Source of the DNA: an uncultured Actinomycetes bacterium
Lineage (GTDB): Bacteria; Actinomycetota; Acidimicrobiia; IMCC26256; PALSA-555
Direction: 5' to 3'
Length of the DNA stretch: 64,000 nt
NCBI GenBank assembly: GCA_963731625.1
Contig: CAVSWH010000023.1
Location: 17,430-81,429 of the forward strand
The notes under the pieces were generated by a model. It worked only from the letters and a program-made list of their open reading frames with translations, did not search any database and had not been told where the DNA came from. Within the stretch, counting starts at the first letter, position 1. Every line of letters begins with the position of its first letter. Positions 1 to 64,000 of the stretch are shown in pieces. The position numbers were made by a program, and so were the translations under genes.

Positions 1-1141
1 AGCTGCGACACCAGCCAGAGCGCCTCGACGGGCACCAGCTCTGCGCCCGGGCTCGCCGCGGTGTCGCCGATCGCGCAAGCCGGCGTGTGCGGTAACGGGG
101 CCGGCGTTGCCGGGATTGGGACGACCGCGGACTGCACCGGCCAGCAGACAGCCGCGACCGCGGCCAGCATCGAGCGCGCTCGACATCTCGCCGATCGTCG
201 ATGCCGCGGTGTGCGGCAACGGGCTCGGCGTCCTCGGAACGGGCACGACCAGCACGTGCGGCGACAGCCAGTCGGCCACACCCGCCAGCAGCTCTGGTCC
301 TGACGGAAGCCTGATCGACGTCTCGCCCACCGCCCAGACCGGCGTCTGCGGCAACGGCGCGGGGGTTGCCGGGACCGGCACGACGAGCAGCTGCGACACC
401 AGCCAGAGCGCCTCGACCGCCGGCGCGTCCGTTCCCGGCATCGCGACGGTCTCGCCCGACGTGCAGACCGGCGTTTGTGGCAACGGTGCCGGGGTCGCCG
501 GGACCGGGACCACGAGCAGCTGCGACACCAGCCAGAGCGCCTCGACCGCCGGCGCGGTGGCCGGGCTCGCGGCGGTGTCGCCGATCGTGCAGGCCGGGGT
601 GTGCGGCAACGGGCTGGGCGTCCTCGGCACCGGGACGACCAGCACCTGCAGCGACAGCCAGAACGCCACACCGACCAACGGTTCCGGGGTCAACAGCGGC
701 GTGATCGACGTCGCACCCACGGGCCAGGTCAACGTGTGCGGCAACGGCGCCGGCGTGGTCGGAACCGGCACCACGAGCAGCTGCGACATCAGCCAGACCG
801 TGGCCCCCACGGGTGCGTCACCGACCCAGGTCAACGTGTGCGGCAACGGAGTCGGTGCGGCCGGGACGGGTACCACGGCGACCTGCGCCTCGTCCACGAC
901 GAACCCCGGTGGTGGCACGACCACGTCGCCCGGCACCGGCTCGACGCCGAACGTCGGCGCGGCGACCGCCACACGAGCGGCGAATGGCGCGGGAAGCGCC
1001 GTGTCGCCGTCACCCAGCACCAACGGCGGCCTGCTGGCCTTCACCGGTCAGCCGCTGACGCTCCTGGTCCTCCTCGGCGTCGGCCTGATCGTGGCCGGTG
1101 GCGCGGTCCTCACCCTCCGGCGGCGGCTCCGTGCGGCGTAG
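1..1141 (+). CDS. Chaplin-like repeat surface protein with class E sortase signal (5' partial, one +1 frameshift near 162)
   Basis: Seven VCGNG(A/L/V)G..G.GTT..C repeats resembling the chaplin VNVCGN core. Frame 1 switches to frame 2 near 160-175. C-terminus is LAFTG, a hydrophobic helix, then RRRLRAA. Confidence 0.75.
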   Translation, partial: AATPARAPRRAPALRPGSPRCRRSRKPACAVTGPALPGLGRPRTAPASRQPRPRPASSALDISPIVDAAVCGNGLGVLGTGTTSTCGDSQSATPASSSGPDGSLIDVSPTAQTGVCGNGAGVAGTGTTSSCDTSQSASTAGASVPGIATVSPDVQTGVCGNGAGVAGTGTTSSCDTSQSASTAGAVAGLAAVSPIVQAGVCGNGLGVLGTGTTSTCSDSQNATPTNGSGVNSGVIDVAPTGQVNVCGNGAGVVGTGTTSSCDISQTVAPTGASPTQVNVCGNGVGAAGTGTTATCASSTTNPGGGTTTSPGTGSTPNVGAATATRAANGAGSAVSPSPSTNGGLLAFTGQPLTLLVLLGVGLIVAGGAVLTLRRRLRAA

Positions 1142-1769
1142 GGCCACAAGCCACGTCCGCGGAGCCTGCCGCGCGAGCGGACAGCGCGTCGGTCGGCACC
1201 TGCGGCTCCCCCTCCGCGCCGCGGTTATCGCCGGAGCGGTGGTCGTCGTTGGTGGCCTCACGGCCTGTGGTGCCGGCGCGCCACAGGTCCAGGCGCGCAC
1301 GTGGGCCGGGACGTTCTGCCGCTCGTTCGCGGGCTACGAGCACACGATCGACGGCCTCGGTGCGAGGCTGGACTCCGGCCTGCGGACGACACCGTCGACC
1401 GACCTCGCGGCACGGAGACAGGCGCTCGTCGGATACCTCACCGCAGTCGTCGCCCAGACCGACGGGCTCTCCCAAGCGTTGACCAACAGCGGAACCCCCA
1501 ACGTTCCGCACGGCAGTCAGTTCGTCGTCAACGTCGAGCACGGCTTCCACCAGTTCCGCCAGACCGTGGCGATCGCCGGCCACCATGCCGCCCGGCTGCC
1601 CGCCCGCGACCCTGAGGCCTTCAGCACGGCGATCTCGCGGATCACCACGACGATCCAAGCTGGGAGCCAGCAGTCCCGGGCGACGATCGCGCACGCTCGG
1701 TCGACGTATGGGACCCGGCAGCTCGACCTCGCGCTGACCGGCACGCCTGCGTGCCAGGCGATCGCCTGA
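1098..1769 (+). CDS. Putative lipoprotein (start uncertain, probably downstream of 1141)
   Basis: Hydrophobic stretch ending in lipobox LTAC; helical body with a Cys pair. Confidence 0.65.
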   Translation: MARSSPSGGGSVRRRATSHVRGACRASGQRVGRHLRLPLRAAVIAGAVVVVGGLTACGAGAPQVQARTWAGTFCRSFAGYEHTIDGLGARLDSGLRTTPSTDLAARRQALVGYLTAVVAQTDGLSQALTNSGTPNVPHGSQFVVNVEHGFHQFRQTVAIAGHHAARLPARDPEAFSTAISRITTTIQAGSQQSRATIAHARSTYGTRQLDLALTGTPACQAIA

Positions 1770-1816
1770 CACCTCGGCGAGCCTCGCAGCGATCGAGTCT
1801 CGGCGGCCGGCAGCCG

Positions 1817-2024
1817 CTACTTCGTCGCCAGCACCTTGAAGAGTCGTGAATCAGGTGGCGCCTGAGCGTTGGCCTCGAGGTGCTCGTCCAACTTCGGTCG
1901 GACGACGTTCGCCGCCGTGTCGGTATGGTCCTTCGTGTCCCAGAGCACGAAGATCTCGCCCTCGCCGTCGCTCTCATCCCCGAACAACCACCCCGATTCC
2001 TGGTCCCGCTGGGTCAGTGAGCGT
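1817..2024 (-). pseudogene. C-terminal fragment of a small ABM-like dimeric alpha/beta-barrel protein, 5' end replaced by palindromes
   Basis: Protein-like sequence GWLFGDESDGEGEIFVLWDTKDH...RLFKVLATK; upstream frame runs directly into the palindrome cluster at 2026. Confidence 0.5.
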
Positions 2025-2025
2025 T

Positions 2026-2118
2026 GACTCGCGGTTCTGTCGAACCGCGAGAGCGCGACGACTCGCAGTTCCACAGTTCGCGAGGCAGGGTGACTCGCGA
2101 TCCCCGGAACCGCGAGTC
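2026..2118. repeat. Three tandem GACTCGCG-N11-CGCGAGTC palindromes (2026, 2060, 2092)
   Basis: Perfect copy at 2092-2118 and two degenerate copies, period about 33 bp. Confidence 0.9.
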
Positions 2119-2276
2119 AGACCACGCCCGAGGGCCGAGTGCGTCGCCTGGTGCTGACTCTGAGCGCTCCATGCTCGACCGCTCTGACGCAGGTGCCCAG
2201 CCAAGCCAACTCAGAGAGCTACGCACCGTGCCAACAGAAGGCCCGTCGGCTCGGATCTCTCGTTGGCAGTACTTCG

Positions 2277-3230
2277 CTAGCCGATAAGGGTGATCGTCAC
2301 GTCTGAAGCGACGGTGTTGACCCCCGATTCCCACCTTCCAAAAGTGTTCTTGTACTCGCCAGTCCCCGCATTGATCGGAGCAAAGACTGTCGTCGCTGCG
2401 GACGCGGGCTCGACGACATCGTTCAAGAGGAGCAGGGACCCGCCGATCGCAATCTGATTGTTGCACGTCTGCGTGTTCGCCGTCGTGAAGGTACACGCGA
2501 GGTGATCGGACGCGCTGAAGTTCGACGCGTGGTGCGCCTTCGTACCGGCGTAATACAAATCGGTCGAATCGTATGTATCTCCGGCCTTCGTCGCGTCGAC
2601 GTTGGGAAGCGGTTTACCGGCCGCACTGGTGAATAGCAGCGTCTGCTGCACTGTGTGGAATTGCAAGGTGGTGCCCGAGCTAGGTGGACCCGCCGTCGGA
2701 CCACTTGCGACGCCGGTGAGCGTGAACGTGTTGTCGGTGTCGCTGGAGTTCCCAATTGGGGTCGAGACCAGCGTCCCGCGCGCGTTCTTGTACCTGCCGG
2801 TACCGCCGTTGATGGGGATCGACGCCGTCCGGCCATTGAAGGTCAACGTGACATTGGTCGCGAGCAACATCGCCGAGCCGATCGCGTACTGCTGAGAGCA
2901 GGTCTGGCGCTCCGCGACAGTCGAGGCGACGGTGATCACGCAGGCGACGTGATCGGATGCGCTGAAACGCGGCGCGTGGCTTTGGTGCTGCCCCACATAG
3001 AGCAGGTCAGTTCCGTCGTAGCGGTCCCCGACGGGGAAGAGATCGGCGGGCGCCGCGGGCTGCCCCGTGGCAGTGGTCACCGTCAGGCTCTCCTGCACGC
3101 CAAAGAAATGCAGAATGGTGGTGCCGGTGCCGGCGGCCCTGACGGGCGAGGCCACCAGGCCAATCCCAGCGATGGTGGAAAGCCCGAGCGCCACACCACC
3201 CGCGATGAGTCGATTCCGACGAAGAGCCAC
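2277..3230 (-). CDS. Secreted protein with two dirigent/allene-oxide-cyclase-like beta-barrel repeats
   Basis: Signal peptide ending PVRA; internal duplication FSASDH.AC...C...AIG...PIN.GTG.YKN..G. Confidence 0.7.
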   Translation of the reverse strand: MALRRNRLIAGGVALGLSTIAGIGLVASPVRAAGTGTTILHFFGVQESLTVTTATGQPAAPADLFPVGDRYDGTDLLYVGQHQSHAPRFSASDHVACVITVASTVAERQTCSQQYAIGSAMLLATNVTLTFNGRTASIPINGGTGRYKNARGTLVSTPIGNSSDTDNTFTLTGVASGPTAGPPSSGTTLQFHTVQQTLLFTSAAGKPLPNVDATKAGDTYDSTDLYYAGTKAHHASNFSASDHLACTFTTANTQTCNNQIAIGGSLLLLNDVVEPASAATTVFAPINAGTGEYKNTFGRWESGVNTVASDVTITLIG

Positions 3231-3543
3231 GCTTCCTCCCAGCCCGAGTTAGCCGTGAGACCGTAGCCGACGGTGACAGCGTGCTGCTTGATCACCCGGC
3301 CGCCAGCCCTGTGCACCAGTGCATCGCCGACACGTATCGGACGCTTAGTCCCCGGCGACTCACCCGACTGGTGGCTCCAACGTCGTGCGCCAAGCGTCGC
3401 CCTCTCCGAGGGCCGCCCTCCGCCGTTCTCCTCATTCGGCGGTGCAGTGGGTTGGCGCGCTGGCCAAGAGCACCGGGACTTCGCGAGTGCTCGTCGGAGG
3501 CGGTCGCGCAGAGTCCACGTGGCGTACCAACCCCGATCGGACC

Positions 3544-3570
3544 GACTCGCGATCTCCACGATCGCGAGTC
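3544..3570. repeat. 27-bp palindrome
   Basis: gactcgcg-atctccacgat-cgcgagtc. Confidence 0.95.
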
Positions 3571-3660
3571 GTGCGTCGGACCGCGAAGGCAAGGACCGTT
3601 GCGTCAGCGCGACGAAGGCCCAGCTCCTCGGCGTCGCTCCACGTTGTTGTCGCTGTCCGG

Positions 3661-5638
3661 TCAGCCGGTGAAGGCCACGGTGAGCTCCGGGCGAGAGCGG
3701 GGAGCGGCGCGTTGCACGGGGCTCGCGAGGCCGACGAACGCGACCATCTCGAAATCCACCGGGGTTGGACGCGGGAGGGACTTGCTTCCAATTGTTGGCC
3801 AGCCAAACGTTTCCCGACGGGTCGACGACGACGCCCGTGTTGCGCACGAGTCCGTCGAATCCGTAGCCGGTGCTCGCCGGTGAGATGGCCTGTCCGGTGG
3901 CGACACCGGCGGGGCAGCTCGCCGGCCGGGTTCCGCAGAACTCCGAAAGGCGCTGACCGCCGAAGTTCGCCACCCACACGTTGTCGGAGCCGTCTGTCGC
4001 GACACCCCAGGGGATGGTCAGTCCGCCACCCGTGAATCCGGTGGAGGGGCTTACGACGTGGCCGTTCGCGTCCAGGAGGGTCAGCGAGCCGCCGAAGGAG
4101 TTGATGTTGCTTCGATCCGGACAGGGCACGTCGACGAGCCCTGAGTTGGCCACCCACATGTCGCCTTGGCTGTCCGCCGCGATGCCGAGCGGCTTGTCCA
4201 GCCCGCCGCCCCCGACCGGGGACCCCGGTGCTGGTGACCCGTTGGGGAGAATCATCGCGACGTTGTCACTTCCAACCCCGGTGACGAAGACCCCGTTGGC
4301 GTTGTGCGCGACGCCGAACGGCTTGTGAACACCGAGGTTCCCGATGTCAACCGCGGCACCCGGTGACCCGCCGGGAAACTCGGTCACGCTGTCCGCCTGG
4401 CAGTTCGCGGTCCAGATGTTGCCCGCGGAATCCGCGGTGAGGCCCTGCGGCCAGCTGACGCCCCCTTGGGTGTATCCGCCTCCGGACGTCGCGGTGGCGT
4501 CGGGCGAGACCGCTTGCCCGGCCGATGTGAACTGCGACACGCTGTTGTGCGGTGGCTGGAGGTTGGCGGGGCAGCCCGGCGGCGGGGCAGCGAAGCCAAA
4601 GTTCGACACCCAGACATCCCCGTAGGGATCGATGTCGATGCCGAAGCCCGCACCGTTGAGACCGCCACCGTGCCACGGAGAACCCGTCACGTACTGCCCT
4701 GTCGGGGTGAACTCGAGCAGCAGGTCGCTCCCGCATACCGAGTCGAGCGGGTTGGCGTCGTACATGTAGTTGTTCGTCACCCAGATGTTGCCGTTCGCGT
4801 CGACTGCCATGTTCCCTGGCCCGCTCATGGTCTGTCCGTCGCCGACGAACCGGAGCGCCAACGTCCATGCGTCGGGCGCAGTCGCCAAGGCGGGGCTATA
4901 GGGCTTGGGACCCGTCTGCGACAGCGTGAAGAGGGGAATCACGTTCAGCCACGGGTCGTGGTTCATGCTGACGATCGCATCAAGGGTGTTGGTGGGTGCG
5001 GCTCCGCCTGGCGGAGTCGTGGCGGCGAACAGTTGGGCGCATTGCGCTTGCGCGGCGATGCACGCGGCGACGATGTTGCCGAGGGAGTTGAAGGTGGCCG
5101 CCGACGAGGCGACGTTGGGCGGACTCGCCACGACCGACCCGATCGCGCCCGTCGCAGGGTCGACGAGGTTGCGCAGCATTCCGGCCGCGTTCTCGAGGCC
5201 GGGCGAAGGGCCGCTGAGCCGACCGCTCTGAAAGAACTGCGCCATCGCATATCCGGAGGCCGCCGTCGTCAGCTCGTTCACGGTGATAGCTGGCGGGGCG
5301 GAGCCCGTGCCGAGCACGTCGCCCAGCACAACGGAGCCGGGCGTTGCCGGCCCGGTTGTGTTGACCGCCAGGACGTAGAGCACCGCGCTCGTGCTCACGT
5401 TCGAGGAGTAGGAGATGTCGAACGATCCGTCGGCCGCGGTGGTCCCCGTCCCGAGCGCGACGGGAGCGCCCGTTCCACTCGTCGTGTAGAGCGTCACGGT
5501 GTAGGCGCCCAACGGGGTCGGACCGGTCTGGACATGTCCGTGCAGGTCAGCGGTTTGCGCCGAGACCGGGCCCGCAGCGATTGGAACGGCCGCGGCGATC
5601 ATCACAGCGATCAAGAGCGCGACCCGCGGCGCACTCAT
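3661..5638 (-). CDS. Secreted NHL-repeat beta-propeller protein ending in VAFTG (one +1 frameshift at ~3752-3754)
   Basis: Repeated P.G.A.D..GN.WV.N motifs. Removing one base at NPGGF gives EMVAFVGLASPV...ELTVAFTG-stop at 3661. Confidence 0.8.
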
Positions 5639-5879
5639 CCGGCGGTGACGCATGGCCCCTCTCACGCGACGACGTGCCAACTCGCGGCGGACCCTAGCGC
5701 GGAGGGGTGTACCGCAGCTGTGCCTGATCGACGGCACATGAGCGGCCGGTCAGGGCTGACGGAACGGACGAGGCGCACCATCGCACGTCGCCGTCACCTT
5801 GGTCCCCGGGACGGCAGCTCGAACAGGTTCGACCCGGCTCGGTTGCGTCAGGCCCGAGTCGGGTTGGAGGCTGGGTCGA

Positions 5880-6806
5880 GTGATCGCCGATCGTGTGTCT
5901 GACGTCATCGTGGTTGGAGGTGGCTTGGCGGGGGTCGGCTGCGCGCTGGAGTGCTTCGACATCCAGCTCGACACCCTGCTCGTCGAAGCGGCCCCGGTCC
6001 TCGGTGGTCAGCTGCCCGAGGTGCTGCACTCGGTGCGCAACCTGGCGGCGGCGCGCTTCGGGAGCGGCTCGGACCTCCAGCGCTCGTTGCAGGAAGCGGC
6101 CGGCATCCTCGTGGATCGCGTGCGACTCGGAGCGCCGGTCACGTCCGTCGACCTCGAGAGCCGATGGATAGAGATCGGCGGCGATCACCTACCGTTCCGA
6201 TCACTCGTCGTGGCGACGGGTACCCGGGAGCAGTACCTAGCCGCGGCCCCGGACGGCGCGTTCGGGGGCGACATCACCTACCAGCTCGAGACCGACCCAA
6301 AGCACTTCACCGGCTCGGTGGCGGCCGTGATCGGCGGGGGTGACAGTGCCGTCCTCGACGCGCTCGCCCTCGCCGCCGACGGCGCGACGGTGACGCTCAT
6401 CCACCGCTCGCCCGCGCTGCACGCCCGAGACGACGTCGTGGCGCAGCTCCACGCCGAGTCGCGGATCGACGACCTGCCCGGCTGGGAGCTGGACGCCGCC
6501 CGGGGACCCGACCGGCTCGAAGCGCTGGATCTCGTCCAGCGCGAGACCGGCGAACGGCGGACGCTGGCCGCAAACCGCCTCGTGGTGAAGATCGGGCGGA
6601 CCCCGAACACCGACTTCCTCGCCGGACAGCTCGAGCTGGACCACGCAGGGGCCGTCGTGGTCGACCGCGAGCTGCACGCCTCGCACGCCGGCGTCTTCGC
6701 GGCCGGCGACATCGTCGCCGACGCGTACCCGCGCGTCGCGGCGGCGCTCGGCCAGGGCTCGCTCGCCGCCCGGTCGGTGCTGCGCTACCTGCAGGGTCGC
6801 TCGTGA
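5880..6806 (+). CDS. Thioredoxin-reductase-like FAD/NAD(P) oxidoreductase lacking CxxC
   Basis: GGGLAG, VVATG, VIGGGDSA and GVFAAGDI motifs; the redox CxxC position reads ITYQLE. Confidence 0.85.
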   Translation: MIADRVSDVIVVGGGLAGVGCALECFDIQLDTLLVEAAPVLGGQLPEVLHSVRNLAAARFGSGSDLQRSLQEAAGILVDRVRLGAPVTSVDLESRWIEIGGDHLPFRSLVVATGTREQYLAAAPDGAFGGDITYQLETDPKHFTGSVAAVIGGGDSAVLDALALAADGATVTLIHRSPALHARDDVVAQLHAESRIDDLPGWELDAARGPDRLEALDLVQRETGERRTLAANRLVVKIGRTPNTDFLAGQLELDHAGAVVVDRELHASHAGVFAAGDIVADAYPRVAAALGQGSLAARSVLRYLQGRS

Positions 6807-7384
6807 GTGCCGGGACCGAGGGCGGCGCCTCCCAGCGGACGACCGCTCCCGCCCCTCGCGATGAGCTGCCGCCGGTCAGCGCGGCGGTCGCCGAGTTCCG
6901 CGCGTCCATGGTCGAAGCCGATCCGCGTCGACCGAACGGGCTGCTAGGAGTCCTGCACGATCTCCATCAGACGAACCTTGAGCAGTGGAGCTGGGAGGAC
7001 CGCGTGCGCGGCTCCGGCGGTGACGATTCGGCGGTCGCTGCCGCGAAGCGGGCGATCGACCGGCTCAACGCCCGCCGGCACGAGCTGGTCGAGGCGATCG
7101 ACGCGGCGATCAACGCGGCCGTCACCCAACGACCCGCTGCGACACCGTCCACCGAGAGCCCGGGCATGGCGTTCGATCGCCTCTCGGTCCTGGTGATCCG
7201 CATCCACCACACCGAGGCCGCCGCCGCCCGGGGCCCCGACGCCGCTGGGCTGCGCGCGCGCCTGCCAGTTCTCGAGACACAGGTGGCGGTGCTCGAGGAG
7301 GCACTCGACGCCCTCCTGAGCGAGATCCGGGCCGGGACGCGACGCTTCCTGCCCCACCGGAGCCTGAAGCTGTACAGGCCGTAG
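6803..7384 (+). CDS. DUF4254-like helical protein
   Basis: N..QW..ED..R, KR.IDRLN..R..LVE.ID, TESPG...DRLSVL and KLY motifs; GTGA overlap with the upstream gene. Confidence 0.8.
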   Translation: MSAGTEGGASQRTTAPAPRDELPPVSAAVAEFRASMVEADPRRPNGLLGVLHDLHQTNLEQWSWEDRVRGSGGDDSAVAAAKRAIDRLNARRHELVEAIDAAINAAVTQRPAATPSTESPGMAFDRLSVLVIRIHHTEAAAARGPDAAGLRARLPVLETQVAVLEEALDALLSEIRAGTRRFLPHRSLKLYRP

Positions 7385-7400
7385 CGCCCCGACCCGGGCG

Positions 7401-8525
7401 TTACGCGTGCTCGAGCGCGAGCTGGCTGAGCGTGGCCATCGGGATGGCGCAGAGCTCGTAGCCGGCGCGGTTGAAGCCGTAGAGGACGTGGTCGTCGACC
7501 GCCGCGGCGTGGGCGATCCCGAGCGGCTGCGACGCGAGCGCCGTCGTCCGCGCGAGGAAGCCTCCGTCGTGTGTGCTGTGCAGCGTCAGCGCGCCGGTCC
7601 GCTCGACTCCGCAGACGAGATCGGGTGTGATCACGACGGCGGCGCCGCCGGTGCCCCAGGCGAGGTCGTCGAAGCGACCCTCGACGACGCGGCGCCCGTC
7701 CCGTGGGTCGAGGCCGGCGAAACCCCCACCATGTAGCTGGTCCCAGTCGTAGTCGTCGACGCCGTCGGCTGGCTCGCTGCCCGCCGCCCACAGCAGCTGG
7801 CCGTCCCAGAGGAGCGTTGCCGGCTGGAAGCCAACGGTCACCTCCCAGATCGGCGTGTCGAGCGACCTGGCCCCGATCGGGAAGAGCCCGACCCGGCGGA
7901 CCGCGCCGACGGCCACGCCCGGACCGCCGGGCGTCGACACGGCCTCCAGCGCGGTGACCACGTCCCAGTCCTCGAGGCCGACGTCGACGTCGACGTCCGG
8001 TCCCGGGTCGGTCGTCAGCGGGCCGGAGACGATCACGCCGCCTGCCGCCTCGCGGCGGGGACGCGACCCGACGAGTCGATCGTCGACGGCGACGGTGCGT
8101 TCGACGTCGTCGGCGAATCGCGACGTCCACGACGGTGCAAGCGATGTGACGGTCCCCGAGCCCGCGAGGTCGGCGGCCCGAAACGCGCGGAGCTGCCCGA
8201 GATGGTTCAAGACGACCACGACGGCGGGGCCACGGATCTCGAGGATGGCGTGGACGTCGAGGTCGTACTGGGAGAGCTCGTCGTCGTCGGGGTAGCTCGT
8301 CTGGTCGAAGACCGCCTCGGGCTGGAACGAACGCGACGCGAAGACGACGTTGCGACCGAGGTTGTTCCAGGCGCACTGACGTCCCACCGCCACGACCCGC
8401 CCGATCCCTGCCGGTTGGGAGTTCTCGACCCGACTCTCAGGGGAGGAGCCGAACACGACGGCGGGCGCGCCGGGCGGGGCGCGCCCGCCCCGCGACACGA
8501 CGCCTGGCTCGCCGGCTTCGGGCAT
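7401..8525 (-). CDS. Hypothetical beta-propeller-like protein
   Basis: Beta-rich ORF coupled to the GT9 gene by a TGATG overlap at 8523-8527. Confidence 0.65.
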   Translation of the reverse strand: MPEAGEPGVVSRGGRAPPGAPAVVFGSSPESRVENSQPAGIGRVVAVGRQCAWNNLGRNVVFASRSFQPEAVFDQTSYPDDDELSQYDLDVHAILEIRGPAVVVVLNHLGQLRAFRAADLAGSGTVTSLAPSWTSRFADDVERTVAVDDRLVGSRPRREAAGGVIVSGPLTTDPGPDVDVDVGLEDWDVVTALEAVSTPGGPGVAVGAVRRVGLFPIGARSLDTPIWEVTVGFQPATLLWDGQLLWAAGSEPADGVDDYDWDQLHGGGFAGLDPRDGRRVVEGRFDDLAWGTGGAAVVITPDLVCGVERTGALTLHSTHDGGFLARTTALASQPLGIAHAAAVDDHVLYGFNRAGYELCAIPMATLSQLALEHA

Positions 8526-9433
8526 CACCGCAGCTCCTCGAGCGCGGCGACGACCCGTTCGGGCGTGATCGAGTCCAGGCACGGGGTGCCCAACGGACAC
8601 GTCCGGACCGGCGGGCGAAATCCCCCCAGGCGAACGGACGCGTTGTACGCCAGGTCTCGCTCCCGTTCGAGGCAGAGGTCCGCGCAGGCATTCCCGACGA
8701 CGACGCGGGTGTGGGACCACGGGCGGAAGTACACGGGGCGGTCACGACACAGCATCACGGTCGGCGTGCCCTGCTGCACCGCGATGTGCGTCAGGCCCGT
8801 GTCGATGCCGACCACCGCTCGACAGCTGCTCAAGAGATCGACCGTCGCCCCGGGTGTCGGCGCCACGATCTCGACGATGCCCAGGTCGCGCAGTGCCGAG
8901 TTCGCCGTGGTGCGGACGACGGCCCGGACGTCAGATCCGGACTCGCGCGCCCACTCGGCCACCGGCGCCCACCGCTCCGCCGCCCAGTGCTTGGTCGGGC
9001 CGTCGCTCTCGGTGACGAGCAGCACCATGTGGCGGAGGTCCGAGCGACGAGACGCCCGCAGGGGAACCGGGCGGGAGAAGTCGGCGTCGATGCCGAAGTC
9101 GACGCAGATTCGGCTCAGGATGTCGTTGATCAAGATCGGCCCGTAGACGGCGTCGAACTCGTGCGATCCCCACCAGTAGTCGCGTTGCAGCGGGTGGTCA
9201 CGCAGGTTGATGAACCGGCCGCCGCAGCGAGCGGGGTCGAACGAGGCCTCGTCGATCGAGCCCGCGAGCCCGTCGATGCGCTCGGCCAACGCGGCCTGCG
9301 CGGATGATCGTGCGACCAGCCAGGTCTCGTGGGCGCCGTCTCGGTTCTCGGCCACGAGCGCCTGGACGGCCGGCAACGAGACGACGAGGTCGCCGAGCCC
9401 CAGCGAGATCGGTGCCACGTAGACACGGCTCAT
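8525..9433 (-). CDS. Glycosyltransferase family 9 (ADP-heptose transferase-like)
   Basis: LGLGDLVVSLPAVQAL N-terminus, K.W..ERW, and VGIDTGLTHIA...GTPTV motifs. Confidence 0.88.
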   Translation of the reverse strand: MSRVYVAPISLGLGDLVVSLPAVQALVAENRDGAHETWLVARSSAQAALAERIDGLAGSIDEASFDPARCGGRFINLRDHPLQRDYWWGSHEFDAVYGPILINDILSRICVDFGIDADFSRPVPLRASRRSDLRHMVLLVTESDGPTKHWAAERWAPVAEWARESGSDVRAVVRTTANSALRDLGIVEIVAPTPGATVDLLSSCRAVVGIDTGLTHIAVQQGTPTVMLCRDRPVYFRPWSHTRVVVGNACADLCLERERDLAYNASVRLGGFRPPVRTCPLGTPCLDSITPERVVAALEELR

Positions 9434-9448
9434 CAGCGAGACCCTGCT

Positions 9449-10120
9449 TCACGCGGTGGCGTAGGCGGTGACGTCCTCGATCGAGAGGTCCGAGAAGGCG
9501 CGGCGTCGCTCGGCGCATTTGTTGCAGCGGCCGCAGTGCTGCTCGCCCTCGGGGTGGATGCACGAGAACGTGTGCTGCAGCGGAAGATCTCGACCCAGGT
9601 CCAGCACATCGGCCTTGGTCAGCTCGGAGAACGGCGTCACGATCTCGAACGGCCAGTCCATGCCCGTCTGCACGACCGACCCCAGCCCGGCGAAGAACGT
9701 CGGGCTGCTGTCGCTGAACGGGTTGCCTTTCAGGGTGCCGAGGGCGACCGTCGAGATGTCGTGGAGCGCGCACCACACCGCAGCCTTGGCGACGAGAAGG
9801 AGGTTCCGGCCGGGAAGGTAGACCGCCTCGTCGGGCGAGTCGGCGTCCGGGACGTCCGTGGCCGAGACGCTCCAGTGCGCTCCATAGACGTCGGCGATCG
9901 GGAAGTCGAGCGTGACCAGTCCGCGGGCGGGCAGCGTCTCCAGGAACCGGCGCAGATGGGTCTCCTCGACCGCCTCCCAGCTCAGCCCGAACCGGATGTA
10001 GATGGGTTGGACCGCCCCTTCGTGTCGGAGGAGCTCGGCGACCAGGATGGCGCTATCGAGTCCACCGCTCGCCAGCACCGCGACGGTCCCGCGGTCAGTC
10101 GGCTGGCCGCCCGTGTTCAA
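9449..10120 (-). CDS. queC: 7-cyano-7-deazaguanine synthase
   Basis: SGGLDS PP-loop, YLPGRN, and TFSC..P...HCGRCNKC..R zinc site. Confidence 0.9.
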   Translation of the reverse strand: MNTGGQPTDRGTVAVLASGGLDSAILVAELLRHEGAVQPIYIRFGLSWEAVEETHLRRFLETLPARGLVTLDFPIADVYGAHWSVSATDVPDADSPDEAVYLPGRNLLLVAKAAVWCALHDISTVALGTLKGNPFSDSSPTFFAGLGSVVQTGMDWPFEIVTPFSELTKADVLDLGRDLPLQHTFSCIHPEGEQHCGRCNKCAERRRAFSDLSIEDVTAYATA

Positions 10121-10476
10121 CGCTCACCGCGATACACGCACCCCGACGTGCACGTCTCGCGAACCACCACCTGGGAGAGATCGGGGAGCGTGTCCACCAA
10201 CTCGTCCCAGACCCACTGCGCCAGGATCTCGCTGGTGGGGTTCTCAAGCCCGTCGATCTCGTTGAGGTAGTAGTGGTCGAGGCGCGCGAGCACCGGCGCC
10301 ATCGCGCAGCTGATCTCCGCGAAGTCGCGGACCCAGCCAGCCTCCGCCTGGACCGGGGCGGTGACGTGAACGCCCAATCGAAAGGAGTGCCCGTGGAGGC
10401 GGGCGCACTTGTGGCCGGGTGGCACGTTCGGGAGCCGATGCGCCGCCTCAAAGCTGAACTCCTTGAAGATCTCCAT
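10117..10476 (-). CDS. queD: 6-carboxy-5,6,7,8-tetrahydropterin synthase
   Basis: FEAAHRLP, KCARLHGHS, LDHYYLN, LENPTSE and RETCTSGC motifs. Confidence 0.95.
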   Translation of the reverse strand: MEIFKEFSFEAAHRLPNVPPGHKCARLHGHSFRLGVHVTAPVQAEAGWVRDFAEISCAMAPVLARLDHYYLNEIDGLENPTSEILAQWVWDELVDTLPDLSQVVVRETCTSGCVYRGER

Positions 10477-10644
10477 CAGCCCAACTCCCGAGGCGGTGGT
10501 CGTCGTGGGCGGCGCGACCCGAGCGCGCCGGCAACACGGTCCTGTGCGGCAAGCATCCGCTCCCAGACCTTACGGGGAGCCCGGCCGCGGTGCACTCCAC
10601 AGCCGCGTGGCGGCACGAAGGCCTCGGAACCGTAGCGTTCCAGC

Positions 10645-11448
10645 ATGCAGATCGACGTGCTCCTGGACCCGTTCGGCACACGCTGGTCCGAGCTCCGCGA
10701 CACGGCCCGTGCTGCGGCCGAGGCGGGGTTCGCGGGCGTCTGGACCTGGGATCACCTGGACGGCCGCGTGTACGACGCGCCGGACGTGCTCGAGTGCTGG
10801 ACCGTGCTGACCGCGCTCGCCGTCGCCGTCCCGAACGTGATGATCGGACCGCTCGTCCTCAACGTCGCCAATCGCCGTCCCGGCGTGCTCGCCGTCATGG
10901 CGGCCACGCTCCAGGACGTCTCGAGTGGCCGACTCCTGCTCGGGCTCGGGGCGGGCGGTGGCCCGGACACGCCCTACCAACGTGAGCAAGAGGCGACCGG
11001 CGGCACGGTGGCGGCCGACCCCGCCCGCCGAGCGCAGATCGAGACGTGCGTCGAGCAGGTTCGGCACCTGTGGCGATCTCCCGGATTCCTGGAGCCCGAC
11101 CCCGCGCCGCCATTCGTGATCGGCGCGTTCGGTCCGAAGATGGCGGAGCTCGCGGGACGGGTCGGCGACGGGATCAACACGCGAGCTGCCGACCCTCGTC
11201 TGGAGGAGATCGTGACCATTGCCCGCGTCGCCCACGAGCGGGCCGGTCGGGATCCTGCTCACTTCTTGGTCACCGTGTTCACCGCGCTGGATGAATCGTG
11301 GCTGACGATCGACTCGGAGCGCCGGAAGCATCTGGACGCGCTCGGCGTGAACCGCCTGATCCTGTACGTGCGCCCGGCGGACGACCGGGCTCGGATCGCC
11401 GCCGCTGGACGGATGGCCACGCACGTTGGCGGGTCGGAACGCGACTGA
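10645..11448 (+). CDS. LLM-class (luciferase-like) flavin/F420-dependent oxidoreductase
   Basis: GFAGVWTWDH, R.PGVLA.MAATL..VSSGRLLLGLGAG motifs. Confidence 0.9.
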   Translation: MQIDVLLDPFGTRWSELRDTARAAAEAGFAGVWTWDHLDGRVYDAPDVLECWTVLTALAVAVPNVMIGPLVLNVANRRPGVLAVMAATLQDVSSGRLLLGLGAGGGPDTPYQREQEATGGTVAADPARRAQIETCVEQVRHLWRSPGFLEPDPAPPFVIGAFGPKMAELAGRVGDGINTRAADPRLEEIVTIARVAHERAGRDPAHFLVTVFTALDESWLTIDSERRKHLDALGVNRLILYVRPADDRARIAAAGRMATHVGGSERD

Positions 11449-11544
11449 CAAGGGTCCGGTCGGAGCGTCGAGCCCATTGCGAGGAGTTGTGCGCGTCGGA
11501 GTCTTCCAACGTCGACGCGGAGCCGGCGCCTAGGTTGGTCGTCG

Positions 11545-13021
11545 GTGTCGATGACCCGACGAGAGTTCCTCGTTGTCTCGGGTCGCGGGATCGCGGCTGC
11601 GGGGCTGGTCTCGCAGCTCGGTTGGTTGAGCGCATGCAGCGCCGGCGCTGGACCGAATTGGGATGCTCTCGCCCGCTCGCTGCGGGGGCGCCTCATCCGT
11701 TCTGGGAGCCCCGGGTATCAGGATGCCGCGCTCCCCCAGAATCTCCGCTACGACGCGCGCCTCCCCGGTGGCATCGCCTGGTGCGCCGACACGGCAGACG
11801 TGCGCACCGCGATCCGCTGGGCGCGCGACAACCGCGTGCCACTCGTCGCTCGGGGTGGCGGGCACAGCTACGGGGGGTACTCGACGACCGACGGCCTGCA
11901 GATCGACCTCAACGGCATGACGAGCGTCACCGCAGACCCGGCCACCGGCACGGCCCGCGTCGTCGGCGCGGCCCGCAACCGGGATGTCGCCACGGCACTC
12001 CAACCGCTCGAGGTCACCGTGTCCGCCGGGCGCTGCCCCGGCGTCGGCGTCGGCGGCCTGACCCTCGGCGGCGGCTTCGGATTCAGCGCCCGCCAGCTGG
12101 GCCTCACCGCCGACGCACTCACCGAGACAGAAGCTCGTCACCGCGGCGGGCGACGTACTCACCTGCAACGAGACCGAAAACGCCGACCTGTTCTGGGCGT
12201 GCCGGGGTGGCGGCGGCGGCAACTTCGGGATCAACACATCCTTCACGTTCCGCACGACGCCCGTCGGCGAGGTGTCCGTCTACCGGTGCACCTGGAGCAG
12301 CGTCGACCCAGCGCAGCTGCTCGATGCGTTCCAGCAGGTCCTCGCGGCCGCTCCCGACGCGTTCTCGATGCGACTCGGCTTCGGCGCGCCCTCCAACCCG
12401 CGGGCGCCGATCACGTTGGAGGCGATCGGCCAGTACTTCGGGCCCAGCACCCAACTCGCCGGTCTGCTCGCCCCGGTGTTCGGGACCGCGGCACCGACCA
12501 CCAAAGAGGTTCACGACGTGACCTATTGGGAGGGAAAGGACCTCCTCGCCGACAACGAAGGGCCGTCTGCGTTCACCGAGCGGTCCCTCTTCGCTCCGCG
12601 CCCGATCAACGCTGACGGCCTCGCCGTGTTCGCCGACTTGCTGCATCGTCGTCCCTCCACGGTCGGACCGTCCAGTGGCTCCGTCAAAGTGTTCAGCTGG
12701 GGCGGCGCGATCGCGCGTCTGGCGCCGTCGGCGACCGCGTTCGTCCATCGCGACGCCCTCGCGCTCCTGTCAGTCGGAGCCAACTGGGCAACCGATGAGG
12801 AGCCGAGCAGTGTCCGACGACTCCTCGCCTGGGTCGACCGTTTCTGGACCTCCATGCGACCGCATACCTCAAACGAGTCGTACCAGAACTTCATCGACCC
12901 CGCCCTGGCTGGCTGGGAGCGCGCCTACTACGGCTCGAATCTTGAGCGCTTGGTGGCCGTCAAGCGTCGCGTCGATCCGGACGACGTGTTCCGCTTCCCG
13001 CAGAGCATCCCGACCGCGTGA
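11545..13021 (+). CDS. Tat-exported FAD-linked oxidase of the berberine-bridge type (one +1 frameshift at ~12131)
   Basis: TRREFL Tat motif and RGGGHSY covalent-FAD motif. Removing one A restores LVTAAG...DLFWACRGGGGGNFG. BBE C-terminus YQNF..YYGSN..RL..VK..DP..F. Confidence 0.88.
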
Positions 13022-13077
13022 GATGGGCAGACGCCCCTGATCAGACGCTTGGCACGACACGCGACCTGGGTCGCTGC

Positions 13078-13103
13078 GACTCGCGCCCCGGTAACCGCGA
13101 GTC
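13078..13103. repeat. Palindrome (10-bp spacer)
   Basis: gactcgcg-ccccggtaac-cgcgagtc between convergent genes. Confidence 0.9.
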
Positions 13104-13140
13104 GCTCAGGCAAATGGGCGCGGCCAGATCGCTGTCGGAC

Positions 13141-13644
13141 TTACGACTTGCTCGCGAGTTGCTCGAGAATCGCACTGTTCTGTTCGAGAAGCTGCCGGTT
13201 GCTCTGTGCGAGTTCTTCAAGCCGAGTGTGCACAGCTTCAATTCGGGCGAACGCCTGCTGGTCAGTGGAGTAATCGTGCTCGGCGAGCTGGCTCGCGATC
13301 TGGTCTGATCGCTTCGCCGCGATCAAGAGGATCGCCCCTTGGAGACCAGCGACCATCGACAGGAACAAGTTCAACAAGATGTAGGGGTAGGGATCGAAGC
13401 CGTGCTTCCCGTTCGTTCCGCCCAGCCAGAAGATGCTGTTGACGATCGCCCACAAGCCCATCATGGCGATGAAGATGCCGACAAAGCCCCACGAGCCCAT
13501 CGAATTCCGCATCGTGTCCGCCGCGCGTTCACCCAGCGTTAACTGGTCGCCGCTCGGAACAGCCGGGTGCCGATCCCAGTAGGTCAGGAACCCGCGACGG
13601 GGATGGCGGATAGGGATCGCTGGAGTAACCATCTCGTCCGTCAA
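13141..13644 (-). CDS. DUF1003 membrane protein
   Basis: GERAAD...GSW.F and FDPYPYILLNLFLS motifs. Confidence 0.9.
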   Translation of the reverse strand: MTDEMVTPAIPIRHPRRGFLTYWDRHPAVPSGDQLTLGERAADTMRNSMGSWGFVGIFIAMMGLWAIVNSIFWLGGTNGKHGFDPYPYILLNLFLSMVAGLQGAILLIAAKRSDQIASQLAEHDYSTDQQAFARIEAVHTRLEELAQSNRQLLEQNSAILEQLASKS

Positions 13645-13741
13645 CTCGCACCCCTCTTGAGGAAGGCGCCCGACCGTCTCAGCGCAACAAGACGGTAGAG
13701 GTGACCCCTAGTTGATCGCCACCGTCTCCAGACCTATCTGA

Positions 13742-13768
13742 GCCCCGCCGTTCCCTGGACCGCGAGTC
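13742..13768. repeat. Degenerate palindrome (right arm intact)
   Basis: gccccgcc-gttccctggac-cgcgagtc. Confidence 0.65.
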
Positions 13769-13855
13769 GTACCGTCGTCGCCTCGTCACGACCGGGACTG
13801 TCCGATTGGGGGCTCGGGCTCGGCGTCGCGCGCGCGCGTTGTCGTCTTCAGATGT

Positions 13856-14821
13856 TCACGAGGCCCGAAGGGCGGGGAGGAGTTCACTTGCGGCCCAGGC
13901 GATGAACTGCTCCTGGGTGTCGGCGCCCACTTGAACCAGCGCGATGTGGGTGAAGCCGGCGGTCTCGAATTCGCGAACGCCCACGACGTGCCGCTCGACA
14001 TCGGGACCGCAGGGCATCTGCGCGGACACGTCCTCCTCGCGCACCGGGTGTGATGCCTCATCGAATGAGGCCGGGAGAGGAAGCTCGGCGTTCACCCGCC
14101 ACCCTGCGGTGAACCAACGGAACTGGTCCATCGCCCGTGTCACCGCGATCTGCGGATCGGGATCGTACGAGACCGCGATCTGTCCGATCCTCGGCTTGCC
14201 GGAGCCCCCCGCGCTGTCGAACGTCTCGCCGAGCTCGGCCTTGGGCTGCACGGCGATCATGACGTCGGCGAGACGCCCCGCGAGGCGACAGCTCGCAGCT
14301 CCTGACACTGCGATGCCGATCGGGGGCGCGGTGTCGGGAAGATCCCAGATCTTCGCGGACTCGACATCGAAATGCTTGCCCCGGTAGGTCACCGTCCCTC
14401 CAGCCCAGAGCGCTCGGATGATCTCCACGGCCTCGGCGAGCATCTCATGACGCACGCCGGCGATGGGCCAGTTGCCGCCGACGATGTGCTCGTTCAGGTT
14501 CTCACCCGCGCCCAGCCCGAGCGTGAACCGTCCGTCGCTCAGGAGCTGCATGGTGGCGGCCTTCTGTGCGACGACGGCTGGGTGATATCGCCGGATCGGG
14601 CAGGTGACGTACGTCATCAATGGAATGTGGTCGGTCGCCTGAGCCGCTGCGCCAAGCACACTCCAGGCGTACGGGGAATGCCCTTGCGTATCCAGCCAGG
14701 GGAAATAGTGGTCGCTGATGACCGCAAAATCGAACCCGGCTTCCTCGGCGAGGGCGACATCTCGCACGAGCTGCTTCGGGCCCGCTTGTTCACACATCAT
14801 CGTGTAGCCGATCAGCGTCAT
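13856..14821 (-). CDS. F420-dependent LLM oxidoreductase (G6PD-like, TIGR03557 type)
   Basis: GYTMMCEQ.GP, SDHYFPW, QGHSPYAWSVLGA and GAGENLNEH motifs. Confidence 0.9.
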   Translation of the reverse strand: MTLIGYTMMCEQAGPKQLVRDVALAEEAGFDFAVISDHYFPWLDTQGHSPYAWSVLGAAAQATDHIPLMTYVTCPIRRYHPAVVAQKAATMQLLSDGRFTLGLGAGENLNEHIVGGNWPIAGVRHEMLAEAVEIIRALWAGGTVTYRGKHFDVESAKIWDLPDTAPPIGIAVSGAASCRLAGRLADVMIAVQPKAELGETFDSAGGSGKPRIGQIAVSYDPDPQIAVTRAMDQFRWFTAGWRVNAELPLPASFDEASHPVREEDVSAQMPCGPDVERHVVGVREFETAGFTHIALVQVGADTQEQFIAWAASELLPALRAS

Positions 14822-15699
14822 GACGTTCCTTTCTGCTCCTCCAACGCGCGCATGACGGCAGTCAGGTCCAAGTCGCCAAGTCCTTGATCGACCGCCCCTT
14901 GCCATTCATCGGCAAGGCAGGCAAGGGCAGCCAGCTCGCCGGCCGCTTCACGCGCGAGGCGGATGTCCTTGAGGGCGAGCGAGAGGGCGAACTGCGGCGA
15001 GAAGTCGTCGTTAGCGATCCGTTGCAGCTTGCTTGCCTGCCACGGCGAGATCAGCGGTCCTTCCGCGATCGCCTCCGCCACGGTTCCAGTGGTCAGCCCA
15101 AGCCGATGAGCAAGCGCTACGGACGCGGCAATGGCCTCGTTGCCGAACGCGAGCCAGGTGTTGTTGACGAGCTTGAGCCGACTGCCCGCGCCGACTGCTC
15201 CGACCCAGATCGTGCGCTGCCCGAGGGCGTCGAAGAGGGGCTGAAGGCGGGGGCGGGCGTCGTCCGGGCCCGAGGCAAAGATCGTCAGCGCACCTTGCTC
15301 GGCGGGGTCCTTGCTCCCCGACACGGGCGCGTCGACGAGCAAGACGTCACGGCGCTCTGCTTCGACCATCGCGGCAATGCGCTCGATGCCGGCCACACCG
15401 ATCGTGCTCATCTGCGCCCAGATCGTGCCCGGCGCGAGCGCAGCGAGCATCCCTTGATCGTGAGCGATCGAGGCGACGGCGGACGCGTCGGTCACCATCG
15501 TCACGACGATGTCGGCCCGCCGTGCTGCGTCTGCGGCGCTGTCTGCGACGACCGCACCACGTGCGGCGAGGTCTCGAGTCGCCTCCGGTCGGCGGTTCCA
15601 AACGATCGTGGGGAGCCCCGCGCGCAAGGCGCTGCTGGCCATGCCGTGGCCCATGGCGCCGATTCCCAGCACCGCGACCGACTCCTGCGCCGCTGCCAT
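14818..15699 (-). CDS. NAD(P)-dependent 3-hydroxyisobutyrate/6-phosphogluconate dehydrogenase family protein
   Basis: GIGAMG, DAPVSGS and KLVNN motifs. Confidence 0.9.
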   Translation of the reverse strand: MAAAQESVAVLGIGAMGHGMASSALRAGLPTIVWNRRPEATRDLAARGAVVADSAADAARRADIVVTMVTDASAVASIAHDQGMLAALAPGTIWAQMSTIGVAGIERIAAMVEAERRDVLLVDAPVSGSKDPAEQGALTIFASGPDDARPRLQPLFDALGQRTIWVGAVGAGSRLKLVNNTWLAFGNEAIAASVALAHRLGLTTGTVAEAIAEGPLISPWQASKLQRIANDDFSPQFALSLALKDIRLAREAAGELAALACLADEWQGAVDQGLGDLDLTAVMRALEEQKGTS

Positions 15700-15863
15700 G
15701 CGCGTCTCCTCTCGGGCGGTATCGGCCGTCTACCCACGAGCGTGGGCTCGGCATTCCTAGATCACCGATGTTCGCCGTGGGAACCGAGACGCGCAACCAT
15801 CGGATCGGGCATGAGCAGACGGGCTCACCACCAAAACGCCCAACCTCTGGATCGTCCGATGGT

Positions 15864-15890
15864 GACTCGCGGTTTGCTGGACCGCGAGTC
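15864..15890. repeat. 27-bp palindrome
   Basis: gactcgcg-gtttgctggac-cgcgagtc. Confidence 0.95.
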
Positions 15891-16000
15891 GTTGCTGTCA
15901 CGCATTTTGGCCCTCGGTGAGCATCGTGCTCGGCGAGCCGTTTCAGCGTTGCGCCGGCTACTTGATGAGTCGCTGCGAGTACGACCAAAATTGTCGCTCG

Positions 16001-16360
16001 ATGGATCTACGCGACAAGCTCCGAGCGCGAGCCCAACCGCTGCTCGAGCCGGGTGAGGAGATCCAAGAGATCTTCCCCGCCCGAACGATGACCGTCTTCC
16101 TGGGCCGCGCTGTTCCGAGGTATTGGATCATCGCTGCGACTAACCGCAACATAGCCATCTTCTTCGTACGAAAATTTAGCCAGATGACCCCAAGGTCGGT
16201 CGTTGCGCGGCTCCCTCGGGAAACGCGACTCGGGCCCCTCAAAGGTCACCTGTTCGCTGAGATGAACGCAAAGGTCGGCGGAAGCACGCTGTTGGCGCCA
16301 CGCCGCTTCTTTGCAGATGTGGAGCGGGCGGACGCTCGGCTATCGCAGGCTCCAGGCTGA
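16001..16360 (+). CDS. Hypothetical protein (PH-like fold possible)
   Basis: L.PGEEI...F and IIAATNRNI pattern; lower GC than its neighbours. Confidence 0.65.
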   Translation: MDLRDKLRARAQPLLEPGEEIQEIFPARTMTVFLGRAVPRYWIIAATNRNIAIFFVRKFSQMTPRSVVARLPRETRLGPLKGHLFAEMNAKVGGSTLLAPRRFFADVERADARLSQAPG

Positions 16361-16569
16361 ACGTCGTCGCTACGACCGGATCGCGACTGAAAGGCTTCGG
16401 ATACGACGAGACCTCCCGGGTTGGTGCAACGGCGCAACAGGTCATGGCCCGAGGTTCGCGGATTAGCGCGCGTCTCTTACTTGGTCGTGGTCCTTGATTG
16501 GAGATTCGGGGTCGGTAAGGCTCACGCCGTCGCCGATTGTCGCCTCAGACCCCAGACCGAGGAGCCCGA

Positions 16570-17334
16570 ATGTCGCAGATGCCGCCACCGCCACCTCCCC
16601 CTCCCCCCGGGATGCCGCCTCCTCCGCCGCCCCCTCCTCCTGGGATGCCTCCGCCGGCGACGCTCGAGCAGCAGCCGTTCGGTGTTGGAGCGGCGATCTC
16701 CTACGGCTGGAACAAGTACTGGCAGAACCTCGGCGTACTGCTGGCAATCACCGTCCTGATCGTCGTGATCAACGCAGTGGCGGGTGGCGTCGTCTCAGTC
16801 ATCGGGAACGCGCTTCCGCGGATCCACTTCAATTCGGGAAACACGAGGTATGGCATCGGGGTCGGCGTCATTCTGGCGCAGATCGTCAACCTGGTGATCG
16901 GCGCGGTCCTGTACATGGGCCTGATACGAGCGACGCTGGCCGTTACCGAAGGTCAGAAACCCGATGTCTCGATGCTCTTTCGAGCTGAAGGCCTCGCTGC
17001 TTACGTCGTCGCCTCGATCCTCGTGACGATCGGCGTCGCGGTCGGACTGATCCTCCTGATCGTCCCAGGAATCATCCTGCTCATCATGTGGCACTTCTTC
17101 GGTTTCGTGATCGTTCAGAACCCGGAGACCGGAGCGCTAGACGCGATGCGCCGCTCGGCGGAGGTCACACGCGGGTACCGCTGGCCACTGTTCGGGCTAG
17201 GCCTTCTGCTTCTCGGAATCAACATCGTTGGTCTGATTGCGTGCTGCGTCGGCGTGATCTTCACGGAAGGCATCACTGCGATGACGGTCGCGTTCGCCTA
17301 CAAGACACTGAGTGGGCAACCAGTAGCCGCATAG
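16570..17334 (+). CDS. Integral membrane protein with proline-rich N-terminus
   Basis: GAGGAG RBS, poly-Pro N-terminus, about 5 TM helices, LILLIVPGI motif. Confidence 0.85.
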   Translation: MSQMPPPPPPPPPGMPPPPPPPPPGMPPPATLEQQPFGVGAAISYGWNKYWQNLGVLLAITVLIVVINAVAGGVVSVIGNALPRIHFNSGNTRYGIGVGVILAQIVNLVIGAVLYMGLIRATLAVTEGQKPDVSMLFRAEGLAAYVVASILVTIGVAVGLILLIVPGIILLIMWHFFGFVIVQNPETGALDAMRRSAEVTRGYRWPLFGLGLLLLGINIVGLIACCVGVIFTEGITAMTVAFAYKTLSGQPVAA

Positions 17335-17509
17335 TCACCGATCGTCCCGGCGACGGGCATCACCACCCTGGCTTCCGCATATCTGCCGATCAAGCTGCCC
17401 AGGCAGCCATTCCTTCCGTCGTCCGAACCGGATCCGGGAGAAGCAGCGCCTAAAGAGAGTCGCCTGCGGCTCGCAGATTGCGGGGCAGCGTGAGCGCCTT
17501 CTCGATTGT

Positions 17510-17536
17510 GACTGGCGGGTTCGGGGACCGCGAGTG
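17510..17536. repeat. Degenerate palindrome
   Basis: gactggcg-ggttcggggac-cgcgagtg. Confidence 0.8.
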
Positions 17537-17636
17537 AACGGATGGGCGGTCAGTCGGGTGAGCCGAGCGGCGCGACCGTTGCCCGACGCTGTTCATTGTT
17601 GGCCGGATAGGGTGCGCGCCGACCCGCCGGAGTGGG

Positions 17637-17858
17637 ATGAACTGGGGGCATGATGCTTCGGACGGCACTGACGGTGCGTGCGAGCTCTCGGCTCTACCGA
17701 TCCTCCGAGCTGCTGTAGGCATCTCGGCCATCGCAGCCGGCATGTGGGTCGGCACTGCGATCGTGGCATCACCGCCAGCTGGCGCGTCGAAATGCGACGT
17801 GACCTCAGTTCTGGTGACAGTCGATAACAAGACAGGCGCTTCGCTCAAACTTGGGTGA
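17637..17858 (+). pseudogene. Possible N-terminal fragment of a secreted protein
   Basis: Signal-like segment ending PAGA, then SKCDVTSVLVTVDNKTG and an early stop; lies between two palindromes. Confidence 0.35.
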
Positions 17859-18013
17859 TCGAGCCCCGCTAGATATCCGAGCGGCGGCGGTAACAGAGTG
17901 GGGTAGAACACCGGGGCAACGGAGCGGCATAGAGCGAGGTGCTACGCCCAACTTCACGATCCTGGCCCTGCTGAGCTGCTCTAAGGCGGGGTCGACGGTC
18001 GCCCCTGCTGGCT

Positions 18014-18040
18014 GACTCGCGGTTTCTTGGTCAGCGAGTC
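18014..18040. repeat. Palindrome
   Basis: gactcgcg-gtttcttggtc-agcgagtc. Confidence 0.9.
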
Positions 18041-18076
18041 GGCACAGACTCTCGGGCCGGCGTGGCCGGCATTCCC

Positions 18077-19399
18077 TCAGGAGTTCGGGTTCGTGTGCTC
18101 GGCCGGCGCCGGGTGCGGGTCGATCTGCGCCGACGTGAGATGGGCCGCTTCGTGCTGGGTCTCCCGCAGCATCTTGGCCAGCGACTCCAGCAGCTTCCAG
18201 CCGATCACGCCGTTGCCCTGGACGAGGGGTCGGAAGTCCCAGAATGTCAGCCCGAAGCAGACGAGTTCGGTCGTGGCGGTGATCGTCGCGGAGCGCGGAC
18301 CCTCATCGATCAGGGCAAGCTCGCCGAAGTGGTCGCCGCGACGCAGGGTCGCTAGCTCGGTGCCGCGGCCAGTCACGGCGGCCTCGCCTGAGTCGATCAG
18401 AAAGAAGGCCGCTCCACCCGAACCCTCCATGACGACGGTCTCCCCTTCGCTGAAACGGCGCTCCTTGAACAGGCGGGCGATCTGTTCCGCCTCTCGACGG
18501 TCCAGACCGTCAAAGAGCGCGACGCGCTGCACCGCATCCACCGGGTCGCTCGTGGTCGGCTCAGGCTCTGGGCTCGCGTCATGGGTCTTGCCCGTGGTGA
18601 CGGCCCGGCACTGCAGCAGGTAAAGCGTCCCATCGGCGATCGCCCACTCGATGTCACGCCCGGCGCCATAGATGCGTTCGCACGTCGCGGCGAGGCGGCC
18701 GAGTTCGGCGAGCTGCGGGTCGTCGAGGCAGAGTGCTTCAGCCCGGCTCGCCGGAATCTGCTCCTCGAAGGTCCCACCGGTCTCGGTGGCGCGGATGGCC
18801 ACGTCCTTCCGACCGGCTCGTCGTTCCAGTACCTGGCCAGCGTGGTCGAGCCGGAAGTTGTCCGGGATTACCAGCCCGGCGACGACGGCCTCTCCGAGTC
18901 CCCAGCTCGCCTCGATCACCCGCTCGTCCGCGCCGGTGATCGGGTTCGTGGTGAACATCACGCCGGCGACGTCAGGGTTGAGCAGCGTTTGGACGACCAC
19001 GCCGATGCTGGGGCGGGTGAACAGCCCGACTCGCTGGCGATAGCTGATCGCCGAGTCGGAGTTCGCTGACCACCAGATCTCCTTCAAGGCGGGAACCACG
19101 TCGTCAGTCGTCGGGACGTTGAGGAGAGTGAGGTGCTGGCCGGCAAAGCTCGCGTCGGCACCGTCCTCGTCGGCCGCGGACGAGCGAACCGCTAACGGCG
19201 CACGCAACGACCGGACCATCTTCTCGACCTGCGCGATCACGCGCTTGTCACCGGATGCGACGGCCTCGACGATGTCGCCCGACAGCGCGACGCCGGGCGG
19301 GACGGGCAGGCCCTCCCGCAGCGCCTCGCCGAGCCCGACAGCCTTGGACCCGAAGACGGCGGTCTCCTGGGCCTTGGCGAGCGGGACGACGCCTCTCAC
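18077..19399 (-). CDS. PEP synthase/PPDK N-terminal ATP-grasp domain fused to a C-terminal cyclic-nucleotide-binding domain
   Basis: AVRSSA..ED...SFAGQ, GLGE.VV.G...PD and DIEWA..LQCR.VT motifs, then the cNMP signature GDHFGELALI..PRSATI. Confidence 0.9.
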   Translation of the reverse strand: MRGVVPLAKAQETAVFGSKAVGLGEALREGLPVPPGVALSGDIVEAVASGDKRVIAQVEKMVRSLRAPLAVRSSAADEDGADASFAGQHLTLLNVPTTDDVVPALKEIWWSANSDSAISYRQRVGLFTRPSIGVVVQTLLNPDVAGVMFTTNPITGADERVIEASWGLGEAVVAGLVIPDNFRLDHAGQVLERRAGRKDVAIRATETGGTFEEQIPASRAEALCLDDPQLAELGRLAATCERIYGAGRDIEWAIADGTLYLLQCRAVTTGKTHDASPEPEPTTSDPVDAVQRVALFDGLDRREAEQIARLFKERRFSEGETVVMEGSGGAAFFLIDSGEAAVTGRGTELATLRRGDHFGELALIDEGPRSATITATTELVCFGLTFWDFRPLVQGNGVIGWKLLESLAKMLRETQHEAAHLTSAQIDPHPAPAEHTNPNS

Positions 19400-21022
19400 G
19401 CGAGGAAGGTCACCTCGCCGGCGGTGCCGTCAACCCGGACCCGCACACCATCGCTGATCCGCTCCGTCGCCTCTCGGGTCCCGACCACCCCGGGAATCCC
19501 GTACTCCCGAGCCACGATCGCCGAGTGCGACAGGAGGCCACCGCTGTCGGTCACGATCGCCCCCAGCAGCGGTAGCAGAATGTTGAATGCCTCGGTGGTC
19601 GCGACGGTCACGAGGACGTCGCCCTGGACGATCCGATCGAACTCCGTGGGACCCGACACTCGGCGGGCGGGGCCCTCGTAGACGCCCTGGCTCGCCGCCA
19701 GCCCGCGGAGCAGGTGGTCCTCGTGCGGCGCTTCTGAGCTGCCGAACACCTCACCCAACGCGAGCCCAGTGGCGGCCATGACGCGGCCAGGGCCAGGCGG
19801 CAGACCCGACGGGTCAGGCGGGGGACTCGGCGGATCGCCGAGCACCATCGGTGCGTCCTTGGCGCTGTGCGTGGCGCGGTACTCGGCACGAGCGGCGAGC
19901 TCGCCGCTCGACGGTCCTCCAGATCCGGCCAGCAGCGCGTCCATCTCGTCGAGGGTCGCGTCGACGAGGTGGACCGGCTCGCTGAATTCGACCCTGGTCG
20001 GCGAGGCGACGCCCACCGGCGAGCACGGCCCGTCGCATCAGCCCGGACGCCCAACTGTCGCTGTAGATGCCGCGCTCGTCGCGCAGCCGATACATCAGAC
20101 GGGCCTCGCCGAGGAGCTCGTCGTACTCGTCGCGGTGCGCTTCGGGGACCTGTCGCCGCACGTTCTCGATCCGCTCGTCGACGTTGGAGGATGTGTCGTC
20201 CCGACGCTCCACGGCCACGCGCATGGCCCGGAGCAGCGCGTCCGGCAACTCGAGGGCCGCTGGCTCCGAGATGTCGAAGCCGTCGAGCGGCCGATAGCCG
20301 ACGAGGTCGAGGTAGTTGGACACGGCCGATCCCGACGCCCCACCGAGGTCGCGGAGAGCAGCCAGCACTTCGGCCGGGTCTCGATCGGACTGAAGCAGCT
20401 TGGCCGCTGCGCTGTCCGACGCGATCGTCGAGGTGAGCTGCTTCAACTCGTCCGAGCTGCCGGCCGACACCGGCGCCGCGCCCTGCATGAGACCCAGCAG
20501 CTCCGCCGGGGCGACGCCGACCCATGTCCCCACGTGCGCGAGAAAGTCGCCCGTCGGGATGACGGCCGATGCCGTGAAGCGCATGTGCTGCGTGATCATC
20601 ACCGCGTGGTGATCGGCGCAGCGGTGCAGGTACTCGATGAGCTCGTCGGCGCCGAGCGAGTCTGGGGCGACCGACTGGATCTCGCGGTGGGTCGCGATCG
20701 ATGCCGGCTTGACCTGTTCGTCCCACTCGCGCAGTTGCTCACGCCAGACCTTCTTCGCGAACACCTCGTCGGCGCGTGCGAAGCGAGCGGGGATCTTCTC
20801 TTCCGGTGCCGGCATCATCCGGTTGTACGCGAAACCATTCACGTACTGCGTCTGGAGCCCGTCGATGACCATCCCGTAGTACTCGGCAAAGTCATGCGTG
20901 CCGCGTGCGAACGCGTCGGGGTGCATCGCTGCCCAGTAGCGAGTGACCGGCCGGGGAAAGTGCACCGGGTCAAGGCCCCAAGAACCCGGTCCCGGTGCCT
21001 CGAACGTGAGCGGTTCTGCCAT
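19396..21022 (-). CDS. PEP-utilizing enzyme with substrate domain and phospho-His swivel domain, rifamycin-phosphotransferase-like (one +1 frameshift at ~19985)
   Basis: W.LD..HFPRP N-terminus and GG.LSHSAIVAREYGIPGVVG motif. Removing one base joins GRI to SEPVHLVDAT. Confidence 0.85.
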
Positions 21023-21271
21023 GCCGAATGCCCCCTCCCGCCACGGTTGCTACAACGGTGCCCCGCCGGATTATGGGTCGGGGTTCCGAGTCGTGCAACC
21101 GCGCCTTGGCGCGCCATGCCTTTGAGTCTGTGGGATCTGCGTGAAGAGTCCGTCGGAGTCGAGCTCTACCCATCGCTCGACGATGTGACCGTCGGCCACC
21201 CGCCACATGACGATTCCGGGCATTCACCAAGAACGGTGTAAGGCTCAGCGCGCCCTACCAGGGTCATCACC

Positions 21272-21298
21272 GACTCGCGGCTTCCTGGACCGCGAGTC
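21272..21298. repeat. 27-bp palindrome
   Basis: gactcgcg-gcttcctggac-cgcgagtc. Confidence 0.95.
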
Positions 21299-21467
21299 GG
21301 GGGGATCCGAAAGGACGCTGCTCATCATCGACGCTCCCATCTGCCGAATCCCCGAATCCAGCAAGGATCGTGGACCATCGCGCGAGCGGCGGTGGCGGCC
21401 GGACCGACACCTCCGGCACACGGTGCGCCGGAGAGCGCTCGGTGTATCGTCATTGCCCTTGGAGCAA

Positions 21468-22025
21468 GTGGAGAATCCGCGTTGCGCGGACGTATTCATC
21501 AGTTACGCCCAAGATGAGGACGGCGCGCGGGCGCTGAAGATCGCGGACGAACTCGAGCAGGTCGGTGCGACCGTGTGGATCGCGGAACGAAGCATCGCAG
21601 GCGCGCAGAACTACGCCCTGGAGATCGTCGGCGCGATCGACGCTTGCAAGGTTGTTGTGATCCTTTGCTCGGGTGCGTCGATGCGCTCGCCGCACGTGCC
21701 GGTCGAAATGGAATTGGCGTTCGAGACGGGAAGGCCACGCCTTCCGCTCATGCTCGAAGGAGTCGAGTTCACCAACGAGATGCGGTACTGGCTTGCCGGA
21801 GCGAACCGCATCGATGTCAGCGGCTCGGTAGACGACTGGCTGCCGAAGGTGTTGCATGCTCTCGAACTGCTCGGTGTGAACGTCCAGGCGCCGGGCAACC
21901 ATCCGAGCGCAGAGCCGACGCCGTTCAGCCCCGAGACAGTGGCCCTCGGGCGGGAGCAGATGATGGAGGCGCTAGGCCGCTCCGCATCCCGACCGGCACC
22001 GCCGTCGCGCCCGACGCAAGCCTAG
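21468..22025 (+). CDS. TIR-domain protein, probably C-terminally truncated
   Basis: DVFISYA..D, VW...I..., S..S..S.HV..E motifs; ends shortly after a LGRE motif. Confidence 0.8.
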   Translation: MENPRCADVFISYAQDEDGARALKIADELEQVGATVWIAERSIAGAQNYALEIVGAIDACKVVVILCSGASMRSPHVPVEMELAFETGRPRLPLMLEGVEFTNEMRYWLAGANRIDVSGSVDDWLPKVLHALELLGVNVQAPGNHPSAEPTPFSPETVALGREQMMEALGRSASRPAPPSRPTQA

Positions 22026-22091
22026 ATTTCCGCGCGTCTTGAACGCAGTGCCCTGCGCCTAACCAAGGCGAGAAGCGCGGATCGATGGGCT

Positions 22092-22285
22092 GACTCGCGG
22101 TCTGCTGATTCCCGGGTCGCTTGGCGGGTTGAGAGGCAATCTCGATGTGACTCGCTTGTCGCTGGACCGGGAGTCAGCGCTTGCTCTCGGGTCGGCGTGG
22201 CCGGCTGACGGTGCCTCATCGGCGGGAGGCCCGGCGCGCCTCTCCTACCGTCATCACTGACTCGCGGTTTCCTAGACCGCGAGTC
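22092..22285. repeat. Cluster of three palindromes (22092, 22149, 22259)
   Basis: Perfect copy at 22259-22285 and two degenerate copies, all with 11-bp spacers. Confidence 0.9.
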
Positions 22286-22335
22286 GCCTGCTGTCTCACG
22301 AACTGCGAGACGAGAGGCAGGGTCGAACTGCCGGT

Positions 22336-23301
22336 TCAACCCGTGAATTGGGGAGCGATCACGAGCGGCGGCGGTGGCGGCGGGGTGCTACAGGTCTGAA
22401 GGGCCAGTGACACCGGATCGCCGGTCGCGCCGGCGAGGATGGGACCGACGGTGGCCGTGCCCGTCGTCGTGTCGAGCGTGAAGACATGCCGCACGGTGTC
22501 TGCGGTGGTTCCGACACCCCACAGCTCGCCGGTACCGTCGAAGTCGAGGCCGGACAGCAGGTTGTTCGTGCCGAAGCCGGTGCCGATCGTGTTGGGCGCG
22601 CCATTGGTCAAGTTCAGCGCGTCGAGCAGCGCATTGGGGCCGGCGTCCTCACTCCGAACGCCCCCCGGTGGAGTAGAGCTCTTGGTCTTGGCATTCATGG
22701 TCCCGGGCTGAGGCTCGATCGTGAACCCCGCGTCGGCGCAGGAGATGGCCAGGTTGTCTAGGGAAGTGCCCGCGGGAGCCGCCCCGACGAACTCGGCGGC
22801 GGCGATGTTGCTCAAGTTGGCGCGATAGAGGCAGGTGGCGCTCGTGCCGCAACCGGCATCAGCGCCCACCATCGTCGCGAATACTGTCCCGGACGAGTCG
22901 AAGGCCAACCCCGCCTCTGTCGGATCCGCGAACGCGTTGAACGAACCGAACTGCCCGAGGTCTGCATCGACCTGGCCCGTTGTCGTATCGAGCTGGAAGA
23001 GGTGTATCGGCCCGGCCGGCTGGCCTGCGTTGGTGGCGAGCCCGAAGAGACGACCGTCGGGGGCGTACGCGATGTCCGACATGCACACATCGCCGCCGAC
23101 GTGCGGGAGCGGTGTCACGGTCCCGGTGACGAGGTCGACCAGACCGAGCTGGCAATCCGCGCCGCCGATGCGCTGCGTCACGAGCATGTCGACGACCCCG
23201 GTCGGGAACGCGCCCGCTGGGGCGCCACCGCCGACTCCCAGCAATCCCAAAACGGCCACGCAGCACAGTAGGACGGCGACGCGCCGCACGCCTCTCCGCA
23301 T
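22336..23301 (-). CDS. Secreted beta-propeller protein ending in PQFTG
   Basis: Signal peptide ending PAGA; IAYAPDGRLFG, LAFDSSG and LDFDGTGELWG blades; poly-Pro linker then LVIAPQFTG-stop. Confidence 0.8.
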   Translation of the reverse strand: MRRGVRRVAVLLCCVAVLGLLGVGGGAPAGAFPTGVVDMLVTQRIGGADCQLGLVDLVTGTVTPLPHVGGDVCMSDIAYAPDGRLFGLATNAGQPAGPIHLFQLDTTTGQVDADLGQFGSFNAFADPTEAGLAFDSSGTVFATMVGADAGCGTSATCLYRANLSNIAAAEFVGAAPAGTSLDNLAISCADAGFTIEPQPGTMNAKTKSSTPPGGVRSEDAGPNALLDALNLTNGAPNTIGTGFGTNNLLSGLDFDGTGELWGVGTTADTVRHVFTLDTTTGTATVGPILAGATGDPVSLALQTCSTPPPPPPLVIAPQFTG

Positions 23302-23522
23302 CGAACCACCTTCCGACGAGACCGGTTGACGTTAGCCAAACGCGTCCGGTCCGTGGGCGGCCAAGCCCGCGCACTATCGGCTGGCCGGTACTCGGTCGAT
23401 TGCTGAGTGTCACGTACTTAAGATCGTCGAGAACGCCATGCAGCGGATCATGGACCCCGACGTCCCTCCCCGGACGCACACACGGCGTCTGACGTCGCCA
23501 CCGCCGCTAGCGGCTTTCGGGT

Positions 23523-23549
23523 GACTCGTGATCTGCTGAACCGCGAGTC
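23523..23549. repeat. Palindrome
   Basis: gactcgtg-atctgctgaac-cgcgagtc. Confidence 0.9.
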
Positions 23550-23597
23550 GCTCCAAGCTCGCGCAGGTCGACTGGCGACCGGGCGTCTGGCTCGGAG

Positions 23598-24425
23598 TCA
23601 GCGCACTCCGTTGAACATGTCGTTCTCGGGTACGACCGACGCCGTGGTGTCGTGAACGCGGATGTAGTCCTCTGCCGCGAAGATGGCGTCGAACGCGTCA
23701 GGCGGGAGCTTTGCGAAGAACGATTCCTCGATCTGACTCGCATGGGTCCGAAGAGCCGCGCGCTTGCGGTTCACGAACCGACTGACGTCGATCGTCGTAG
23801 TGATGCGCTCCTCGAGTTCCCGCATCCGCCGAACGATCTCCGGCTCGGGCTCCGGAAAGTCACCCTCGATGCCGTGCTCGACGAGAAGGTCTCGGAACTG
23901 GATGAACGTGCTGGCCCGGATCAAAGACCAGTACGCCTTCTTCGGGATCTCTGAGCGTTCGAGGGCCGCCATGGTTACCCGAGTCGCGTGGACGTGGTCG
24001 GGATGGTCGTAGCCAGCGTCGTCGGCGTATGTGACAACGATGTCGGGACGGTGCTTCTCGAACAATTGAACGAGCCGGTCGGCGCCCTCGCCGATCGGCA
24101 CGTTGCAGAATGCGTCGGCGCTGTCGCGGTACGCCCAGTCCGCCATGCCCGAGTCGTGGTAGCCGAGGAGTTCGAGCTTATGTACGCCGAGCAGTGCGCA
24201 CGCTCGCTCAAGTTCGCCTAGGCGGATGCGGGCAACCTCCTCGGGATCGTGACCCGGAGTTCCAGGCTTGATCCCGCCGGGGGCGTCGCCAAATTCGCCG
24301 TTCGTGCATGTGACGACGATGGTCCTCAGCCCCTCGTCGGCGTACCGGGCCAGGATGCCGCCCGTACTCGACGACTCGTCATCAGGGTGCGCGTGTACCG
24401 CCATCAGAGTCGGTACGTCGTCCAT
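23598..24425 (-). CDS. PIG-L family deacetylase (Mca/MshB-like)
   Basis: VHAHPDDE, VTCTNGE.G, DSGM, GY.HPDH and H.SQ motifs. Confidence 0.92.
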   Translation of the reverse strand: MDDVPTLMAVHAHPDDESSSTGGILARYADEGLRTIVVTCTNGEFGDAPGGIKPGTPGHDPEEVARIRLGELERACALLGVHKLELLGYHDSGMADWAYRDSADAFCNVPIGEGADRLVQLFEKHRPDIVVTYADDAGYDHPDHVHATRVTMAALERSEIPKKAYWSLIRASTFIQFRDLLVEHGIEGDFPEPEPEIVRRMRELEERITTTIDVSRFVNRKRAALRTHASQIEESFFAKLPPDAFDAIFAAEDYIRVHDTTASVVPENDMFNGVR

Positions 24426-24488
24426 TGAGTCACTCTTTCACGGGCCCCGACCACACTTGGCGCGGCATTGAATTTGCAACCCGGCCCT

Positions 24489-24557
24489 CACTCGCGATCT
24501 TCGAACTCGCGAGTCGAGTAATCACTGACTGACTCGCGGTCTGACGAACCGCGAGTC
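24489..24557. repeat. Paired palindromes joined by a 15-bp linker
   Basis: 24489-24515, linker gagtaatcactgact, then a perfect copy at 24531-24557. Confidence 0.92.
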
Positions 24558-24649
24558 GCTTGGCTGAGAAGGCAATCCCGATGTGCCTGGCGGCTTTCTG
24601 GAGTCAGCTCCAGTGCTCGGGGCCGGCGGCGCAAATGCGAGCTACCACG

Positions 24650-25729
24650 TCAGGCGTACTCCCAGGGCTCGAACAACCCCTCGAACTGGAGCTCACCCCC
24701 GCTGACTCGGCCGTACAACAGCCAATCGCCGCGGAACATCCCGTGCTCGTACGGCGAGCATGCGATATGGGTCTGCGCTGCGCCGGTGGTGCTCGGCATG
24801 AATCGGATCGTCTCAAGGCCGGCCTTGAGTCCTGGACCTGACAGGATCGGCGCTCGGAACAGGCCTTCGACGAGTACGCGCGCGGTGTCGTATGCGAGCA
24901 CCGGAATTGCATTCGGCCAGAGCGGTGGATCAGTGCCATACCGCGCAACGAAGCGTTCATGGAATCCGTGAACCAAGGGATTTCTCGGATCGAACTGATC
25001 GACGCCGACCCAACCTTCGAACTTGTCAAAGCCCATCAGATAGAACATGAAGGACGTTCCCATGATTCGGGGCGGATCCCACGCCAGCTTGTCGAGTGCC
25101 TGGCGCAGCTGACCTTCCGCTGCGAGCATCCCGTAGCCCATGTACACGAGCGCGTCTGGGTTGACCTGGCGAAGAAAGTCAAGATTCGTCGCGAGGTCCT
25201 TCGGGCTCTGGCTCACTGTCTCGACAGCGGCGATGCTGACACCGCGTCGGCGGCATTCCTGTCGGAAGAAGCGAAAGTACTCTTCACCGTTTGGTGAGAC
25301 TTCGCTAAGCACTCCGACGCGGCTGTAACCGTGACGCTTTAGCCAACCGACGACGAGCGCTGCGTCCCCTCCGCAGTCGCCGTTACCAAGGCGGAAGCAG
25401 TATTCGCCTCGGAGACGCTCCGTACCGCACCAGCTGATGAGCGGAACCTCGAGCTGGTTGGCGAGTGGTCCGACGGTGATCGCGTTGTCTGAACTGTATG
25501 CGCCCGCGACACCGATGCATCCCTCGTCAACGAGATAGCGAAAGCCGTCGGTTGCGTTCTTCGCCGAACCCTGAGGCAAGCCATTCTCGGGGTGAAGCAC
25601 GAACTCGACCGGTCGATCGAGCAAGCCCTGCTCAGACGCCTCGTCGAACGCCAGGCGATGGACCTTGTCGTAGCCGCCGCCCGGACCGTCGAGCGCTGCG
25701 CCGAGCCATCCGATCCTGATCGGTTCCAC
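24650..25729 (-). CDS. LivK-type (periplasmic binding protein type 1) ligand-binding protein without signal peptide
   Basis: PIRIG N-terminus, VAGAYSSD, and AYD..RVL motif. Confidence 0.8.
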   Translation of the reverse strand: MEPIRIGWLGAALDGPGGGYDKVHRLAFDEASEQGLLDRPVEFVLHPENGLPQGSAKNATDGFRYLVDEGCIGVAGAYSSDNAITVGPLANQLEVPLISWCGTERLRGEYCFRLGNGDCGGDAALVVGWLKRHGYSRVGVLSEVSPNGEEYFRFFRQECRRRGVSIAAVETVSQSPKDLATNLDFLRQVNPDALVYMGYGMLAAEGQLRQALDKLAWDPPRIMGTSFMFYLMGFDKFEGWVGVDQFDPRNPLVHGFHERFVARYGTDPPLWPNAIPVLAYDTARVLVEGLFRAPILSGPGLKAGLETIRFMPSTTGAAQTHIACSPYEHGMFRGDWLLYGRVSGGELQFEGLFEPWEYA

Positions 25730-25830
25730 CGTGCTCCCTTCGACGTCCCCTCAACCTCGTCATACTGCGTACGTGCGTCTGGCCCTCGCAAGATGGCCGG
25801 ACGCTTTCCGTTGGGGGCTCGCCCGCTCGC

Positions 25831-25858
25831 GGCTCGCGGTCGGGCTGAACCGCGAGTC
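25831..25858. repeat. Palindrome (12-bp spacer)
   Basis: ggctcgcg-gtcgggctgaac-cgcgagtc. Confidence 0.8.
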
Positions 25859-26057
25859 AAGAGACCTGATGCCTCGCCAGCCCGACGCTCACGACGGTGC
25901 GACCCCAGCAGTGCTTGGCGATCGACCTGGGCCCGGGCAGCTCGAAGGTGTCGGATCTATGGCGCCCGTACCGCCTCTACGGGACCGCGATCGTGTTCAC
26001 CGTGCGGCCAGGTCGGAGTCGATGCCGAGAGGCGTATGGACGCGCCGTCAGGCCTGA

Positions 26058-26477
26058 TCAGCCAGCGCGAGCCAGGGGAACTCTTGCGGCGTCGGCGGCG
26101 GGCATCGAGAACCAAGTCGTCGTCCGGCCGCGGTCAACCTCAGAGCCCCAATCGTCCGCGACCGCCTCGACCAGCCGACGGGCGACCTGGCGCTCGATCC
26201 GTTCGCTCGAGGCACTTGCGATGAGTCCAGGTTCGGCCGCGACCACCTCTACTCGTACGGTGCCACCGTCCAACCCGATGTGCAGGGCGATGGAGGTTGG
26301 TGCTTGTCGGATGGCATCGGCGACCAGTTCGGCCGTGAGGAGCGCCACATTCGCGTCGAGCCGATCGCAGCCCCAGCGGCTCAACACGTCCTGAACGAAC
26401 CGTCGCGAGAGGCGCGGCGCGAGCACCGTCGGCTCATATTGGCGGCGGTCAACCCGATGGCAACGCGTGGCGAGCAA
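26058..26477 (-). CDS. RsbW-like ATP-binding (HATPase_c) protein, degenerate
   Basis: SRRFV..L..WG, LLTAELVADAI (catalytic N replaced), LVEAVADDWG and TWF motifs. Confidence 0.65.
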   Translation of the reverse strand: MLATRCHRVDRRQYEPTVLAPRLSRRFVQDVLSRWGCDRLDANVALLTAELVADAIRQAPTSIALHIGLDGGTVRVEVVAAEPGLIASASSERIERQVARRLVEAVADDWGSEVDRGRTTTWFSMPAADAARVPLARAG

Positions 26478-26690
26478 CTCAAAGGCCTCCAGCTCGTTCT
26501 TCTACCCTTCCGTCGATTCGGATAACGCACCACCTGAATGCGCATTTCGCCCCGATCGGGTTCGGCGGAACCCAGGTGGTCGGGCGCCCGGGTCGCGAAA
26601 TGGCACATGGCCGGGGCTGAGGGCCCGGCGTCACTGCCCAGGGCCAACTACTCCGAGGTGCGAGCGTTTGAGCACTGCCGTCGTTGTTGT

Positions 26691-26794
26691 GACTCGCGAA
26701 CCTCCAAACCGCGAGTCGGGGGCCGGATGCGCCGTCTTCGCGGATGGTGAGCCCGACGGCGCCTCTAACTCGCGGTCCCAAGCGGTCGCGAGTC
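26691..26794. repeat. Two palindromes (26691 perfect, 26767 degenerate)
   Basis: gactcgcg-aacctccaaac-cgcgagtc and aactcgcg-N12-cgcgagtc. Confidence 0.9.
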
Positions 26795-26951
26795 CCTGTT
26801 TGGGTTAGACGTCCCTTGGGCCGACGAGCAAGTCGGACTACCGCCAGCGCGGTCGCCGCATGGCTTACGCCCGCCCCGGGTGATGGGCCACGACAATGCG
26901 AAGGGTGCAGAGGAGCGATTACCGGTCGAGCTGGCCTTCTACTGTGTGGCC

Positions 26952-27629
26952 GTGCCCGGTGAGAACTCGCCCGCCGCGTCCGGTGGTGTTCGAGGGGAGC
27001 CTCGGGCACCGGTCGTGATCGTGCTGATCGGCGCGATGTGCTTGTTCTTCTTCATGCCCGACCAGTTGCTACCGGGGCTTACCTGGCTCCTGCCCGCGAC
27101 GCTCGGATGCTTCCTCGTCGCGTTGGTGGTCACCGATCCTGGCCGGATCGATCGCCGATCTGTTGGCGTCCACAGGATCCGTCTGGGGCTCGTCGCGGTA
27201 CTGGTGGTGGGATCAGCATGGGCAACCGTCAACCTGACGTCCGATCTCATTAGCGGCTCGACAAAGATCAATCAATCCGCTTCATCGCTGCTCCGCGCTG
27301 GCGGGCTGGTGTGGCTCGGGCTCATCATCACTTTCTCTTTCCTCTACTGGGAGCTCGACCTCGGCGGGCCCGGCGAACGCGCTCACAAGAAGCGCCAGTT
27401 TCCAGACCTTGCGTTTCCCCCAGACCTCAGTCCGCAGATTTGCCCGCCCGGCTGGCATCCCGAGTACATCGACTATCTCTATCTTGGAATGACTAACGCG
27501 CTCGCCTTCAGCCCCACCGACGTCATGCCGATCGCCCGATGGGCAAAGATGGCGATGGGCCTTCAATCAATAACATCTCTCCTCGTCCTCGGCCTCGTCA
27601 TTGCCCGCGCGGTCAACGTACTGAAATGA
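26952..27629 (+). CDS. DUF1345-like membrane protein
   Basis: YWELD.GGP..R, F.FP, P.Y.DYLY and AFSPTDVMP...WAK motifs. Confidence 0.85.
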   Translation: MPGENSPAASGGVRGEPRAPVVIVLIGAMCLFFFMPDQLLPGLTWLLPATLGCFLVALVVTDPGRIDRRSVGVHRIRLGLVAVLVVGSAWATVNLTSDLISGSTKINQSASSLLRAGGLVWLGLIITFSFLYWELDLGGPGERAHKKRQFPDLAFPPDLSPQICPPGWHPEYIDYLYLGMTNALAFSPTDVMPIARWAKMAMGLQSITSLLVLGLVIARAVNVLK

Positions 27630-27688
27630 AGCCGCTCCTGCGGTGCTCGCCGCGCGGTTGCGGGTCGGGAAGGCCGAGTGGCAGAGGT

Positions 27689-27740
27689 CGCGGGTCGATC
27701 CGGAGACACGGGACTCGCGGTTCCATAGACATCGCGAATC
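27689..27740. repeat. Right arm, 15-bp linker, then a degenerate palindrome
   Basis: cgcgggtc at 27689-27696, 15 bp, then gactcgcg-N13-cgcgaatc. Confidence 0.7.
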
Positions 27741-27810
27741 AGGTTCGGTGAGCCTTCCCAGCGAATTAAATGAGGGTGCCGCGGCCACACCCTTGTTCCG
27801 AACCCACGCG

Positions 27811-28227
27811 CTATTCGGAGCCGGAGACCTCCTCAGGCGCGTCTTCCGGTGACAGCGATATCTCGGAGCTTTCAGATCTGACCCGATGCGCGACGCGGTC
27901 GCGGACCCAATCAATGCTGTTGGTTGCGCCCATCTCCTTGGACCAACCGGCAAGGGCCTCGTCGACGACGGCGCGTTCCGGGATGGTTGCAAGGACCGTG
28001 ACCACGACGTCCTCGGTGTGCATCGACTGCACGAAATCATCACCGATCCCGTCGCTGAAGATTGGCTCCACCGGTGCGCCCATCACGTAGAGCTCGCCCG
28101 TGTCTTGGACCCAGCTGACTTCGAGGCGGTTACCGCTGTTGTCCGACCAGTCGCGCCCGTACTCAAACTCCTCGGAGGTCCGGCGGGTCGGGTTCTGGTC
28201 ATAGAACTCTTCGATGTCCATCAGCAT
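27811..28227 (-). CDS. Conserved hypothetical acidic protein
   Basis: EFY..N..RR.S.E..YG.DW and SWV..TGELY pattern. Confidence 0.7.
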   Translation of the reverse strand: MLMDIEEFYDQNPTRRTSEEFEYGRDWSDNSGNRLEVSWVQDTGELYVMGAPVEPIFSDGIGDDFVQSMHTEDVVVTVLATIPERAVVDEALAGWSKEMGATNSIDWVRDRVAHRVRSESSEISLSPEDAPEEVSGSE

Positions 28228-28534
28228 CTCCTAAGTGCCCCTCGCAGGCAGACTAGCCAGCAGGCCAAAGGCGCTCTGGATAAGTCATCGCATCGTGAGA
28301 GCGTCGGCACGTTCGCTTATCAGGAAAGCGCGCGACGCAACGTGCGACGACCCCCCAAGCATGAACGTGAGGCTTGTCATACGCCGTCCCAGGCTCGGAC
28401 AGTCGAAAACCGCGCCGCAACTCGTCCCGGGGGGTACGGTCAATTCGGACACGGTGGTTCGACTCGCGGGTTGGTATCAACCGCCGCGAAAACCCCGTGT
28501 CGACAAGCACCCGGACTGCAACCTTGGGAGTTGT

Positions 28535-28939
28535 ATGAGTACGCAACCACAGCATCGGGGTACCGGCTGGATCTTCATATCAGGGATCTTGCTGTTCCTC
28601 GCTGGTGCGAACATCTTCATCAACGGGCTGTTCGCTTTGCATGCCAACAGCACGATCCAGGCCAACGTGAAGAGCACGCTGCTCTTCAGCGGCAACAACC
28701 TCAACACCTGGGGATGGATCTACGTCATCGTCGGTGCATTTGTTGCGATAGCCGGCTTGGCCGTCTTCGCACGGGCACAGTGGGCCGTCTACACCGGCAT
28801 CGTGGCCGCGATGCTCGGGCTCTTCATGGCCTTCTTCTGGCTGTTCACCCCGTACTGGCCAGACGCGCTGATCTCGATCCTGCTCTGCGGCCTCGTGATC
28901 CACGGCCTCGCAAGTTACGGAGTGGAAATTCCGAGCTAA
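28535..28939 (+). CDS. Four-TM membrane protein (DUF7144-like)
   Basis: GW..F.G and WGWI motifs, four hydrophobic helices, GGGAG RBS. Confidence 0.8.
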   Translation: MSTQPQHRGTGWIFISGILLFLAGANIFINGLFALHANSTIQANVKSTLLFSGNNLNTWGWIYVIVGAFVAIAGLAVFARAQWAVYTGIVAAMLGLFMAFFWLFTPYWPDALISILLCGLVIHGLASYGVEIPS

Positions 28940-29124
28940 GCGTCAGCGAGCTTCGGCGGACAGACGTTTCGGCCGCTGCGCGAGGGGAGCCCGGGCCAGT
29001 CGGCTCGGGCTCCCCTGCGCATTCAGGTGCTCAGCCCGATCCACCGTCACAAACCAGTCATGGTTGCGCGCCGAGCGATGTGCCGTACCCAGTCGGACAT
29101 AGATGCCGGTGACTTCAATTGGGC

Positions 29125-29292
29125 GACTCCCGGACTTCGAGAGCGCGAGTCGGAGCGCAGCGTGGCCGTCTGCCGTGGGGCCATCCGGTACTTCGCTCGC
29201 GCGGTACGAGGTTCGTGTTTCTGACCCCGCTGTCGCCCTGAGCGAACCGGCCGACCTCGGGTTGTGACTCGCGGTCTGCGAAACCGCGAGTC
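29125..29292. repeat. Two palindromes (29125 degenerate, 29266 perfect)
   Basis: gactcccg-N11-cgcgagtc and gactcgcg-gtctgcgaaac-cgcgagtc. Confidence 0.9.
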
Positions 29293-29558
29293 GCATGGGC
29301 CCTGTCCAACGCGGGCGCGGCCCGATTGCTTAAGACGACTGGTGGCCACCCCACGGCAGGTCAACCCACCTTTGACCGCATGTTCAAGAGTCCGTGGCTG
29401 TGACGAGCCTCCGCCGCCGCATCCCGACTCTCGATCCCAACGGCTCGCGCTCTTGCTTGGGAGTCGGTTCGAGCCGAGCCAAGCCATCACAGCCCGCTGT
29501 TGCATGGAACGAGGCGTACCTGCGACGCTCGTCGACGCAAAGATGAGAGGGCGACCGT

Positions 29559-31037
29559 ATGCGCCGCTACATCCTGAACGCGCTCATGCTTGCCTGCGTG
29601 TTGACGCTTTGTGCTGCGGGCCCTGCAGGGGCCAGCGGCGGCCAAGTGTCAACGTCGAGCGGCTCCCGAATCAACGTGACCGGGGGACTGGTTGTCAGCC
29701 CGGGAGAGAGCGTTAGCGGCCCAGCCGTCTCGGTTGACGGGCCCGCAATCATCGCCGGCGAAGTGAAGAACGACGTGTTCGTTGGGCGAGGAAACCTCAC
29801 GATCACGGGCCACGTCACGGGCGATGCATTGGTCCTCGACGGCAACGCCACGATCAGCGGGCGAGTCGACGGCGACGTCACGGTGGTGCACGGGCGGGCG
29901 GTGATCCGTGCAGGCGGCAACGTTCGCGGCGACGTGGCATCCAGCACGCGACCCATTGCCGCACCCAATACCGTCCACGGGGCCCTCAAGACACTCAACC
30001 TCTCCAGCATCTTCACGGGCTTCGTCGTCACGCTCCTCGCTCTGCTCTGGCTCGCCGTCACCATCTCGAGCGCCATCCTCGGGCTTCTCTTTGTCTTGCT
30101 GTTTCCGCGTGCCTCGGAAGCCACGGTTGCCGCCGGCCGCCGCTTCGGCGTCTCGCTACTGACGGGACTTCTCGTCGGCGTCATCGCTCCCATTGCGGGC
30201 GTCGCCGCCATCGCCACGGTGCTCGGCATCCCCCTGGGATTCGCAGTACTCGGCACCGTCGCCGTTCTTGCCCCGCTTGGTTATGTGGCGACGGCTGTGA
30301 TCTTCGGTCGTCTGATGATCCGCGGGCCGGGCACGGGCGCCCGCCTCGGCGCGTTTGCTGCAGGGTTCGGGATCCTGCGTTTCGCCGCACTCGTCCCGGG
30401 GCTCGGCTTCCTCGTCGGGCTACTCGCTGCCGCATACGGAATCGGTGCTCTCACTATCGCTGGGTGGCGTAGTGCTCACAGCGCACCGGAGCGTTCAGCC
30501 CCTGCAGCGGCACCCACCGCTAGTGCGGTCGCGCCGGCACCCGCGGCCGCGCCGAAGCCCCACGACGCGGCGACCACCGAGGCCGCAGGTCCCCGAAAGG
30601 TCACCGCCGCGGCGAAGACTCGGGCGACGCCACGCGCGCCGGCGAAGAAGCCCGCGGTGAAGAGGAAGGTCGTGAAGGCCAAGAAGGCACCGGCCCGGCG
30701 ACGGGCGCCGGCGAAGAAGCCCGCGGTGAAGAGGAAGGTCGTGAAGGCCAAGAAGGCACCGGCCCCGCGACGGGCGCCGGCGAAGAAGCCCGCGGTGAAG
30801 AGGAAGGTCGTGAAGGCCAAGAAGGCACCGGCCCCGCGACGGGCGCCGGCGAAGAAGCCCGCGGTGAAGAGGAAGGTCGTGAAGGCCAAGAAGGCACCGG
30901 CCCCGCGACGGGCGCCGGCGAAGAAGCCCGCGGTGAAGAGGAAGGTCGTGAAGGCCAAGAAGGCACCGGCCCCGCGACGGGCGCCGGCGAAGAAGCCCGC
31001 GGCGAAGAGGAAGGTCGTGAAGGCCAAGAAGGCGTAG
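29559..31037 (+). CDS. Membrane protein with bactofilin-like beta-helix, multi-TM domain and Lys/Ala-rich histone-H1-like tail
   Basis: Signal peptide, G.V.GD/N beta-helix repeats, about 5 TM helices, then AKKPAVKRKVVKAKKAP repeats. Confidence 0.85.
   Translation: MRRYILNALMLACVLTLCAAGPAGASGGQVSTSSGSRINVTGGLVVSPGESVSGPAVSVDGPAIIAGEVKNDVFVGRGNLTITGHVTGDALVLDGNATISGRVDGDVTVVHGRAVIRAGGNVRGDVASSTRPIAAPNTVHGALKTLNLSSIFTGFVVTLLALLWLAVTISSAILGLLFVLLFPRASEATVAAGRRFGVSLLTGLLVGVIAPIAGVAAIATVLGIPLGFAVLGTVAVLAPLGYVATAVIFGRLMIRGPGTGARLGAFAAGFGILRFAALVPGLGFLVGLLAAAYGIGALTIAGWRSAHSAPERSAPAAAPTASAVAPAPAAAPKPHDAATTEAAGPRKVTAAAKTRATPRAPAKKPAVKRKVVKAKKAPARRRAPAKKPAVKRKVVKAKKAPAPRRAPAKKPAVKRKVVKAKKAPAPRRAPAKKPAVKRKVVKAKKAPAPRRAPAKKPAVKRKVVKAKKAPAPRRAPAKKPAAKRKVVKAKKA
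30636..31034 (+). repeat. 69-bp coding tandem repeat, about 5.8 copies
   Basis: Units start at 30636, 30705, 30774, 30843, 30912 and 30981; each encodes APAKKPAVKRKVVKAKKAPAPRR. Confidence 0.95.
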
Positions 31038-31139
31038 GTGACGACGGACGGAGCGCGCCGACCGAGGTGGCAATTGGGCTGCCGCTGATGCGACCTCTAC
31101 TGACGATCCGTGCGTATGGACGCTAAGCGGCCGGGATCG

Positions 31140-31682
31140 TCAGCGCGAAGCGGCCCGTTCTGAACGGCGCAATGCCGCTCGCAGTTCGTCCTTCGACATC
31201 TTGGACCGACCTCGGAGATTTCGTCGCTGTGCTTCCACGTACAGCTCATCGAACGACGCATCTGCCGACTCGGTGAGCGCCTCGCTGCTCGAAAGGCCGG
31301 GCAGCAGTTCGGGTGGGGCGGGCTCGACGCGCATGCCCATCCCTGTCTGCTCGGAGAGGAGGTTGACGAGCGCGAGGATCGCCGTTGCGATCGCCACGAT
31401 GAAGACAGTGAACACGGCGAACATGGCCAGAACGACGAGCCAACTCCAGATCGTCGTCGCGTGAAAGCTCGAGAAGCCGATCTGGTTCATCATGCCTTCA
31501 ACCGCGGAGGTCATGCCCTTTGACAACAACCACGGCAAGAACGCGGCGAGAAAGAACACCAGGAAGAGGGTGCCGATAAAGGCCGTCATCACGCTGGCAG
31601 CCGAGACGACGTCGAAGCGGCGGACAACTTCGCCGGTGGGGTGCTCGACATCTTTCGTCAAGAAACTGACGCGGGAACGCAT
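31140..31682 (-). CDS. DUF3566-like membrane protein with a Rho-N-like C-terminal module
   Basis: Two TM helices, then ELY.EA.R..L.GRSKMSK.EL..AL. Confidence 0.7.
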   Translation of the reverse strand: MRSRVSFLTKDVEHPTGEVVRRFDVVSAASVMTAFIGTLFLVFFLAAFLPWLLSKGMTSAVEGMMNQIGFSSFHATTIWSWLVVLAMFAVFTVFIVAIATAILALVNLLSEQTGMGMRVEPAPPELLPGLSSSEALTESADASFDELYVEAQRRNLRGRSKMSKDELRAALRRSERAASR

Positions 31683-31949
31683 TACGACGAGACTACTCAG
31701 CAGGGGTGGCGCCCGCCCAGTGGTCGCTCATCGGACTGGCGTCGCCACGGATGCACCGTTACTCAAGCAGTCGGTGCCGCTCGCTGAGGCGCTGCCGCGC
31801 ACCCCGTTGGCCTTTGCGTGACCACCGCCGCATCGTCGGATCCCTGTACGCAGCTCTTCCAACCCGTCTCGCTTCGACGACGCGCCAACCAAGACATGCT
31901 GAACATCCTCACCGTCGCTGGCACTGCTCGATTGGGGCAGAATCGGGGC

Positions 31950-32594
31950 ATGGCACAACCTGGAACTGTCAGGTCGATCGAGGAGCTGCGCCAGATCTAT
32001 CGATCCCCGTCCCAGGGCGCGCTCGACAAGGTGATCGACCGACTCGATGAACACTGCCGCACGTTCATCAAGCATTCCCCGTTCCTGGTTCTCGCGACGG
32101 CGGCCAGCGACGGTCGATGCGATGTTTCCCCGAAGGGCGGCCCGCCCGGGTTCGTGCAATTCATCGACGATCACCACCTCGCGTTAGGCGATCTATCGGG
32201 CAATAATCGGCTCGACTCGATGCAGAACCTGCTTTCGAACCGCGGCGTGGCGATCATGTTCATGATTCCCGGGTTGGATGAAACCCTCCGGGTGAACGGA
32301 GAGGCGACGATCTCGACCGACCCGCAGCTTCGGGAACGATGTCGCGTCGAATCCAAGACGCCAAACGTCGTGATCACCATCGACGTCGCTGAGGCGTATA
32401 TCCACTGCGCGAAGGCGTTCCGGCGCGGCGGGGTCTGGAGTCCGGACTCATGGCCCGAGGTTGCCGATATGCCAAGCGTCGCATGCATGCTGAGAGACCA
32501 CGTCAATGCTCGCGGCGTCGACGCCGATCAACTCGAGGCTGCGTTGGAGGCGGACTACGACCGGACCCTGTGGGAACCCGGCGGGCGCGAATGA
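31950..32594 (+). CDS. PPOX-class FMN-binding protein (MSMEG_1061-like)
   Basis: SPF...AT, DVSPKGG.PGFV, GNNRLDS..N, ETLRVNG.A and Y.HCAKAF.R motifs. Confidence 0.9.
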   Translation: MAQPGTVRSIEELRQIYRSPSQGALDKVIDRLDEHCRTFIKHSPFLVLATAASDGRCDVSPKGGPPGFVQFIDDHHLALGDLSGNNRLDSMQNLLSNRGVAIMFMIPGLDETLRVNGEATISTDPQLRERCRVESKTPNVVITIDVAEAYIHCAKAFRRGGVWSPDSWPEVADMPSVACMLRDHVNARGVDADQLEAALEADYDRTLWEPGGRE

Positions 32595-32643
32595 GCCACA
32601 AATTCTCGGGCGGTCGCTGATCTCGCCTTGAGCGGCCAGCACG

Positions 32644-32712
32644 CGGTCCCGGTCTTGGAACTCGCGAGTCGGGTAGTCACTGAATGACTCGCGGTCTGCT
32701 GGACCGCGAGTC
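32644..32712. repeat. Paired palindromes joined by a 15-bp linker
   Basis: ...gtcttggaact-cgcgagtc, linker gggtagtcactgaat, then a perfect copy at 32686-32712. Confidence 0.92.
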
Positions 32713-32765
32713 AGTGACTCCAGCCGGCAGTCCCTTCGCAGCCCGGAAGTGCTGCTCGTCCTCCC

Positions 32766-33158
32766 TTACCCGCCGGCTTTGCCCTCTAAGACCTGCCGTG
32801 CGGTGCCATCTGCGAGGGCGGTTTCGCCCAACCGGGTGGACGTGACCCGCGAGCCTCCGCCCTCCTGGACTCGGCGAAGAACCAGTCCAGCATTCTCGAG
32901 CCGCTGGATTCCCTCATTGACCGGCCCGAGTATCTGGAGCGGGTTGACGGACTTGGACGGATACGAGGACATGAGCCATTTGCACACGTCTTGGACGCGA
33001 GCGCCGGAGTATCCGCGGTTCAGACCGTCGGGGCCGAAGGCGGGGAGAATCTCAGCCGCGAGGTCGTCGACCGAGAGTCCCTCCAAGCGGTTGAGTTCGG
33101 CCTGGGCGTCGGCCTGTTGTGCGATCTGCTCTTCGCTCTTTCGAAACAACGGTGACAA
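32766..33158 (-). CDS. Hypothetical protein with a possible winged-helix C-terminus
   Basis: GGAGGG RBS; E.IQ.LE.AGLV...TRLG..AL pattern. Confidence 0.65.
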   Translation of the reverse strand: MSPLFRKSEEQIAQQADAQAELNRLEGLSVDDLAAEILPAFGPDGLNRGYSGARVQDVCKWLMSSYPSKSVNPLQILGPVNEGIQRLENAGLVLRRVQEGGGSRVTSTRLGETALADGTARQVLEGKAGG

Positions 33159-33284
33159 CCGGTTCCCTCCAGGCCGCCTCGCCGGTCGGCTGCGTGCCCT
33201 GAGGCCCAGGACAGTGCTCGTGGTCGAGTTCGACTCCGGTCAGACCTTAGGGCGCTGATCTACAGAGCTGTTCGTCCAAGCCGT

Positions 33285-33311
33285 GACTCGCGGTGAACGA
33301 AACGTCGAGTC
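33285..33311. repeat. Degenerate palindrome
   Basis: gactcgcg-gtgaacgaaac-gtcgagtc. Confidence 0.8.
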
Positions 33312-33426
33312 GCGTCCGACTTCTTGAGAGAGATGGGAAGAACACGGCACCTGCTAGTTTCCTGATGCCACTGGAGCGGTGCTGATCGGCCGGTTGGGCA
33401 TCGACCGATCGGCGAGGGAGCCGAGG

Positions 33427-34104
33427 ATGCAATACCGGCGTTGGTTCGGAGCGGTTATCGGAGTGGCAATTGCTGCAACGCTGGTCGAGCCGGCCGTTGC
33501 GAGCGCCGTGACGACGAGTCCCAAGGACACCGCGATCTTGCGGGCCGGGGTGATCGCGGCGACCGATGTGCCTCCAACTTGGACGGCCCACCAGCAGCCG
33601 GACCCGGGCACGAAGCAGTACAACGGCATCGCAGCCTGCAAACAGATGCGTAACGACCTTGTCGCTGCGAACAAGACCACGCCGCGGGCACAATCACCGA
33701 CGTTCGCCGACACGAGCGCATCGAGTGCGTTGCCGTCCCAAGCGACGGACGTGGTCTACGCATTCAAGAGCACCGCAGCAGCCAAGGCCTATTTGGCCAC
33801 CGACAAGGCCGCTGCGGCGCCCGAGTGTCTACAACAGGTATTCCAGAAGATGTTCGGCCAGGCGACGGTGACATCGATCACGGACCAGCTGCAGGGCGTC
33901 GGCGACGACCACGTCGGCTTCGAGGTAGCGGTAACGGGCACGCAGAACGGCCAGCCCCTGACGCTCACCGCGGACGTCGTCGTCGTTCGCGTCGGCCGAG
34001 TCTTTGTCGGCTTCAATTTCTACGCCGAAGGGTCGCAAGCCCCGAGCGAAGGTCCAGCGATCGTGAACGCCGTCGTCGGCCGCGTGAAGGCCGTGCCCCA
34101 GTAG
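33427..34104 (+). CDS. Secreted protein, possibly PknH/sensor-like fold
   Basis: Signal peptide ending AVASA; D.P..W, GVGDD and VVVRVGR pattern. Confidence 0.7.
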   Translation: MQYRRWFGAVIGVAIAATLVEPAVASAVTTSPKDTAILRAGVIAATDVPPTWTAHQQPDPGTKQYNGIAACKQMRNDLVAANKTTPRAQSPTFADTSASSALPSQATDVVYAFKSTAAAKAYLATDKAAAAPECLQQVFQKMFGQATVTSITDQLQGVGDDHVGFEVAVTGTQNGQPLTLTADVVVVRVGRVFVGFNFYAEGSQAPSEGPAIVNAVVGRVKAVPQ

Positions 34105-34163
34105 TGCATGCTCTTTAGGCTGCGTGATCCGGGCGAGCAGTCCGTCGTGAGTCTGATCGCCGA

Positions 34164-34562
34164 TCAGCGACGCGGATAGAGGATCAACTGGGTGCAGCGG
34201 TAGGCCGCCATCGTCCGGTCTGTCGTCGCGTTCTGGACGCGGGCGTCCCACACCTGCGTGGTTGAACCGAGATGCAGCGGCGTGGCGAGTCCCACGACCT
34301 CGTCATCCTCCTTGGCACTGGAGAAGAAGTTGGCCTTGGATTCGATGGTCGTGAAGCTGGCAGCATCGTCCGGCCAGTGCCGGCTGACACCGAACGCGCA
34401 GAGGGCATCCGCAATCCCGACGACTACCGGTGCCCACAAATAGCCAGTGCCTGCGATCAGTTCATGGCGGACCTTGAGGCGAGCAGAGGTCTGCTCACCC
34501 TCGCCAACGATCTCGATTCCCAGAAGGCGCAGAAAGTTGTAGACGTCGTACGGCGGCGGCAC
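34164..34562 (-). CDS. PaaI family hotdog thioesterase
   Basis: LGIEI, FTTIE.KANF, A.PLHLG.TTQVWD and CTQ motifs. Confidence 0.88.
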   Translation of the reverse strand: MPPPYDVYNFLRLLGIEIVGEGEQTSARLKVRHELIAGTGYLWAPVVVGIADALCAFGVSRHWPDDAASFTTIESKANFFSSAKEDDEVVGLATPLHLGSTTQVWDARVQNATTDRTMAAYRCTQLILYPRR

Positions 34563-34604
34563 GCCTCGCACGGTAGTGCCGCGGCCCACCGACAACGAGA
34601 GCCC

Positions 34605-34673
34605 AGCTCGTGGTCTTGGAACTCGCGAATCGGATGATCACCGACTGACGCGCGGGTCGTTGAGCTGCGCGTC
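34605..34673. repeat. Paired palindromes joined by a 15-bp linker, second unit with compensatory substitutions
   Basis: agctcgtg-gtcttggaact-cgcgaatc, linker ggatgatcaccgact, then gacgcgcg-N11-tgcgcgtc. Confidence 0.85.
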
Positions 34674-34829
34674 AGAGAACTTGGGACCCGCTTCGGAGTC
34701 GCCATCGCGGCGACTCGCCAGCGCTGAGAATCGTCAGATCGAGATGTACCGGACCGCCGCGCCCGGCGACAGCCTCACCGCGATGCGCCGATTTGCGGAA
34801 CTGGCGAGCACCGCGATGAGACTGGAGCC

Positions 34830-35315
34830 ATGAAGAAGGGTACGAGTGGCGAATCGAGCATCTATGTGAATGCGAGCCCCGAGAAGGTCTACGAGCTGGT
34901 CACCGATGTGACACGCATGGGCGAGTGGAGCCCGGAGACAGTCCGCTGTGAGTGGATCGGCGGGGCAGGCGGAGCAGCCGTCGGTGCCCGCTTCAAAGGT
35001 GTCAACAAGCGCGGCGTGGCCCGGTGGTCAACGAAGCCCACCGTCGTCGCCGCGGACCCGGGGCGCGAGTTCGGTTTCGTCGTCCCCCACCTCGGCCACG
35101 GCATGACCAACTGGACGTACCGCTTCGCGTCGACGGGCACGGGCACGAATGTCGTCGAGTCCTTCACCATGCTCGCCGACCTGCCCTGGTACTTCGTGCT
35201 CAGCGACCGCCTCGTTATGGGTGTGAAAGACCGAAAGGCCGACCTCGAAGACGGGATACGACGGACGCTCGAGCGCATCAAGGCGGTGGTCGAGGACGGC
35301 CCGCCAGCCACCTAG
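34830..35315 (+). CDS. SRPBCC/polyketide cyclase family protein
   Basis: VY.LVTDVTRMGEWSPE, VGARFKG.N and TLERIK motifs. Confidence 0.9.
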   Translation: MKKGTSGESSIYVNASPEKVYELVTDVTRMGEWSPETVRCEWIGGAGGAAVGARFKGVNKRGVARWSTKPTVVAADPGREFGFVVPHLGHGMTNWTYRFASTGTGTNVVESFTMLADLPWYFVLSDRLVMGVKDRKADLEDGIRRTLERIKAVVEDGPPAT

Positions 35316-35371
35316 GGACGGACGACGCCGGGCGAGCGGTTCCAGTCGCATCGAGTCGGCGTCGGCGTTCT

Positions 35372-35489
35372 GACCCGCGGTTGCTGAGACCGCGAGTCAT
35401 CCCAAAGCCAGAGGCGGACGCGACTCGCGATCCTCCAACCCTGAGTCCGATTGGGCCGCCTCCAGACGCGGTGTGCTGCACCGCGAGTC
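35372..35489. repeat. Three palindromes (35372, 35422, 35463); the last two are 15 bp apart
   Basis: gacccgcg-N11-cgcgagtc; gactcgcg-N10-cctgagtc; cagacgcg-N11-cgcgagtc. Confidence 0.85.
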
Positions 35490-35571
35490 GGACGTGAGCG
35501 TCCCGTCTGCGACACAGTCGAGCGGCCTACGATCGGATCGGGACCGAGATCACGCCAACGGTGGGGGCCAC

Positions 35572-35880
35572 GTGGGCGAATATCCAATCGTTGAGGAGTT
35601 CGAGAGCGGGGATTACATCGTCGTGCTCGACGGCCCCGTACTCGAGGTGTTCTATGGACCGAGGGCGACCTCGGACCGTCGCCATGTCAAGCACATCCGC
35701 ATTGACTTCACCAACGGTCGGCATGGCGAGGAAATGATCATCGGGTCGAAGTCTCCGGCAGATGAGCGGCGCTCTCGGATCAGGATCGTGCCCGAGGACA
35801 AGGATCGCATCAACGCAATCGTGGGCGAGGTGATCGCCCGCGGCACAGGCGGCACGGGAACGACCGCCGAAGGTCCATAG
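35572..35880 (+). CDS. Hypothetical protein
   Basis: Plausible amino-acid composition; no family recognised. Confidence 0.55.
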   Translation: MGEYPIVEEFESGDYIVVLDGPVLEVFYGPRATSDRRHVKHIRIDFTNGRHGEEMIIGSKSPADERRSRIRIVPEDKDRINAIVGEVIARGTGGTGTTAEGP

Positions 35881-35987
35881 TCCGTGTCGGGATCCCTCCC
35901 CGCGCTTCCCGACCTTCCGCTATAACGAGTCGTTGTGGGCGGTTCGCGTGGACCGTCCATTCATCGCATCGCTGCTCGGGGGTATGA

Positions 35988-36335
35988 ATGAAGGACGCTG
36001 AGGCCCGAGATTTGTTGCGCGCCGAGCGGGTCCGAGTGCGCCAACTCCTCGACGGGATGGTCACGGCTACACGGGAGGACCGGACTGCCGCGAACGAGGA
36101 TGGAGACATGACCGACTCGGCGGCGCCGCTCACAACTGAGGAGACCGACGACGCCGTCGCCGAGTCTCTCCGTAAGCGGCTCGAGGCCATCGATCGAGCG
36201 GAGAAGCGGCTCGAGAGCGGGACCTTCGGTCGCTCCGTTCGCAGCGGAGTCGTGATTCCCGACGACCGTCTCGAGGCCGACCCAACCACGGAACTCACGA
36301 TTGAGGAAGCTCAGCAGGAGCCGTCGACAGGCTAA
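35988..36335 (+). CDS. TraR/DksA-family protein without zinc-finger cysteines
   Basis: GDMTDSA coiled-coil tip; AI.RA..RL..GTFG.S..SG..I...RLEA.P. Confidence 0.8.
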   Translation: MKDAEARDLLRAERVRVRQLLDGMVTATREDRTAANEDGDMTDSAAPLTTEETDDAVAESLRKRLEAIDRAEKRLESGTFGRSVRSGVVIPDDRLEADPTTELTIEEAQQEPSTG

Positions 36336-36369
36336 CTGGAGCTGCTCGAACCGTCACCGATGGAGGGTC

Positions 36370-36660
36370 ATGTCGGTTGAGAACGAGGTCCAACAACTTC
36401 GCTCACGCGTCTCCGAGCTCGAGCGCCGCCTCGACGAGGTGTATGCGCACATCGGCCTCAGTGCGCCCCGGCTCCCCGGAACGAAAGCAGCGACGGTGTC
36501 GGCGGAGGTCCGCCGGCTGATCTCCGAGTACCGGATCGTCGAGGCAATGTCGACATTCGCCCGCGAGTCCGACGGAGCCGAGGACCTGTCGAGCGAGACG
36601 ATCTCGCGGATCTTCACCGAAGAGACCGGAAAGCCATTCGAGGCCAAACGAGCCCGATAG
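36370..36660 (+). CDS. Hypothetical protein
   Basis: GGAGGG RBS; N-terminal coiled coil LERRLD..Y.H.GL. Confidence 0.6.
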   Translation: MSVENEVQQLRSRVSELERRLDEVYAHIGLSAPRLPGTKAATVSAEVRRLISEYRIVEAMSTFARESDGAEDLSSETISRIFTEETGKPFEAKRAR

Positions 36661-36738
36661 GACCCGAGCGATGCCTATCGGCCGCGAGCACCATCTTGGT
36701 CGACAATCCGCATGCGCAACGCGGACATTGGCTCGCGC

Positions 36739-37680
36739 CTAAACGTCCACCAGCTCGCGCACGTCGACATTGAACGATGGGTGGCGAAGCTTCGTCATCG
36801 CCTTCGCCTCGATCTGGCGGATCCGCTCGCGGGTCAACTGAAACGCTTCGCCGACCTCTTCGAGCGTGCGTGGCTCGCCACGATCCAGGCCGAAGCGCAA
36901 CGCGATGACGGTCCGCTCCCGACTGCTGAGCTTGCGCAGCAGCTTCGCAGTCTCGGCAGGGAGCAAGCTGGCCGCCGTCGCCTCGAACGGTGAGGCAGCG
37001 AACGGGTCCGCGACGCGGTCGCCCAGCTCACCGTCCCCGTCTTCGCCGATGGGCTGCGCCAGTGAAATAGGTTCCGCCGCGATCTGCAGCGTCTCCGACA
37101 CCTTCGTTGGCGCGATCCCGAGCTCGTCGGCCAGCTCATCGATGCTGGAGCGACGGCCGAGGCGCGCCTCCAGCTCGACGCGTACCTGCTGCAAGCGAGA
37201 CAGGTTGTCAGCGGCATGGATCGGCAGACGGATCGTGCGACCGGTGTTCGCGATGCCGCGCGAGATGGATTGGCGAATCCACCACGTCGCGTAGGTGGAG
37301 AACTTGAAGCCCTTTCGCCAATCGAATTTGTCGACGGCGTGGATCAGGCCGAGGTTCCCTTCCTGGATCAGGTCCAGGAGCGGGAGTCCCGATCGTTGGT
37401 AGCGCTTGGCAATCGAGACGACCAAGCGGAGGTTCGCTTGGACGAAGGTGCGGTGCGCGTCGCGGCCGGCCCGGTCGGTGCGGCGCAGGGCGCGCCGCTC
37501 CGTCGGTGTGAGGGATGCACCGCTGTCCAGGGCCTGCCGTGCCTCGGCCCCAGCCTCGATGCGCTGAGCCAAGTCCTGTTCGTCGCTCTTGGACAGCAGT
37601 TCGTACTGCCCAGCTTGGTGGAGATAGAGCTGAACTGGGTCTTCGGTCTCAGTGATGCGTGGTTTTCTGCGGGTCGGCAT
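36739..37680 (-). CDS. Group 1/2 sigma-70 factor (SigB/RpoD-like)
   Basis: DPV.LYL, NLRLVVSIAKRY, DLIQEGNLGL, KFSTYATWWIRQ and TRERIRQIE motifs. Confidence 0.95.
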   Translation of the reverse strand: MPTRRKPRITETEDPVQLYLHQAGQYELLSKSDEQDLAQRIEAGAEARQALDSGASLTPTERRALRRTDRAGRDAHRTFVQANLRLVVSIAKRYQRSGLPLLDLIQEGNLGLIHAVDKFDWRKGFKFSTYATWWIRQSISRGIANTGRTIRLPIHAADNLSRLQQVRVELEARLGRRSSIDELADELGIAPTKVSETLQIAAEPISLAQPIGEDGDGELGDRVADPFAASPFEATAASLLPAETAKLLRKLSSRERTVIALRFGLDRGEPRTLEEVGEAFQLTRERIRQIEAKAMTKLRHPSFNVDVRELVDV

Positions 37681-37751
37681 GACGGCTCAGATGACAGCGG
37701 GAGTTGTGGCGTCGGTCGGTTGGCGACCAGCCGGACCGGCCGCGAACGCCA

Positions 37752-37952
37752 TCAGAGCGGGCGGACGTTCTGCGCCTCTTCGCCCTTCTTGCCGGGGCCG
37801 ACGTCGAACTCGACGGTCTGGCCCTCGTGAAGGGTCTTGAACCCCGAACCCTGGATCGCCGAGAAGTGGACGAAGACGTCGTCACCCTGGGCGCGCGAGA
37901 TGAAACCGTAACCCTTTTGCTCGTTAAAGAACTTCACTGTGCCTGTTGCCAC
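37752..37952 (-). CDS. cspA: Cold-shock protein
   Basis: GTVKFFN..KGYGFI and DVFVHFSAI (RNP1/RNP2) motifs. Confidence 0.95.
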
Positions 37953-38109
37953 CGGATACCTGTCCATTTCGGGATACTGACCGGGACGGGTCCGAATGAC
38001 ACGACCTCGGTCCAAGCATCCTAGGCCAATTACGTGGCCGTCGAGGCATGGGGCGCTTCGACCGCAGGCGCGCTGAACCTCCGCGATTGAGGTCCGGACG
38101 GGACGGGAC

Positions 38110-38781
38110 CTAGACGCCCACGGTCACGGGGCGGTAGCGGCAGATCGAGTTGCGGAACCACAGCATCGAGATTCCGACCGCCAGCACGGTGACGACGATC
38201 GACCAGAGCGTTTGGGTGACCGCGAAGGTTGTGGTCGCCAGGGTGATGAGGAGGGTATAGGCGATCGCGGCGTTCAGGAGTCCCACCGCTGCCCACATCA
38301 TCGAGTTGCGAATGAAGAAGCGATGGATGTCGGGAGCGAGAAATAGCTCGCTCGGTAGCGTCACGAAGTCTCCGGCGAAGCGGCGTGACAGTGGTCGACC
38401 CGCAGCCACCGAGCACAAGAACGCCAGACCCACGACGGCCGTGCCGATGGTCGGTTGGAGGAAGTAGAGGAAGGCACTCCCGGTCGTCAACGCCAGCGCC
38501 GAGCGGACGAGGAGCATCACCATACCCAGGATGGCCATCGCAGGAACTCGGCGGCTCTTCGCCATCCGGCGGACGATGGCAAAGCCCGACCAGCCGAGGC
38601 CGCCCGCCATGGCCAGTCCGAGCCCAGCGATCTGATATCCCACGAGGAACAGCGCGAGTGGGAGCAGGACGCCGTCGACGACGTGCGGTGCCGCGCGCCA
38701 TGCGGCCTGGCCGAGGCTCGGCAGCCGCACGGGCTCGACCTCCGCGAATTCGGACCCGACTTCGATTGGCTCGGTCTGCAC
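38110..38781 (-). CDS. VC0807/DUF3159-like membrane protein
   Basis: Six TM helices; YFLQP and S...GRPL..R motifs. Confidence 0.75.
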
Positions 38782-38908
38782 GACTCTCTCGGGGTGCTAG
38801 ATCCGCACACCGCCGAGGTCTGGAGCAGTGCTACCGCGCTGATGCGCCTGGGAGCGGAACGACTCAAATCACTGTAGCCCGTGCCCATCCCGATGCCGGC
38901 GGGGTGGG

Positions 38909-39622
38909 TCAGTGGCCCGCGATCTGACCGCCGTCGATATGCAGCGTCTCGCCCGTGATGAAGGGTGCGGACTCCAGGAAGAGGATGCCGTTGACCACGT
39001 CGCTGACTTGTCCCACATGCCCAAGAGGGTGGAGCGCCGCGAGGCCGTCGTAGCTTTCGGGCGGATTGTCCGGTGTTTGGATGATGCCTGGGGACACCAC
39101 GTTCACCCGGATGCCCCGAGAGGCGTATTCGATCGCCAGTGACCTCGTCGCGGAAGCGAGGCCGCCCTTGGTGAGCGCGGTCAGGACCGAGGGCACCTCG
39201 GAGTTCGCGTAGTCGGCGAGAGTGGTTGAGATGTTGACGATATGGCCGCGGCGTCGCTTGAGCATCTCGGCGATCGCTCGCTGCGTCAACCTGAAGAAGC
39301 CGGTGAGGTTGACGCTGACCGCTCTCGAGTAGTCGTCGTCCGTGTAGTCGGTGAACGGCTTCGACATGAAGACGCCCGCGTCGTTGATGAGGGTATCGAG
39401 TCGCCCGAATCGCTCGACTGCTCCGACGATGATTCGGTCCACAGTGCTCGGGTCTGCGACGTCGCCGTCGACGGTCAGAACGCCTGGGTCGTCGGAAGGC
39501 CGAATCGTTCGAGAATTAGCGACCACCGCCCAGCCTCGCTCGCGATACGCGGCCACGGCACCGGCGCCGATCCCCTGAGAGCCTCCCGTGATGATGGCCA
39601 CCTTCTGCTCCTCATCGCCCAT
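38909..39622 (-). CDS. SDR oxidoreductase
   Basis: TGGSQGIG, NLTGFF and IRVNVVSPG motifs; the YxxxK site reads TALTK. Confidence 0.92.
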   Translation of the reverse strand: MGDEEQKVAIITGGSQGIGAGAVAAYRERGWAVVANSRTIRPSDDPGVLTVDGDVADPSTVDRIIVGAVERFGRLDTLINDAGVFMSKPFTDYTDDDYSRAVSVNLTGFFRLTQRAIAEMLKRRRGHIVNISTTLADYANSEVPSVLTALTKGGLASATRSLAIEYASRGIRVNVVSPGIIQTPDNPPESYDGLAALHPLGHVGQVSDVVNGILFLESAPFITGETLHIDGGQIAGH

Positions 39623-39825
39623 GAGTCTCCTCTCGCTGGTTGGTCGAAGTACGGCCCGTTCGTCTCAGGGGCGCCCGCGACCGCGTTGAGACGAGACGGT
39701 CGCGTGCGGAGACCATCGAGGCAAGCACCCTCGGAACCGGCGGCGGCGTCGCGCCCGGCCAACCGCGCCGCGGTCGCCTCGCCCTCTTGGACGAACCCGA
39801 TTTTCAGCCGCCCGGCATGCGAGAT

Positions 39826-39852
39826 GACTCGCGGTTTGCTAGATCGCGAGTC
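39826..39852. repeat. 27-bp palindrome
   Basis: gactcgcg-gtttgctagat-cgcgagtc. Confidence 0.95.
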
Positions 39853-39890
39853 GGTCGACGTCGAAGAGATGCACCGTGTGGGGCGGCGCC

Positions 39891-41090
39891 TCAGAGGAAG
39901 CGCCAGCGTCGTCTCGGACGCGCAACCCGCTGGTCGAGCTGTTGGGGCAGCGTGAATGGTGGGCGATCACCGCTCCGGTTGGCGACGAGGTAAGTCCGCA
40001 GGATCTGGACGACTGTCCAGCTCATGAGCGCGCGGACGATTCGGTGATGGTTCTCCGCTTGGCCGACCTGCCGTAGCGTTCGCCGGAGGGGCCAGATGAG
40101 GATGCGAGTCCAGCCGGGGCTCGTCACACCGTTGATGCGCGCGATCTCGGGACCGCAGTACCAGGTGACGAGCGTCCTTGGGAGGCTGTGTAGCAGCGGG
40201 GGCATGCTCCGCTCGAGCGCGCCGGTCAGGGCACGACCGAGGACGAGTGCGTCGTCGCTTGGCCGATGCTGTCGGCGTCGGATGAGGGCCTGGAGTTCGC
40301 GGGCGTCGTCGAGTCCGATGGGCAGGAGATCGGGCCGGATCCCGAGGAGCGCGGCCGCGACGCACCACGTGTGCACGTAGGCCTCGGCGTCGGCCCGCTC
40401 GTAGCCGATTCCCTGACGGTCGAGTGTGTCGAGCACAACGGTGCTGAAGCTGAGCAACGTGCCGAGGAGGTCCTCTTGGTTGAGCGGCACGCCCGCCGTC
40501 ACGTTCCACGACCGACCCGGTGCCTCGACGGTGCTCTGCTGGACCGTCGGGTCGTGCTGGATCAGGTAGCGCACCGCCGCGTGCATGAGCCGGACTCGCC
40601 GGATGTCCTGGTAGCCGTGGCCCGCACCCGGGACGAGGCCACCGCGCGACACGGTGTCGAACACCATCTGGGCCGTCTCGTTGATGCGTCGCACGGGGTC
40701 GGTCACCATCTCGGCGGTCAGCATGAGGACCCGCGCGCCGCGGGCGGCGGCGTACGCCTCGGGAAGCGACGCGCAGAACAGTGCCGAGCCGATGGTCACG
40801 CCGCGGCTGTCGAAGAAGCTCGCGCTGCGCTCCATCAGGGCCGGGTCGGCCCAGTCGGGCAATGGTGGGGTGTCGGCGAGATACGCGTCGATGGGCGGCG
40901 ACCGCTGCTCGGGGGGCAGCACAAGATGGGCGGCGATGCCGCCGACGAGCGATGCGGCGTCGTCCGTGGGCTGGCACTTGGCGTGCTCGGCGACGACCTC
41001 GTCGGCTGTGGGGTCCCCCACGAAGCTCAGCTCGTCGAGGAGCGCGTCGGTGATGTGACGGGGAGAGCCGCCGCCCTCGGCGGTCGTCAT
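39891..41090 (-). CDS. MpaB/Lcp-like heme oxygenase (DUF2236)
   Basis: GDP.AD, SLP..YA, RR..ET, VRLMHAAVR and PLNQED motifs; ATGA overlap with the upstream gene. Confidence 0.88.
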   Translation of the reverse strand: MTTAEGGGSPRHITDALLDELSFVGDPTADEVVAEHAKCQPTDDAASLVGGIAAHLVLPPEQRSPPIDAYLADTPPLPDWADPALMERSASFFDSRGVTIGSALFCASLPEAYAAARGARVLMLTAEMVTDPVRRINETAQMVFDTVSRGGLVPGAGHGYQDIRRVRLMHAAVRYLIQHDPTVQQSTVEAPGRSWNVTAGVPLNQEDLLGTLLSFSTVVLDTLDRQGIGYERADAEAYVHTWCVAAALLGIRPDLLPIGLDDARELQALIRRRQHRPSDDALVLGRALTGALERSMPPLLHSLPRTLVTWYCGPEIARINGVTSPGWTRILIWPLRRTLRQVGQAENHHRIVRALMSWTVVQILRTYLVANRSGDRPPFTLPQQLDQRVARPRRRWRFL

Positions 41091-43204
41091 CGCTCGTACT
41101 GCTCGATGAACCAGCCGTGGTCCTCGCCGGGCACCCGTTCGGGCGAGCCGCTCAGGGCCCGAGCTGCTTGCATGCCCGACATCACGGCGGCCTCGACGCA
41201 CCCGAGGTCGAGGCCGGTGTGGGTCCAGTCTCCGGCCAGCCAGAGGTTGTCCCACCCGGACTCGTGGGCTGCGAGCCGCGTCTTCGTCGAGCCGGCGGGG
41301 GTCAGCACGTAGCGCTCGGTGAGCGGGAAGTTGGCGCGCCAGAACTGCGCGTCGAACCGAGCTTCGGCGGTGGCGTCGTCGGGGGCGGCCAACAACTGCC
41401 AGTCGAAGGTGCCGTCGTGCGCGGCGTCGGGCCAGAGCCCCGCAGCGGATCGGCGCAGGAAGTCGAGCGCGGAGTCTTTGGCCCGTTGGGTCGCACGTTC
41501 TTCGGTGTCGGCGTCGACGTGGGGGAGGACACCACAGAGATAGGCGATGCTTTGGATGCCGGCTTCGGGAGGCCATGTCTCGGCAGGGAGCAGGTGGCTC
41601 ATGTCGGCGTAGGTGTCGAGTGCTTCGACGTAGGTGGAGGAGACGTCGGAGCCGAATTGCCAGCCGAGACCGGATGGGGGGACCCGGAGCCACAGCTGGA
41701 TGCCTTGGGTCATGACGGTGGTCGCTCCCTCGAGCATCCGCGCGAACTGTGGGCGTGTGCGGTCGGCGACGAGGGCACCGCAGATCGGCGGAAGCGCCGC
41801 GACCGAGATGGCGAGCACGACCTCGTCGAAGTCTCGGCTGACCACGAGTTCGCGTGGCTCCGGGTTCGGACCGTCGCCGAGCTCGAAGTCGACGCCCGCC
41901 GCCTGGAGGGCGGACCCGTCGACCAGGAGGTCCCAGCGCGGCTGCGTGGGCCAGCACGGGAGCCCCTGCACCTCGATGAGCGGGTCGTAGCCGTCCGCCC
42001 CGGCGCGGGCCTGTCGCACCAGCCGGATCCGCTCGATCGACCCCTCCTCGCCGGGCGCCACGTCGGTGACGCGGTGGAAGAACTCGAATCGGACCCCGCG
42101 GCGCCGCAGCACCTCGAACAGCGGCGCGATGACGGCATCGCCCATCCCGGCCTGCATCCGATACAGCAGTGAGCCCTTGTAGCCGAGCTCCTGGCGCAGC
42201 ATGCCGCGGACGGACATCCCCGCGGCGACGTTGGGGCGGTTGGTGTCGCCTTCGAGGAACGCGAACGCGCCGCAGTACCAGGCGCGCACCATCGGACCGG
42301 CCAGTGTCACTGGCTGGGCGCCGTGCGCCGCAAGCCAATCCCGCAGCTCGAGGTCATCGAGGATCTCGAAGCCCCGCTCGTGCACGCGGTCGTGCACGAC
42401 GCCGACGAACAGGCTGACGATGAGATCGAAGCGCGTGAACCAGTTCCGCAGGACCGGGTCCTCGAGGCGAGGCGCCATCTCATGGTCCCAGACCCAGGTC
42501 CGGAAGTGGTGCAGCAGCTTGGCGAGCGTCCCCCGATGGGACTCCTCGTCGGGCGTCTCGGGATGGTGGTGGCGCAGCGTGGCGATCGCGTGCGCCACGT
42601 GGAGCAGGACGTCTTCACCCGCGTGGACGATGCCCTCGATCCCGAGGCCGAGGTCATGCCCGAGGTCCCTCGCCCAGCCGTGGTCGGGGTGCGGCTCGGC
42701 GGGTGGGACCGCGCCGTCGCGCCGCAGCGTACGCCGCTCGTCGATGACGAAGGTGAGCGACCGCCACACCATCTGCCAGAAGCCCGGGATCGGTTGACCG
42801 TCGCCCGGGACTTGGTCGTTCGGTGGGAAGTCGAGCGTGAGGGGCGTCCAGGACCCGCCGTAGTCGTCCCAGAGGATTCCCGAATCGCTCGGCTTGAACG
42901 CGTCCTGCACGGTCGCGAGGGGCGCCGACGCGGGGCGGTTGAGCTCGGCGTAACAGCGGCGCATCAGCGCGAAGGCGTTCTCGTAGAGGCCGAACCACAG
43001 GTGGAGGCCGTGCTCCTCGATCCGGTTGCCCGCGGCGGCGTTGCGTCCGCTGGCGCACTTGCCGCCGGCCCGCCACCCGTGCTGGTACACGGTGATCTCG
43101 TACTGGTCGCGCGCCTCGGGTGTGCTGGTGAGCTCGTACGCGGTCGTGAGGCCGGCCATGCCGGCGCCCAGGATCGCCACCCGGGTCTTCGTTGTGTCAG
43201 TCAC
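41087..43204 (-). CDS. FAD-dependent oxidoreductase (phytoene-desaturase-like, COG3349 type)
   Basis: ILGAGMAGL, GWR.GGK.ASGR, EEHGLH.WFG.Y.NAF and LAGDWT..G...GCVEAA motifs. Confidence 0.88.
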   Translation of the reverse strand: MTDTTKTRVAILGAGMAGLTTAYELTSTPEARDQYEITVYQHGWRAGGKCASGRNAAAGNRIEEHGLHLWFGLYENAFALMRRCYAELNRPASAPLATVQDAFKPSDSGILWDDYGGSWTPLTLDFPPNDQVPGDGQPIPGFWQMVWRSLTFVIDERRTLRRDGAVPPAEPHPDHGWARDLGHDLGLGIEGIVHAGEDVLLHVAHAIATLRHHHPETPDEESHRGTLAKLLHHFRTWVWDHEMAPRLEDPVLRNWFTRFDLIVSLFVGVVHDRVHERGFEILDDLELRDWLAAHGAQPVTLAGPMVRAWYCGAFAFLEGDTNRPNVAAGMSVRGMLRQELGYKGSLLYRMQAGMGDAVIAPLFEVLRRRGVRFEFFHRVTDVAPGEEGSIERIRLVRQARAGADGYDPLIEVQGLPCWPTQPRWDLLVDGSALQAAGVDFELGDGPNPEPRELVVSRDFDEVVLAISVAALPPICGALVADRTRPQFARMLEGATTVMTQGIQLWLRVPPSGLGWQFGSDVSSTYVEALDTYADMSHLLPAETWPPEAGIQSIAYLCGVLPHVDADTEERATQRAKDSALDFLRRSAAGLWPDAAHDGTFDWQLLAAPDDATAEARFDAQFWRANFPLTERYVLTPAGSTKTRLAAHESGWDNLWLAGDWTHTGLDLGCVEAAVMSGMQAARALSGSPERVPGEDHGWFIEQYER

Positions 43205-43228
43205 CCCTGTCCCTCTTCGCAGTCGTGG

Positions 43229-46200
43229 TCAGTGCAGCTCTGGGCTCGCCTCGCGGATGGCGCGTGCCCTCGTGGAGACGGGCGCGTACGACACCCGGTC
43301 GGCCTCGGCGATGCTGCGGTCGAGGAGCTGACGGGCGCGGCCTCGGTCGGACGGGTCACCACGACGCAGGAGGGTCCGAGCCAGGTCGAGTCGGGTCAAC
43401 GCGAGCAACGCCGGGGCGCGCAGCCGCTCGTGGACGGCCTCGGCCTCGACGAAGTAGCGCTCCGCATCGTCGTACGCGCCGAGCGTCAGCGACAGCAGGC
43501 CGCAGTGACGCGCGACCGAGCCGAGCGTGGTCGCCATGCTGAACGACACTTGATGATGCCAGGGCCGCATCCACTCGAGCAGTACCTGGGCGGTGGGCCG
43601 CTCGTCCAGGTACTCGCAGATCTCGGCGTAGCCGGCCATGGCGATGAGCCCGTACCGGTCGTCGGACAGGCGCGGGAGGTCCGTCGGCGCAATCCGGTCG
43701 AACGTGGCGCGTGCGTCGTCGGTGCGGCCGAGCCGGCAGTACGCCATGCAGAGCACGGCCTTCACCTGCGCCATGGCATCGGGTCGGTTGCCGTAGCGCT
43801 CCCACTGGGGCAACAGCTCGTCGAGGCGACCTTGCGTCTCCCGCGCCGCGAAGATCTGAGCGGCATAGGTGCTGCGCGCTTCGGGGACACCGCTCGCGAC
43901 GCCGATCTCGAATGCCTGCGTGCCTAGCCGTTCTGCCTCGGCGAATGCCCCGGCGAGGGACGCCCGCCACGCTCGCGTGGTGAGCACCAGGTGGCGAAGG
44001 AACGGCTGTCGGACGACGTCGCTGACTTCTCTCGCGGTGGTGATCGCGGCATCGACGCCGTCGATGTCGCCGACCCCGAGGCACGCGTTCGCGCGGTAGA
44101 CCGCTGCGAACAGCGACCCGATCGGGTCGTCGAGCCGCTCGGCCAGGGCGAGCTGCTCGCCGCTGTTGGCGAGGCACTCGTCGAGCGTGTCCGGGGCGAC
44201 GATCGTGAGGAACCGCCGCGCCAGCGTGGAGAGGAGCGTCTGATCGTCGCCCGCGGCGCGGGCGATCACCAGCGCTTCGTCCGCGAGCGCTCGAGTCCGC
44301 GCGCGGTCGGGGTCGAAGGTCAGCTCAGCGGCGAGCGTGGCGAGCAAGCGAGCCTTGACGAGCGGCTGCGCACCCGCCGATGACGACAGGGCGGCCTCGA
44401 GCATCGCGACGCGCTCTCGGTCCACGAGCCCGATGACGCCTTCGTAGCCGCGGTGGTTCGCGAGCACCGCCCGGATCAACAGGTCGCTGTTTCCTTGCGT
44501 GCGGGCCGACGCGGCGGCTTCGAGGAGCGTGTCGCGATAGCCGCGACGCCCGGCTTGCCGCTGGGCGTCGCCGAGGCCGACGAGCACTTCGGTGCGCAGG
44601 GGATCGGACGAGGCGCCGCCCGCGGGGAGCCGATCGAGTGCCGCCTCGAACCACTGGACGCTGTCGTCGGGAGCGAACCGCTCGAGGGAGAGCTCACCGG
44701 CCCGGATCGCGTAGCGGATCGCCTTCTCGGGGTCGGCGTCGCCCGCCGCGAGCCACGCGCGCGCCAGGTCGTCGGCGCGGGCGTCGGGGTCGTCGGCACT
44801 GAGCTGCTCGAGGGTCCGGGCGATGCGGACGCGCCACCGGTGCTGCCGGGTTGGACCGAACTGCTCGCAGAGGCTCTGGTGCACGATCGAGTGGGTGAAC
44901 GCGAATTCGCCGAGGCGCTCGGTTGACTCGTCGACGAGCGCCGCGGTTCCGGCTGCTTCGAGGTCCTCGAGCACGTCGACCTCCGGTTGCGCGACCACGG
45001 CCGTGAGGAGGTCGAGGTCGAACTCCCGGCCGATGAGCGCAGCGACGGGCAGCAGACTCTCGACCTTTGGGCCGAGGTGGGCGACGCGGCGCTGCACCAG
45101 CTCGCGGACGGTGTCAGGCACGCCGAGCCGGGCGAGGGACACCCCGTCGTCCATATGAGCGGCGTCGCTCAGCTGCTTGGTGGTCACGAGGTGGCGCAGC
45201 ACCTCACGCGCCAGGAAGGGATTGCCGTTGGTGTCGCGGTGGATCAGCGACGCGACGCGGTCCGCCGCTGCCGGGTCGTCGCAGCGCTCTCGGGTCAGTG
45301 TGAGCACCGCGTCTCGATCGAGCCCGTGCAGGTGGATGCGTTCGCTGACGGTGGGGCTGAGGTCGGAGACGAGCCGAGCGAGCGGGTCGTCGGGCCCGAT
45401 GTCGGTGTCGCGGTAAGTCGCCAGCACGAGGATCGGGTGGGGACGCGCCGTCGTGAAGAGGTAGCGAAGGAGCTGGATCGTCTGGCTGTCCGCCCAGTGC
45501 AGATCTTCCAGCAGCAGCACCAGCGGCTGGTCGTCCGCCTCGAGCCCCAAGAGATGGGCCACGGCACCGAACAGGAGGTACGGATCGGTCCCGGAGCTCA
45601 CGGCGACCGCCTCGGGGGCGATGCCCGTGCGCCGTGCCAGGTCAGGCACGAGGCGCGCGAGCTGTGCTCCGTGGTTCGCCACGTGCACGGCCAGCGCGTC
45701 GGTCGGGAGGTGGTCGATGAGCGCGCCGAGCGCCCGGACGAATGGCTGGTACGCGATGCCGATCGCGTCGTCGGCTTGGCCGTACGCGACGGAGGCGCCT
45801 CGACCGTGGAGCCGGCGGGCGGCACCGGCGACGAGCGTCGTCTTGCCGATGCCGGGGCTGCCGACCACGAACACGGCGTGGGGGACACCGTCGGTGCGAG
45901 TTCGCTCGTACGCGTCCCCGATCGCGTCGAGCTCGCGGTCGCGGCCCAGCATCGGGTCGCTCGGCGCCTCCACGGCCGGCGGGAGCGGCAGCACGCCGCC
46001 GCCACCAACCGCGCGCTCCGGGGCGACGCCGAGCAGCCCGGAGCCGACGACGGCGAAGATGCGCTCTGGCCGGCCGAGTCCGGCGAGCTTGCGCGTGCCG
46101 AGCTCGACGAACGAGACGCTGCTGGTCAGCTGTCCCTCCACCAGCTCTGCGGTTGTCTGGCTGACGAGCACCTGGTTGCCGAGCGCGAGGCCCCGGATCC

Positions 46201-46597
46201 GCGCGGCACGGTTGACGGTCGACCCGTAGTAGTCCAATTCTCGGGGGATGGCCTCACCGGTGTGGATCCCGGCGCGGACGAGGATGCGCGCACCCGTGGG
46301 CCACGGCTCGTGGGTCAGCGCACGTTGGAGCTCCACGCTGGCGGCGACGGCGTCGACCGCCGACCCGAAGACGGAGAAGCTGCTGTCGCCTTCGCCGCGT
46401 GGGCGGATCCGCTCGCCGCGGTGCTGTCCCACGATGTCGTCCACGAGTTCGTCGTGGCGACGCAGTGCACGCTCCATCGCCTCGGGTGCGGTGTCCCAGA
46501 GTGCGGTGGAGCCGACGATGTCGGTGAGCATGAAGCTGAGGATCTGGGTGCCCACCGCGTCGTCGCTCGGGGCCGGGCCGGGGTGTGTCGCGGTCAC
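43229..46597 (-). CDS. Class III adenylate/guanylate cyclase - STAND AAA ATPase - TPR protein
   Basis: TDIVGST, GEGDS, R.GIHTGE and VNRAAR cyclase motifs; GSPGIGKT Walker A, LLLEDLHWAD, GNPF; helical C-terminus. Confidence 0.92.
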   Translation of the reverse strand: MTATHPGPAPSDDAVGTQILSFMLTDIVGSTALWDTAPEAMERALRRHDELVDDIVGQHRGERIRPRGEGDSSFSVFGSAVDAVAASVELQRALTHEPWPTGARILVRAGIHTGEAIPRELDYYGSTVNRAARIRGLALGNQVLVSQTTAELVEGQLTSSVSFVELGTRKLAGLGRPERIFAVVGSGLLGVAPERAVGGGGVLPLPPAVEAPSDPMLGRDRELDAIGDAYERTRTDGVPHAVFVVGSPGIGKTTLVAGAARRLHGRGASVAYGQADDAIGIAYQPFVRALGALIDHLPTDALAVHVANHGAQLARLVPDLARRTGIAPEAVAVSSGTDPYLLFGAVAHLLGLEADDQPLVLLLEDLHWADSQTIQLLRYLFTTARPHPILVLATYRDTDIGPDDPLARLVSDLSPTVSERIHLHGLDRDAVLTLTRERCDDPAAADRVASLIHRDTNGNPFLAREVLRHLVTTKQLSDAAHMDDGVSLARLGVPDTVRELVQRRVAHLGPKVESLLPVAALIGREFDLDLLTAVVAQPEVDVLEDLEAAGTAALVDESTERLGEFAFTHSIVHQSLCEQFGPTRQHRWRVRIARTLEQLSADDPDARADDLARAWLAAGDADPEKAIRYAIRAGELSLERFAPDDSVQWFEAALDRLPAGGASSDPLRTEVLVGLGDAQRQAGRRGYRDTLLEAAASARTQGNSDLLIRAVLANHRGYEGVIGLVDRERVAMLEAALSSSAGAQPLVKARLLATLAAELTFDPDRARTRALADEALVIARAAGDDQTLLSTLARRFLTIVAPDTLDECLANSGEQLALAERLDDPIGSLFAAVYRANACLGVGDIDGVDAAITTAREVSDVVRQPFLRHLVLTTRAWRASLAGAFAEAERLGTQAFEIGVASGVPEARSTYAAQIFAARETQGRLDELLPQWERYGNRPDAMAQVKAVLCMAYCRLGRTDDARATFDRIAPTDLPRLSDDRYGLIAMAGYAEICEYLDERPTAQVLLEWMRPWHHQVSFSMATTLGSVARHCGLLSLTLGAYDDAERYFVEAEAVHERLRAPALLALTRLDLARTLLRRGDPSDRGRARQLLDRSIAEADRVSYAPVSTRARAIREASPELH

Positions 46598-47391
46598 GTC
46601 AACGACTGGATGACGTGGGCCACGTCGTGGTCCTCCGTCGGGGCCACGACGCGGCGCAGCACCTGGCGCAGGGCGGGGTCCGGTTCGATCAGGTGCCGGG
46701 CGTGTCGCGCCGCCCGCCGGTCGGCGGCGACGACGGCGGACGTGTGCTCCTCGGGTACGAGCGGCGCCAGCTTCTCAGCCAGCCGCCAGGCGTCCAACCG
46801 CACCTGGTGGATCCAGAGCGCGATGAGCTGCTGCCCGAAGGGGTCCGCGGGAACGAGCGGCGCGAGCGGTGACACCCGGTGCATCTCCCGGCTCGTCCGG
46901 GGGAGGAGCCGGACCAGGATGGCGTTGATGGCCCCGAAGTCGGACCGCAGCTCGGCCAAACGTGGCCCCGGTGCGACGATCGAAGCCACGACACCCAGAT
47001 CCAGCCGAATGTGGGCATTGATCCCAAGGAAGAGGTGCTGGATGACGCTCAGGTCGCGCCGGTCGCTCGCCTCGAAGGCGAGCCGCCACGACTCGGTCGG
47101 GGCCTCGCCGGCCCGGTGCTGGTCGAGGGCATCGAAGAAGCGCTGCGCGAACCGGACGTCGAACTCGGCGACCCGGGCGCTGTCGGCGAACGACCCCGCG
47201 GCGATGTCGCCGCGGATGGTCACCGTCACCCGCCGATAGACGGCGGCGAAGTAGCCGATACGGCTATTGGTGTCCGACGCCCACTCGAGGACGTCGTTCA
47301 GCCTCCAGATGACCCGATCGACCGACGCCACCGGATCGGCGGCGATGCCCGCCGGGTCCCCCGAGGCGCGGTCCTGCGCACCTGCCGCCAC
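46594..47391 (-). CDS. DUF5995 family protein
   Basis: GYFAAVY.RVT, F..RF, and GINAHI..DL motifs. Confidence 0.8.
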   Translation of the reverse strand: MAAGAQDRASGDPAGIAADPVASVDRVIWRLNDVLEWASDTNSRIGYFAAVYRRVTVTIRGDIAAGSFADSARVAEFDVRFAQRFFDALDQHRAGEAPTESWRLAFEASDRRDLSVIQHLFLGINAHIRLDLGVVASIVAPGPRLAELRSDFGAINAILVRLLPRTSREMHRVSPLAPLVPADPFGQQLIALWIHQVRLDAWRLAEKLAPLVPEEHTSAVVAADRRAARHARHLIEPDPALRQVLRRVVAPTEDHDVAHVIQSLT

Positions 47392-47581
47392 GGGTCCAGC
47401 ATGACCTGTTGACCGTGGTCATGCCACGGCCGCGCCGCCACGCCCGGCGACGCCGAGCCGTGCCCTCCCGATGTGGCGGGCCAGGTCCGGCAGCGACGCC
47501 GCCTGCGCCGCCGGTGCTGCCGGCCTGACCACCGACGCCGGGGTTCACGATGGGGTGGAAGGCGCCGCTTGCCGACCGCAG

Positions 47582-47608
47582 GACTCGCGATTCGGTAGAC
47601 CGCGAGTC
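47582..47608. repeat. 27-bp palindrome
   Basis: gactcgcg-attcggtagac-cgcgagtc. Confidence 0.95.
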
Positions 47609-47753
47609 GCGGGCGACGACTGGCCGTTCGAGGCCGGTACGCGAGATCGCGGCCCCGCACCTGTCCTGGCCGGCGGCGGGCCGCACCCGGAGACGCGCCG
47701 GTGATCGAGCCTTAGAGTGCGTCACCGAGCAGTCTGATCGGAAGGGGCAAGCC

Positions 47754-48056
47754 TTGCATGTCGCCGAATTCACGCTGCACGCGAAGCCGGGGCATTACCG
47801 AGCGGTCGCCGAGCTGTATTCCGTCTTCGCGGCGGAGTTCCTCTCCGAGCATGAAGCGCTCGAGACGGTGCTCATCGTCGGCGACGAAGGATCCGGAGTG
47901 GTTCGAGGCATCGGCGTGTTCACCGACCGCGAGTCCGCGGACAGCGTCAACAGCGATCCGGAGTTCGCGGCCTTCAACGACGCGGTCGGACCGCTGCTGG
48001 CCAACCCGCCCGAGCGGATCGAGCTCGAGCTGCTCCACCTGTTTTCGGGCGAGTGA
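47754..48056 (+). CDS. Small ABM-like dimeric alpha/beta-barrel protein
   Basis: TTG start after a GAAGGGG RBS; AKPG and PLLA.PP pattern. Confidence 0.65.
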   Translation: MHVAEFTLHAKPGHYRAVAELYSVFAAEFLSEHEALETVLIVGDEGSGVVRGIGVFTDRESADSVNSDPEFAAFNDAVGPLLANPPERIELELLHLFSGE

Positions 48057-48122
48057 GATCGGCGTGGCCTGCGGAACGCTGAGGGCCGTTCGGCTCGAGC
48101 ACCTCTCAGTGCCGCGAGCCCG

Positions 48123-49424
48123 TTACGGGCAGCCGCCGCCGGTCACGGTCCCGGGACGCGTGGGATCGGTCGGGTTCGGCGTCCACGTGCCGCTGCGCAC
48201 CCATTGGGGTCGGCGCCTGTCGGTGCTGCAGATGGACCAGTAGGCGTAGGGAGCCGAGGTCCGGTCTCCTGACGGGTCGAGCCGGATCGTGCCCGTGACT
48301 CCCTTGTAGCCGTTGGCCGTCCGGGCGAAGGCCGCTCGGAGGGTCGGTCCATCGACGCTGGCGCCGGTGCTGCGAAGCGTGCGAACGGCCACGTTGAACG
48401 CGTCGTATGCCGCGAGCCCGAACGCGTCGGGGGTGGCGTGTGCCCGGGTGCGGATCTGCTGGATCAGGGAGGTGTCACCGGACGCAGTCGTGGCGGGGAG
48501 CGCGACGAGCGGGCTGGGATATCCATGGACCGTCACGGCGAAGCTGGCGGCCTCCGCGCTGTCGACGAGCTGGGTCGCTTGCGCTGAGCCGTCGCCGCCG
48601 TACCAGCGCACGCTCGACAGACCGGTCATCGACTTGGCTGCGGCGAGGACGTCGGCGGTCTCCTCGAAGCCGGCGAGGTAGACGCCGACATGGCCTGCGC
48701 CGTCTTGTTTGCTGACCGCCGCGACCTGCGCGGCGACGGCCTGCAGAGCCGGGCCGAAGGAGGTCGTGTCCGGCTCGTAGCGGAAGCCCGCGCTCACTTG
48801 GATGCCGTCGGACGTGGCCGCGGATCGGACCGAGTCGGCGAGACCCTGGTTCCCGCGGTCGTCACGCCAGATCGGCACGAGGTCATGGATGCCCTGGCGG
48901 AACAAGAGGTCTGTGGTCGCCCGCCCTTCGACGTGATCGTTGGGGACGAAGCGAAAGATGTTGTCGTTCGGCATGGCCAGCGATGACGCCGTGCTGCCCT
49001 GCGACACGACCAGCACGCCTTGCGCGTTTGCCAGAGGTTGGATGGCCGCGACTTCGGAGCTCGACTGCGGGCCGATGATGATCCTGACGCCCTGCGCCGC
49101 AAGCTGCTGGAACCCTGCGACCGCTCTCGTCGGATCTTGACCGGTGTCGACGACGTCGAGCTCCACCCGCGTGGCTTGGTGCTGCTTCGTCAGCGTCTGG
49201 TTCCAGCGAGCAGTCGCCACCTCCAGCGCGGCGCGGCTCGTGTTGCCAAGACTGGAGCCTGCGCCGGTGATCGAGAGCAACGCACCGATCCGCAGCACGG
49301 TGGGCGGGTTCGTGGACTGTGCCGGCGCCGGCGCGGCGGCCACGATCCCGACGGTCAGCGCGCCGACGACGAGGAGCCCGAGCGCCGGGAGGCGGGCGGC
49401 ACGACGCTGCCGGTTGTGACTCAT
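48123..49424 (-). CDS. Branched-chain amino acid-type ABC substrate-binding protein
   Basis: Signal peptide; IGALLSITG, IIGPQSS, FRF.PND, AYDA and GVTG.I.LD..GDR motifs. Confidence 0.88.
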   Translation of the reverse strand: MSHNRQRRAARLPALGLLVVGALTVGIVAAAPAPAQSTNPPTVLRIGALLSITGAGSSLGNTSRAALEVATARWNQTLTKQHQATRVELDVVDTGQDPTRAVAGFQQLAAQGVRIIIGPQSSSEVAAIQPLANAQGVLVVSQGSTASSLAMPNDNIFRFVPNDHVEGRATTDLLFRQGIHDLVPIWRDDRGNQGLADSVRSAATSDGIQVSAGFRYEPDTTSFGPALQAVAAQVAAVSKQDGAGHVGVYLAGFEETADVLAAAKSMTGLSSVRWYGGDGSAQATQLVDSAEAASFAVTVHGYPSPLVALPATTASGDTSLIQQIRTRAHATPDAFGLAAYDAFNVAVRTLRSTGASVDGPTLRAAFARTANGYKGVTGTIRLDPSGDRTSAPYAYWSICSTDRRRPQWVRSGTWTPNPTDPTRPGTVTGGGCP

Positions 49425-49513
49425 GAACGACCCCCTCGCGGGCACGCTAGACGCGAACCGCACGTTCGTGTTTGAAGCACGTTGACGCCCTGGGTAGCGA
49501 TACCGTCTCGAAC

Positions 49514-49915
49514 GTGGCCAAGGTGACTCCCCGAAGCGTCGTCGCGGCTTTGGGCATCTGCCGGGTGGGCATCGGGCTCGCGTTCTTGCTGGCGCCCCGT
49601 CGGTTGAACGCAGATGCGGGCGAGGCCAGCGGATCGACGCTGATGGTCCGCAGCTTCGCGGTGCGCGAGGCGGCCCTCGGGATCGGCGGCTTGGTGGTCG
49701 CGATGCAGGCCGACGATCGGCCCACGGATGTTCAGCTCTGGGCCGGGCTGGGTGCGCTGGTCGACACCGGTGACCTGGGTACGGCCGTCGCGAGCAAGCA
49801 GGCGATCGCGTCGCTCATGGCCACGGTCGGCCTCGCGGCGGAGTCGTGGGCGTGGTGGGCTGAGCGCCAGTGGTCGCGCGCCGCGGATGGCGCGATACCA
49901 GCCACCAGTTCGTAA
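49514..49915 (+). CDS. Small membrane protein (DUF4267-like)
   Basis: R..IG...LAP, R.FAVRE.ALG and VD.GD pattern. Confidence 0.65.
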   Translation: MAKVTPRSVVAALGICRVGIGLAFLLAPRRLNADAGEASGSTLMVRSFAVREAALGIGGLVVAMQADDRPTDVQLWAGLGALVDTGDLGTAVASKQAIASLMATVGLAAESWAWWAERQWSRAADGAIPATSS

Positions 49916-49925
49916 GGGTGCGGCG

Positions 49926-50891
49926 CTACCGCGCCAGGCGGAAGAGGCTGTCGTTTCCCAGCCGCTCGACGAACGACGGCTCGTAGGCCGCTGTCGGCTC
50001 CCGGCGGACTGCATCGTCGAGCACCTCGGCGTCCCGGCCGACGAGGATTCGCCACTCGTCGTTGCGAACGCCGGTGAGAATGATGGTGGCTGCCTCGGCC
50101 GCCGACAGTGGCGCAGCGTCGCGGAACAGCTCGGCCTGCGCGACCAAGCCTTGGCGGAGGTCCTCGTCCGACGCGCCGGCGGTGGGGATCCCGTGGCGCT
50201 CGATCCGCGCTCGGGCCTCCGCCACTTGCTCGTCGGTGAGCTCCTTCAGATCGCGCCCGAGGTACCGGCCCGAGTTGAACACGATCGACGTGCCCACGTG
50301 GCCGGGCATCACGACCGAGGCGCGCAGATGCGGTGCGTTCAGCCGGAAGTCGGTGATGAGCGCCTCGGTCAGGCCCTTCACCGCGAACTTCGCGGCGCTG
50401 TACGCCGTGTGCGGGAGGTTGGGGCCGAGCGAGGCCCAGAAGCCGTTCACGCTGCTCGTGTTCACGACGTGCCCTTCGGTGCTCGCGAGGAGCATCGGGA
50501 GGAACACCCGCAGGCACGTGTACACGCCGCCCCAGCAGACGGCGAACGTCTGGTCCCACTCGTCGCGGCCATCGAGGATGAAGCTGCCGCCCCCACCGAT
50601 GCCCGCGTTGTTGAACAGCAGGTTGATGTGGTCGGTCTCGTGCGCCGACGCGACCGCGTCACGGAAGCGCGAGATCTGGGCCTCGTCGGCGACGTCGGCC
50701 ACGAACGTCGTGACCACCGTGCCTGCCGGTGCCCCCGCGGTCGCGAGCGTCTTCGTCTGCTCGAGGTCGTCCTCGGCGACGTCGCACGTCGCCACGTGAC
50801 AGCCCTCGCCGGCCAGCTGCCGAACAAGCTCGCGGCCCATACCCGACCCGCCGCCCGTGACGACAGCGATCCTGCCTGCGAAGTCGCGCAC
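49926..50891 (-). CDS. SDR oxidoreductase
   Basis: TGGGSGMG, NNAGI and YSAAK motifs. Confidence 0.92.
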   Translation of the reverse strand: MRDFAGRIAVVTGGGSGMGRELVRQLAGEGCHVATCDVAEDDLEQTKTLATAGAPAGTVVTTFVADVADEAQISRFRDAVASAHETDHINLLFNNAGIGGGGSFILDGRDEWDQTFAVCWGGVYTCLRVFLPMLLASTEGHVVNTSSVNGFWASLGPNLPHTAYSAAKFAVKGLTEALITDFRLNAPHLRASVVMPGHVGTSIVFNSGRYLGRDLKELTDEQVAEARARIERHGIPTAGASDEDLRQGLVAQAELFRDAAPLSAAEAATIILTGVRNDEWRILVGRDAEVLDDAVRREPTAAYEPSFVERLGNDSLFRLAR

Positions 50892-51127
50892 GACGACCAC
50901 CTCCGAGGCCAGAGGTTGGCGCGCACACCAAGGTCCCGCAAGGCTGACCTGCGCCGCCAGAGCGTTTCGCCGATCGGCCGGGTCGGGATGGCAACGTTGT
51001 TCAGAGACCACCCGTCGGGAACCGTTCGCGTTTCGGCGACTGTGTCGGCGAATCTCGCCGAGCTCGACGCCGCCGCGAACACCCCCGTCGCGTTCCGGGC
51101 GCTTGGCATCTGAGGCTGGGCAGGCCC

Positions 51128-51154
51128 GACTCGCGGTCTCCGACACCGCGAGTC
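51128..51154. repeat. 27-bp palindrome
   Basis: gactcgcg-gtctccgacac-cgcgagtc. Confidence 0.95.
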
Positions 51155-51272
51155 GCTCACTCACCGCCGGAACGGGCACGACGAATTTGGCGATGCGGCG
51201 TCGGGCCCCGCGACGAGGGCGCCGCGTGCTGTCTCGCCCGGCGTCAGGCCTCTCAGACCGGGCTGGAACCCA

Positions 51273-52271
51273 TCAGCCCGTGAACGCCGCCGTGGCCTCG
51301 ACGCAGCCTGAGCTGGCCGGATCGGCGGTGATGGTGACGCTGCCGTTGCCGGTGTTGACGCCGGTCTGGAACACGGTGCCCGGCGGACCGAAGCCCGATC
51401 CGCCGCCTCCGGGATCCCCGAAGGCCGCGATCTCGACGAAGAGGGACCCACCGCCGCCGCCACCGAAGTAGCCGCCACCGCCGCCGCTTCCGCCGAAGAG
51501 ACCTGGACCGCCGGCCCCGCCCTGGCCGAAGGCACCCGCGTCGCCATTCGTTCCGTCGACGCCGCCCGCACCTCCCGCGATCTGCGTTCCGCCGCCTCCG
51601 GCGCTCAAGTCGGTCGGGTCTTGCGGGTTGCCCTTCACGCCGGTCGGACCGCCTCCCGCCCCGCCATCGAGAGGAACAGCCTCCTCCGTGAATATGGCGC
51701 CCACGCCGGCGCCGCCTCCGCCGCCGCCGACCAGCACCCGATGGGCCAGGTCGCTTCCGCCCTGTCGGATGTCAGACGAACCGCCCCCGCCCGCGCCCGG
51801 GGCCTCCGCCATCGCGCTGCCCGCCCCGCCGTCGGGTGTGCCCGCCGCGCCCGTGTCGCCGTAGGCATCGCCTGGGCTGCCGACGCTCACGACGAGTGTC
51901 TCGCCGGGCGTGACCGGAAGCGTCGCGGCGGCGCTCCCGCCCGCGCCGCCGACGCCGGTGCCACCGGATTGCGCGGCGTGGACGCCCGCGCCCGTCGGAG
52001 CGCTCGGGGTCTGCGCGGCCCGACCCTGGCCCTGGATCTCGGCGCGGAACTTGGCGCCGGCGGTTGTAAAGAAGTCAGTGGAGGCGCCGCCGCTCGCTCC
52101 CACGGCGGCCGCGGAGACCTGGCAGATGCCAGCTGGCACCTGGTAGCTGAAGGTGCCCGGCGTGGAGAAGGTGGTGGTGACCGCGGTGGCGCTGGCTGCC
52201 GGCGCCGCAGTCGCGGCGGCCACTGCGCTCACACCGATGCCGATCGCGATGCCCAACGCCGATTTCCGCAC
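51273..52271 (-). CDS. Secreted glycine-rich protein ending in AAFTG
   Basis: Signal peptide ending PAASA; VPAGIC...GA.GG, GGGGGYFGGGGG and GNGSVTI motifs. Confidence 0.85.
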   Translation of the reverse strand: MRKSALGIAIGIGVSAVAAATAAPAASATAVTTTFSTPGTFSYQVPAGICQVSAAAVGASGGASTDFFTTAGAKFRAEIQGQGRAAQTPSAPTGAGVHAAQSGGTGVGGAGGSAAATLPVTPGETLVVSVGSPGDAYGDTGAAGTPDGGAGSAMAEAPGAGGGGSSDIRQGGSDLAHRVLVGGGGGGAGVGAIFTEEAVPLDGGAGGGPTGVKGNPQDPTDLSAGGGGTQIAGGAGGVDGTNGDAGAFGQGGAGGPGLFGGSGGGGGYFGGGGGGSLFVEIAAFGDPGGGGSGFGPPGTVFQTGVNTGNGSVTITADPASSGCVEATAAFTG

Positions 52272-52455
52272 CGTACGCCTCCGCCGCTCTGGTCGGTGAC
52301 CAGATGGCGACACGATAATGGCCGCGCCGACGGCAGGTCGGCTTCACTGGAGCCCGCTCGGGGGTACAAACGTTCCGATTGGGATCCCGGCGAGGGGACT
52401 CCCAGTCGCCGAGACCTCGGGTCCGGCCGGCGTACCCGGCGGCGCGCGGTTCCCG

Positions 52456-52743
52456 CTAGCTGGTCGGCGCGCCTCGACGGTCGAGGGCTGCCTTCTTCAT
52501 GGTGTCGGCGTTGTCGGAGGCGGCCTGTTTGACCTCGTTGGCGCTGGCCCGTGCGGTCTCCGCCACCTTCTCGGCGGCATCGTTCGCCATGGCGCGGACG
52601 TCGTGGGCCGCGATCCACGTGCGATCGACGACCCAGTTGCCGGTCTCCTTGAGCTCGTCGGACCGTCCGGCGAACTTGTCGTAGAGCGCCTTGATGCCAA
52701 ATGCCGCGAATGCCAGGACAAGAACACGGAGGATGAAGCGCAC
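52456..52743 (-). CDS. Small protein with N-terminal TM helix and LEA/YtxH-like helical tail
   Basis: AAGGAGG RBS; hydrophobic N-terminus followed by an Ala/Lys/Glu-rich helix. Confidence 0.6.
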   Translation of the reverse strand: MRFILRVLVLAFAAFGIKALYDKFAGRSDELKETGNWVVDRTWIAAHDVRAMANDAAEKVAETARASANEVKQAASDNADTMKKAALDRRGAPTS

Positions 52744-52843
52744 CGGAGTCCCTCCTTTGTCGTTGCGGGACGTGTACCCCACAGGGCGGCTCGCCTAATC
52801 GCATCGCTGGGGGTGGCGCGACGGGCTGGCCGCCGCCCGGCGC

Positions 52844-52870
52844 GACTCGCGATCCGAGAGATCGCGAGTC
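52844..52870. repeat. 27-bp palindrome
   Basis: gactcgcg-atccgagagat-cgcgagtc. Confidence 0.95.
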
Positions 52871-52931
52871 GCGCGCACACACCCGCGTCGGATGGTTTCG
52901 GGAGCCGCCGTCGCGGGGACCGTGACGGTGT

Positions 52932-54062
52932 TCAGCCGGTGAAAGCCGCCGTGACGTTCGTGGCCGCAGACGCTGGGCACGCGTCGGTCGTCGGGTCGTA
53001 GCTGACGGTCACGGAGCCGTTGCCGATGACCGGGCCCGGCTGGAAGGAGACGCCGGTGCCGCTCGCCGCCGCGAAGGAGGACCCGCCCCCGCCACCGCCG
53101 CCCGAAATCCCGGCGGCACCACCACCGCCCGCGCCGTAGCCTGCGCCACCGCCACCGCCGTTCGACTCACCGCCCCCACCGCCGCCGCCGAACCCAGTGC
53201 CTCCGCCGCCACCGGCGGCGCTCCCTGAGCTGCCGCCCGTGCCGCCGTTGCCGCCCGTCGCGTTCCCCGCGCCGCCGTGCGCTGCTGCGCCGGTACCGCC
53301 GAGCCCGGTCCCCATGCCGCCGTTCCCGCCGACGCCGCCGTCACCGGCGCTGATCCCAGCGCCGCCACCGCCGCCACCGATTCCGTTCGCGCCGTTCCCG
53401 CCCGCGCCGGACGACGGGCCCGTGCCGCCTCCGCTGTTCACACCGCCGCCGCCACCGCCGTCCGTGGCACCGGTCGCCCCCGCACCTCCGTTGCCCGTCG
53501 CCGAGCCGCCGCCGGCTTGGATCCCGCTGGTCCCGGCGCCACCTGCGCTTCCATTGCCTCCAGGCGCGGTGGCTGCCGACCCGCCTTGGCCGGGTGCGGC
53601 ACCCTCGCCGCCCCCGCCGCCACCACCGGCGACCGCGAGCGGCGCGAGTCCTGCCGTCGCCACGACCGACGCGCCACCGCCCCCGCCGCCCGTCTGGATG
53701 CCGTTGGTACCGCCGCCGCCCCCGCCACCGGCGCCGCCGTTCGGTGGCAGCCCGCCGGTTGAACCCCCGCCACCGACGACGACGAGGAGGGTGGTCGAGG
53801 GAGAGACGGCGAAGTGACCGGACACCATCGCGCCGGCGCCGCCGTTGGCCGACCCGCCGCCGGCGCCCCCGCCGCCGGCCGCACCGTCCGCGGTGACGGT
53901 GACGAAGCAGATTCCCGCGGGGACGGCATAGGTCGTGGCGCCGGGCGTCGTGAACATGGTCGGGACCGCCGCGGCGCCCGCCGGTCCCGATGCGACCGCC
54001 AGCCCGAGCGAACTTCCGGCAACGAGCACGCCCGTGAGCACACCGATCCGTCCGCGCTGCAT
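52932..54062 (-). CDS. Secreted glycine-rich protein ending in AAFTG (paralog of 51273-52271)
   Basis: Signal peptide ending PAGA; YAVPAGIC, long Gly-rich core, GNGSVTV..DP...C...AAFTG-stop. Confidence 0.85.
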   Translation of the reverse strand: MQRGRIGVLTGVLVAGSSLGLAVASGPAGAAAVPTMFTTPGATTYAVPAGICFVTVTADGAAGGGGAGGGSANGGAGAMVSGHFAVSPSTTLLVVVGGGGSTGGLPPNGGAGGGGGGGTNGIQTGGGGGGASVVATAGLAPLAVAGGGGGGGEGAAPGQGGSAATAPGGNGSAGGAGTSGIQAGGGSATGNGGAGATGATDGGGGGGVNSGGGTGPSSGAGGNGANGIGGGGGGAGISAGDGGVGGNGGMGTGLGGTGAAAHGGAGNATGGNGGTGGSSGSAAGGGGGTGFGGGGGGGESNGGGGGAGYGAGGGGAAGISGGGGGGGSSFAAASGTGVSFQPGPVIGNGSVTVSYDPTTDACPASAATNVTAAFTG

Positions 54063-54224
54063 GGGCCACCCCGCCGGACCGGTGGTCCGGGTGCATCGAG
54101 TGTCTAGGTCGGCCGGGACGCTAGCGCGCGCCCAGTTCCCGCCGGTGCTGACGGGCCGGGGAGGCGCACCGCAGCGCGAGCTCGGGTGGAGCCTTGCCGG
54201 TCGACGACGGAGTGGCTCGATCGC

Positions 54225-55640
54225 CTAGCTCGGGGGTGGCTCGAAGATCTCGCCCGGCAGCTCGACGCCGAGCTCCGTGAACCGCTCGCTGAACCGGGGC
54301 CGGACGCCAGTGGACACGATCTCGCCAGCCGCCGATCGGCTACCGCCGGGACGCGTCGGGTCGAAGCGGAACAGGTCGGAGGTGACGATCGTGTCGCTTT
54401 CCATACCTTCGACCTCGCAGACGCGCTCGACGCGACGGGACCCGTCCCGGAAGCGGGAGATCTGGATGACGAGGTCGATCGCGGCCGCCACGTGTCCTCG
54501 GATCGCCCGGATGGGGAGATCGAAGCCGCTCATCAACACCATCGTCTCGAGGCGTGACAAGGCGTCCCGGGGCGAGTTCGCGTGCAGCGTCGACAGCGAG
54601 CCGTCGTGGCCCGTGTTCATGGCTTGGAGCATGTCGATGGCCTCGGCGCCACGGACCTCGCCGACGATGATGCGGTCCGGGCGCATCCGGAGCGCGTTGC
54701 GCAGCAGGTCACGGGTCGTGATCTCACCGCGGCCCTCGACGTTCGCCGGGCGGCACTCGAGCCGGATGACATGCCGCTGCTGCAGCTGCAGCTCGGCGGC
54801 GTCCTCGATCGTCACGATTCGCTCGTCGCCGGCGAGCATCATCGACAGCACGTTCAGGAGTGTCGTCTTGCCAGTCCCGGTCCCGCCGCTGACGAGGATG
54901 TTGAGGCGGGCCCGGATGCAGGCGTCGAAGAAGGCGGCGAGCGCGGGGGTGACCGTCCCGAGCTGGATGAGGTCGGCCATCGTGTAGCGCTGCTTGGCGA
55001 ACTTCCGGATCGTGAGCACGGGTCCGTCGATGGCGAGCGGCGGGACGATCGCGTTGACGCGGGATCCGTCGGCGAGTCGGGCGTCGACCATCGGCGACGC
55101 GTCATCGACCCGGCGCCCGACCTGGCTCACGATGCGGTCGATGACGGCCCGGAGGTGCTCCTCGGAGTCGAACTGTGAGGTGGTCTCGAAGAGTCGGCCG
55201 CCGCGCTCGACGTAGATGGCGTCGTGCGTGTTGACCATGATCTCGCTGACGCCAGGATCGGCGAGGAACGGGTCGAGCGGGCCGTACCCCATGACGTCGG
55301 CGGTCACCGCAGCGATGAACGCTTCGCGCTCGCTCGGCCCGAGAGAGATCTGCTCCGCGACGGCCCGCTCGATCTCCGGGACGACCCAGTCGCGCAGGTC
55401 GTCGATCGACGCCGTGCGCTCCGCCAGACGCGGGCCGAGCCGTTCGAGAACGACGCGGTGCACCTGCTGACGGAGCTCGAGAGAGGGATCGGCGGCCGCG
55501 TCGAGCGCGGAATCGGCCGATTCGACACTGCCGATGGTGCCGATCGACGAGTCGCCAGGGGAGCCGGGCGCGGTCGGCGGTGGTGCCGTCGGCGCCGGCC
55601 GGGTGTGTCCGTTCGGCGCGAGCCGTTCGCGGAGACTCAC
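54225..55640 (-). CDS. cpaF: CpaF/TadA pilus assembly ATPase
   Basis: SPMVDARL.DGSRVN, GGTGTGKTT, LRMRPDRIIVGEVRG and MNTGHDGS motifs; GTGA overlap with cpaE. Confidence 0.92.
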   Translation of the reverse strand: MSLRERLAPNGHTRPAPTAPPPTAPGSPGDSSIGTIGSVESADSALDAAADPSLELRQQVHRVVLERLGPRLAERTASIDDLRDWVVPEIERAVAEQISLGPSEREAFIAAVTADVMGYGPLDPFLADPGVSEIMVNTHDAIYVERGGRLFETTSQFDSEEHLRAVIDRIVSQVGRRVDDASPMVDARLADGSRVNAIVPPLAIDGPVLTIRKFAKQRYTMADLIQLGTVTPALAAFFDACIRARLNILVSGGTGTGKTTLLNVLSMMLAGDERIVTIEDAAELQLQQRHVIRLECRPANVEGRGEITTRDLLRNALRMRPDRIIVGEVRGAEAIDMLQAMNTGHDGSLSTLHANSPRDALSRLETMVLMSGFDLPIRAIRGHVAAAIDLVIQISRFRDGSRRVERVCEVEGMESDTIVTSDLFRFDPTRPGGSRSAAGEIVSTGVRPRFSERFTELGVELPGEIFEPPPS

Positions 55641-56656
55641 GAGCCGGCCCGGCGGCGGGAGAACGGGGCGCGGCGTGCCACCCGGCGCGCCTTCGCTGCG
55701 CTCTCTTTCGGCACGAGGTCGCGCACCAACCGGGCCATGGCCCGCGACACCGGGGAGCCGGCGTCGGCTTCGAGGATCGGCGTCCCCTGGTTCAGTGCGA
55801 GGGGGACCGTGCCGGAGCTCGGGATCTCCACCTCGATCTCGAGGCCGAGGACCGACTCGATGGCGTTGCGGTGGAGACCGGTGCGGGCATCGGCGCGGTT
55901 GAGGACCAGGTGCGTGCGCTGGTGGGGCTGGCTGATGACCCGAAGGACCTCCAGCTCCTTTCGGGTGTTCCGAACGGCTGGCACGTCGGTCGCGCTGACG
56001 ACCACGAGGTCCGTGGACAGGTCGATCGCGTTCAGGGTGTGCTCGTCGAGCCCGGCGGGGGTGTCGATCACGACGTACTGAAACGACTGCGCGAGGACGG
56101 CGAGCACGGCCTTCGTGTGCTCGGGGGTGAGCTCCTCGGCGTCGACCGGCGCGTTCGGCGCGCAGAGCGCGAAGAGGTTCGCCGGATGCGGGGTCAGGCA
56201 GGCTTGTACGGACGGGCCGTCGGGTGGGCGGGCGCGGGTGTTCGTGAACGTGTACCGCGGCGCGAGCTTCAGGGCCGTCGCGAGGTCGCCGAACTGGAGG
56301 TCGAGGTCCACGATGGCGACGGAGCCGGGTGCGATGCGAGCCAGCCCGATCGCGACGTTCGTGGCTACCGTCGTGCGGCCGACGCCGCCCTTCGGGCACA
56401 GGACCGTGATGACGCGCCCGCCGGAGCTGTCGGGTGCGCTCGGGACGTGGTCGACGGTCGTCGCGCCGGCGTCCGTGTCGGGCGCCTGACCGTCGTGGTC
56501 GACCACCGCGTCGGCGATCGGGACCTCGATGGCGAGGAGCTCGGTCGGCCCCTCCAGGGGTGCGGTCCGCCACGAGATCGCATCGGTCTCGTGGACGGGC
56601 GCGTGCCCGCGAGGTGGTGCGGCGCCGTCGTTGCCCTGGCCGCGCGTGTCCAGCAT
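55637..56656 (-). CDS. cpaE: CpaE/TadZ-like MinD-family ATPase
   Basis: KGGVGRTT, DLDLQFGD, IDTP and LNR motifs; N-terminal receiver domain not evident. Confidence 0.85.
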   Translation of the reverse strand: MLDTRGQGNDGAAPPRGHAPVHETDAISWRTAPLEGPTELLAIEVPIADAVVDHDGQAPDTDAGATTVDHVPSAPDSSGGRVITVLCPKGGVGRTTVATNVAIGLARIAPGSVAIVDLDLQFGDLATALKLAPRYTFTNTRARPPDGPSVQACLTPHPANLFALCAPNAPVDAEELTPEHTKAVLAVLAQSFQYVVIDTPAGLDEHTLNAIDLSTDLVVVSATDVPAVRNTRKELEVLRVISQPHQRTHLVLNRADARTGLHRNAIESVLGLEIEVEIPSSGTVPLALNQGTPILEADAGSPVSRAMARLVRDLVPKESAAKARRVARRAPFSRRRAGS

Positions 56657-56862
56657 GTCCGAATCACCAGTTCGAGGCGTCCGCGACCCCAGTTCGGGTC
56701 CCCTGGGGCTATCGGCACGCGAGCCCAGCCGGCTGAGGCGTTTGTCCCGCGCGCCACGACCGGTGCGGAGGCGTGGACCGACGACGCCGACCCGGCCAGC
56801 TGGGCGCGGTGGTCCAGACGACTACGGTCGGCATCCCGGAGCTGGTGTGGGGAGTGGCGAGC

Positions 56863-57318
56863 ATGTTCAAGACGATCGTCGTGGGAACGGATGGATCGGA
56901 CACCGCCGCGAAGGCAGTGCAGGTCGCGGCCGAGCTTGCGGGAGCGTCCACGGACGGCGCGCTGCACATCGTGAGCGTCGGGAAGACCGTCCCGCACGCG
57001 GCGGTCGCGATGGGGGAGACCGCGACTGCCGGCGCCGGCATCGCGCGCGCGCAGATAGAGGAGGACAGCACGAAGGACCTGCAAGAGCTCCTCAGCCGAG
57101 CCGCCGCGTCGGTCGAGGGGGTGGCGCCGACCGTCGAGACGTACCCACGGCTCGGCAACCCGGCCGAGGTGCTCTGCCAGCTCGGCGAGCAGATCCGCGC
57201 CGACCTCATCGTGGTCGGGAATCAGGGGATGCAGGGTGGCCGGCGGTTCCTCGGCAGCGTGCCGAACTCCGTGTCGCACCACGCACCGTGCAGCGTCCTC
57301 ATCGTCAGCACGGCCTAG
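56863..57318 (+). CDS. Universal stress protein
   Basis: IVVGTDGS, G.PA..L, DLIVVG..G and LGSV...V.H.APCSVL motifs. Confidence 0.93.
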   Translation: MFKTIVVGTDGSDTAAKAVQVAAELAGASTDGALHIVSVGKTVPHAAVAMGETATAGAGIARAQIEEDSTKDLQELLSRAAASVEGVAPTVETYPRLGNPAEVLCQLGEQIRADLIVVGNQGMQGGRRFLGSVPNSVSHHAPCSVLIVSTA

Positions 57319-57499
57319 CGGCCCTCGTCCCTCTTGCTCTCTCGCCGCGGGGGTCGCGGGCAGAGGGTGGGTGGCACCGCCGGGTCGGTGCTGATCGCCG
57401 CGCCCCACGCTGAACGGGAGCGTCGAGGGGACCTCGGCCGCAGCGTGTGGTCGTTGAGTCCACCCGAGTGAGTCGAACGGCGATCGTGCGCCGCTCGAC

Positions 57500-58582
57500 T
57501 CAGGCGACCTGTCCCGAGCGACGTTGCGCGTCCGTCATGCCCGCCTGGTCGAAGACGCTCGGTGAGCCCTTCGCGATCGCTTCGTCGGACTTCGGTGGGA
57601 TGCCGAGCATCTCGCGGACCTCACCGACCGGTCGTGCCGCGAGCGGGTGATAGTCGACCTCGAGGAGGTCGTGGCCGTAGCTCTCGGCGATTACCTTGCC
57701 CCGACGGATGGCGTCGGCCAGCCGGACGTCCATGCCGTCGATCTGCAGGTGGTGCGTGTCGGTGTCGGCGTTGAACGGCCCTTGCGACTCGACGTAGCCC
57801 GTCTCGAAGAGGCCGATCATGGTGGCGAGCCACGCGAAGCCCTTGGGGTCCGGATCCGCTCGCCCCACCGTCGCGAACACCTCGAGCTCGCATTCCATGC
57901 GGGTGCCGTAGTCGGCGAGGACGTGGACGAAGTCGTGCTGCGCGAGGTACGGCGATGCGGCGCCGGGGCTGCCCGGGAGCTGGAATCCCCGCGCCCGGTA
58001 CATCGTCGACACCGATCGTCCGAGGGTCCCCTCCTCGAGCGCGGCGAAGCCCTCCCATCGTGCCTCGAGCTCGGGGTCGACGAGGTCGGCGAAGGGGTCG
58101 GCGAGCGGCGCTTGGATGTGGAGGGGGACGGAGCGGGCGGCGTCCCAGCGATCCTCGAAGCCGCTGCGCCGCAGGTCGAAGGCCGCGAGGTCCAGGGTGC
58201 CACCGGCGTAGCGGTGGGCGAGCGCGACGAAGTCGTCGCTGACGCCGAGCGCCGCGGCGTACCGCGCGACGCGCTCGGCGACGTCGGTGGGGAGCGGCCG
58301 AAGGACGATCTCGGCGAGCACCATGTGATGGACGATCCGGTGCCGATACTCGAGCCCGCGGTCGCGCAAGACCGCCGCGAGCTCGTCCGGCTCGAGGGGA
58401 GCGAGCGTGTGGTAGTCGACCTCGAACCCGGTGACGGCGTGCGTGACGGCGCGCAGGATCGCGGCCTGGGCCCGCGTGATGCCCGACTCGGGCGCGACCG
58501 CCGTCGCCATCCCGCGGGCGACCGCGATGACCTCGTCCCGCGGGGGAGAGGACGAGGCCGCCGCCGCGTGTCCGCTGTCCAT
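57500..58582 (-). CDS. Coq4-like metalloprotein
   Basis: L..GTLGR, QHDFVHVLADYGT...E.EV (HDxxH plus E) motifs. Confidence 0.7.
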   Translation of the reverse strand: MDSGHAAAASSSPPRDEVIAVARGMATAVAPESGITRAQAAILRAVTHAVTGFEVDYHTLAPLEPDELAAVLRDRGLEYRHRIVHHMVLAEIVLRPLPTDVAERVARYAAALGVSDDFVALAHRYAGGTLDLAAFDLRRSGFEDRWDAARSVPLHIQAPLADPFADLVDPELEARWEGFAALEEGTLGRSVSTMYRARGFQLPGSPGAASPYLAQHDFVHVLADYGTRMECELEVFATVGRADPDPKGFAWLATMIGLFETGYVESQGPFNADTDTHHLQIDGMDVRLADAIRRGKVIAESYGHDLLEVDYHPLAARPVGEVREMLGIPPKSDEAIAKGSPSVFDQAGMTDAQRRSGQVA

Positions 58583-58739
58583 GCCCTGCGCCTCCGGATT
58601 CCCGTCGAGAGTGTACGAGCGACGCCACACGACAGTCCCCGCGTGGCGTTCCCGGGTTGACGGCGCTCCCGACAGGCTGCGCCTGCGGGCCCCGCCGTTG
58701 CCGGTGTCCGGCGAGCCGCCGGCCACGGCGCCGGCGCGC

Positions 58740-58766
58740 GACTCGTGGGTTGGTCAACCGCGAGTC
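58740..58766. repeat. Palindrome overlapping the stop codon of the MBL gene
   Basis: gactcgtg-ggttggtcaac-cgcgagtc; the stop TGA (58765-58767) begins the arm on the minus strand. Confidence 0.9.
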
Positions 58767-59631
58767 AGCTCTCGGGCTCGTCGGGCTGACGGGACGGGAC
58801 GACGGCCGTCGTGAGGTCGTCGCCGACGACGACGCGGCCGGAGAAGTGCGCAGCCGCGAGCGCTCGCCACGTGTCCTCGTCACCGGGTGCCGGTGCGGGG
58901 ACGTAGTGGGTGAGCATGAGGGTGCGGACGCCCGCCTGCTGGGCCGTCTGGGCGGCCTGCTCGACGGTCGAGTGATAGTCGAGGATGTCCTGGAGTCGTG
59001 GGTTCGGGAGTGGCCGGATCAGGTCGTCGCGCAGGACGGTCTGCACGTAGATGTCGGCGTCCCGGCACATCGCATCGACGCCGGCGCACGGGAGCGTGTC
59101 GCCCGCCAACGCGGCGATCGCGCCGGCGTGTTCGATTCGGTAGCCGATGGTCGGCGCGACGGGGCGGTGGTCGGTCTCGAACGCCGTGACGGTCGCGTCA
59201 CCGATGGTCAGCGACTGGCCGGGCGCGAGCTCGGTGGTCTGCACGTCCGGTGGGTCGTTGAGGTCGTCGTGGTGCGCGATCCGGTAGTGCTGGTCGGGCC
59301 CGAGCATGGCGAGCACGGCGTCGACGACGGCCTGCGTGCCCGGCGGACCGATGACCACCAGGGGCGTCGGCGTGGCCGCCATGATCCAGTGCGTCGTGAC
59401 GACATCGTTGAGGTCGGTGATGTGGTCGCTGTGGAGGTGCGTGAGCAGCACGGCTGACAGCTGGATCGGGAACACGCCGGCTGCGGCGAGACGCATGACG
59501 ACGCCGCGCCCGCAGTCGATCAGGAGGTTCGTGCTCCCCGCCCGCACGAGGGTCGCCGCGCCCGCGCGATCGGGATGCGGGATCGGCGTGCCGGTGCCGA
59601 GCAGCGTGACCTCGAGACGCGTGTCGCTCAC
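58765..59631 (-). CDS. RNase Z/AtsA-like metallo-beta-lactamase hydrolase
   Basis: LLGTG.P, IDCG, THLHSDH, AGDT, YHS and LTHY motifs. Confidence 0.9.
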   Translation of the reverse strand: MSDTRLEVTLLGTGTPIPHPDRAGAATLVRAGSTNLLIDCGRGVVMRLAAAGVFPIQLSAVLLTHLHSDHITDLNDVVTTHWIMAATPTPLVVIGPPGTQAVVDAVLAMLGPDQHYRIAHHDDLNDPPDVQTTELAPGQSLTIGDATVTAFETDHRPVAPTIGYRIEHAGAIAALAGDTLPCAGVDAMCRDADIYVQTVLRDDLIRPLPNPRLQDILDYHSTVEQAAQTAQQAGVRTLMLTHYVPAPAPGDEDTWRALAAAHFSGRVVVGDDLTTAVVPSRQPDEPES

Positions 59632-59774
59632 GTCGGCGTCGTCACGGTGATCGGGGTCGACCGCTTGGTGCTCCCCAACCGGGTCCACATTCGGCGCACC
59701 CTAATCACCGAGGAGACCGCGTTGCGGCGACGAGGGCGGTCACCGCGACGGTCGCACCCGCGCTCGGCGAGGCC

Positions 59775-60071
59775 TTAGGCGGGGCCTTCCTCCATGACGT
59801 CGAGGTTGCGGAACGACGGCGCGCCTTCGGCGAGCTTCATCATCTCCCTTGAGATCTCCTGGGTCTCGGCCAGGTCGTTGTTGCGCATCGCAGCTTCGTA
59901 GGACGGGAACTCGATGATCCAGAGGTAGGTCTCGGGCTTGTCCCGATCCAACGTCTTCATCACCGACGTCGCGGTCCGCTTGCCCTCGGTCGCTTTCTCC
60001 CATCTGGCGTCGAGCTCGAGCATGGCGTCCAGGTTGGTGGTCTTGAACTCGAGGATCTGTACGAACTTCAT
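59775..60071 (-). CDS. Small dimeric alpha/beta-barrel hypothetical protein
   Basis: FVQI.EF, DRD....Y..I.EFPSYE.AM.N and F.NLDV pattern; GAAGGG RBS. Confidence 0.75.
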   Translation of the reverse strand: MKFVQILEFKTTNLDAMLELDARWEKATEGKRTATSVMKTLDRDKPETYLWIIEFPSYEAAMRNNDLAETQEISREMMKLAEGAPSFRNLDVMEEGPA

Positions 60072-60260
60072 CGCTGGTCCCTTCGACTCCCGGCGCGCGG
60101 TCGTTCCACCTTTGTCGTTCTCCCGTTGGAGGCGCAAGGGGCGGCGCCGTGTCGAACGCCCGACCGGGCTGGCACCGAGGGCGACCCGGGTGCCGCGAGG
60201 GGCGGCTCCCGCGGGACGGTCACCCGGATCACCGGCGGGCGCTGCATAGGCTCGGCGTCC

Positions 60261-60809
60261 ATGAAGCGGTCCGTGTGGCTGGGCGTCGTGATGGTCGGAC
60301 TCGTGCTCGTCATCTGGTCGTCCCGTGCCGAGGCGAGCACGACCATCGCGGCGAACTCGAGCGTCGTGACCAACACGGTCAAGAACACGTTCCTGGTGCA
60401 TCCGTCGAGCCCCAACGCCACACAGGTGAACTGTCCGAGCAAGCAGGTGAAGGCGTTCGATCGCTTCACCTGCACGGCGATCGTCGACGGGCTCAAGGTG
60501 CCGGTCGCCGTGCAGGTGCTCGACACGGTCCCGTTGACGGTCAACGCCACGCCGCAGAAGGCGGTGCTGAGCCTCGACCGCTCGGAGGGTGCGCTGGAAG
60601 GTCGCTACTTCGAGCGCACCGGTGTCGCCGTGAGCGCCGTGTGCCCCGGCGGATCGAAGAGCCGATACATGCTCGTCAATCCCGGCACGACGATCACCTG
60701 CAACCTGATCGGCGCGAACGGACCAGTCGGGACCGGCAGCGTGACCGCCACCGACTTCGGCGGCGGCTACGCGTCGAGCATCCTGCCGTCGGTGGCGCGC
60801 ACCCCCTGA
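60261..60809 (+). CDS. Secreted DUF4333-like protein
   Basis: Signal peptide; two V.CP...(F/I)TC repeats. Confidence 0.7.
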   Translation: MKRSVWLGVVMVGLVLVIWSSRAEASTTIAANSSVVTNTVKNTFLVHPSSPNATQVNCPSKQVKAFDRFTCTAIVDGLKVPVAVQVLDTVPLTVNATPQKAVLSLDRSEGALEGRYFERTGVAVSAVCPGGSKSRYMLVNPGTTITCNLIGANGPVGTGSVTATDFGGGYASSILPSVARTP

Positions 60810-60866
60810 GCGCCTCGCGGGCCGGCCATGCGCCAGGCGCGCTCGCCCGACCTCGTCGCCCGAGCG

Positions 60867-61334
60867 TCAGAGCGAGTCGAGGACCGACAGCACCGCCTCA
60901 TTGGACGGGATGTTCCACTGCTGTGCGCCGACGTCACCGAAGCGGACGACGCCGGTCGCATCGATGACGAAGAGCGCCGGTCGCTGCCCGAGTGACAGGA
61001 GCCGGCTCGCGGCGTCGTACGCGTCAAAGACCTGGTGGTCCTCGTCGATCAGCGTCGGGAACGGCAACGGATGCGAGCGGAGGTACCCGTCGGAGCGAGC
61101 CGCGGGCTCCGCGGAGATCGCCAGGATCTCGGCGCCGTGGGCCTTGAACTGCTCGTAGTCGTCACGCAACTGCGTGAGGTGCCGACGGCAGAACGGTCAG
61201 GCGTAGCCCCGGAGGAACGCCAGGACGACCGGTCGTCCCCGGTAGGCGGACAGGCTGACCGTGCCGTTGCCCGACTGCGGCAGCGTGAAGTCGGGCGCCG
61301 CTTCGCCGACCGGGGCCTTGAGGCTCTCGCTCAT
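60867..61334 (-). CDS. Selenocysteine-containing AhpC/TSA (peroxiredoxin-like) protein, U46
   Basis: ATG at 61334 gives GEAAPDFTL...LSAYRGRPVVLAFLRGYA-TGA-PFCRRHL, continuing in frame into the 60867 ORF (UxxC). Confidence 0.88.
61158..61186 (-). promoter_or_regulatory. Putative bacterial SECIS hairpin
   Basis: mRNA GUCG-GCACC-UCACGC-AGUU-GCGUGA-CGAC; apical loop 25 nt after the UGA, with G in loop position 2. Confidence 0.65.
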
Positions 61335-61494
61335 CGACCGCGATCGTACCGACGCCACTCGGGGCGGCCGGTCGGCGGCTTAAGGCGGAACGAACATCTG
61401 CCGACGACGATCCAAAGAGAGCCGGTCTGACCGGGCGGGCGCTCCGAACGGGCGCCACGCTGAGGAGCCCGGTCCTGCTTGCCACGGCACACCC

Positions 61495-62658
61495 ATGCGA
61501 CGCGCCACCCATCCGAAGCCGAGCTTCCTGGTCGCGACCGTCGTCGTGGGGATGGTCGCGGCGGCCAGCTGCGGGGGTGCGGGGGGACCGACCCGAGCGG
61601 CCGGGCCGTTGGGCCGGATCGCCACGGTCCGGTCCTCGCCGCCGCCGACCTGCCCGTCGACCTCATGGTCGACGGATCGGAAGGTGGCCGAGCTGGTCGC
61701 CGTCCCGGCCCAGGAGGACGACCTCGCCCAGGTGTCGCCGTCGGTGCAGGGCGGCGCGGGCGCGCTCGTCCTCTTCGGCACGGCGGCGCCGGCGAACCTC
61801 GCGGCGCAGCTCGCCTCGCTGCGTGCGCAGGCCGTCGATGGCGTGGCGCCGCTCGTGATGGTCGACGAAGAGGGTGGTGACATCCAGCGTCTGCGCAACC
61901 TCGTGGGCGCGCAGGCGTCGCCGAGAGACCTCGCCGCCACGAAGAGCCCGCCGGCGGTGGAGCTGACGGCCGCGGCGCTCGGTCAGGCGCTCCGCGCGCT
62001 CGACATCCAGGTCGACCTGGCACCGGTGCTCGATCTCGACGCCGGCCCGGGACCGTCGTATGCGTCGCCGGTGGGAAGCCGGTCGTTCAGCGTCGATCCC
62101 GGTGTCGCGTCGACGTACGGCGTCGCGTTCGCCAACGGGCTCGAGGCCGGCGGCGTCCTGCCGGTGGTCAAGGCGTTTCCCGGCGAGGGGACCCAGACGA
62201 CCAACGGCGACTACGGCGCGGCGGTGACCCAGCCGTTCTCGGCGCTGCAGCGGCGCGGGGATCTGCAACCGTTCGCGGCGGCGATCGCCGCCGGCGTCCC
62301 GGCCGTGATGGTCGCCAACGAGACGGTGCCGGGCCTGACCCTCGTTCCCGCGACGCTGTCCCCGCAGGTGATCACCGGGCTGCTCCGGGGCCAGCTCGGC
62401 TTCCACGGACTCGTCGTCACGGACTCGCTCTCGGCGGCCACGGTGTCGCACGCGGGGTACTCGGTGCCCGACGCGGCGCTCGCCGCGATCAACGCAGGCG
62501 CGGACCTGGTGCTGTTCACCGCGACCAACCCGAACGCGACGTTCCTGGCGGTCGTCGCCCGGCTCGCGGCGGCGGTCGGCACCGGTCAGCTCCCCGAGCA
62601 GCGTCTGGACGACGCCGTCGCCCACGTCCTGCACGCCCAGGGCGTCGCCGGCTGCTGA
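61495..62658 (+). CDS. GH3 N-terminal (NagZ-like) lipoprotein with altered active-site motif
   Basis: Lipobox AASC; VDEEGG.IQRL, APVLD, RSFS and VTDSL motifs. KHFPGHG is replaced by KAFPGEG. Confidence 0.85.
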   Translation: MRRATHPKPSFLVATVVVGMVAAASCGGAGGPTRAAGPLGRIATVRSSPPPTCPSTSWSTDRKVAELVAVPAQEDDLAQVSPSVQGGAGALVLFGTAAPANLAAQLASLRAQAVDGVAPLVMVDEEGGDIQRLRNLVGAQASPRDLAATKSPPAVELTAAALGQALRALDIQVDLAPVLDLDAGPGPSYASPVGSRSFSVDPGVASTYGVAFANGLEAGGVLPVVKAFPGEGTQTTNGDYGAAVTQPFSALQRRGDLQPFAAAIAAGVPAVMVANETVPGLTLVPATLSPQVITGLLRGQLGFHGLVVTDSLSAATVSHAGYSVPDAALAAINAGADLVLFTATNPNATFLAVVARLAAAVGTGQLPEQRLDDAVAHVLHAQGVAGC

Positions 62659-62744
62659 GCCCGCCGCAGCCGGCGGGCCACGCACCGGTTGCGATCGGCC
62701 GCACCGCCTGCGTCAATACACCTGATGGCTGAGCGAGAGGAGCG

Positions 62745-63068
62745 GTGATGCCGAAGTACCTGGTGCAGGCGTCCTACACCCCGGAGGGACTGCAGGGCGT
62801 GCGCAAGGAGGGCGGCACGGGACGCCGGACCGCGACCCGGAAGCTGATCGAGGGGCTCGGTGGGCAGATGGAGTCCTTCTACTTCGCGTTCGGGACCGAC
62901 GACGTGATCATCGTCGCTGATCTGCCCGACAACCGGACGGCGGCCGCGGTCGGCCTCGCCGTTAACGCCGACGGGCACATCCGCTCGCGGACCACCGTGC
63001 TCATCACACCCGAGGAGCTCGACGACGCGGCGAAGACCTCGGTCAACTTCCACGCGCCCGGCACGTAA
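62745..63068 (+). CDS. GYD domain protein
   Basis: YL....YT.EG..G and GG..ES.YFAFG..D pattern. Confidence 0.85.
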   Translation: MMPKYLVQASYTPEGLQGVRKEGGTGRRTATRKLIEGLGGQMESFYFAFGTDDVIIVADLPDNRTAAAVGLAVNADGHIRSRTTVLITPEELDDAAKTSVNFHAPGT

Positions 63069-63101
63069 GGCGCACCCGGTCGGGAACTGAGCGTCCGCGC
63101 C

Positions 63102-64000
63102 TCAGCGACCGAACCAGCGGCGGACCCGGGTGGACCCGAACTCGACCTTGTCGGCGACGAGCGCCGCCGACGGGCCTTCGAGCGCGCCGCGCGGCGCCTC
63201 ACCGCTGAGGAAGTCGACCTCGACCTTCGCCACCTGGTCGTGCCCGAACTCGAGATAGCAGACACCGTGCCCGTCGTATTCCATCGACGTGGACTCGCCT
63301 CGGATGCGCGCGATGAGGTGCTGCGCGACGACCGCGGCCTGGCCTTCGGCGAACCATCCCGCCTTCGGGGTTCCGACGCTCGTGACGTCGCCGATGGCGT
63401 ACACGTCCGGATAGGTGGTCTCGAGGTTCAGCGGGTTGACCGGGATCCAACCGTCGACGGTCATGCCGGACTTCACGACGACCTCGGGCGCCCGGTGCTT
63501 CGGGACGCCGAGGAAGAGGTCGTAGGCCAGCTCGGTCCCCTCTCCGAGGACCACGACGTGCCGGGCACCGTCGAGCCGCTGGACCGTGCTGTCGGGGAAC
63601 CACGCGATGCCCCGCTCGGCGAACGTCGCGAGGAGTGCCTTCGAGGCGTCGGGCGACGGCGGGATCGGGACGCCCATCGGCATCACGAGCGAGATCTCGG
63701 AGCGCCCCCGGATCCCACGCTGCGTGAGGAATTCGTCCATGAGCAGCGCGGCCTCGCTCGGAGCCGGCGGGCACTTGAACGGCGTCGACGTCACGGCGAC
63801 GATCACGCGACCCCCGCCAAAGTCGGCGAGCACGTCGCGGAGCGCGAACGCGCCCGGCACCGTGTAGAACTCGTTGCCGGCCTCGACGAGCCCCGGCGTC
63901 GCGCTCGGGTCGAGGTCGGCGCCGAGTGCGACGACGAGCACATCGGCTTCGAAGGGTCCCGCGTCGGTCTCGACCCGTCGTGTGGCGGGGTCGATGGAGC
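63102..64000 (-). CDS. Sulfide:quinone-oxidoreductase-like FAD-dependent oxidoreductase (5' partial)
   Basis: LVVALGA, FKCPPAP.E, VYAIGDV, PKAG.FA and G.CYLE.G motifs. Confidence 0.85.
   Translation of the reverse strand, partial: SIDPATRRVETDAGPFEADVLVVALGADLDPSATPGLVEAGNEFYTVPGAFALRDVLADFGGGRVIVAVTSTPFKCPPAPSEAALLMDEFLTQRGIRGRSEISLVMPMGVPIPPSPDASKALLATFAERGIAWFPDSTVQRLDGARHVVVLGEGTELAYDLFLGVPKHRAPEVVVKSGMTVDGWIPVNPLNLETTYPDVYAIGDVTSVGTPKAGWFAEGQAAVVAQHLIARIRGESTSMEYDGHGVCYLEFGHDQVAKVEVDFLSGEAPRGALEGPSAALVADKVEFGSTRVRRWFGR

Follow-up and report, generated by a model that had tools for sequence, protein, structure and literature searches.

The window, meaning the whole stretch of DNA analysed (64 kb), lies on contig C23 of G000, the genome of an uncultured soil bacterium of the Acidimicrobiia, and holds unrelated genes set between copies of a 27-bp palindrome. 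All genomes compared with it are metagenome assemblies, including G001, the closest relative of G000 (~91% identity), and G041, which is a single-contig closed chromosome. The sites (listed without strand) and two of the modules between them are as follows, in window coordinates.

2026..2053: site variant, N12, 2 arm mismatches (C23:19455)
2060..2086: site, 25.7 bits, first of two in a 32-nt doublet
2092..2118: perfect site
3544..3570: perfect site, the only one in a called ORF (doubtful 5′ extension, NHL-repeat gene)
13078..13103: site variant, perfect arms, N10 (C23:30507)
13742..13768: degenerate site, 18.3 bits, left edge of the module translocated in G001
13769..15863, minus strand: two-gene module, luciferase-like monooxygenase and NAD-binding dehydrogenase
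15864..15890: perfect site
17510..17536: site, 25.1 bits
18014..18040: site, 1 mismatch, left partner of the joint in public soil run X1
18028..21285, minus strand: two-gene module of 3,258 bp (PPDK_N and cNMP-binding protein; 383-aa protein without Pfam match), missing from one run X1 contig
21272..21298: perfect site, right partner of the run X1 joint
22092..22118: site, 25.4 bits
22149..22175: site, 21.0 bits
22259..22285: perfect site
23523..23549: site, 1 mismatch
24489..24515: site, 1 mismatch, first of two in a 42-nt doublet
24531..24557: perfect site, second in the 42-nt doublet with 24489
25831..25858: site variant, N12, 1 mismatch (C23:43260)
26691..26717: perfect site
26767..26794: site variant, N12, 1 mismatch (C23:44196)
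29125..29151: site, 1 mismatch
29266..29292: perfect site
32644..32670: degenerate site, 13.3 bits, first of two in a 42-nt doublet
32686..32712: perfect site; its flanking blocks lie 25 kb apart in G041, in opposite orientation
33285..33311: site, 25.1 bits
34605..34631: site, 21.0 bits
35372..35398: site, 1 mismatch
35422..35447: site variant, N10, 2 mismatches (C23:52851)
35463..35489: degenerate site, 12.5 bits
39826..39852: perfect site; IS110-family element directly outside one arm of its G001 ortholog
47582..47608: perfect site
51128..51154: perfect site
52397..52423: degenerate site, 12.2 bits
52844..52870: perfect site
58740..58766: site, 1 mismatch, final array site on the contig

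Perfect copies of GACTCGCG-N11-CGCGAGTC number 13 in the window, each at a position listed in an earlier sequence-only reading, against none in 100 dinucleotide shuffles. With up to three mismatches allowed there are 30 matches (4.15 expected; shuffle maximum 13). A position weight matrix made from the G000 copies of the motif identifies 29 N11 sites, and five additional copies with an N10 or N12 spacer (2026, 13078, 25831, 26767 and 35422) bring the total to approximately 34, close to the earlier count of about 36. The extended consensus derived from the copies in the genome, Y-GACTCGCG-R-T-Y-Y-N3-R-R-A-Y-CGCGAGTC-R, also agrees with the one proposed previously.

The near-constant length noted earlier for the centre holds, with an N11 spacer in 43 of the 50 perfect-arm copies of G000 and in 179 of 199 perfect-arm sites pooled from four genomes (N10 and N12 variants making up ~10%). 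Its bases do not vary entirely freely, the outer two spacer positions on each side being semi-conserved. Even so, 162 of the 179 pooled N11 spacers are distinct and the longest unbroken identity between any two sites is ~10 nt. At the mirror positions 9/19 the combinations GC (39), GT (33), AT (10) and AC (8) occur without base-pair covariation, indicating that the sequence itself is conserved, beyond a mere fold. Single-stranded sites nevertheless form stable hairpins (-12.8 to -22.4 kcal/mol, z-scores -5.2 to -7.8). Doublets recur at set spacings of 22, 32-36 and 41-43 nt, and GANTC is present in both arms.

Distribution and gene context of the sites

The 4.0 Mb genome of G000 has 95 copies of the motif, with one in the reversed control, and their distribution is uneven: 77 fall in two contig-end regions of ~75 kb each. 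Contig C23 carries 40 sites, all inside its first 76 kb, and its start falls within a site (position 2), while contig C15 carries 37, nearly all at 280-356 kb. In the closed chromosome of G041, a single 310 kb region (1.756-2.065 Mb) contains 94 sites (none in the reversed control); the region begins ~200 nt past a tRNA-Met gene and lies 0.56-0.87 Mb from dnaA, at neither origin nor terminus. A gene for a beta-class DNA methyltransferase is found at the border of this array. The motif is confined to a single genus of uncultured Acidimicrobiia, being present in 10 of its 11 genomes; outside that genus only 4 of 29 genomes have it, each as a single match with one mismatch, and G011 has no sites. 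The arrays are low-GC accessory DNA (63-68% GC versus 72-74% elsewhere), but other low-GC regions of G000, such as C15:170-210 kb and C1:920 kb, are without sites.

Based on gene calls made for this analysis, 82 of the 83 sites with a score of 20 bits or more are intergenic, as the sequence-only reading had it, the sole exception being 3544 in the doubtful N-terminal extension of its NHL-repeat ORF. These 82 comprise 28 in convergent, 36 in tandem and 18 in divergent intergenic regions, an enrichment toward gene 3′ ends given that convergent regions make up 18.5% and divergent regions 34% of intergenic length. The earlier description of the 13-36 kb part, with unrelated genes in both directions bracketed by sites, is borne out, with 13 modules of one to three unrelated genes on both strands. 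The cassettes have a median of 1.6 kb and mostly hold one or two genes.

It is possible to see the sites as the targets of a DNA-binding protein, or as terminators, which travel with horizontally acquired genes that they silence, insulate or terminate; homology would then stop at sites only because neighbours were acquired separately by another route. Dyad symmetry and fixed spacing would suit a dimeric binding protein, and the low-GC setting, the enrichment after stop codons and the GANTC in both arms with a methyltransferase gene at the G041 array border also fit. However, 18 of the 82 sites occupy divergent regions, and none of 80 metagenome loci with genes related to the DUF2071 gene of one site-bounded cassette has the motif, which implies that the site belongs to the array and not to the gene. 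A T-run follows just one of 83 sites and none of the seven terminator-like matches at 13-33 kb coincides with a site, on which grounds a U-tailed terminator was rejected; Rfam likewise has no match, and an attC-like identity was rejected for this reason. As this explanation also leaves the one-versus-two-site differences, chimeric spacers and centre-to-centre joint described below unaccounted for, it is considered improbable.

Rearrangement at the sites

Synteny between G000 and G001 does break at the sites. Of the 32 intergenic regions that bear a site, 29 interrupt the homology, whereas 36 of the 83 regions without a site do so (odds ratio 12.6, p = 2e-6). Likewise, out of 108 BLAST alignment-block ends, 24 are at most 15 nt from a site, compared with 5.6% for random intergenic positions. 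Among 69 G001 sites, 24 have homology to G000 on one flank only, mostly abutting the site; another 7 have flanks matching two different G000 sites, 36 are without a G000 homolog and the remaining 2 are collinear. The arrays of G000, G041 and G007 have gene-sized blocks (one or two genes) in common, scrambled in order and strand, although collinearity extends over 26 kb on the left flank of the G041 array. Cassettes C15:313301-314529 and C23:31187-33320 are site-flanked in both G000 and G001 in different neighbourhoods, and module 13769..15863 likewise sits between sites C175:55350 and 57476 of G001 in a different neighbourhood. The DUF2071 cassette is 96% identical between G000 and G041, where other common blocks are 65-91% identical, and G007 and locus L060 share another cassette at 96.5% identity, their homology stopping at both of its sites; judged by these identities, both have probably been transferred between species recently. 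Some indels have one end away from any recognisable site, examples being C23:15553 to 23235 and the right end of C23:68448-74172.

G000 has two sites around each of the regions C23:8304-13489 (5.2 kb) and C23:14412-14999 (0.6 kb), and G001 has one site in place of each. For the latter, the G001 spacer consists of the left site's left 5 nt and the right site's right 6 nt, with a switch point devoid of microhomology, and another chimeric spacer is found at C281:2517 of G001. At 18 one-sided junctions the flank-proximal half of the spacer matches its partner at 0.78-0.89 (background 0.26-0.52), while the far end matches at background only. The crossover position varies, giving mid-spacer chimeras, whole spacers kept with one flank, or none kept; microhomology is present at the switch in three of four informative junctions and is excluded at C316:1797 only. 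Rejoining within the spacer is also seen in a population variant, a 3,214-nt contig (depth 13) assembled from public soil run X1, read as a contig and not from raw reads, which joins window position 18027 to 21286. This joint corresponds to the centres of sites 18014 and 21272 (3 nt ambiguity) and skips 3,258 bp, and the reference form is also covered in the same run at a depth of ~8-10.

False joins at repeated sequence during metagenome assembly could in principle mimic such rearrangements, every compared genome being metagenome-assembled, C23 beginning within a site and the run X1 joint coming from an assembled contig. Each site has its own spacer, however, so identical stretches between sites are only ~8-10 nt, below usual assembly word sizes. 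The single contig of G041 shows the same pattern, as do assemblies made independently from other sources, and cassettes common to different genomes diverge by 4-15%, meaning that they do not derive from the same reads. An artefact of this kind is therefore very improbable.

A further explanation holds that the sites are REP-like hairpins lacking a recombinase of their own, extragenic structural elements that, for example, lie at transcript ends, stabilise mRNA or are associated with replication. Joining would be the work of host repair, whether through end joining once a hairpin has been cleaved, short-homology recombination or template switching, and rearrangements would accumulate because hairpins or cruciforms are fragile and the only sequence common to unrelated neighbours. 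Like REP/BIME elements, the sites are extragenic palindromes in the 20-40 nt range, present in tens to hundreds of copies, often paired, often behind genes and lineage-specific; the intergenic placement with its 3′ bias, the hairpin stability and the recurring doublets all suit this explanation. The microhomology at three of four switches does so too, the N10/N12 variants could be scars of imprecise joining, and one IS110-family element adjoins a site, relatives of IS110 being known to target REPs. On the other hand, no RAYT, Y1 or HUH transposase was found in three genomes, one of them closed, on which grounds a REP/RAYT identity was rejected, and the copies are confined to one region, not dispersed, and absent from other low-GC DNA. 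REP elements carry a conserved tetranucleotide ahead of the hairpin, whereas the sites have only Y/R at the flank and are themselves the rearrangement junctions. Arms conserved across species without covariation call for sequence-specific recognition, and the ~10 nt of maximal identity is too short for RecA-type exchange, which needs identity well above this. Joins preserve length, inserts are flanked by two complete sites, one chimeric spacer switches without microhomology and spacers are not homogenised. On balance, REP-like hairpins are an unlikely explanation, though one of some weight.

A putative recombination system and comparable known systems

The preferred reading, with a probability of about 0.6, is that the palindromes serve as crossover points for a cassette-recombination system, conservative and sequence-specific, with a putative enzyme of its own. 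Small gene cassettes would be inserted, deleted, inverted and exchanged at them within a dedicated flexible chromosomal region in one genus of uncultured Acidimicrobiia. A dimeric recombinase, probably encoded outside the arrays, would bind both arms, cut inside the central 7-11 bp or at their borders, and tolerate unlike spacers; with symmetric arms, a circular cassette could be inserted in either orientation. The odd site length (10-7-10) would suit a tyrosine recombinase more than a serine one. Most tyrosine recombinases require identical overlap regions, which counts against this reading as the spacers here differ. The clustering, synteny breaks and joint all support the main proposal of the sequence-only reading, that the sites delimit exchangeable modules for a recombinase encoded elsewhere.

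No recombinase was seen among the 33 of 65 called window genes scanned with Pfam, and PF00589, PF00239, PF01797 and PF01548 have no match within the window. A tyrosine recombinase flanked by the motif, or a RAYT/HUH gene in the three genomes covered, both of which the earlier reading advised looking for, was not found: PF00589 matches are missing from the arrays, no tyrosine recombinase lies beside any of them, and serine recombinases are absent from G000, G001 and G041. In the closed genome, a small Cre-like tyrosine recombinase, XerC/D and an IS110-family recombinase are weak candidates for the enzyme. The first (282 aa in G000) is conserved in the genus and has Cre as its best, though weak, match among solved structures (E = 2e-4), but is also present in motif-free genera and in G011. 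As regards IS110, the G001 element at the ortholog of 39826 is site-adjacent, as opposed to none of the copies at 12 other loci.

Like loxP (13-8-13), the sites have identical inverted arms around a short centre without binding information, and a loxP-type site allows insertion, excision and inversion without accessory sites. However, loxP partners must have an identical spacer, whereas nearly every spacer here is unique, and genomes without the motif encode the candidate enzyme too.

The arrays resemble integron cassette arrays (attC, IntI), above all sedentary super-integrons on chromosomes, in that small unrelated accessory genes lie in one chromosomal region with repeated palindromic sites between them, cassettes vary among close relatives and are sometimes near-identical between species, and the site sequence is lineage-specific. 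On the preferred reading, single genes would be inserted, lost and reshuffled at the sites in an integron-like manner, although the site differs and no enzyme is known for it. The array has no integrase gene next to it or within it, and the site is a 27-bp near-perfect palindrome lacking the consensus and extrahelical bases that characterise attC. Cassettes also occur in both orientations (of the gene junctions in the C23 array, 34 are tandem, 20 convergent and 20 divergent) and many modules hold two to four genes. The host is moreover an actinobacterium, and Actinobacteria are without a complete integron in the complete-genome survey excerpted from PMC4889954.

Excerpts from PMC1797815 describe the Neisseria dRS3 element as a short inverted repeat whose arms are conserved and whose centre varies in sequence but not in length (6-8-6), intergenic and in arrays (NIME) that differ between strains. 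It is proposed there as a recombinase binding site, into which phages integrate via a phage-encoded transposase/recombinase. All of these structural features recall the present sites, but dRS3, as described in those excerpts, flanks 50-150-bp non-coding RS elements at many loci, whereas the sites here flank genes, are unrelated in sequence, have longer arms (8-10 bp) and form an array in one region. In addition, no phage carrying the site was found among 2.9 million viral contigs, the one match being within a coding region.

In the pdif modules of Acinetobacter plasmids and chromosomes, moved by XerC/XerD (excerpts from PMC9947245 and PMC12907356), unrelated genes also lie between ~28-bp sites of two arms and a short centre, and the modules occur in varied contexts and either orientation with the recombinase encoded elsewhere. 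The pdif sites resemble chromosomal dif, while the present motif has nothing in common with C4:197918, the only dif-like sequence of its genome; a dif-like identity was accordingly rejected, the likeness being only architectural. The arms here are alike, not XerC-type plus XerD-type, and the array is chromosomal with ~40-95 sites. An IS family is reported, in an excerpt from PMC10132070, to insert 5 bp from pdif sites, which resembles the IS110 element beside one site here.

Structure and distribution of the 27-bp site

The site is a palindrome of 27 bp, with two arms of 8-10 bp around an N11 spacer. The sequence-only reading had listed 13 perfect copies of GACTCGCG-N11-CGCGAGTC in the window; all were recovered at the same coordinates, with none in 100 shuffles. 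Allowing up to three mismatches raises the count in the window to 30, where 4.15 would be expected. A weight matrix trained on the copies of the genome itself (G000; 4.0 Mb, 72% GC, 24 contigs) gives the consensus Y-GACTCGCG-R-T-Y-Y-N3-R-R-A-Y-CGCGAGTC-R and, at a threshold of 12 bits, identifies 95 sites in G000, 29 of them within the window, compared with one in the reversed sequence. There are also five additional window copies with N10 or N12 spacers. Among the perfect-arm sites of four genomes the spacer is N11 in 179 of 199, the N10/N12 variants making up roughly 10%, and 162 of the 179 N11 spacers are distinct.

Folded as a single strand, the site is predicted to form a stable hairpin without bulges (-12.8 to -22.4 kcal/mol). 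Mirror positions of the inner stem show no base-pair covariation, positions 9/19 for example having GC 39, GT 33, AT 10 and AC 8 times, which is the expectation for independent halves. This suggests that the arms are conserved as sequence and not merely as a fold. Paired sites favour spacings of 22, 32-36 and 41-43 nt. The main rival to a recombination site, a REP-like hairpin repeat with rearrangements arising there through host repair, would accommodate such doublets and the proportion of N10/N12 variants, agrees poorly with the conservation of the arms in sequence, and is considered unlikely.

Genome-wide, by spacer position 3 and its mirror, half-sites are of a C-type or a T-type, with CC, CT and TT combinations found 29, 51 and 4 times against about 35, 38 and 10 expected. 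The excess of mixed sites hints that the two halves may be non-equivalent, and an orientation model with two half-site flavours would describe it, while over-fitting could give the same result. At G001:C52:2889-3071 (locus L139; G001 is the closest relative, at ~91% identity) four tandem sites with a 34-nt period are followed by a fifth, their spacers being nearly identical. Spacers of this class contain TGCTCAT and are found in five perfect sites of four genomes, including C15:342900 in G000 and position 1761222 in G041, a closed chromosome. They may mark an "empty" or founder site.

The copies in G000 are concentrated, in line with the clustering that the sequence-only reading had proposed to look for: two regions of about 75 kb contain 77 of the 95. 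Contig C23, whose positions 17430-81429 make up the window, has 40 sites, all within its first 76 kb and with the contig start falling inside a site, and C15 (366 kb) has 37, almost all at 280-356 kb. Thirteen are found on C1 (1.69 Mb), seven of these within 20 kb, and five on C4. Site-rich stretches have 63-68% GC against 72-74% elsewhere, and there are other low-GC stretches that have no sites.

With up to one mismatch, the motif is present in 10 of 11 genomes of the genus (3 to 90 copies), and in four of 29 other genomes of the family and order, each with one single one-mismatch match. A scan of bacteria and archaea with one genome per species returned 96 stretches, nearly all from records labelled as uncultured Acidimicrobiia or Actinomycetota of soil and peat, together with isolated single matches in unrelated taxa. 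Among 2.9 million viral contigs there was one match; it lies inside a coding region and is a chance match, and a phage or plasmid vector was set aside. An analogous palindrome in another genus was sought beside a conserved flank gene: neither the motif nor a recurrent palindrome arm was found in 46 kb of G019, or in the matching contig of G009, which is 11.9 kb only.

G041, a single contig of 3.55 Mb, has 63 of its 65 copies inside one 310-kb region (1.756-2.065 Mb); the matrix identifies 94 sites in two sub-clusters, with none in the reversed control. Such regional confinement counts against the REP-like hairpin. The dnaA gene of G041 is at 1.193 Mb, so that the array, 0.56-0.87 Mb away, lies neither at the origin nor opposite to it, and GC skew is weak with no switch at arrays. 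An organiser of origin or terminus (parS- or matS-like) was rejected on these grounds.

The left border of the G041 array has the following features:
L097:2003-2908 (locus of G041), gene for a beta-class N6/N4 DNA methyltransferase, 3 kb before the array
G041:C1:1,755,727-1,755,803 (L097:5727-5803), tRNA-Met gene, about 200 nt before the first site

The 26 kb to the left of the array is collinear with G000 C15:144-170 kb, and collinearity ends exactly at the tRNA-Met gene. At the matching point of G000 there follows a 46-kb low-GC stretch without sites. The methyltransferase has a homolog in G000 (C1:425929-427338) adjoining the sole IS110 copy of that genome. GANTC is present in both motif arms; the L097 enzyme is no CcrM equivalog, scoring 55 bits where the cut-off is 830.

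Homology breaks and junctions

The arrays of G000, G041 and G007, a further genome of the genus, have many gene-sized blocks in common (65-96% identity), with order and orientation thoroughly scrambled. The two blocks adjoining the perfect site at window 32686, for example, are separated by 25 kb in G041 and inverted, and a site adjoins each of them there too. For the G001 contigs compared, 29 of 32 site-bearing intergenic regions break the homology with G000, as do 36 of 83 site-free ones (Fisher odds ratio 12.6, p = 2e-6); the sequence-only reading had proposed to test synteny breaks in this way, and the outcome favours its main inference. Of 108 BLAST alignment-block ends, 24 fall no more than 15 nt from a site, as against 5.6% for random intergenic positions. 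Among 69 sites of G001, homology with G000 is present on one flank only in 24, where it usually stops 0-2 nt from the site; in seven each flank maps to a different G000 site, two sites are collinear, and for 36 neither flank has a homolog.

Segments compared between G000 and G001 include:
C23:8304-13489, 5.2 kb, in G000 between sites 8277 and 13494; one site in G001
C23:14412-14999, 0.6 kb, in G000 between sites 14400 and 15001; one site in G001
C15:313301-314529, site-bounded in both genomes, with differing neighbourhoods
C23:31187-33320 (window 13758-15891), site-bounded in both genomes, with differing neighbourhoods

The last two have moved as whole cassettes. At the locus of the 5.2-kb insert, the single G001 site has the spacer of the left site and the flank of the right one. 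At that of the 0.6-kb insert, the G001 spacer is made up of the first five letters of the left site and the last six of the right, with 0 letters common at the switch. A second chimeric spacer is present at G001 C281:2517. In 18 one-sided junctions, agreement with the partner site is 0.78-0.89 per position in the flank-proximal half of the spacer, where the background is 0.26-0.52; it is 0.61 and 0.56 at positions 7-8 and at background for the last three. Several junctions have kept the entire spacer with one flank, and at the left end of a cassette common to G007 and locus L060 none of it is kept. In genome comparison the sites therefore behave as crossover sites, with homology switching inside them and two-site inserts standing against one-site empty loci; judged from these alignments, the switch is located within the site. 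Cleavage could be a single cut at the centre, or a pair of cuts bordering an overlap of 7 bp.

In two cassettes the similarity between species far exceeds that of the surroundings, namely in a DUF2071 gene (96% identity between G000 and G041) and a module common to G007 and L060 (96.5%), and in both cases homology stops at the two bounding sites. Metagenome loci encoding relatives of the DUF2071 cassette protein were also scanned; the motif was found in 0 of 80 (the closest relative being 64% identical), and these loci gave no strain-level junctions.

Four runs of a soil-metagenome study contain the window region (shares of 0.90 to 0.35), and the assembled contigs of these runs were placed on window 17001-37000 at a threshold of 90%. 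One contig of run X1 (3,214 nt, depth 13) passes from 17906-18027 straight into 21286-24343, skipping 3,258 bp. Its joint, 18027/21286, connects the centre of site 18014-18040 to that of site 21272-21298, three letters being ambiguous, and is seen in an assembled contig as distinct from raw reads. The sequence-only reading had proposed to search reads for circles or inversions rejoined inside the N7, and this joint connects two spacer centres. The skipped 3,258 bp is also covered in X1, at a depth of about 8-10, and X1 may be the sample from which the window was assembled. Other joints (e.g., 23360 to 18870) and the loose ends at 24134-24176 are intragenic; they were discarded as probably derived from other organisms at the 90% threshold.

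That the sites are recombination junctions bounding gene cassettes is well supported by these comparisons, which, as throughout, are computations on metagenome assemblies. On the simplest account, rated somewhat more likely than not, a conservative site-specific recombinase would bind the two like arms as a dimer, with strand exchange taking place in the site centre. Such a model would explain the fixed geometry, the unique spacers, the occurrence of both orientations, the two-site inserts and the chimeric spacers. The 10-7-10 layout of tyrosine recombinases fits the odd site length. Rearrangement by host repair at a REP-like hairpin is in turn disfavoured by joins that preserve length.

Gene context and cassette content

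Genes were called with a codon-usage caller of our own. Of 83 strong sites, 82 are intergenic, 28 of them between convergent genes, 36 between tandem and 18 between divergent ones, and by length the intergenic sequence of the arrays is 34% divergent and 18.5% convergent. The sites thus lean towards gene 3′ ends without being restricted to them, a bias which is a further point in favour of the REP-like hairpin.

The arrays of three genomes comprise 212 modules (median 1.6 kb, quartiles 0.9-3.1 kb), those of G000 mostly holding one or two genes. The cassette genes are unrelated, accessory and found on both strands, and many have no Pfam match. Their products include a luciferase-like monooxygenase, dehydrogenases, P450s, a TIR protein, PIG-L, cyclases, a STAND-like ATPase, dodecin, GYD and DUF2071 proteins. 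Families common to the arrays of three to four genomes are dodecin, PIG-L, GYD, P450, SRPBCC, cyclase, DUF2071 and small unknowns, with no recombinase-like protein among them. A content of P450s, oxidoreductases, cyclases, TIR and STAND-like proteins and many unknowns points to the array as a store of adaptive genes, and it is probably the main such store at strain level in the genus.

Individual features of the window include:
5800-11450, site-free block of seven genes, collinear at 91-92% identity with G001 (L095) and a third assembly (L007)
21468-22025, cassette for a TIR-domain protein
43229-46597, gene for a 1,122-aa protein with cyclase, AAA and TPR domains, present in two copies in G001

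The seven-gene block is, by this comparison, a conserved island within the variable array. The 1,122-aa product looks like a signalling or defence protein.

Known systems and candidate recombinases

No description of the repeat was found in the literature searched, and among the matches listed the arm 9-mers were primers or unrelated sequence. Integrons and dif modules are, to our knowledge, the two known ways to keep single-gene libraries swappable at short recombination sites, and both are known mainly from Proteobacteria. In function the arrays are nearest to sedentary chromosomal integrons and the dif modules of Acinetobacter; in design the site is nearest to Neisseria dRS3 and simple loxP-type sites.

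An integron has an intI gene next to an array with attI and a promoter, and its cassettes are co-oriented. Here, in contrast, PF00589 matches are found only outside the arrays (8 in G000, 16 in G007 and 6 in G041), the nearest being G007:C68:211612, which falls in the final 5 kb of the site-bearing part of its contig. The cassettes of C23 and C15 face both ways, with tandem, divergent and convergent gene junctions numbering 34, 20 and 20 in the C23 array and 39, 11 and 11 in that of C15. attC sites are imperfect palindromes of about 57-141 nt with R and L boxes and extrahelical bases, features which set them apart from the present site of 27 nt, a near-perfect palindrome without bulges; Rfam gave no match in the window. 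An integron was rejected on the absence of a tyrosine recombinase inside the arrays, the lack of co-orientation and a site unlike attC.

A dif site consists of a XerC arm, 6 bp and a XerD arm, and pdif sites resemble the chromosomal dif. The sole dif-like sequence of G000 (C4:197918-197945, found by a pattern search) is unlike the motif and is presumably the chromosome dimer resolution site, and Xer/dif was dismissed since the two are unrelated. Sites of serine recombinases (hix/gix/res type) are of even length with a central 2-bp overlap; the present site has an odd length of 27, and PF00239 is absent from G000, G001 and G041, both of which speak against this class.

REP/RAYT systems combine a RAYT gene with dispersed copies, whereas the copies here are confined to one or two regions. 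PF01797 (Y1/RAYT) was found in none of three genomes (G000, G007 and the closed G041), with 6 of 14 reference genomes positive in a control search. The sequence-only reading had raised a REP family as an alternative and proposed to look for a RAYT or HUH gene; on this result the alternative fares poorly, and the absence of RAYT likewise weighs against the REP-like hairpin. An intrinsic terminator is a GC-rich hairpin followed by a U-tract. The hairpin is present, but TTTT occurs within 14 nt of 1 of 83 sites, and none of the seven terminator-like matches in 13-33 kb is a site; a U-tailed terminator was rejected, which leaves room for tail-less ones.

The most far-reaching reading compatible with these results, with a probability of about 0.45 and so somewhat short of even, is an integron-independent system of cassette capture and shuffling in Actinomycetota. 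It would consist of as many as about 95 cassettes arrayed on the chromosome, with a 27-bp dyad-symmetric crossover site that admits either orientation and tolerates unlike spacers. The enzyme would be a small Cre-like tyrosine recombinase in a new use, or belong to a family not yet linked to cassette exchange, such as a domesticated IS110-type. If true, the integron principle would have been invented a second time and independently, and in a phylum from which no complete integrons are known; a survey of complete genomes reported none in any of the Actinobacteria (PMC4889954). The logic of integrons and dif modules would operate in uncultured and abundant Acidimicrobiia of soil and peat with an unrelated site, free orientation and no adjacent integrase. 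Were the enzyme found, a simple recombinase with a 27-bp symmetric site and tolerance of spacer heterology would be of practical interest as a tool. The site is also a ready marker for retrieving the cassette pools of this lineage from metagenomes.

Candidate recombinases that can be named from sequence are a 282-aa tyrosine recombinase, Xer and IS110. The closed G041 has only two genes of Xer type, a single small tyrosine recombinase, two copies of IS110 and two broken remnants of integrases, the latter being its two extra PF00589 matches. The 282-aa candidate (G000 C4:474314-475159) has Cre as its best match among solved structures (E = 2e-4) and falls far under every NCBIfam family cut-off. 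Its gene was missed by the codon-usage caller, with a long spurious ORF on the opposite strand, suggesting an atypical coding signal for G000. The candidate is encoded in 8 of 11 same-genus genomes, but also in four other genera that lack the motif and in G011, a member of the genus with 0 sites, and no sites were seen near the gene when the sequence was inspected by eye; these points make it a weak candidate for the agent.

IS110 is present in 7 of 12 genomes of the genus, namely in all five with at least 38 sites and in two of seven that are site-poor, a count which proves little because fragmented assemblies lose both IS elements and arrays. An IS110-family element with a frameshifted gene (G001:C92:23115-24727) is inserted directly outside one site arm, at a locus orthologous to window 39826. 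It is absent from G000 and has 69-74% identity to both G041 copies. This is the only site-adjacent copy: no sites lie near 12 other IS110 loci or the single copy of G000, and IS110 is likewise a weak candidate for the agent. Phage-type integrases at contig ends (C4:79-1152, C20, C21, C1:592564) were discarded, having no intact counterpart in G041. The genes at C20:3-1562 and C21:214610-215863 are nearly identical, both at contig ends, and probably belong to an integrative element whose repetition interrupted the assembly.

Follow-up and report, generated by a model that had tools for sequence, protein, structure and literature searches.

Four proteins encoded in the window analysed here, a 64,000-nucleotide stretch of DNA from an uncultured Actinomycetes bacterium, were predicted to end exactly in Phe-Thr-Gly (FTG), and this anchor-less end was proposed to be a sorting signal of exported proteins. 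Is the FTG end a genuine signal, and if so, what kind of machinery would act on it?

FTG ends encoded in the window

All four ends are present (Table 1). Three of them close intact open reading frames (ORFs) and the fourth belongs to an NHL-repeat propeller gene after one frameshift. The last 30 residues of this gene lie in a second frame: the FTG end is that of a 114-aa ORF, in a frame different from that of the 884-aa NHL ORF at 3083-5737. Pfam NHL matches the gene with an E value of 2e-13. Its repair by a single frameshift is justified because two orthologs in another genome (L054 and L055 in G146, ~52% identity) are uninterrupted and end in FTG (..NPGGYEIVAFVGLAGPVQ..PRFTG and ..PSFTG).

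Table 1. Positions of the FTG-ending genes and of the full sorting signal in the window.
Feature	Coordinates	Strand	Motif codons	C-terminus	Basis
NHL-repeat propeller gene, one frameshift near 3754-3760	3661..5653	(-)	FTG 3664-3672	..PELTVAFTG	translations, Pfam, orthologs
Beta-propeller-like secreted protein, 321 aa	22336..23301	(-)	FTG 22339-22347, then TGA	..CSTPPPPPPLVIAPQFTG (tail ..LVIAPQFTG)	translation
Glycine-rich secreted protein, 346 aa	51273..52313	(-)	FTG 51276-51284, then TGA	..SSGCVEATAAFTG (tail ..VEATAAFTG)	translation
Glycine-rich secreted protein, 376 aa	52932..54062	(-)	FTG 52935-52943, then TGA	..TDACPASAATNVTAAFTG (tail ..NVTAAFTG)	translation
Cys-containing repeat protein, open 5' end, full tripartite signal	2..1141	(+)	LAFTG 1034-1048	hydrophobic helix QPLTLLVLLGVGLIVAGGAVLTL and RRRLRAA, 1049-1138	translation, TIGR01167

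The AlphaFold model of the 321-aa propeller is all-beta, and its best Foldseek matches are TolB, Kelch and Pizza propellers. The tail (residues 302-321) is modelled as coil with a pLDDT of 60-65 and does not confirm the beta-strand-like run that had been suggested to precede the motif. Similarity between the two glycine-rich proteins is confined to the first 55 residues (E 8e-6), and the shorter one matches Pfam PF12810, the ALK/LTK glycine-rich domain (E 9e-10). Judged by eye, the frames that read through the FTG stops of the window encode no helix.

The protein at the start of the window, expected to carry LAFTG followed by a helix and a basic tail, is seen in translation to do so. It is without a Pfam or NCBIfam domain, and its TIGR01167 match lies at C23:18472-18555. 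The genome holds three such full tripartite signals, two with LAFTG and one with LPSTG, all of which end in a basic cluster. The FTG tails give no TIGR01167 match.

Abundance, conservation and distribution of the tail

Terminal FTG is strongly enriched. Among the ORFs of the whole 4.0 Mb genome (stop-to-stop, at least 60 aa), 59 of 34,633 end in FTG, and in the de-overlapped gene set 34 of 3127 do, where 0.44-0.56 are expected (Poisson P ~1e-51). FTG is the commonest C-terminal tripeptide of that set (34), followed by AAA with 19. Its placement is exact: the motif lies at distance 0 from the end in 59 ORFs and at each distance of 1-12 residues in only 0-5. The three residues are encoded by 14 different 9-mers, and all three stop codons occur after them; therefore selection acts on the protein. 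A Sec-like N-terminus is found in 40 of the 59 ORFs by a crude rule that 34% of all ORFs pass as well, and the 59 include some fragments and at least one apparent non-coding frame.

The tails follow the consensus [LIV]-T-[AP]-x-F-T-G-COOH and are preceded by a Pro/Thr/Ala linker. Thr-Gly is found in 59/59 and the Phe at -3 is invariant, while position -5 is occupied by Ala (40), Pro (14), Val (4) or Ser (1) and position -4 by Ala in 32/59, this position being mostly Arg, Lys or Thr in other lineages. With Leu at -5 in 0/59, none of the tails contains an L-[PA]-x-T-G pentapeptide. The stop lies directly 3' of Gly in 59/59, and neither a hydrophobic membrane segment after the motif nor a C-terminal basic cluster occurs in any of them.

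The tagged proteins form at least 25 BLAST sequence clusters. Their domains include pectate-lyase-like/choice-of-anchor Q, NHL and YncE propellers, GDSL lipase, the Ig domains Big_9 and Big_3_5, CarboxypepD_reg, DUF5979, ice-binding-like and ALK/LTK glycine-rich domains, a set typical of wall-anchored proteins. Most tagged proteins are currently annotated as 'hypothetical protein'. The NCBIfam model NF041518 (choice-of-anchor Q, cut-off 25 bits) matches L004 with 69.3 bits (residues 326-387 of 402) and L005 with 58.3 bits, and stops about 15 residues short of the FTG end. No Pfam or NCBIfam model covers the tail itself, the NCBIfam scan yielding a match there in 0 of 15 tagged proteins, nor was an anchor-less FTG tail found described in the literature searched.

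The tail is conserved in homologs. It is present in 12 of the 13 rows of the propeller family alignment, at identities as low as 30%. Of 120 choice-of-anchor-Q homologs, 106 terminate in FTG and 7 more in LTG. In family f23, a long ORF ending in FTG is found at 9 of 10 sampled loci. Homologs do not run on into a transmembrane helix: the motif is terminal in 134 of those fetched and non-terminal in 3. The ice-binding-like family is instructive as to position. Of its 150 cluster representatives, 17 end in FTG and 7 in LTG, and at least 17 carry LPXTG or LAXTG with a helix and a basic tail. Among 80 named loci, the 22 that end in FTG come from Solirubrobacterales, Gaiellales, Thermoleophilaceae and uncultured Actinomycetes; those from Patescibacteria, Clostridia and Chloroflexi have LPxTG, helix and basic tail, and all four from Sphaerisporangium end in IAVTG, IVTG or LPTAG, that is, in bare sortase-type pentapeptides. 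In this family, the FTG tail thus occupies the position that LPXTG or LAXTG, helix and basic tail occupy in other lineages.

Heavy use of FTG, with 4-38 pattern hits per genome, is confined to two families that belong to one class, probably Acidimicrobiia. In the remaining 180 genomes of the class sample, which include one genus of the same family, there are never more than 3 hits. Thermoleophilia and other Actinomycetota show isolated cases. The tail is conserved across at least three Actinomycetota classes, mostly in uncultured soil and water lineages. The cargo family was found in none of five FTG-free relatives; this, together with the presence of dozens of tags or none in sister lineages, suggests a lineage-specific component. 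The checks that could have refuted the original proposal left it standing. Taken together, the evidence supports FTG as a real, conserved tag that exported proteins of unrelated families carry at the C-terminus without a membrane anchor.

Candidate mechanisms

I tentatively infer, with a probability of about 0.4, that the tail is a minimal sortase-type sorting signal, cleaved at T|G by a sortase that links the protein to the wall. The tag lies where sortase signals lie, on cargo of the exported kind, in a genome (G000) that has three PF04203 matches, one of them class-E-like (TLTTCNP, GHRTTYG) and encoded outside the window at C23:233.6 kb. [AP]-x-F-T-G-COOH would be an offshoot of the class E LAxTG signal that lost its membrane helix and basic tail in evolution. 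After Sec export and removal of the signal peptide, the flexible Pro/Thr/Ala linker would offer the tail to a membrane-bound housekeeping class-E-type sortase, which would cut between Thr and Gly, release free glycine and transfer the Thr carbonyl to a cell-wall amine; with a single free Gly as the leaving group, I would expect this step to be practically irreversible.

The original prediction spoke of a truncated sortase-like tag. A conserved anchor-less tag is what was found, and it does resemble LAxTG, since the two LAFTG proteins of this genome that have helix and basic tail also contain FTG; the match itself, however, extends only to Thr-Gly and partly to Ala, Leu being absent at -5. According to PMC4723074, LPETG-amide peptides added to living Staphylococcus aureus are built into the wall by SrtA, so chemically the helix can be dispensed with; the same paper states that a carboxylate left free on the glycine of LPXTG 'may inhibit SrtA activity'. 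According to PMC5148588, class E sortases probably read the Ala at -4, which only 32 of the 59 tails have.

Several observations stand against a sortase. The tails lack Leu at -5, a helix and a basic tail, the stop codon strictly follows Gly, which no sortase needs, the tag does not co-vary with sortase, and the distribution hints at a further component. Sortase presence is non-discriminating because Pfam Sortase has matches in 182 of the 201 genomes of the class. Among the 20 FTG-rich genomes of the class sample (G000 excluded), 19 are matched, the exception being G215, which is 94% complete. FTG-rich genomes mostly have one housekeeping class-E-type sortase and no extra paralog, and within one family no residue of the catalytic domain separates the FTG-rich from the FTG-free members.

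This constancy of the sortase favours another explanation, that a putative dedicated reader of the free C-terminus, be it a receptor, a wall or surface-layer protein or a non-sortase transpeptidase, recognizes hydrophobic-Thr-Gly-COO- and docks or ligates the protein. Exact termination (in 59 ORFs and in 134 homologs against 3), the invariance of a Phe whose position is free in sortase motifs, and the all-or-none distribution (4-38 against at most 3 hits) likewise fit such a reader, which I regard as plausible, if short of probable. One possibility of my own is an LD-transpeptidase-like enzyme whose acyl donor would be L-Thr-Gly-COOH instead of the end of a peptidoglycan stem with its L-centre and D-Ala-COOH; I know of no precedent for such use. 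Yet no candidate reader was found. No non-cargo neighbour family recurs within 6 kb of FTG genes. YkuD occurs in 45/45 genomes, in equal number with and without heavy FTG use, and is as non-discriminating as sortase, while the profile of the S41 C-terminal peptidase is contrary (0/19 FTG-rich genomes). The dedicated transpeptidase originally envisaged did not materialize; the sortase is nearly identical in FTG-free relatives, and nothing spoke for the suggested strand docking onto a pilus or surface layer. Moreover, the LPTAG and IAVTG ends of Sphaerisporangium are more in keeping with a sortase motif than with a reader of F-T-G. The broader proposal that FTG-COOH defines a new, sortase-independent surface-sorting system of Actinomycetota, whose putative machinery (a non-sortase transpeptidase or a receptor) reads the free carboxylate, would explain why the stop always follows Gly, why Phe is invariant and why sister lineages have dozens of tags or none; I consider it plausible, though less likely than not.

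Two further explanations have very little probability. The tail might be a by-product of DNA, a portable 3' module carrying ..AAFTG-stop that spreads by recombination or duplication, the peptide being functionless. Indeed, the sequence after the TAG stop is common to 14 FTG loci. A BLAST search with 170 nt of it gives 14 hits in three protein families, mostly at C4:900-955 kb, 9 of them directly preceded by ..FTG-stop, and TAG closes 30 of the 59 ORFs against 27% genome-wide. However, the module is absent at the other 45 of 59 loci, the motif has 14 codon strings and all three stops, and the tail persists in homologs as distant as 30% identity and, next to unrelated flanks, in other classes. 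Conservation at the protein level contradicts the module as sole explanation; it does not explain why the tag is conserved but may help its spread. Alternatively, the proteins might be decayed sortase substrates, former LAxTG proteins that lost their anchors by nonsense mutation and are now just secreted. Their resemblance to LAFTG and the few full signals in the genome would fit, but independent events would neither put a stop codon immediately behind Gly in as many as 59 ORFs and 134 homologs nor keep F-T-G invariant across classes, and full signals are equally few in FTG-free relatives (2-4 TIGR01167 matches over cut-off in each of five genomes, a model that also matches in all 14 control genomes). 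Conservation of the tail contradicts this explanation too.

Least probable is that the tail marks substrates of a secreted PHM-like copper monooxygenase, to be hydroxylated or amidated at the C-terminus: PHM acts on peptides with Gly-COOH ends and a gene with a signal peptide lies on the same contig (C23:156622-158187), but the phylogenetic profile speaks strongly against it, the gene being found in 21 of the 201 genomes of the class, in 0/9 FTG-rich f23 genomes, in 0/7 FTG-rich genomes of genera g8 and g9, and in many FTG-free genomes (e.g., G043, G036, G094 and G116).

Comparison with known sorting signals

Up to 59 exported proteins per genome bear a tail of three to six residues that ends in a free carboxylate. 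If it is cleaved and ligated, wall anchoring can work without membrane retention and the tail would be a natural minimal ligation tag; if something else reads it, it would belong to a new sorting system. Either way, the surface proteins of Acidimicrobiia and Thermoleophilia can now be annotated by a rule, a signal peptide together with ..[FLV]TG-stop.

Among helix-type tags, PEP-CTERM with exosortase, GlyGly-CTERM with rhombosortase and PGF-CTERM with archaeosortase contain a transmembrane helix and are served by a dedicated membrane enzyme. The FTG tail shares with them the occurrence on dozens of proteins of unrelated families in one genome, the patchy all-or-none distribution among relatives and the use of 'choice-of-anchor' domains (NF041518 on two FTG proteins). 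It differs in that it has no helix, which sets it apart from MYXO-CTERM as well, and in that no enzyme was found. Braun lipoprotein offers a precedent for covalent wall attachment by the very last residue without a C-terminal helix. There, LD-transpeptidases attach the C-terminal Lys, the protein being the amine acceptor and peptidoglycan the acyl donor, whereas the FTG tail, lacking an amine, could act only as the donor.

In the textbook view, a Gram-positive sorting signal requires both a membrane helix and a charged tail, which hold the substrate for sortase. The LPXTG signal of Firmicutes (TIGR01167, PF00746) has the same C-terminal place on homologous surface proteins (ice-binding-like) and a similar cargo, but FTG tails lack Pro at -4 and are not tripartite. 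Also close is the class E signal, LAXTG followed by a hydrophobic segment and a basic tail, found in the same phylum, as in the Streptomyces coelicolor chaplins ChpA-C with SrtE1/E2 (PMC5148588). Shared with it are Thr-Gly at the would-be scissile bond, the frequent Ala at -4, a Pro/Thr-rich linker upstream, the LAFTG signals of the genome itself and a class-E-type sortase gene; the hydrophobic segment, the basic tail and Leu at -5 are missing from FTG tails, which stop right after Gly and have an invariant Phe at the 'x' position. The FTG tail resembles a reduced and undescribed form of the tag by which proteins are fixed to the Gram-positive cell wall.

A terminal Phe-Thr-Gly on exported proteins

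Three intact genes in the window (64–73% G+C), whose contig (C23) belongs to a 4.0 Mb, 24-contig genome (G000, 94% complete), end exactly in FTG (Table). A fourth FTG end lies out of frame with a long NHL ORF. Two orthologs of this NHL gene from a related genome (G146, ~52% identity) are uninterrupted and end in ..NPGGYEIVAFVGLAGPVQ..PRFTG and ..PSFTG. The window gene therefore carries one frameshift near 3754–3760, either genuine or introduced by the assembly; originally the gene ended in FTG. With this repair, which the orthologs support, all four FTG ends claimed in the original prediction hold. The LAFTG, transmembrane helix and basic tail predicted for the protein at the start of the window were also recovered. 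That protein consists of about eight repeats (..VCGNG.GV.GTGTT..C..) with paired cysteines, has no match in Pfam or NCBIfam, and may bear a loose likeness, no more, to chaplin-type wall-anchored hydrophobic proteins.

Table. Positions of genes and DNA elements in the window and, where a contig (C1, C4, C23, C24) is named, elsewhere in G000
Feature	Position	Strand	Remarks
FTG-TGA gene	22336–23301	minus	Intact; protein end ..CSTPPPPPPLVIAPQFTG
FTG-TGA gene	51273–52313	minus	Intact; protein end ..SSGCVEATAAFTG
FTG-TGA gene	52932–54062	minus	Intact; protein end ..TDACPASAATNVTAAFTG
Fourth FTG end	3661		..PELTVAFTG; frame differs from 884-aa NHL ORF 3083–5737
LAFTG-anchored protein	2–1141	plus	LAFTG, 23-residue hydrophobic stretch, RRRLRAA
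Low-G+C segment	~12000–40000		64–66% G+C, against 70–73% elsewhere in the window
REP-like palindromes	2093, 3545, 13079, 15865, 21273, 22260, 24490, 24532, 26692, 26768, 29267, 32687, 39827, 47583, 51129, 52845		
Portable 3' module	C4:900–955 kb; C1:969 kb; C24:30 kb		Last codons ..GCCGCGTTCACCGGGTAG plus ~100–170 nt downstream
Class-E-type sortase	C23:233.6 kb		TLTTCNP
Sortase-like gene (locus L002)	C24:5546–8893, ORF 1252–2610	minus	Ser for catalytic Cys (..LTLITSDGG..)
Sortase domain behind GT2-like protein (locus L003)	C24:14015–17302		
PHM-like copper monooxygenase	C23:156622–158187		Secreted

Across G000, 59 stop-to-stop ORFs of at least 60 aa end in FTG, a set that includes some fragments and at least one ORF resembling a non-coding frame. 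In a de-overlapped, GC3-filtered gene set, FTG is the commonest C-terminal tripeptide and terminates 34 of 3127 genes against 0.44–0.56 expected, so that chance is exceeded by a wide margin. Position is strict: FTG stands at distance 0 from the C-terminus in 59 ORFs and at each distance of 1–12 residues in 0–5. Since its nine bases occur in 14 versions and are followed by all three types of stop codon, selection acts on the peptide. Stop read-through or recoding was rejected, given the use of all three stops and the frames beyond the stops of the window genes, which are not helix-like.

BLAST separates the 59 proteins into at least 25 clusters. Their shared tail has [LIVP] at −7, Thr at −6 (31/59), Ala (40) or Pro (14) at −5, Ala (32) or R/T/Q/E at −4, and an invariant F-T-G; in the 17 residues preceding FTG, Ala makes up 22%, Thr 17% and Pro 15%. 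A Cys located 7–44 residues from the C-terminus in 46/59 ORFs probably marks the end of the folded domain. A Sec-type N-terminus was scored in 40/59 ORFs by a crude rule, which 34% of all ORFs satisfy, and by eye these N-termini are ordinary signal peptides. At the predicted signal-peptidase site, 15 of the 40 carry P-A-G-A (..GSGPAGA/A..), for example downstream of the starts at window 23301 and 54062. Although enriched, this mark was rejected as FTG-specific because other exported G000 proteins carry it too, and it is probably a lineage habit.

Conservation was assessed in homologs. Of 13 aligned rows of the propeller family, 12 have P-[RQKL]-F-T-G at the C-terminus, one of them at 30% identity, and the sole exception appears frameshifted; a first profile search of genome contigs with the propeller alignment gave no relative. 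Among the best 120 homologs of the choice-of-anchor-Q family, several of which NCBI labels as Acidimicrobiia MAG proteins (the class is assigned here on these labels), 106 end in FTG, seven in LTG and one in FAG. Over all fetched homologs the motif is terminal in 134 cases and non-terminal in three, which argues against a continuation into a transmembrane helix. The FTG tag is thus real and conserved. It is also undescribed in the NCBIfam and Pfam libraries and the literature searched: no NCBIfam model covers the tail in any of 15 scanned proteins, the match to NF041518 stopping ~15 residues short of the C-terminus, and that literature yielded no description of a C-terminal FTG tag or of an LAXTG signal lacking its anchor.

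By Pfam and NCBIfam, the cargo belongs to families typical of surface proteins: pectate-lyase-like adhesive domains with a choice-of-anchor Q domain, NHL/YncE propellers, GDSL lipase, Big_9 and Big_3_5 Ig domains, CarboxypepD_reg, DUF5979, the ice-binding-like domain and the ALK/LTK glycine-rich domain. The AlphaFold model of a 321-aa window protein is all-beta (mean pLDDT 77), with TolB, Kelch and Pizza propellers as best Foldseek matches. Its residues 302–321 are modelled as coil (pLDDT 60–65), which does not confirm the beta-strand-like run originally proposed to precede FTG; in this model, the tail is a flexible appendage outside the fold.

Distribution of the tag and neighbouring DNA elements

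Genomes were scored with a DNA pattern for [AP]-x-F-T-G with TGA or TAA as the stop, whose reversed control gave 0–3 matches per genome; low-GC lineages are under-sampled because the pattern requires GC-rich codons. In a sample of 201 genomes of the class, G000 had 24 matches and nine of the 11 other genomes of its family 5–38, two genomes of one genus (g10) having one each. A second family (f23), of a different order, had 4–24 in all nine genomes, and the remaining 180 genomes had at most three each. A long ORF with ..P-x-FTG at its end is present in nine of ten fetched f23 loci, and several of these ORFs have an evident signal peptide. Each of 233 genomes of the phylum outside the class had at most four matches; this sample takes in the unpublished genomes G268, G445, G240 and G361, with one match each, on which none of the conclusions depends. 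The choice-of-anchor-Q family was not found in any of five FTG-free relatives, and the tagged repertoire is therefore gained or lost as a block.

Light use of the FTG tail is widespread beyond the FTG-rich families. In the ice-binding-like family, FTG terminates 17 and LTG seven of 150 cluster representatives; FTG also terminates 22 of 80 named loci, from Solirubrobacterales/-aceae (8), uncultured Actinomycetes (8), Gaiellales/-aceae (3), Thermoleophilaceae (2) and Actinomycetota (1). A Lys/Arg/Ala-rich linker often precedes these tails.

Two DNA elements occur beside FTG genes. A REP-like palindrome, (G)ACTCGCG-N9-11-CGCGAGT(C), is present 52 times in G000. Half of these copies (26) crowd into the first 70 kb of C23, the window accounting for 16 of them; C15 has another 17, and C1 and C4, 2.6 Mb in all, have only nine between them. 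A hairpin lies downstream of all four window FTG genes; as part of the tag it was rejected, being this locally abundant element, which is within 250 nt of only 7/59 FTG genes. Palindromes are dense in the low-G+C segment of the window, which may have been acquired. The second element, a portable 3' module, is common to FTG genes of three protein families and may help the tag to spread. It contains a small tail-to-tail ORF ending ..AIDTDDETGG, and at one copy the preceding gene has the decayed ending SAKITR-stop.

Candidate enzymes and readers

An evolutionary link to sortase signals is very likely, yet the mechanism of the tag stays a proposal. The main reading, to which I give a probability of about 0.42, is that the tail is a minimal sortase-type signal processed between Thr and Gly. 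Sortase genes are present in 182/201 genomes of the class sample. In PMC4723074, LPETG-amide peptides without a helix are described as entering the wall of living S. aureus cells, and a free carboxylate on Gly as possibly inhibitory for SrtA. A strict stop after Gly is no requirement of sortases, and prediction of a complex between the sortase domain and a 40-residue FTG tail scored 0.02, which counts neither for nor against this reading. The dedicated transpeptidase first envisaged for the tag did not turn up: most FTG-rich genomes have just one sortase, and profiling against the sortase and YkuD families was not discriminating.

An alignment of 19 catalytic domains showed no sortase residue that tracks the tag: the domains look alike whether the genome, within one and the same family, is FTG-rich or FTG-free. 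This candidate was rejected; f23 sortases carry TLMAC and are otherwise of the same type. An extra sortase paralog was rejected as well, since most FTG-rich genomes gave one match and the two additional sortase-like genes of G000 are not a general feature. Immediately upstream of one of these (L002) is the gene for a solute-binding-like exported protein ending in a helix and basic tail. In the other (L003), one long open frame encodes a family-2 glycosyltransferase-like membrane protein and, behind it, the sortase domain, and then changes frame; it represents a fusion or, alternatively, a frameshifted pair.

Alternatively, with a somewhat lower probability, a dedicated reader of the free C-terminus might handle the tag; the probability left after these two readings goes to minor rivals. 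No recurrent machinery-like gene was found within 6 kb of FTG genes, where the recurring families are all large and regulator-like or metabolic. As a reader of the C-terminal Gly, a PHM-like copper monooxygenase was rejected because all nine f23 genomes, as well as genera g8 and g9, lack it. This protein, which has a cupredoxin tail and only a weak cupredoxin match in Pfam, is scattered over several families (21/201 class-sample genomes) and is unrelated to the tag. The S41 C-terminal processing peptidase was present in 0/19 FTG-rich genomes tested and was discarded, and the number of LD-transpeptidases (YkuD) is uninformative because all 45 genomes are positive (1–9 matches) and the groups are alike.

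Comparison with sortase signals

The sortase-type reading can be set against known signals. In ice-binding-like proteins of other lineages, tripartite sortase signals (LPNTG, LPDTG, LAETG and the like, with helix and basic residues) occupy the same position as FTG. They occur in at least 17 of 150 representatives and, by a crude rule, in 15 of 80 named loci, from Patescibacteria, Clostridia and Chloroflexi; still other members have T9SS-like or other helix tails. Eight homologs from other Acidimicrobiia (L070, L077, L078, L081, L084, L093, L096, L130) end ..S(R/Q)NDGLIGLGALALVG..RRR, a motif, helix and basic ending that may be another sorting signal.

All four Sphaerisporangium loci end in bare sortase pentapeptides (IAVTG, IAVTG, IVTG, LPTAG). 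In these loci (L087, L101, L113, L125) and in one from Nonomuraea (L132), a His/Lys/Arg-rich stretch precedes IAVTG, IVTG, LPTAG or LRLTG and the stop; these carriers of anchor-less x-T-G tails are cultured Streptosporangiales. G000 itself has three full tripartite signals, two LAFTG and one LPSTG, alongside its class-E-type sortase; TIGR01167 gives only a rough count of such signals, as it also matches in 14/14 control genomes.

The FTG tail departs from the class E signal in having no Leu at −5 and, often, no Ala at −4; it is this Ala that class E sortases are thought to recognise (PMC5148588). Because of the matching position, the bare pentapeptides, and the full signals and sortase of G000, it is very likely that the FTG tail is evolutionarily linked to the LAxTG signal.
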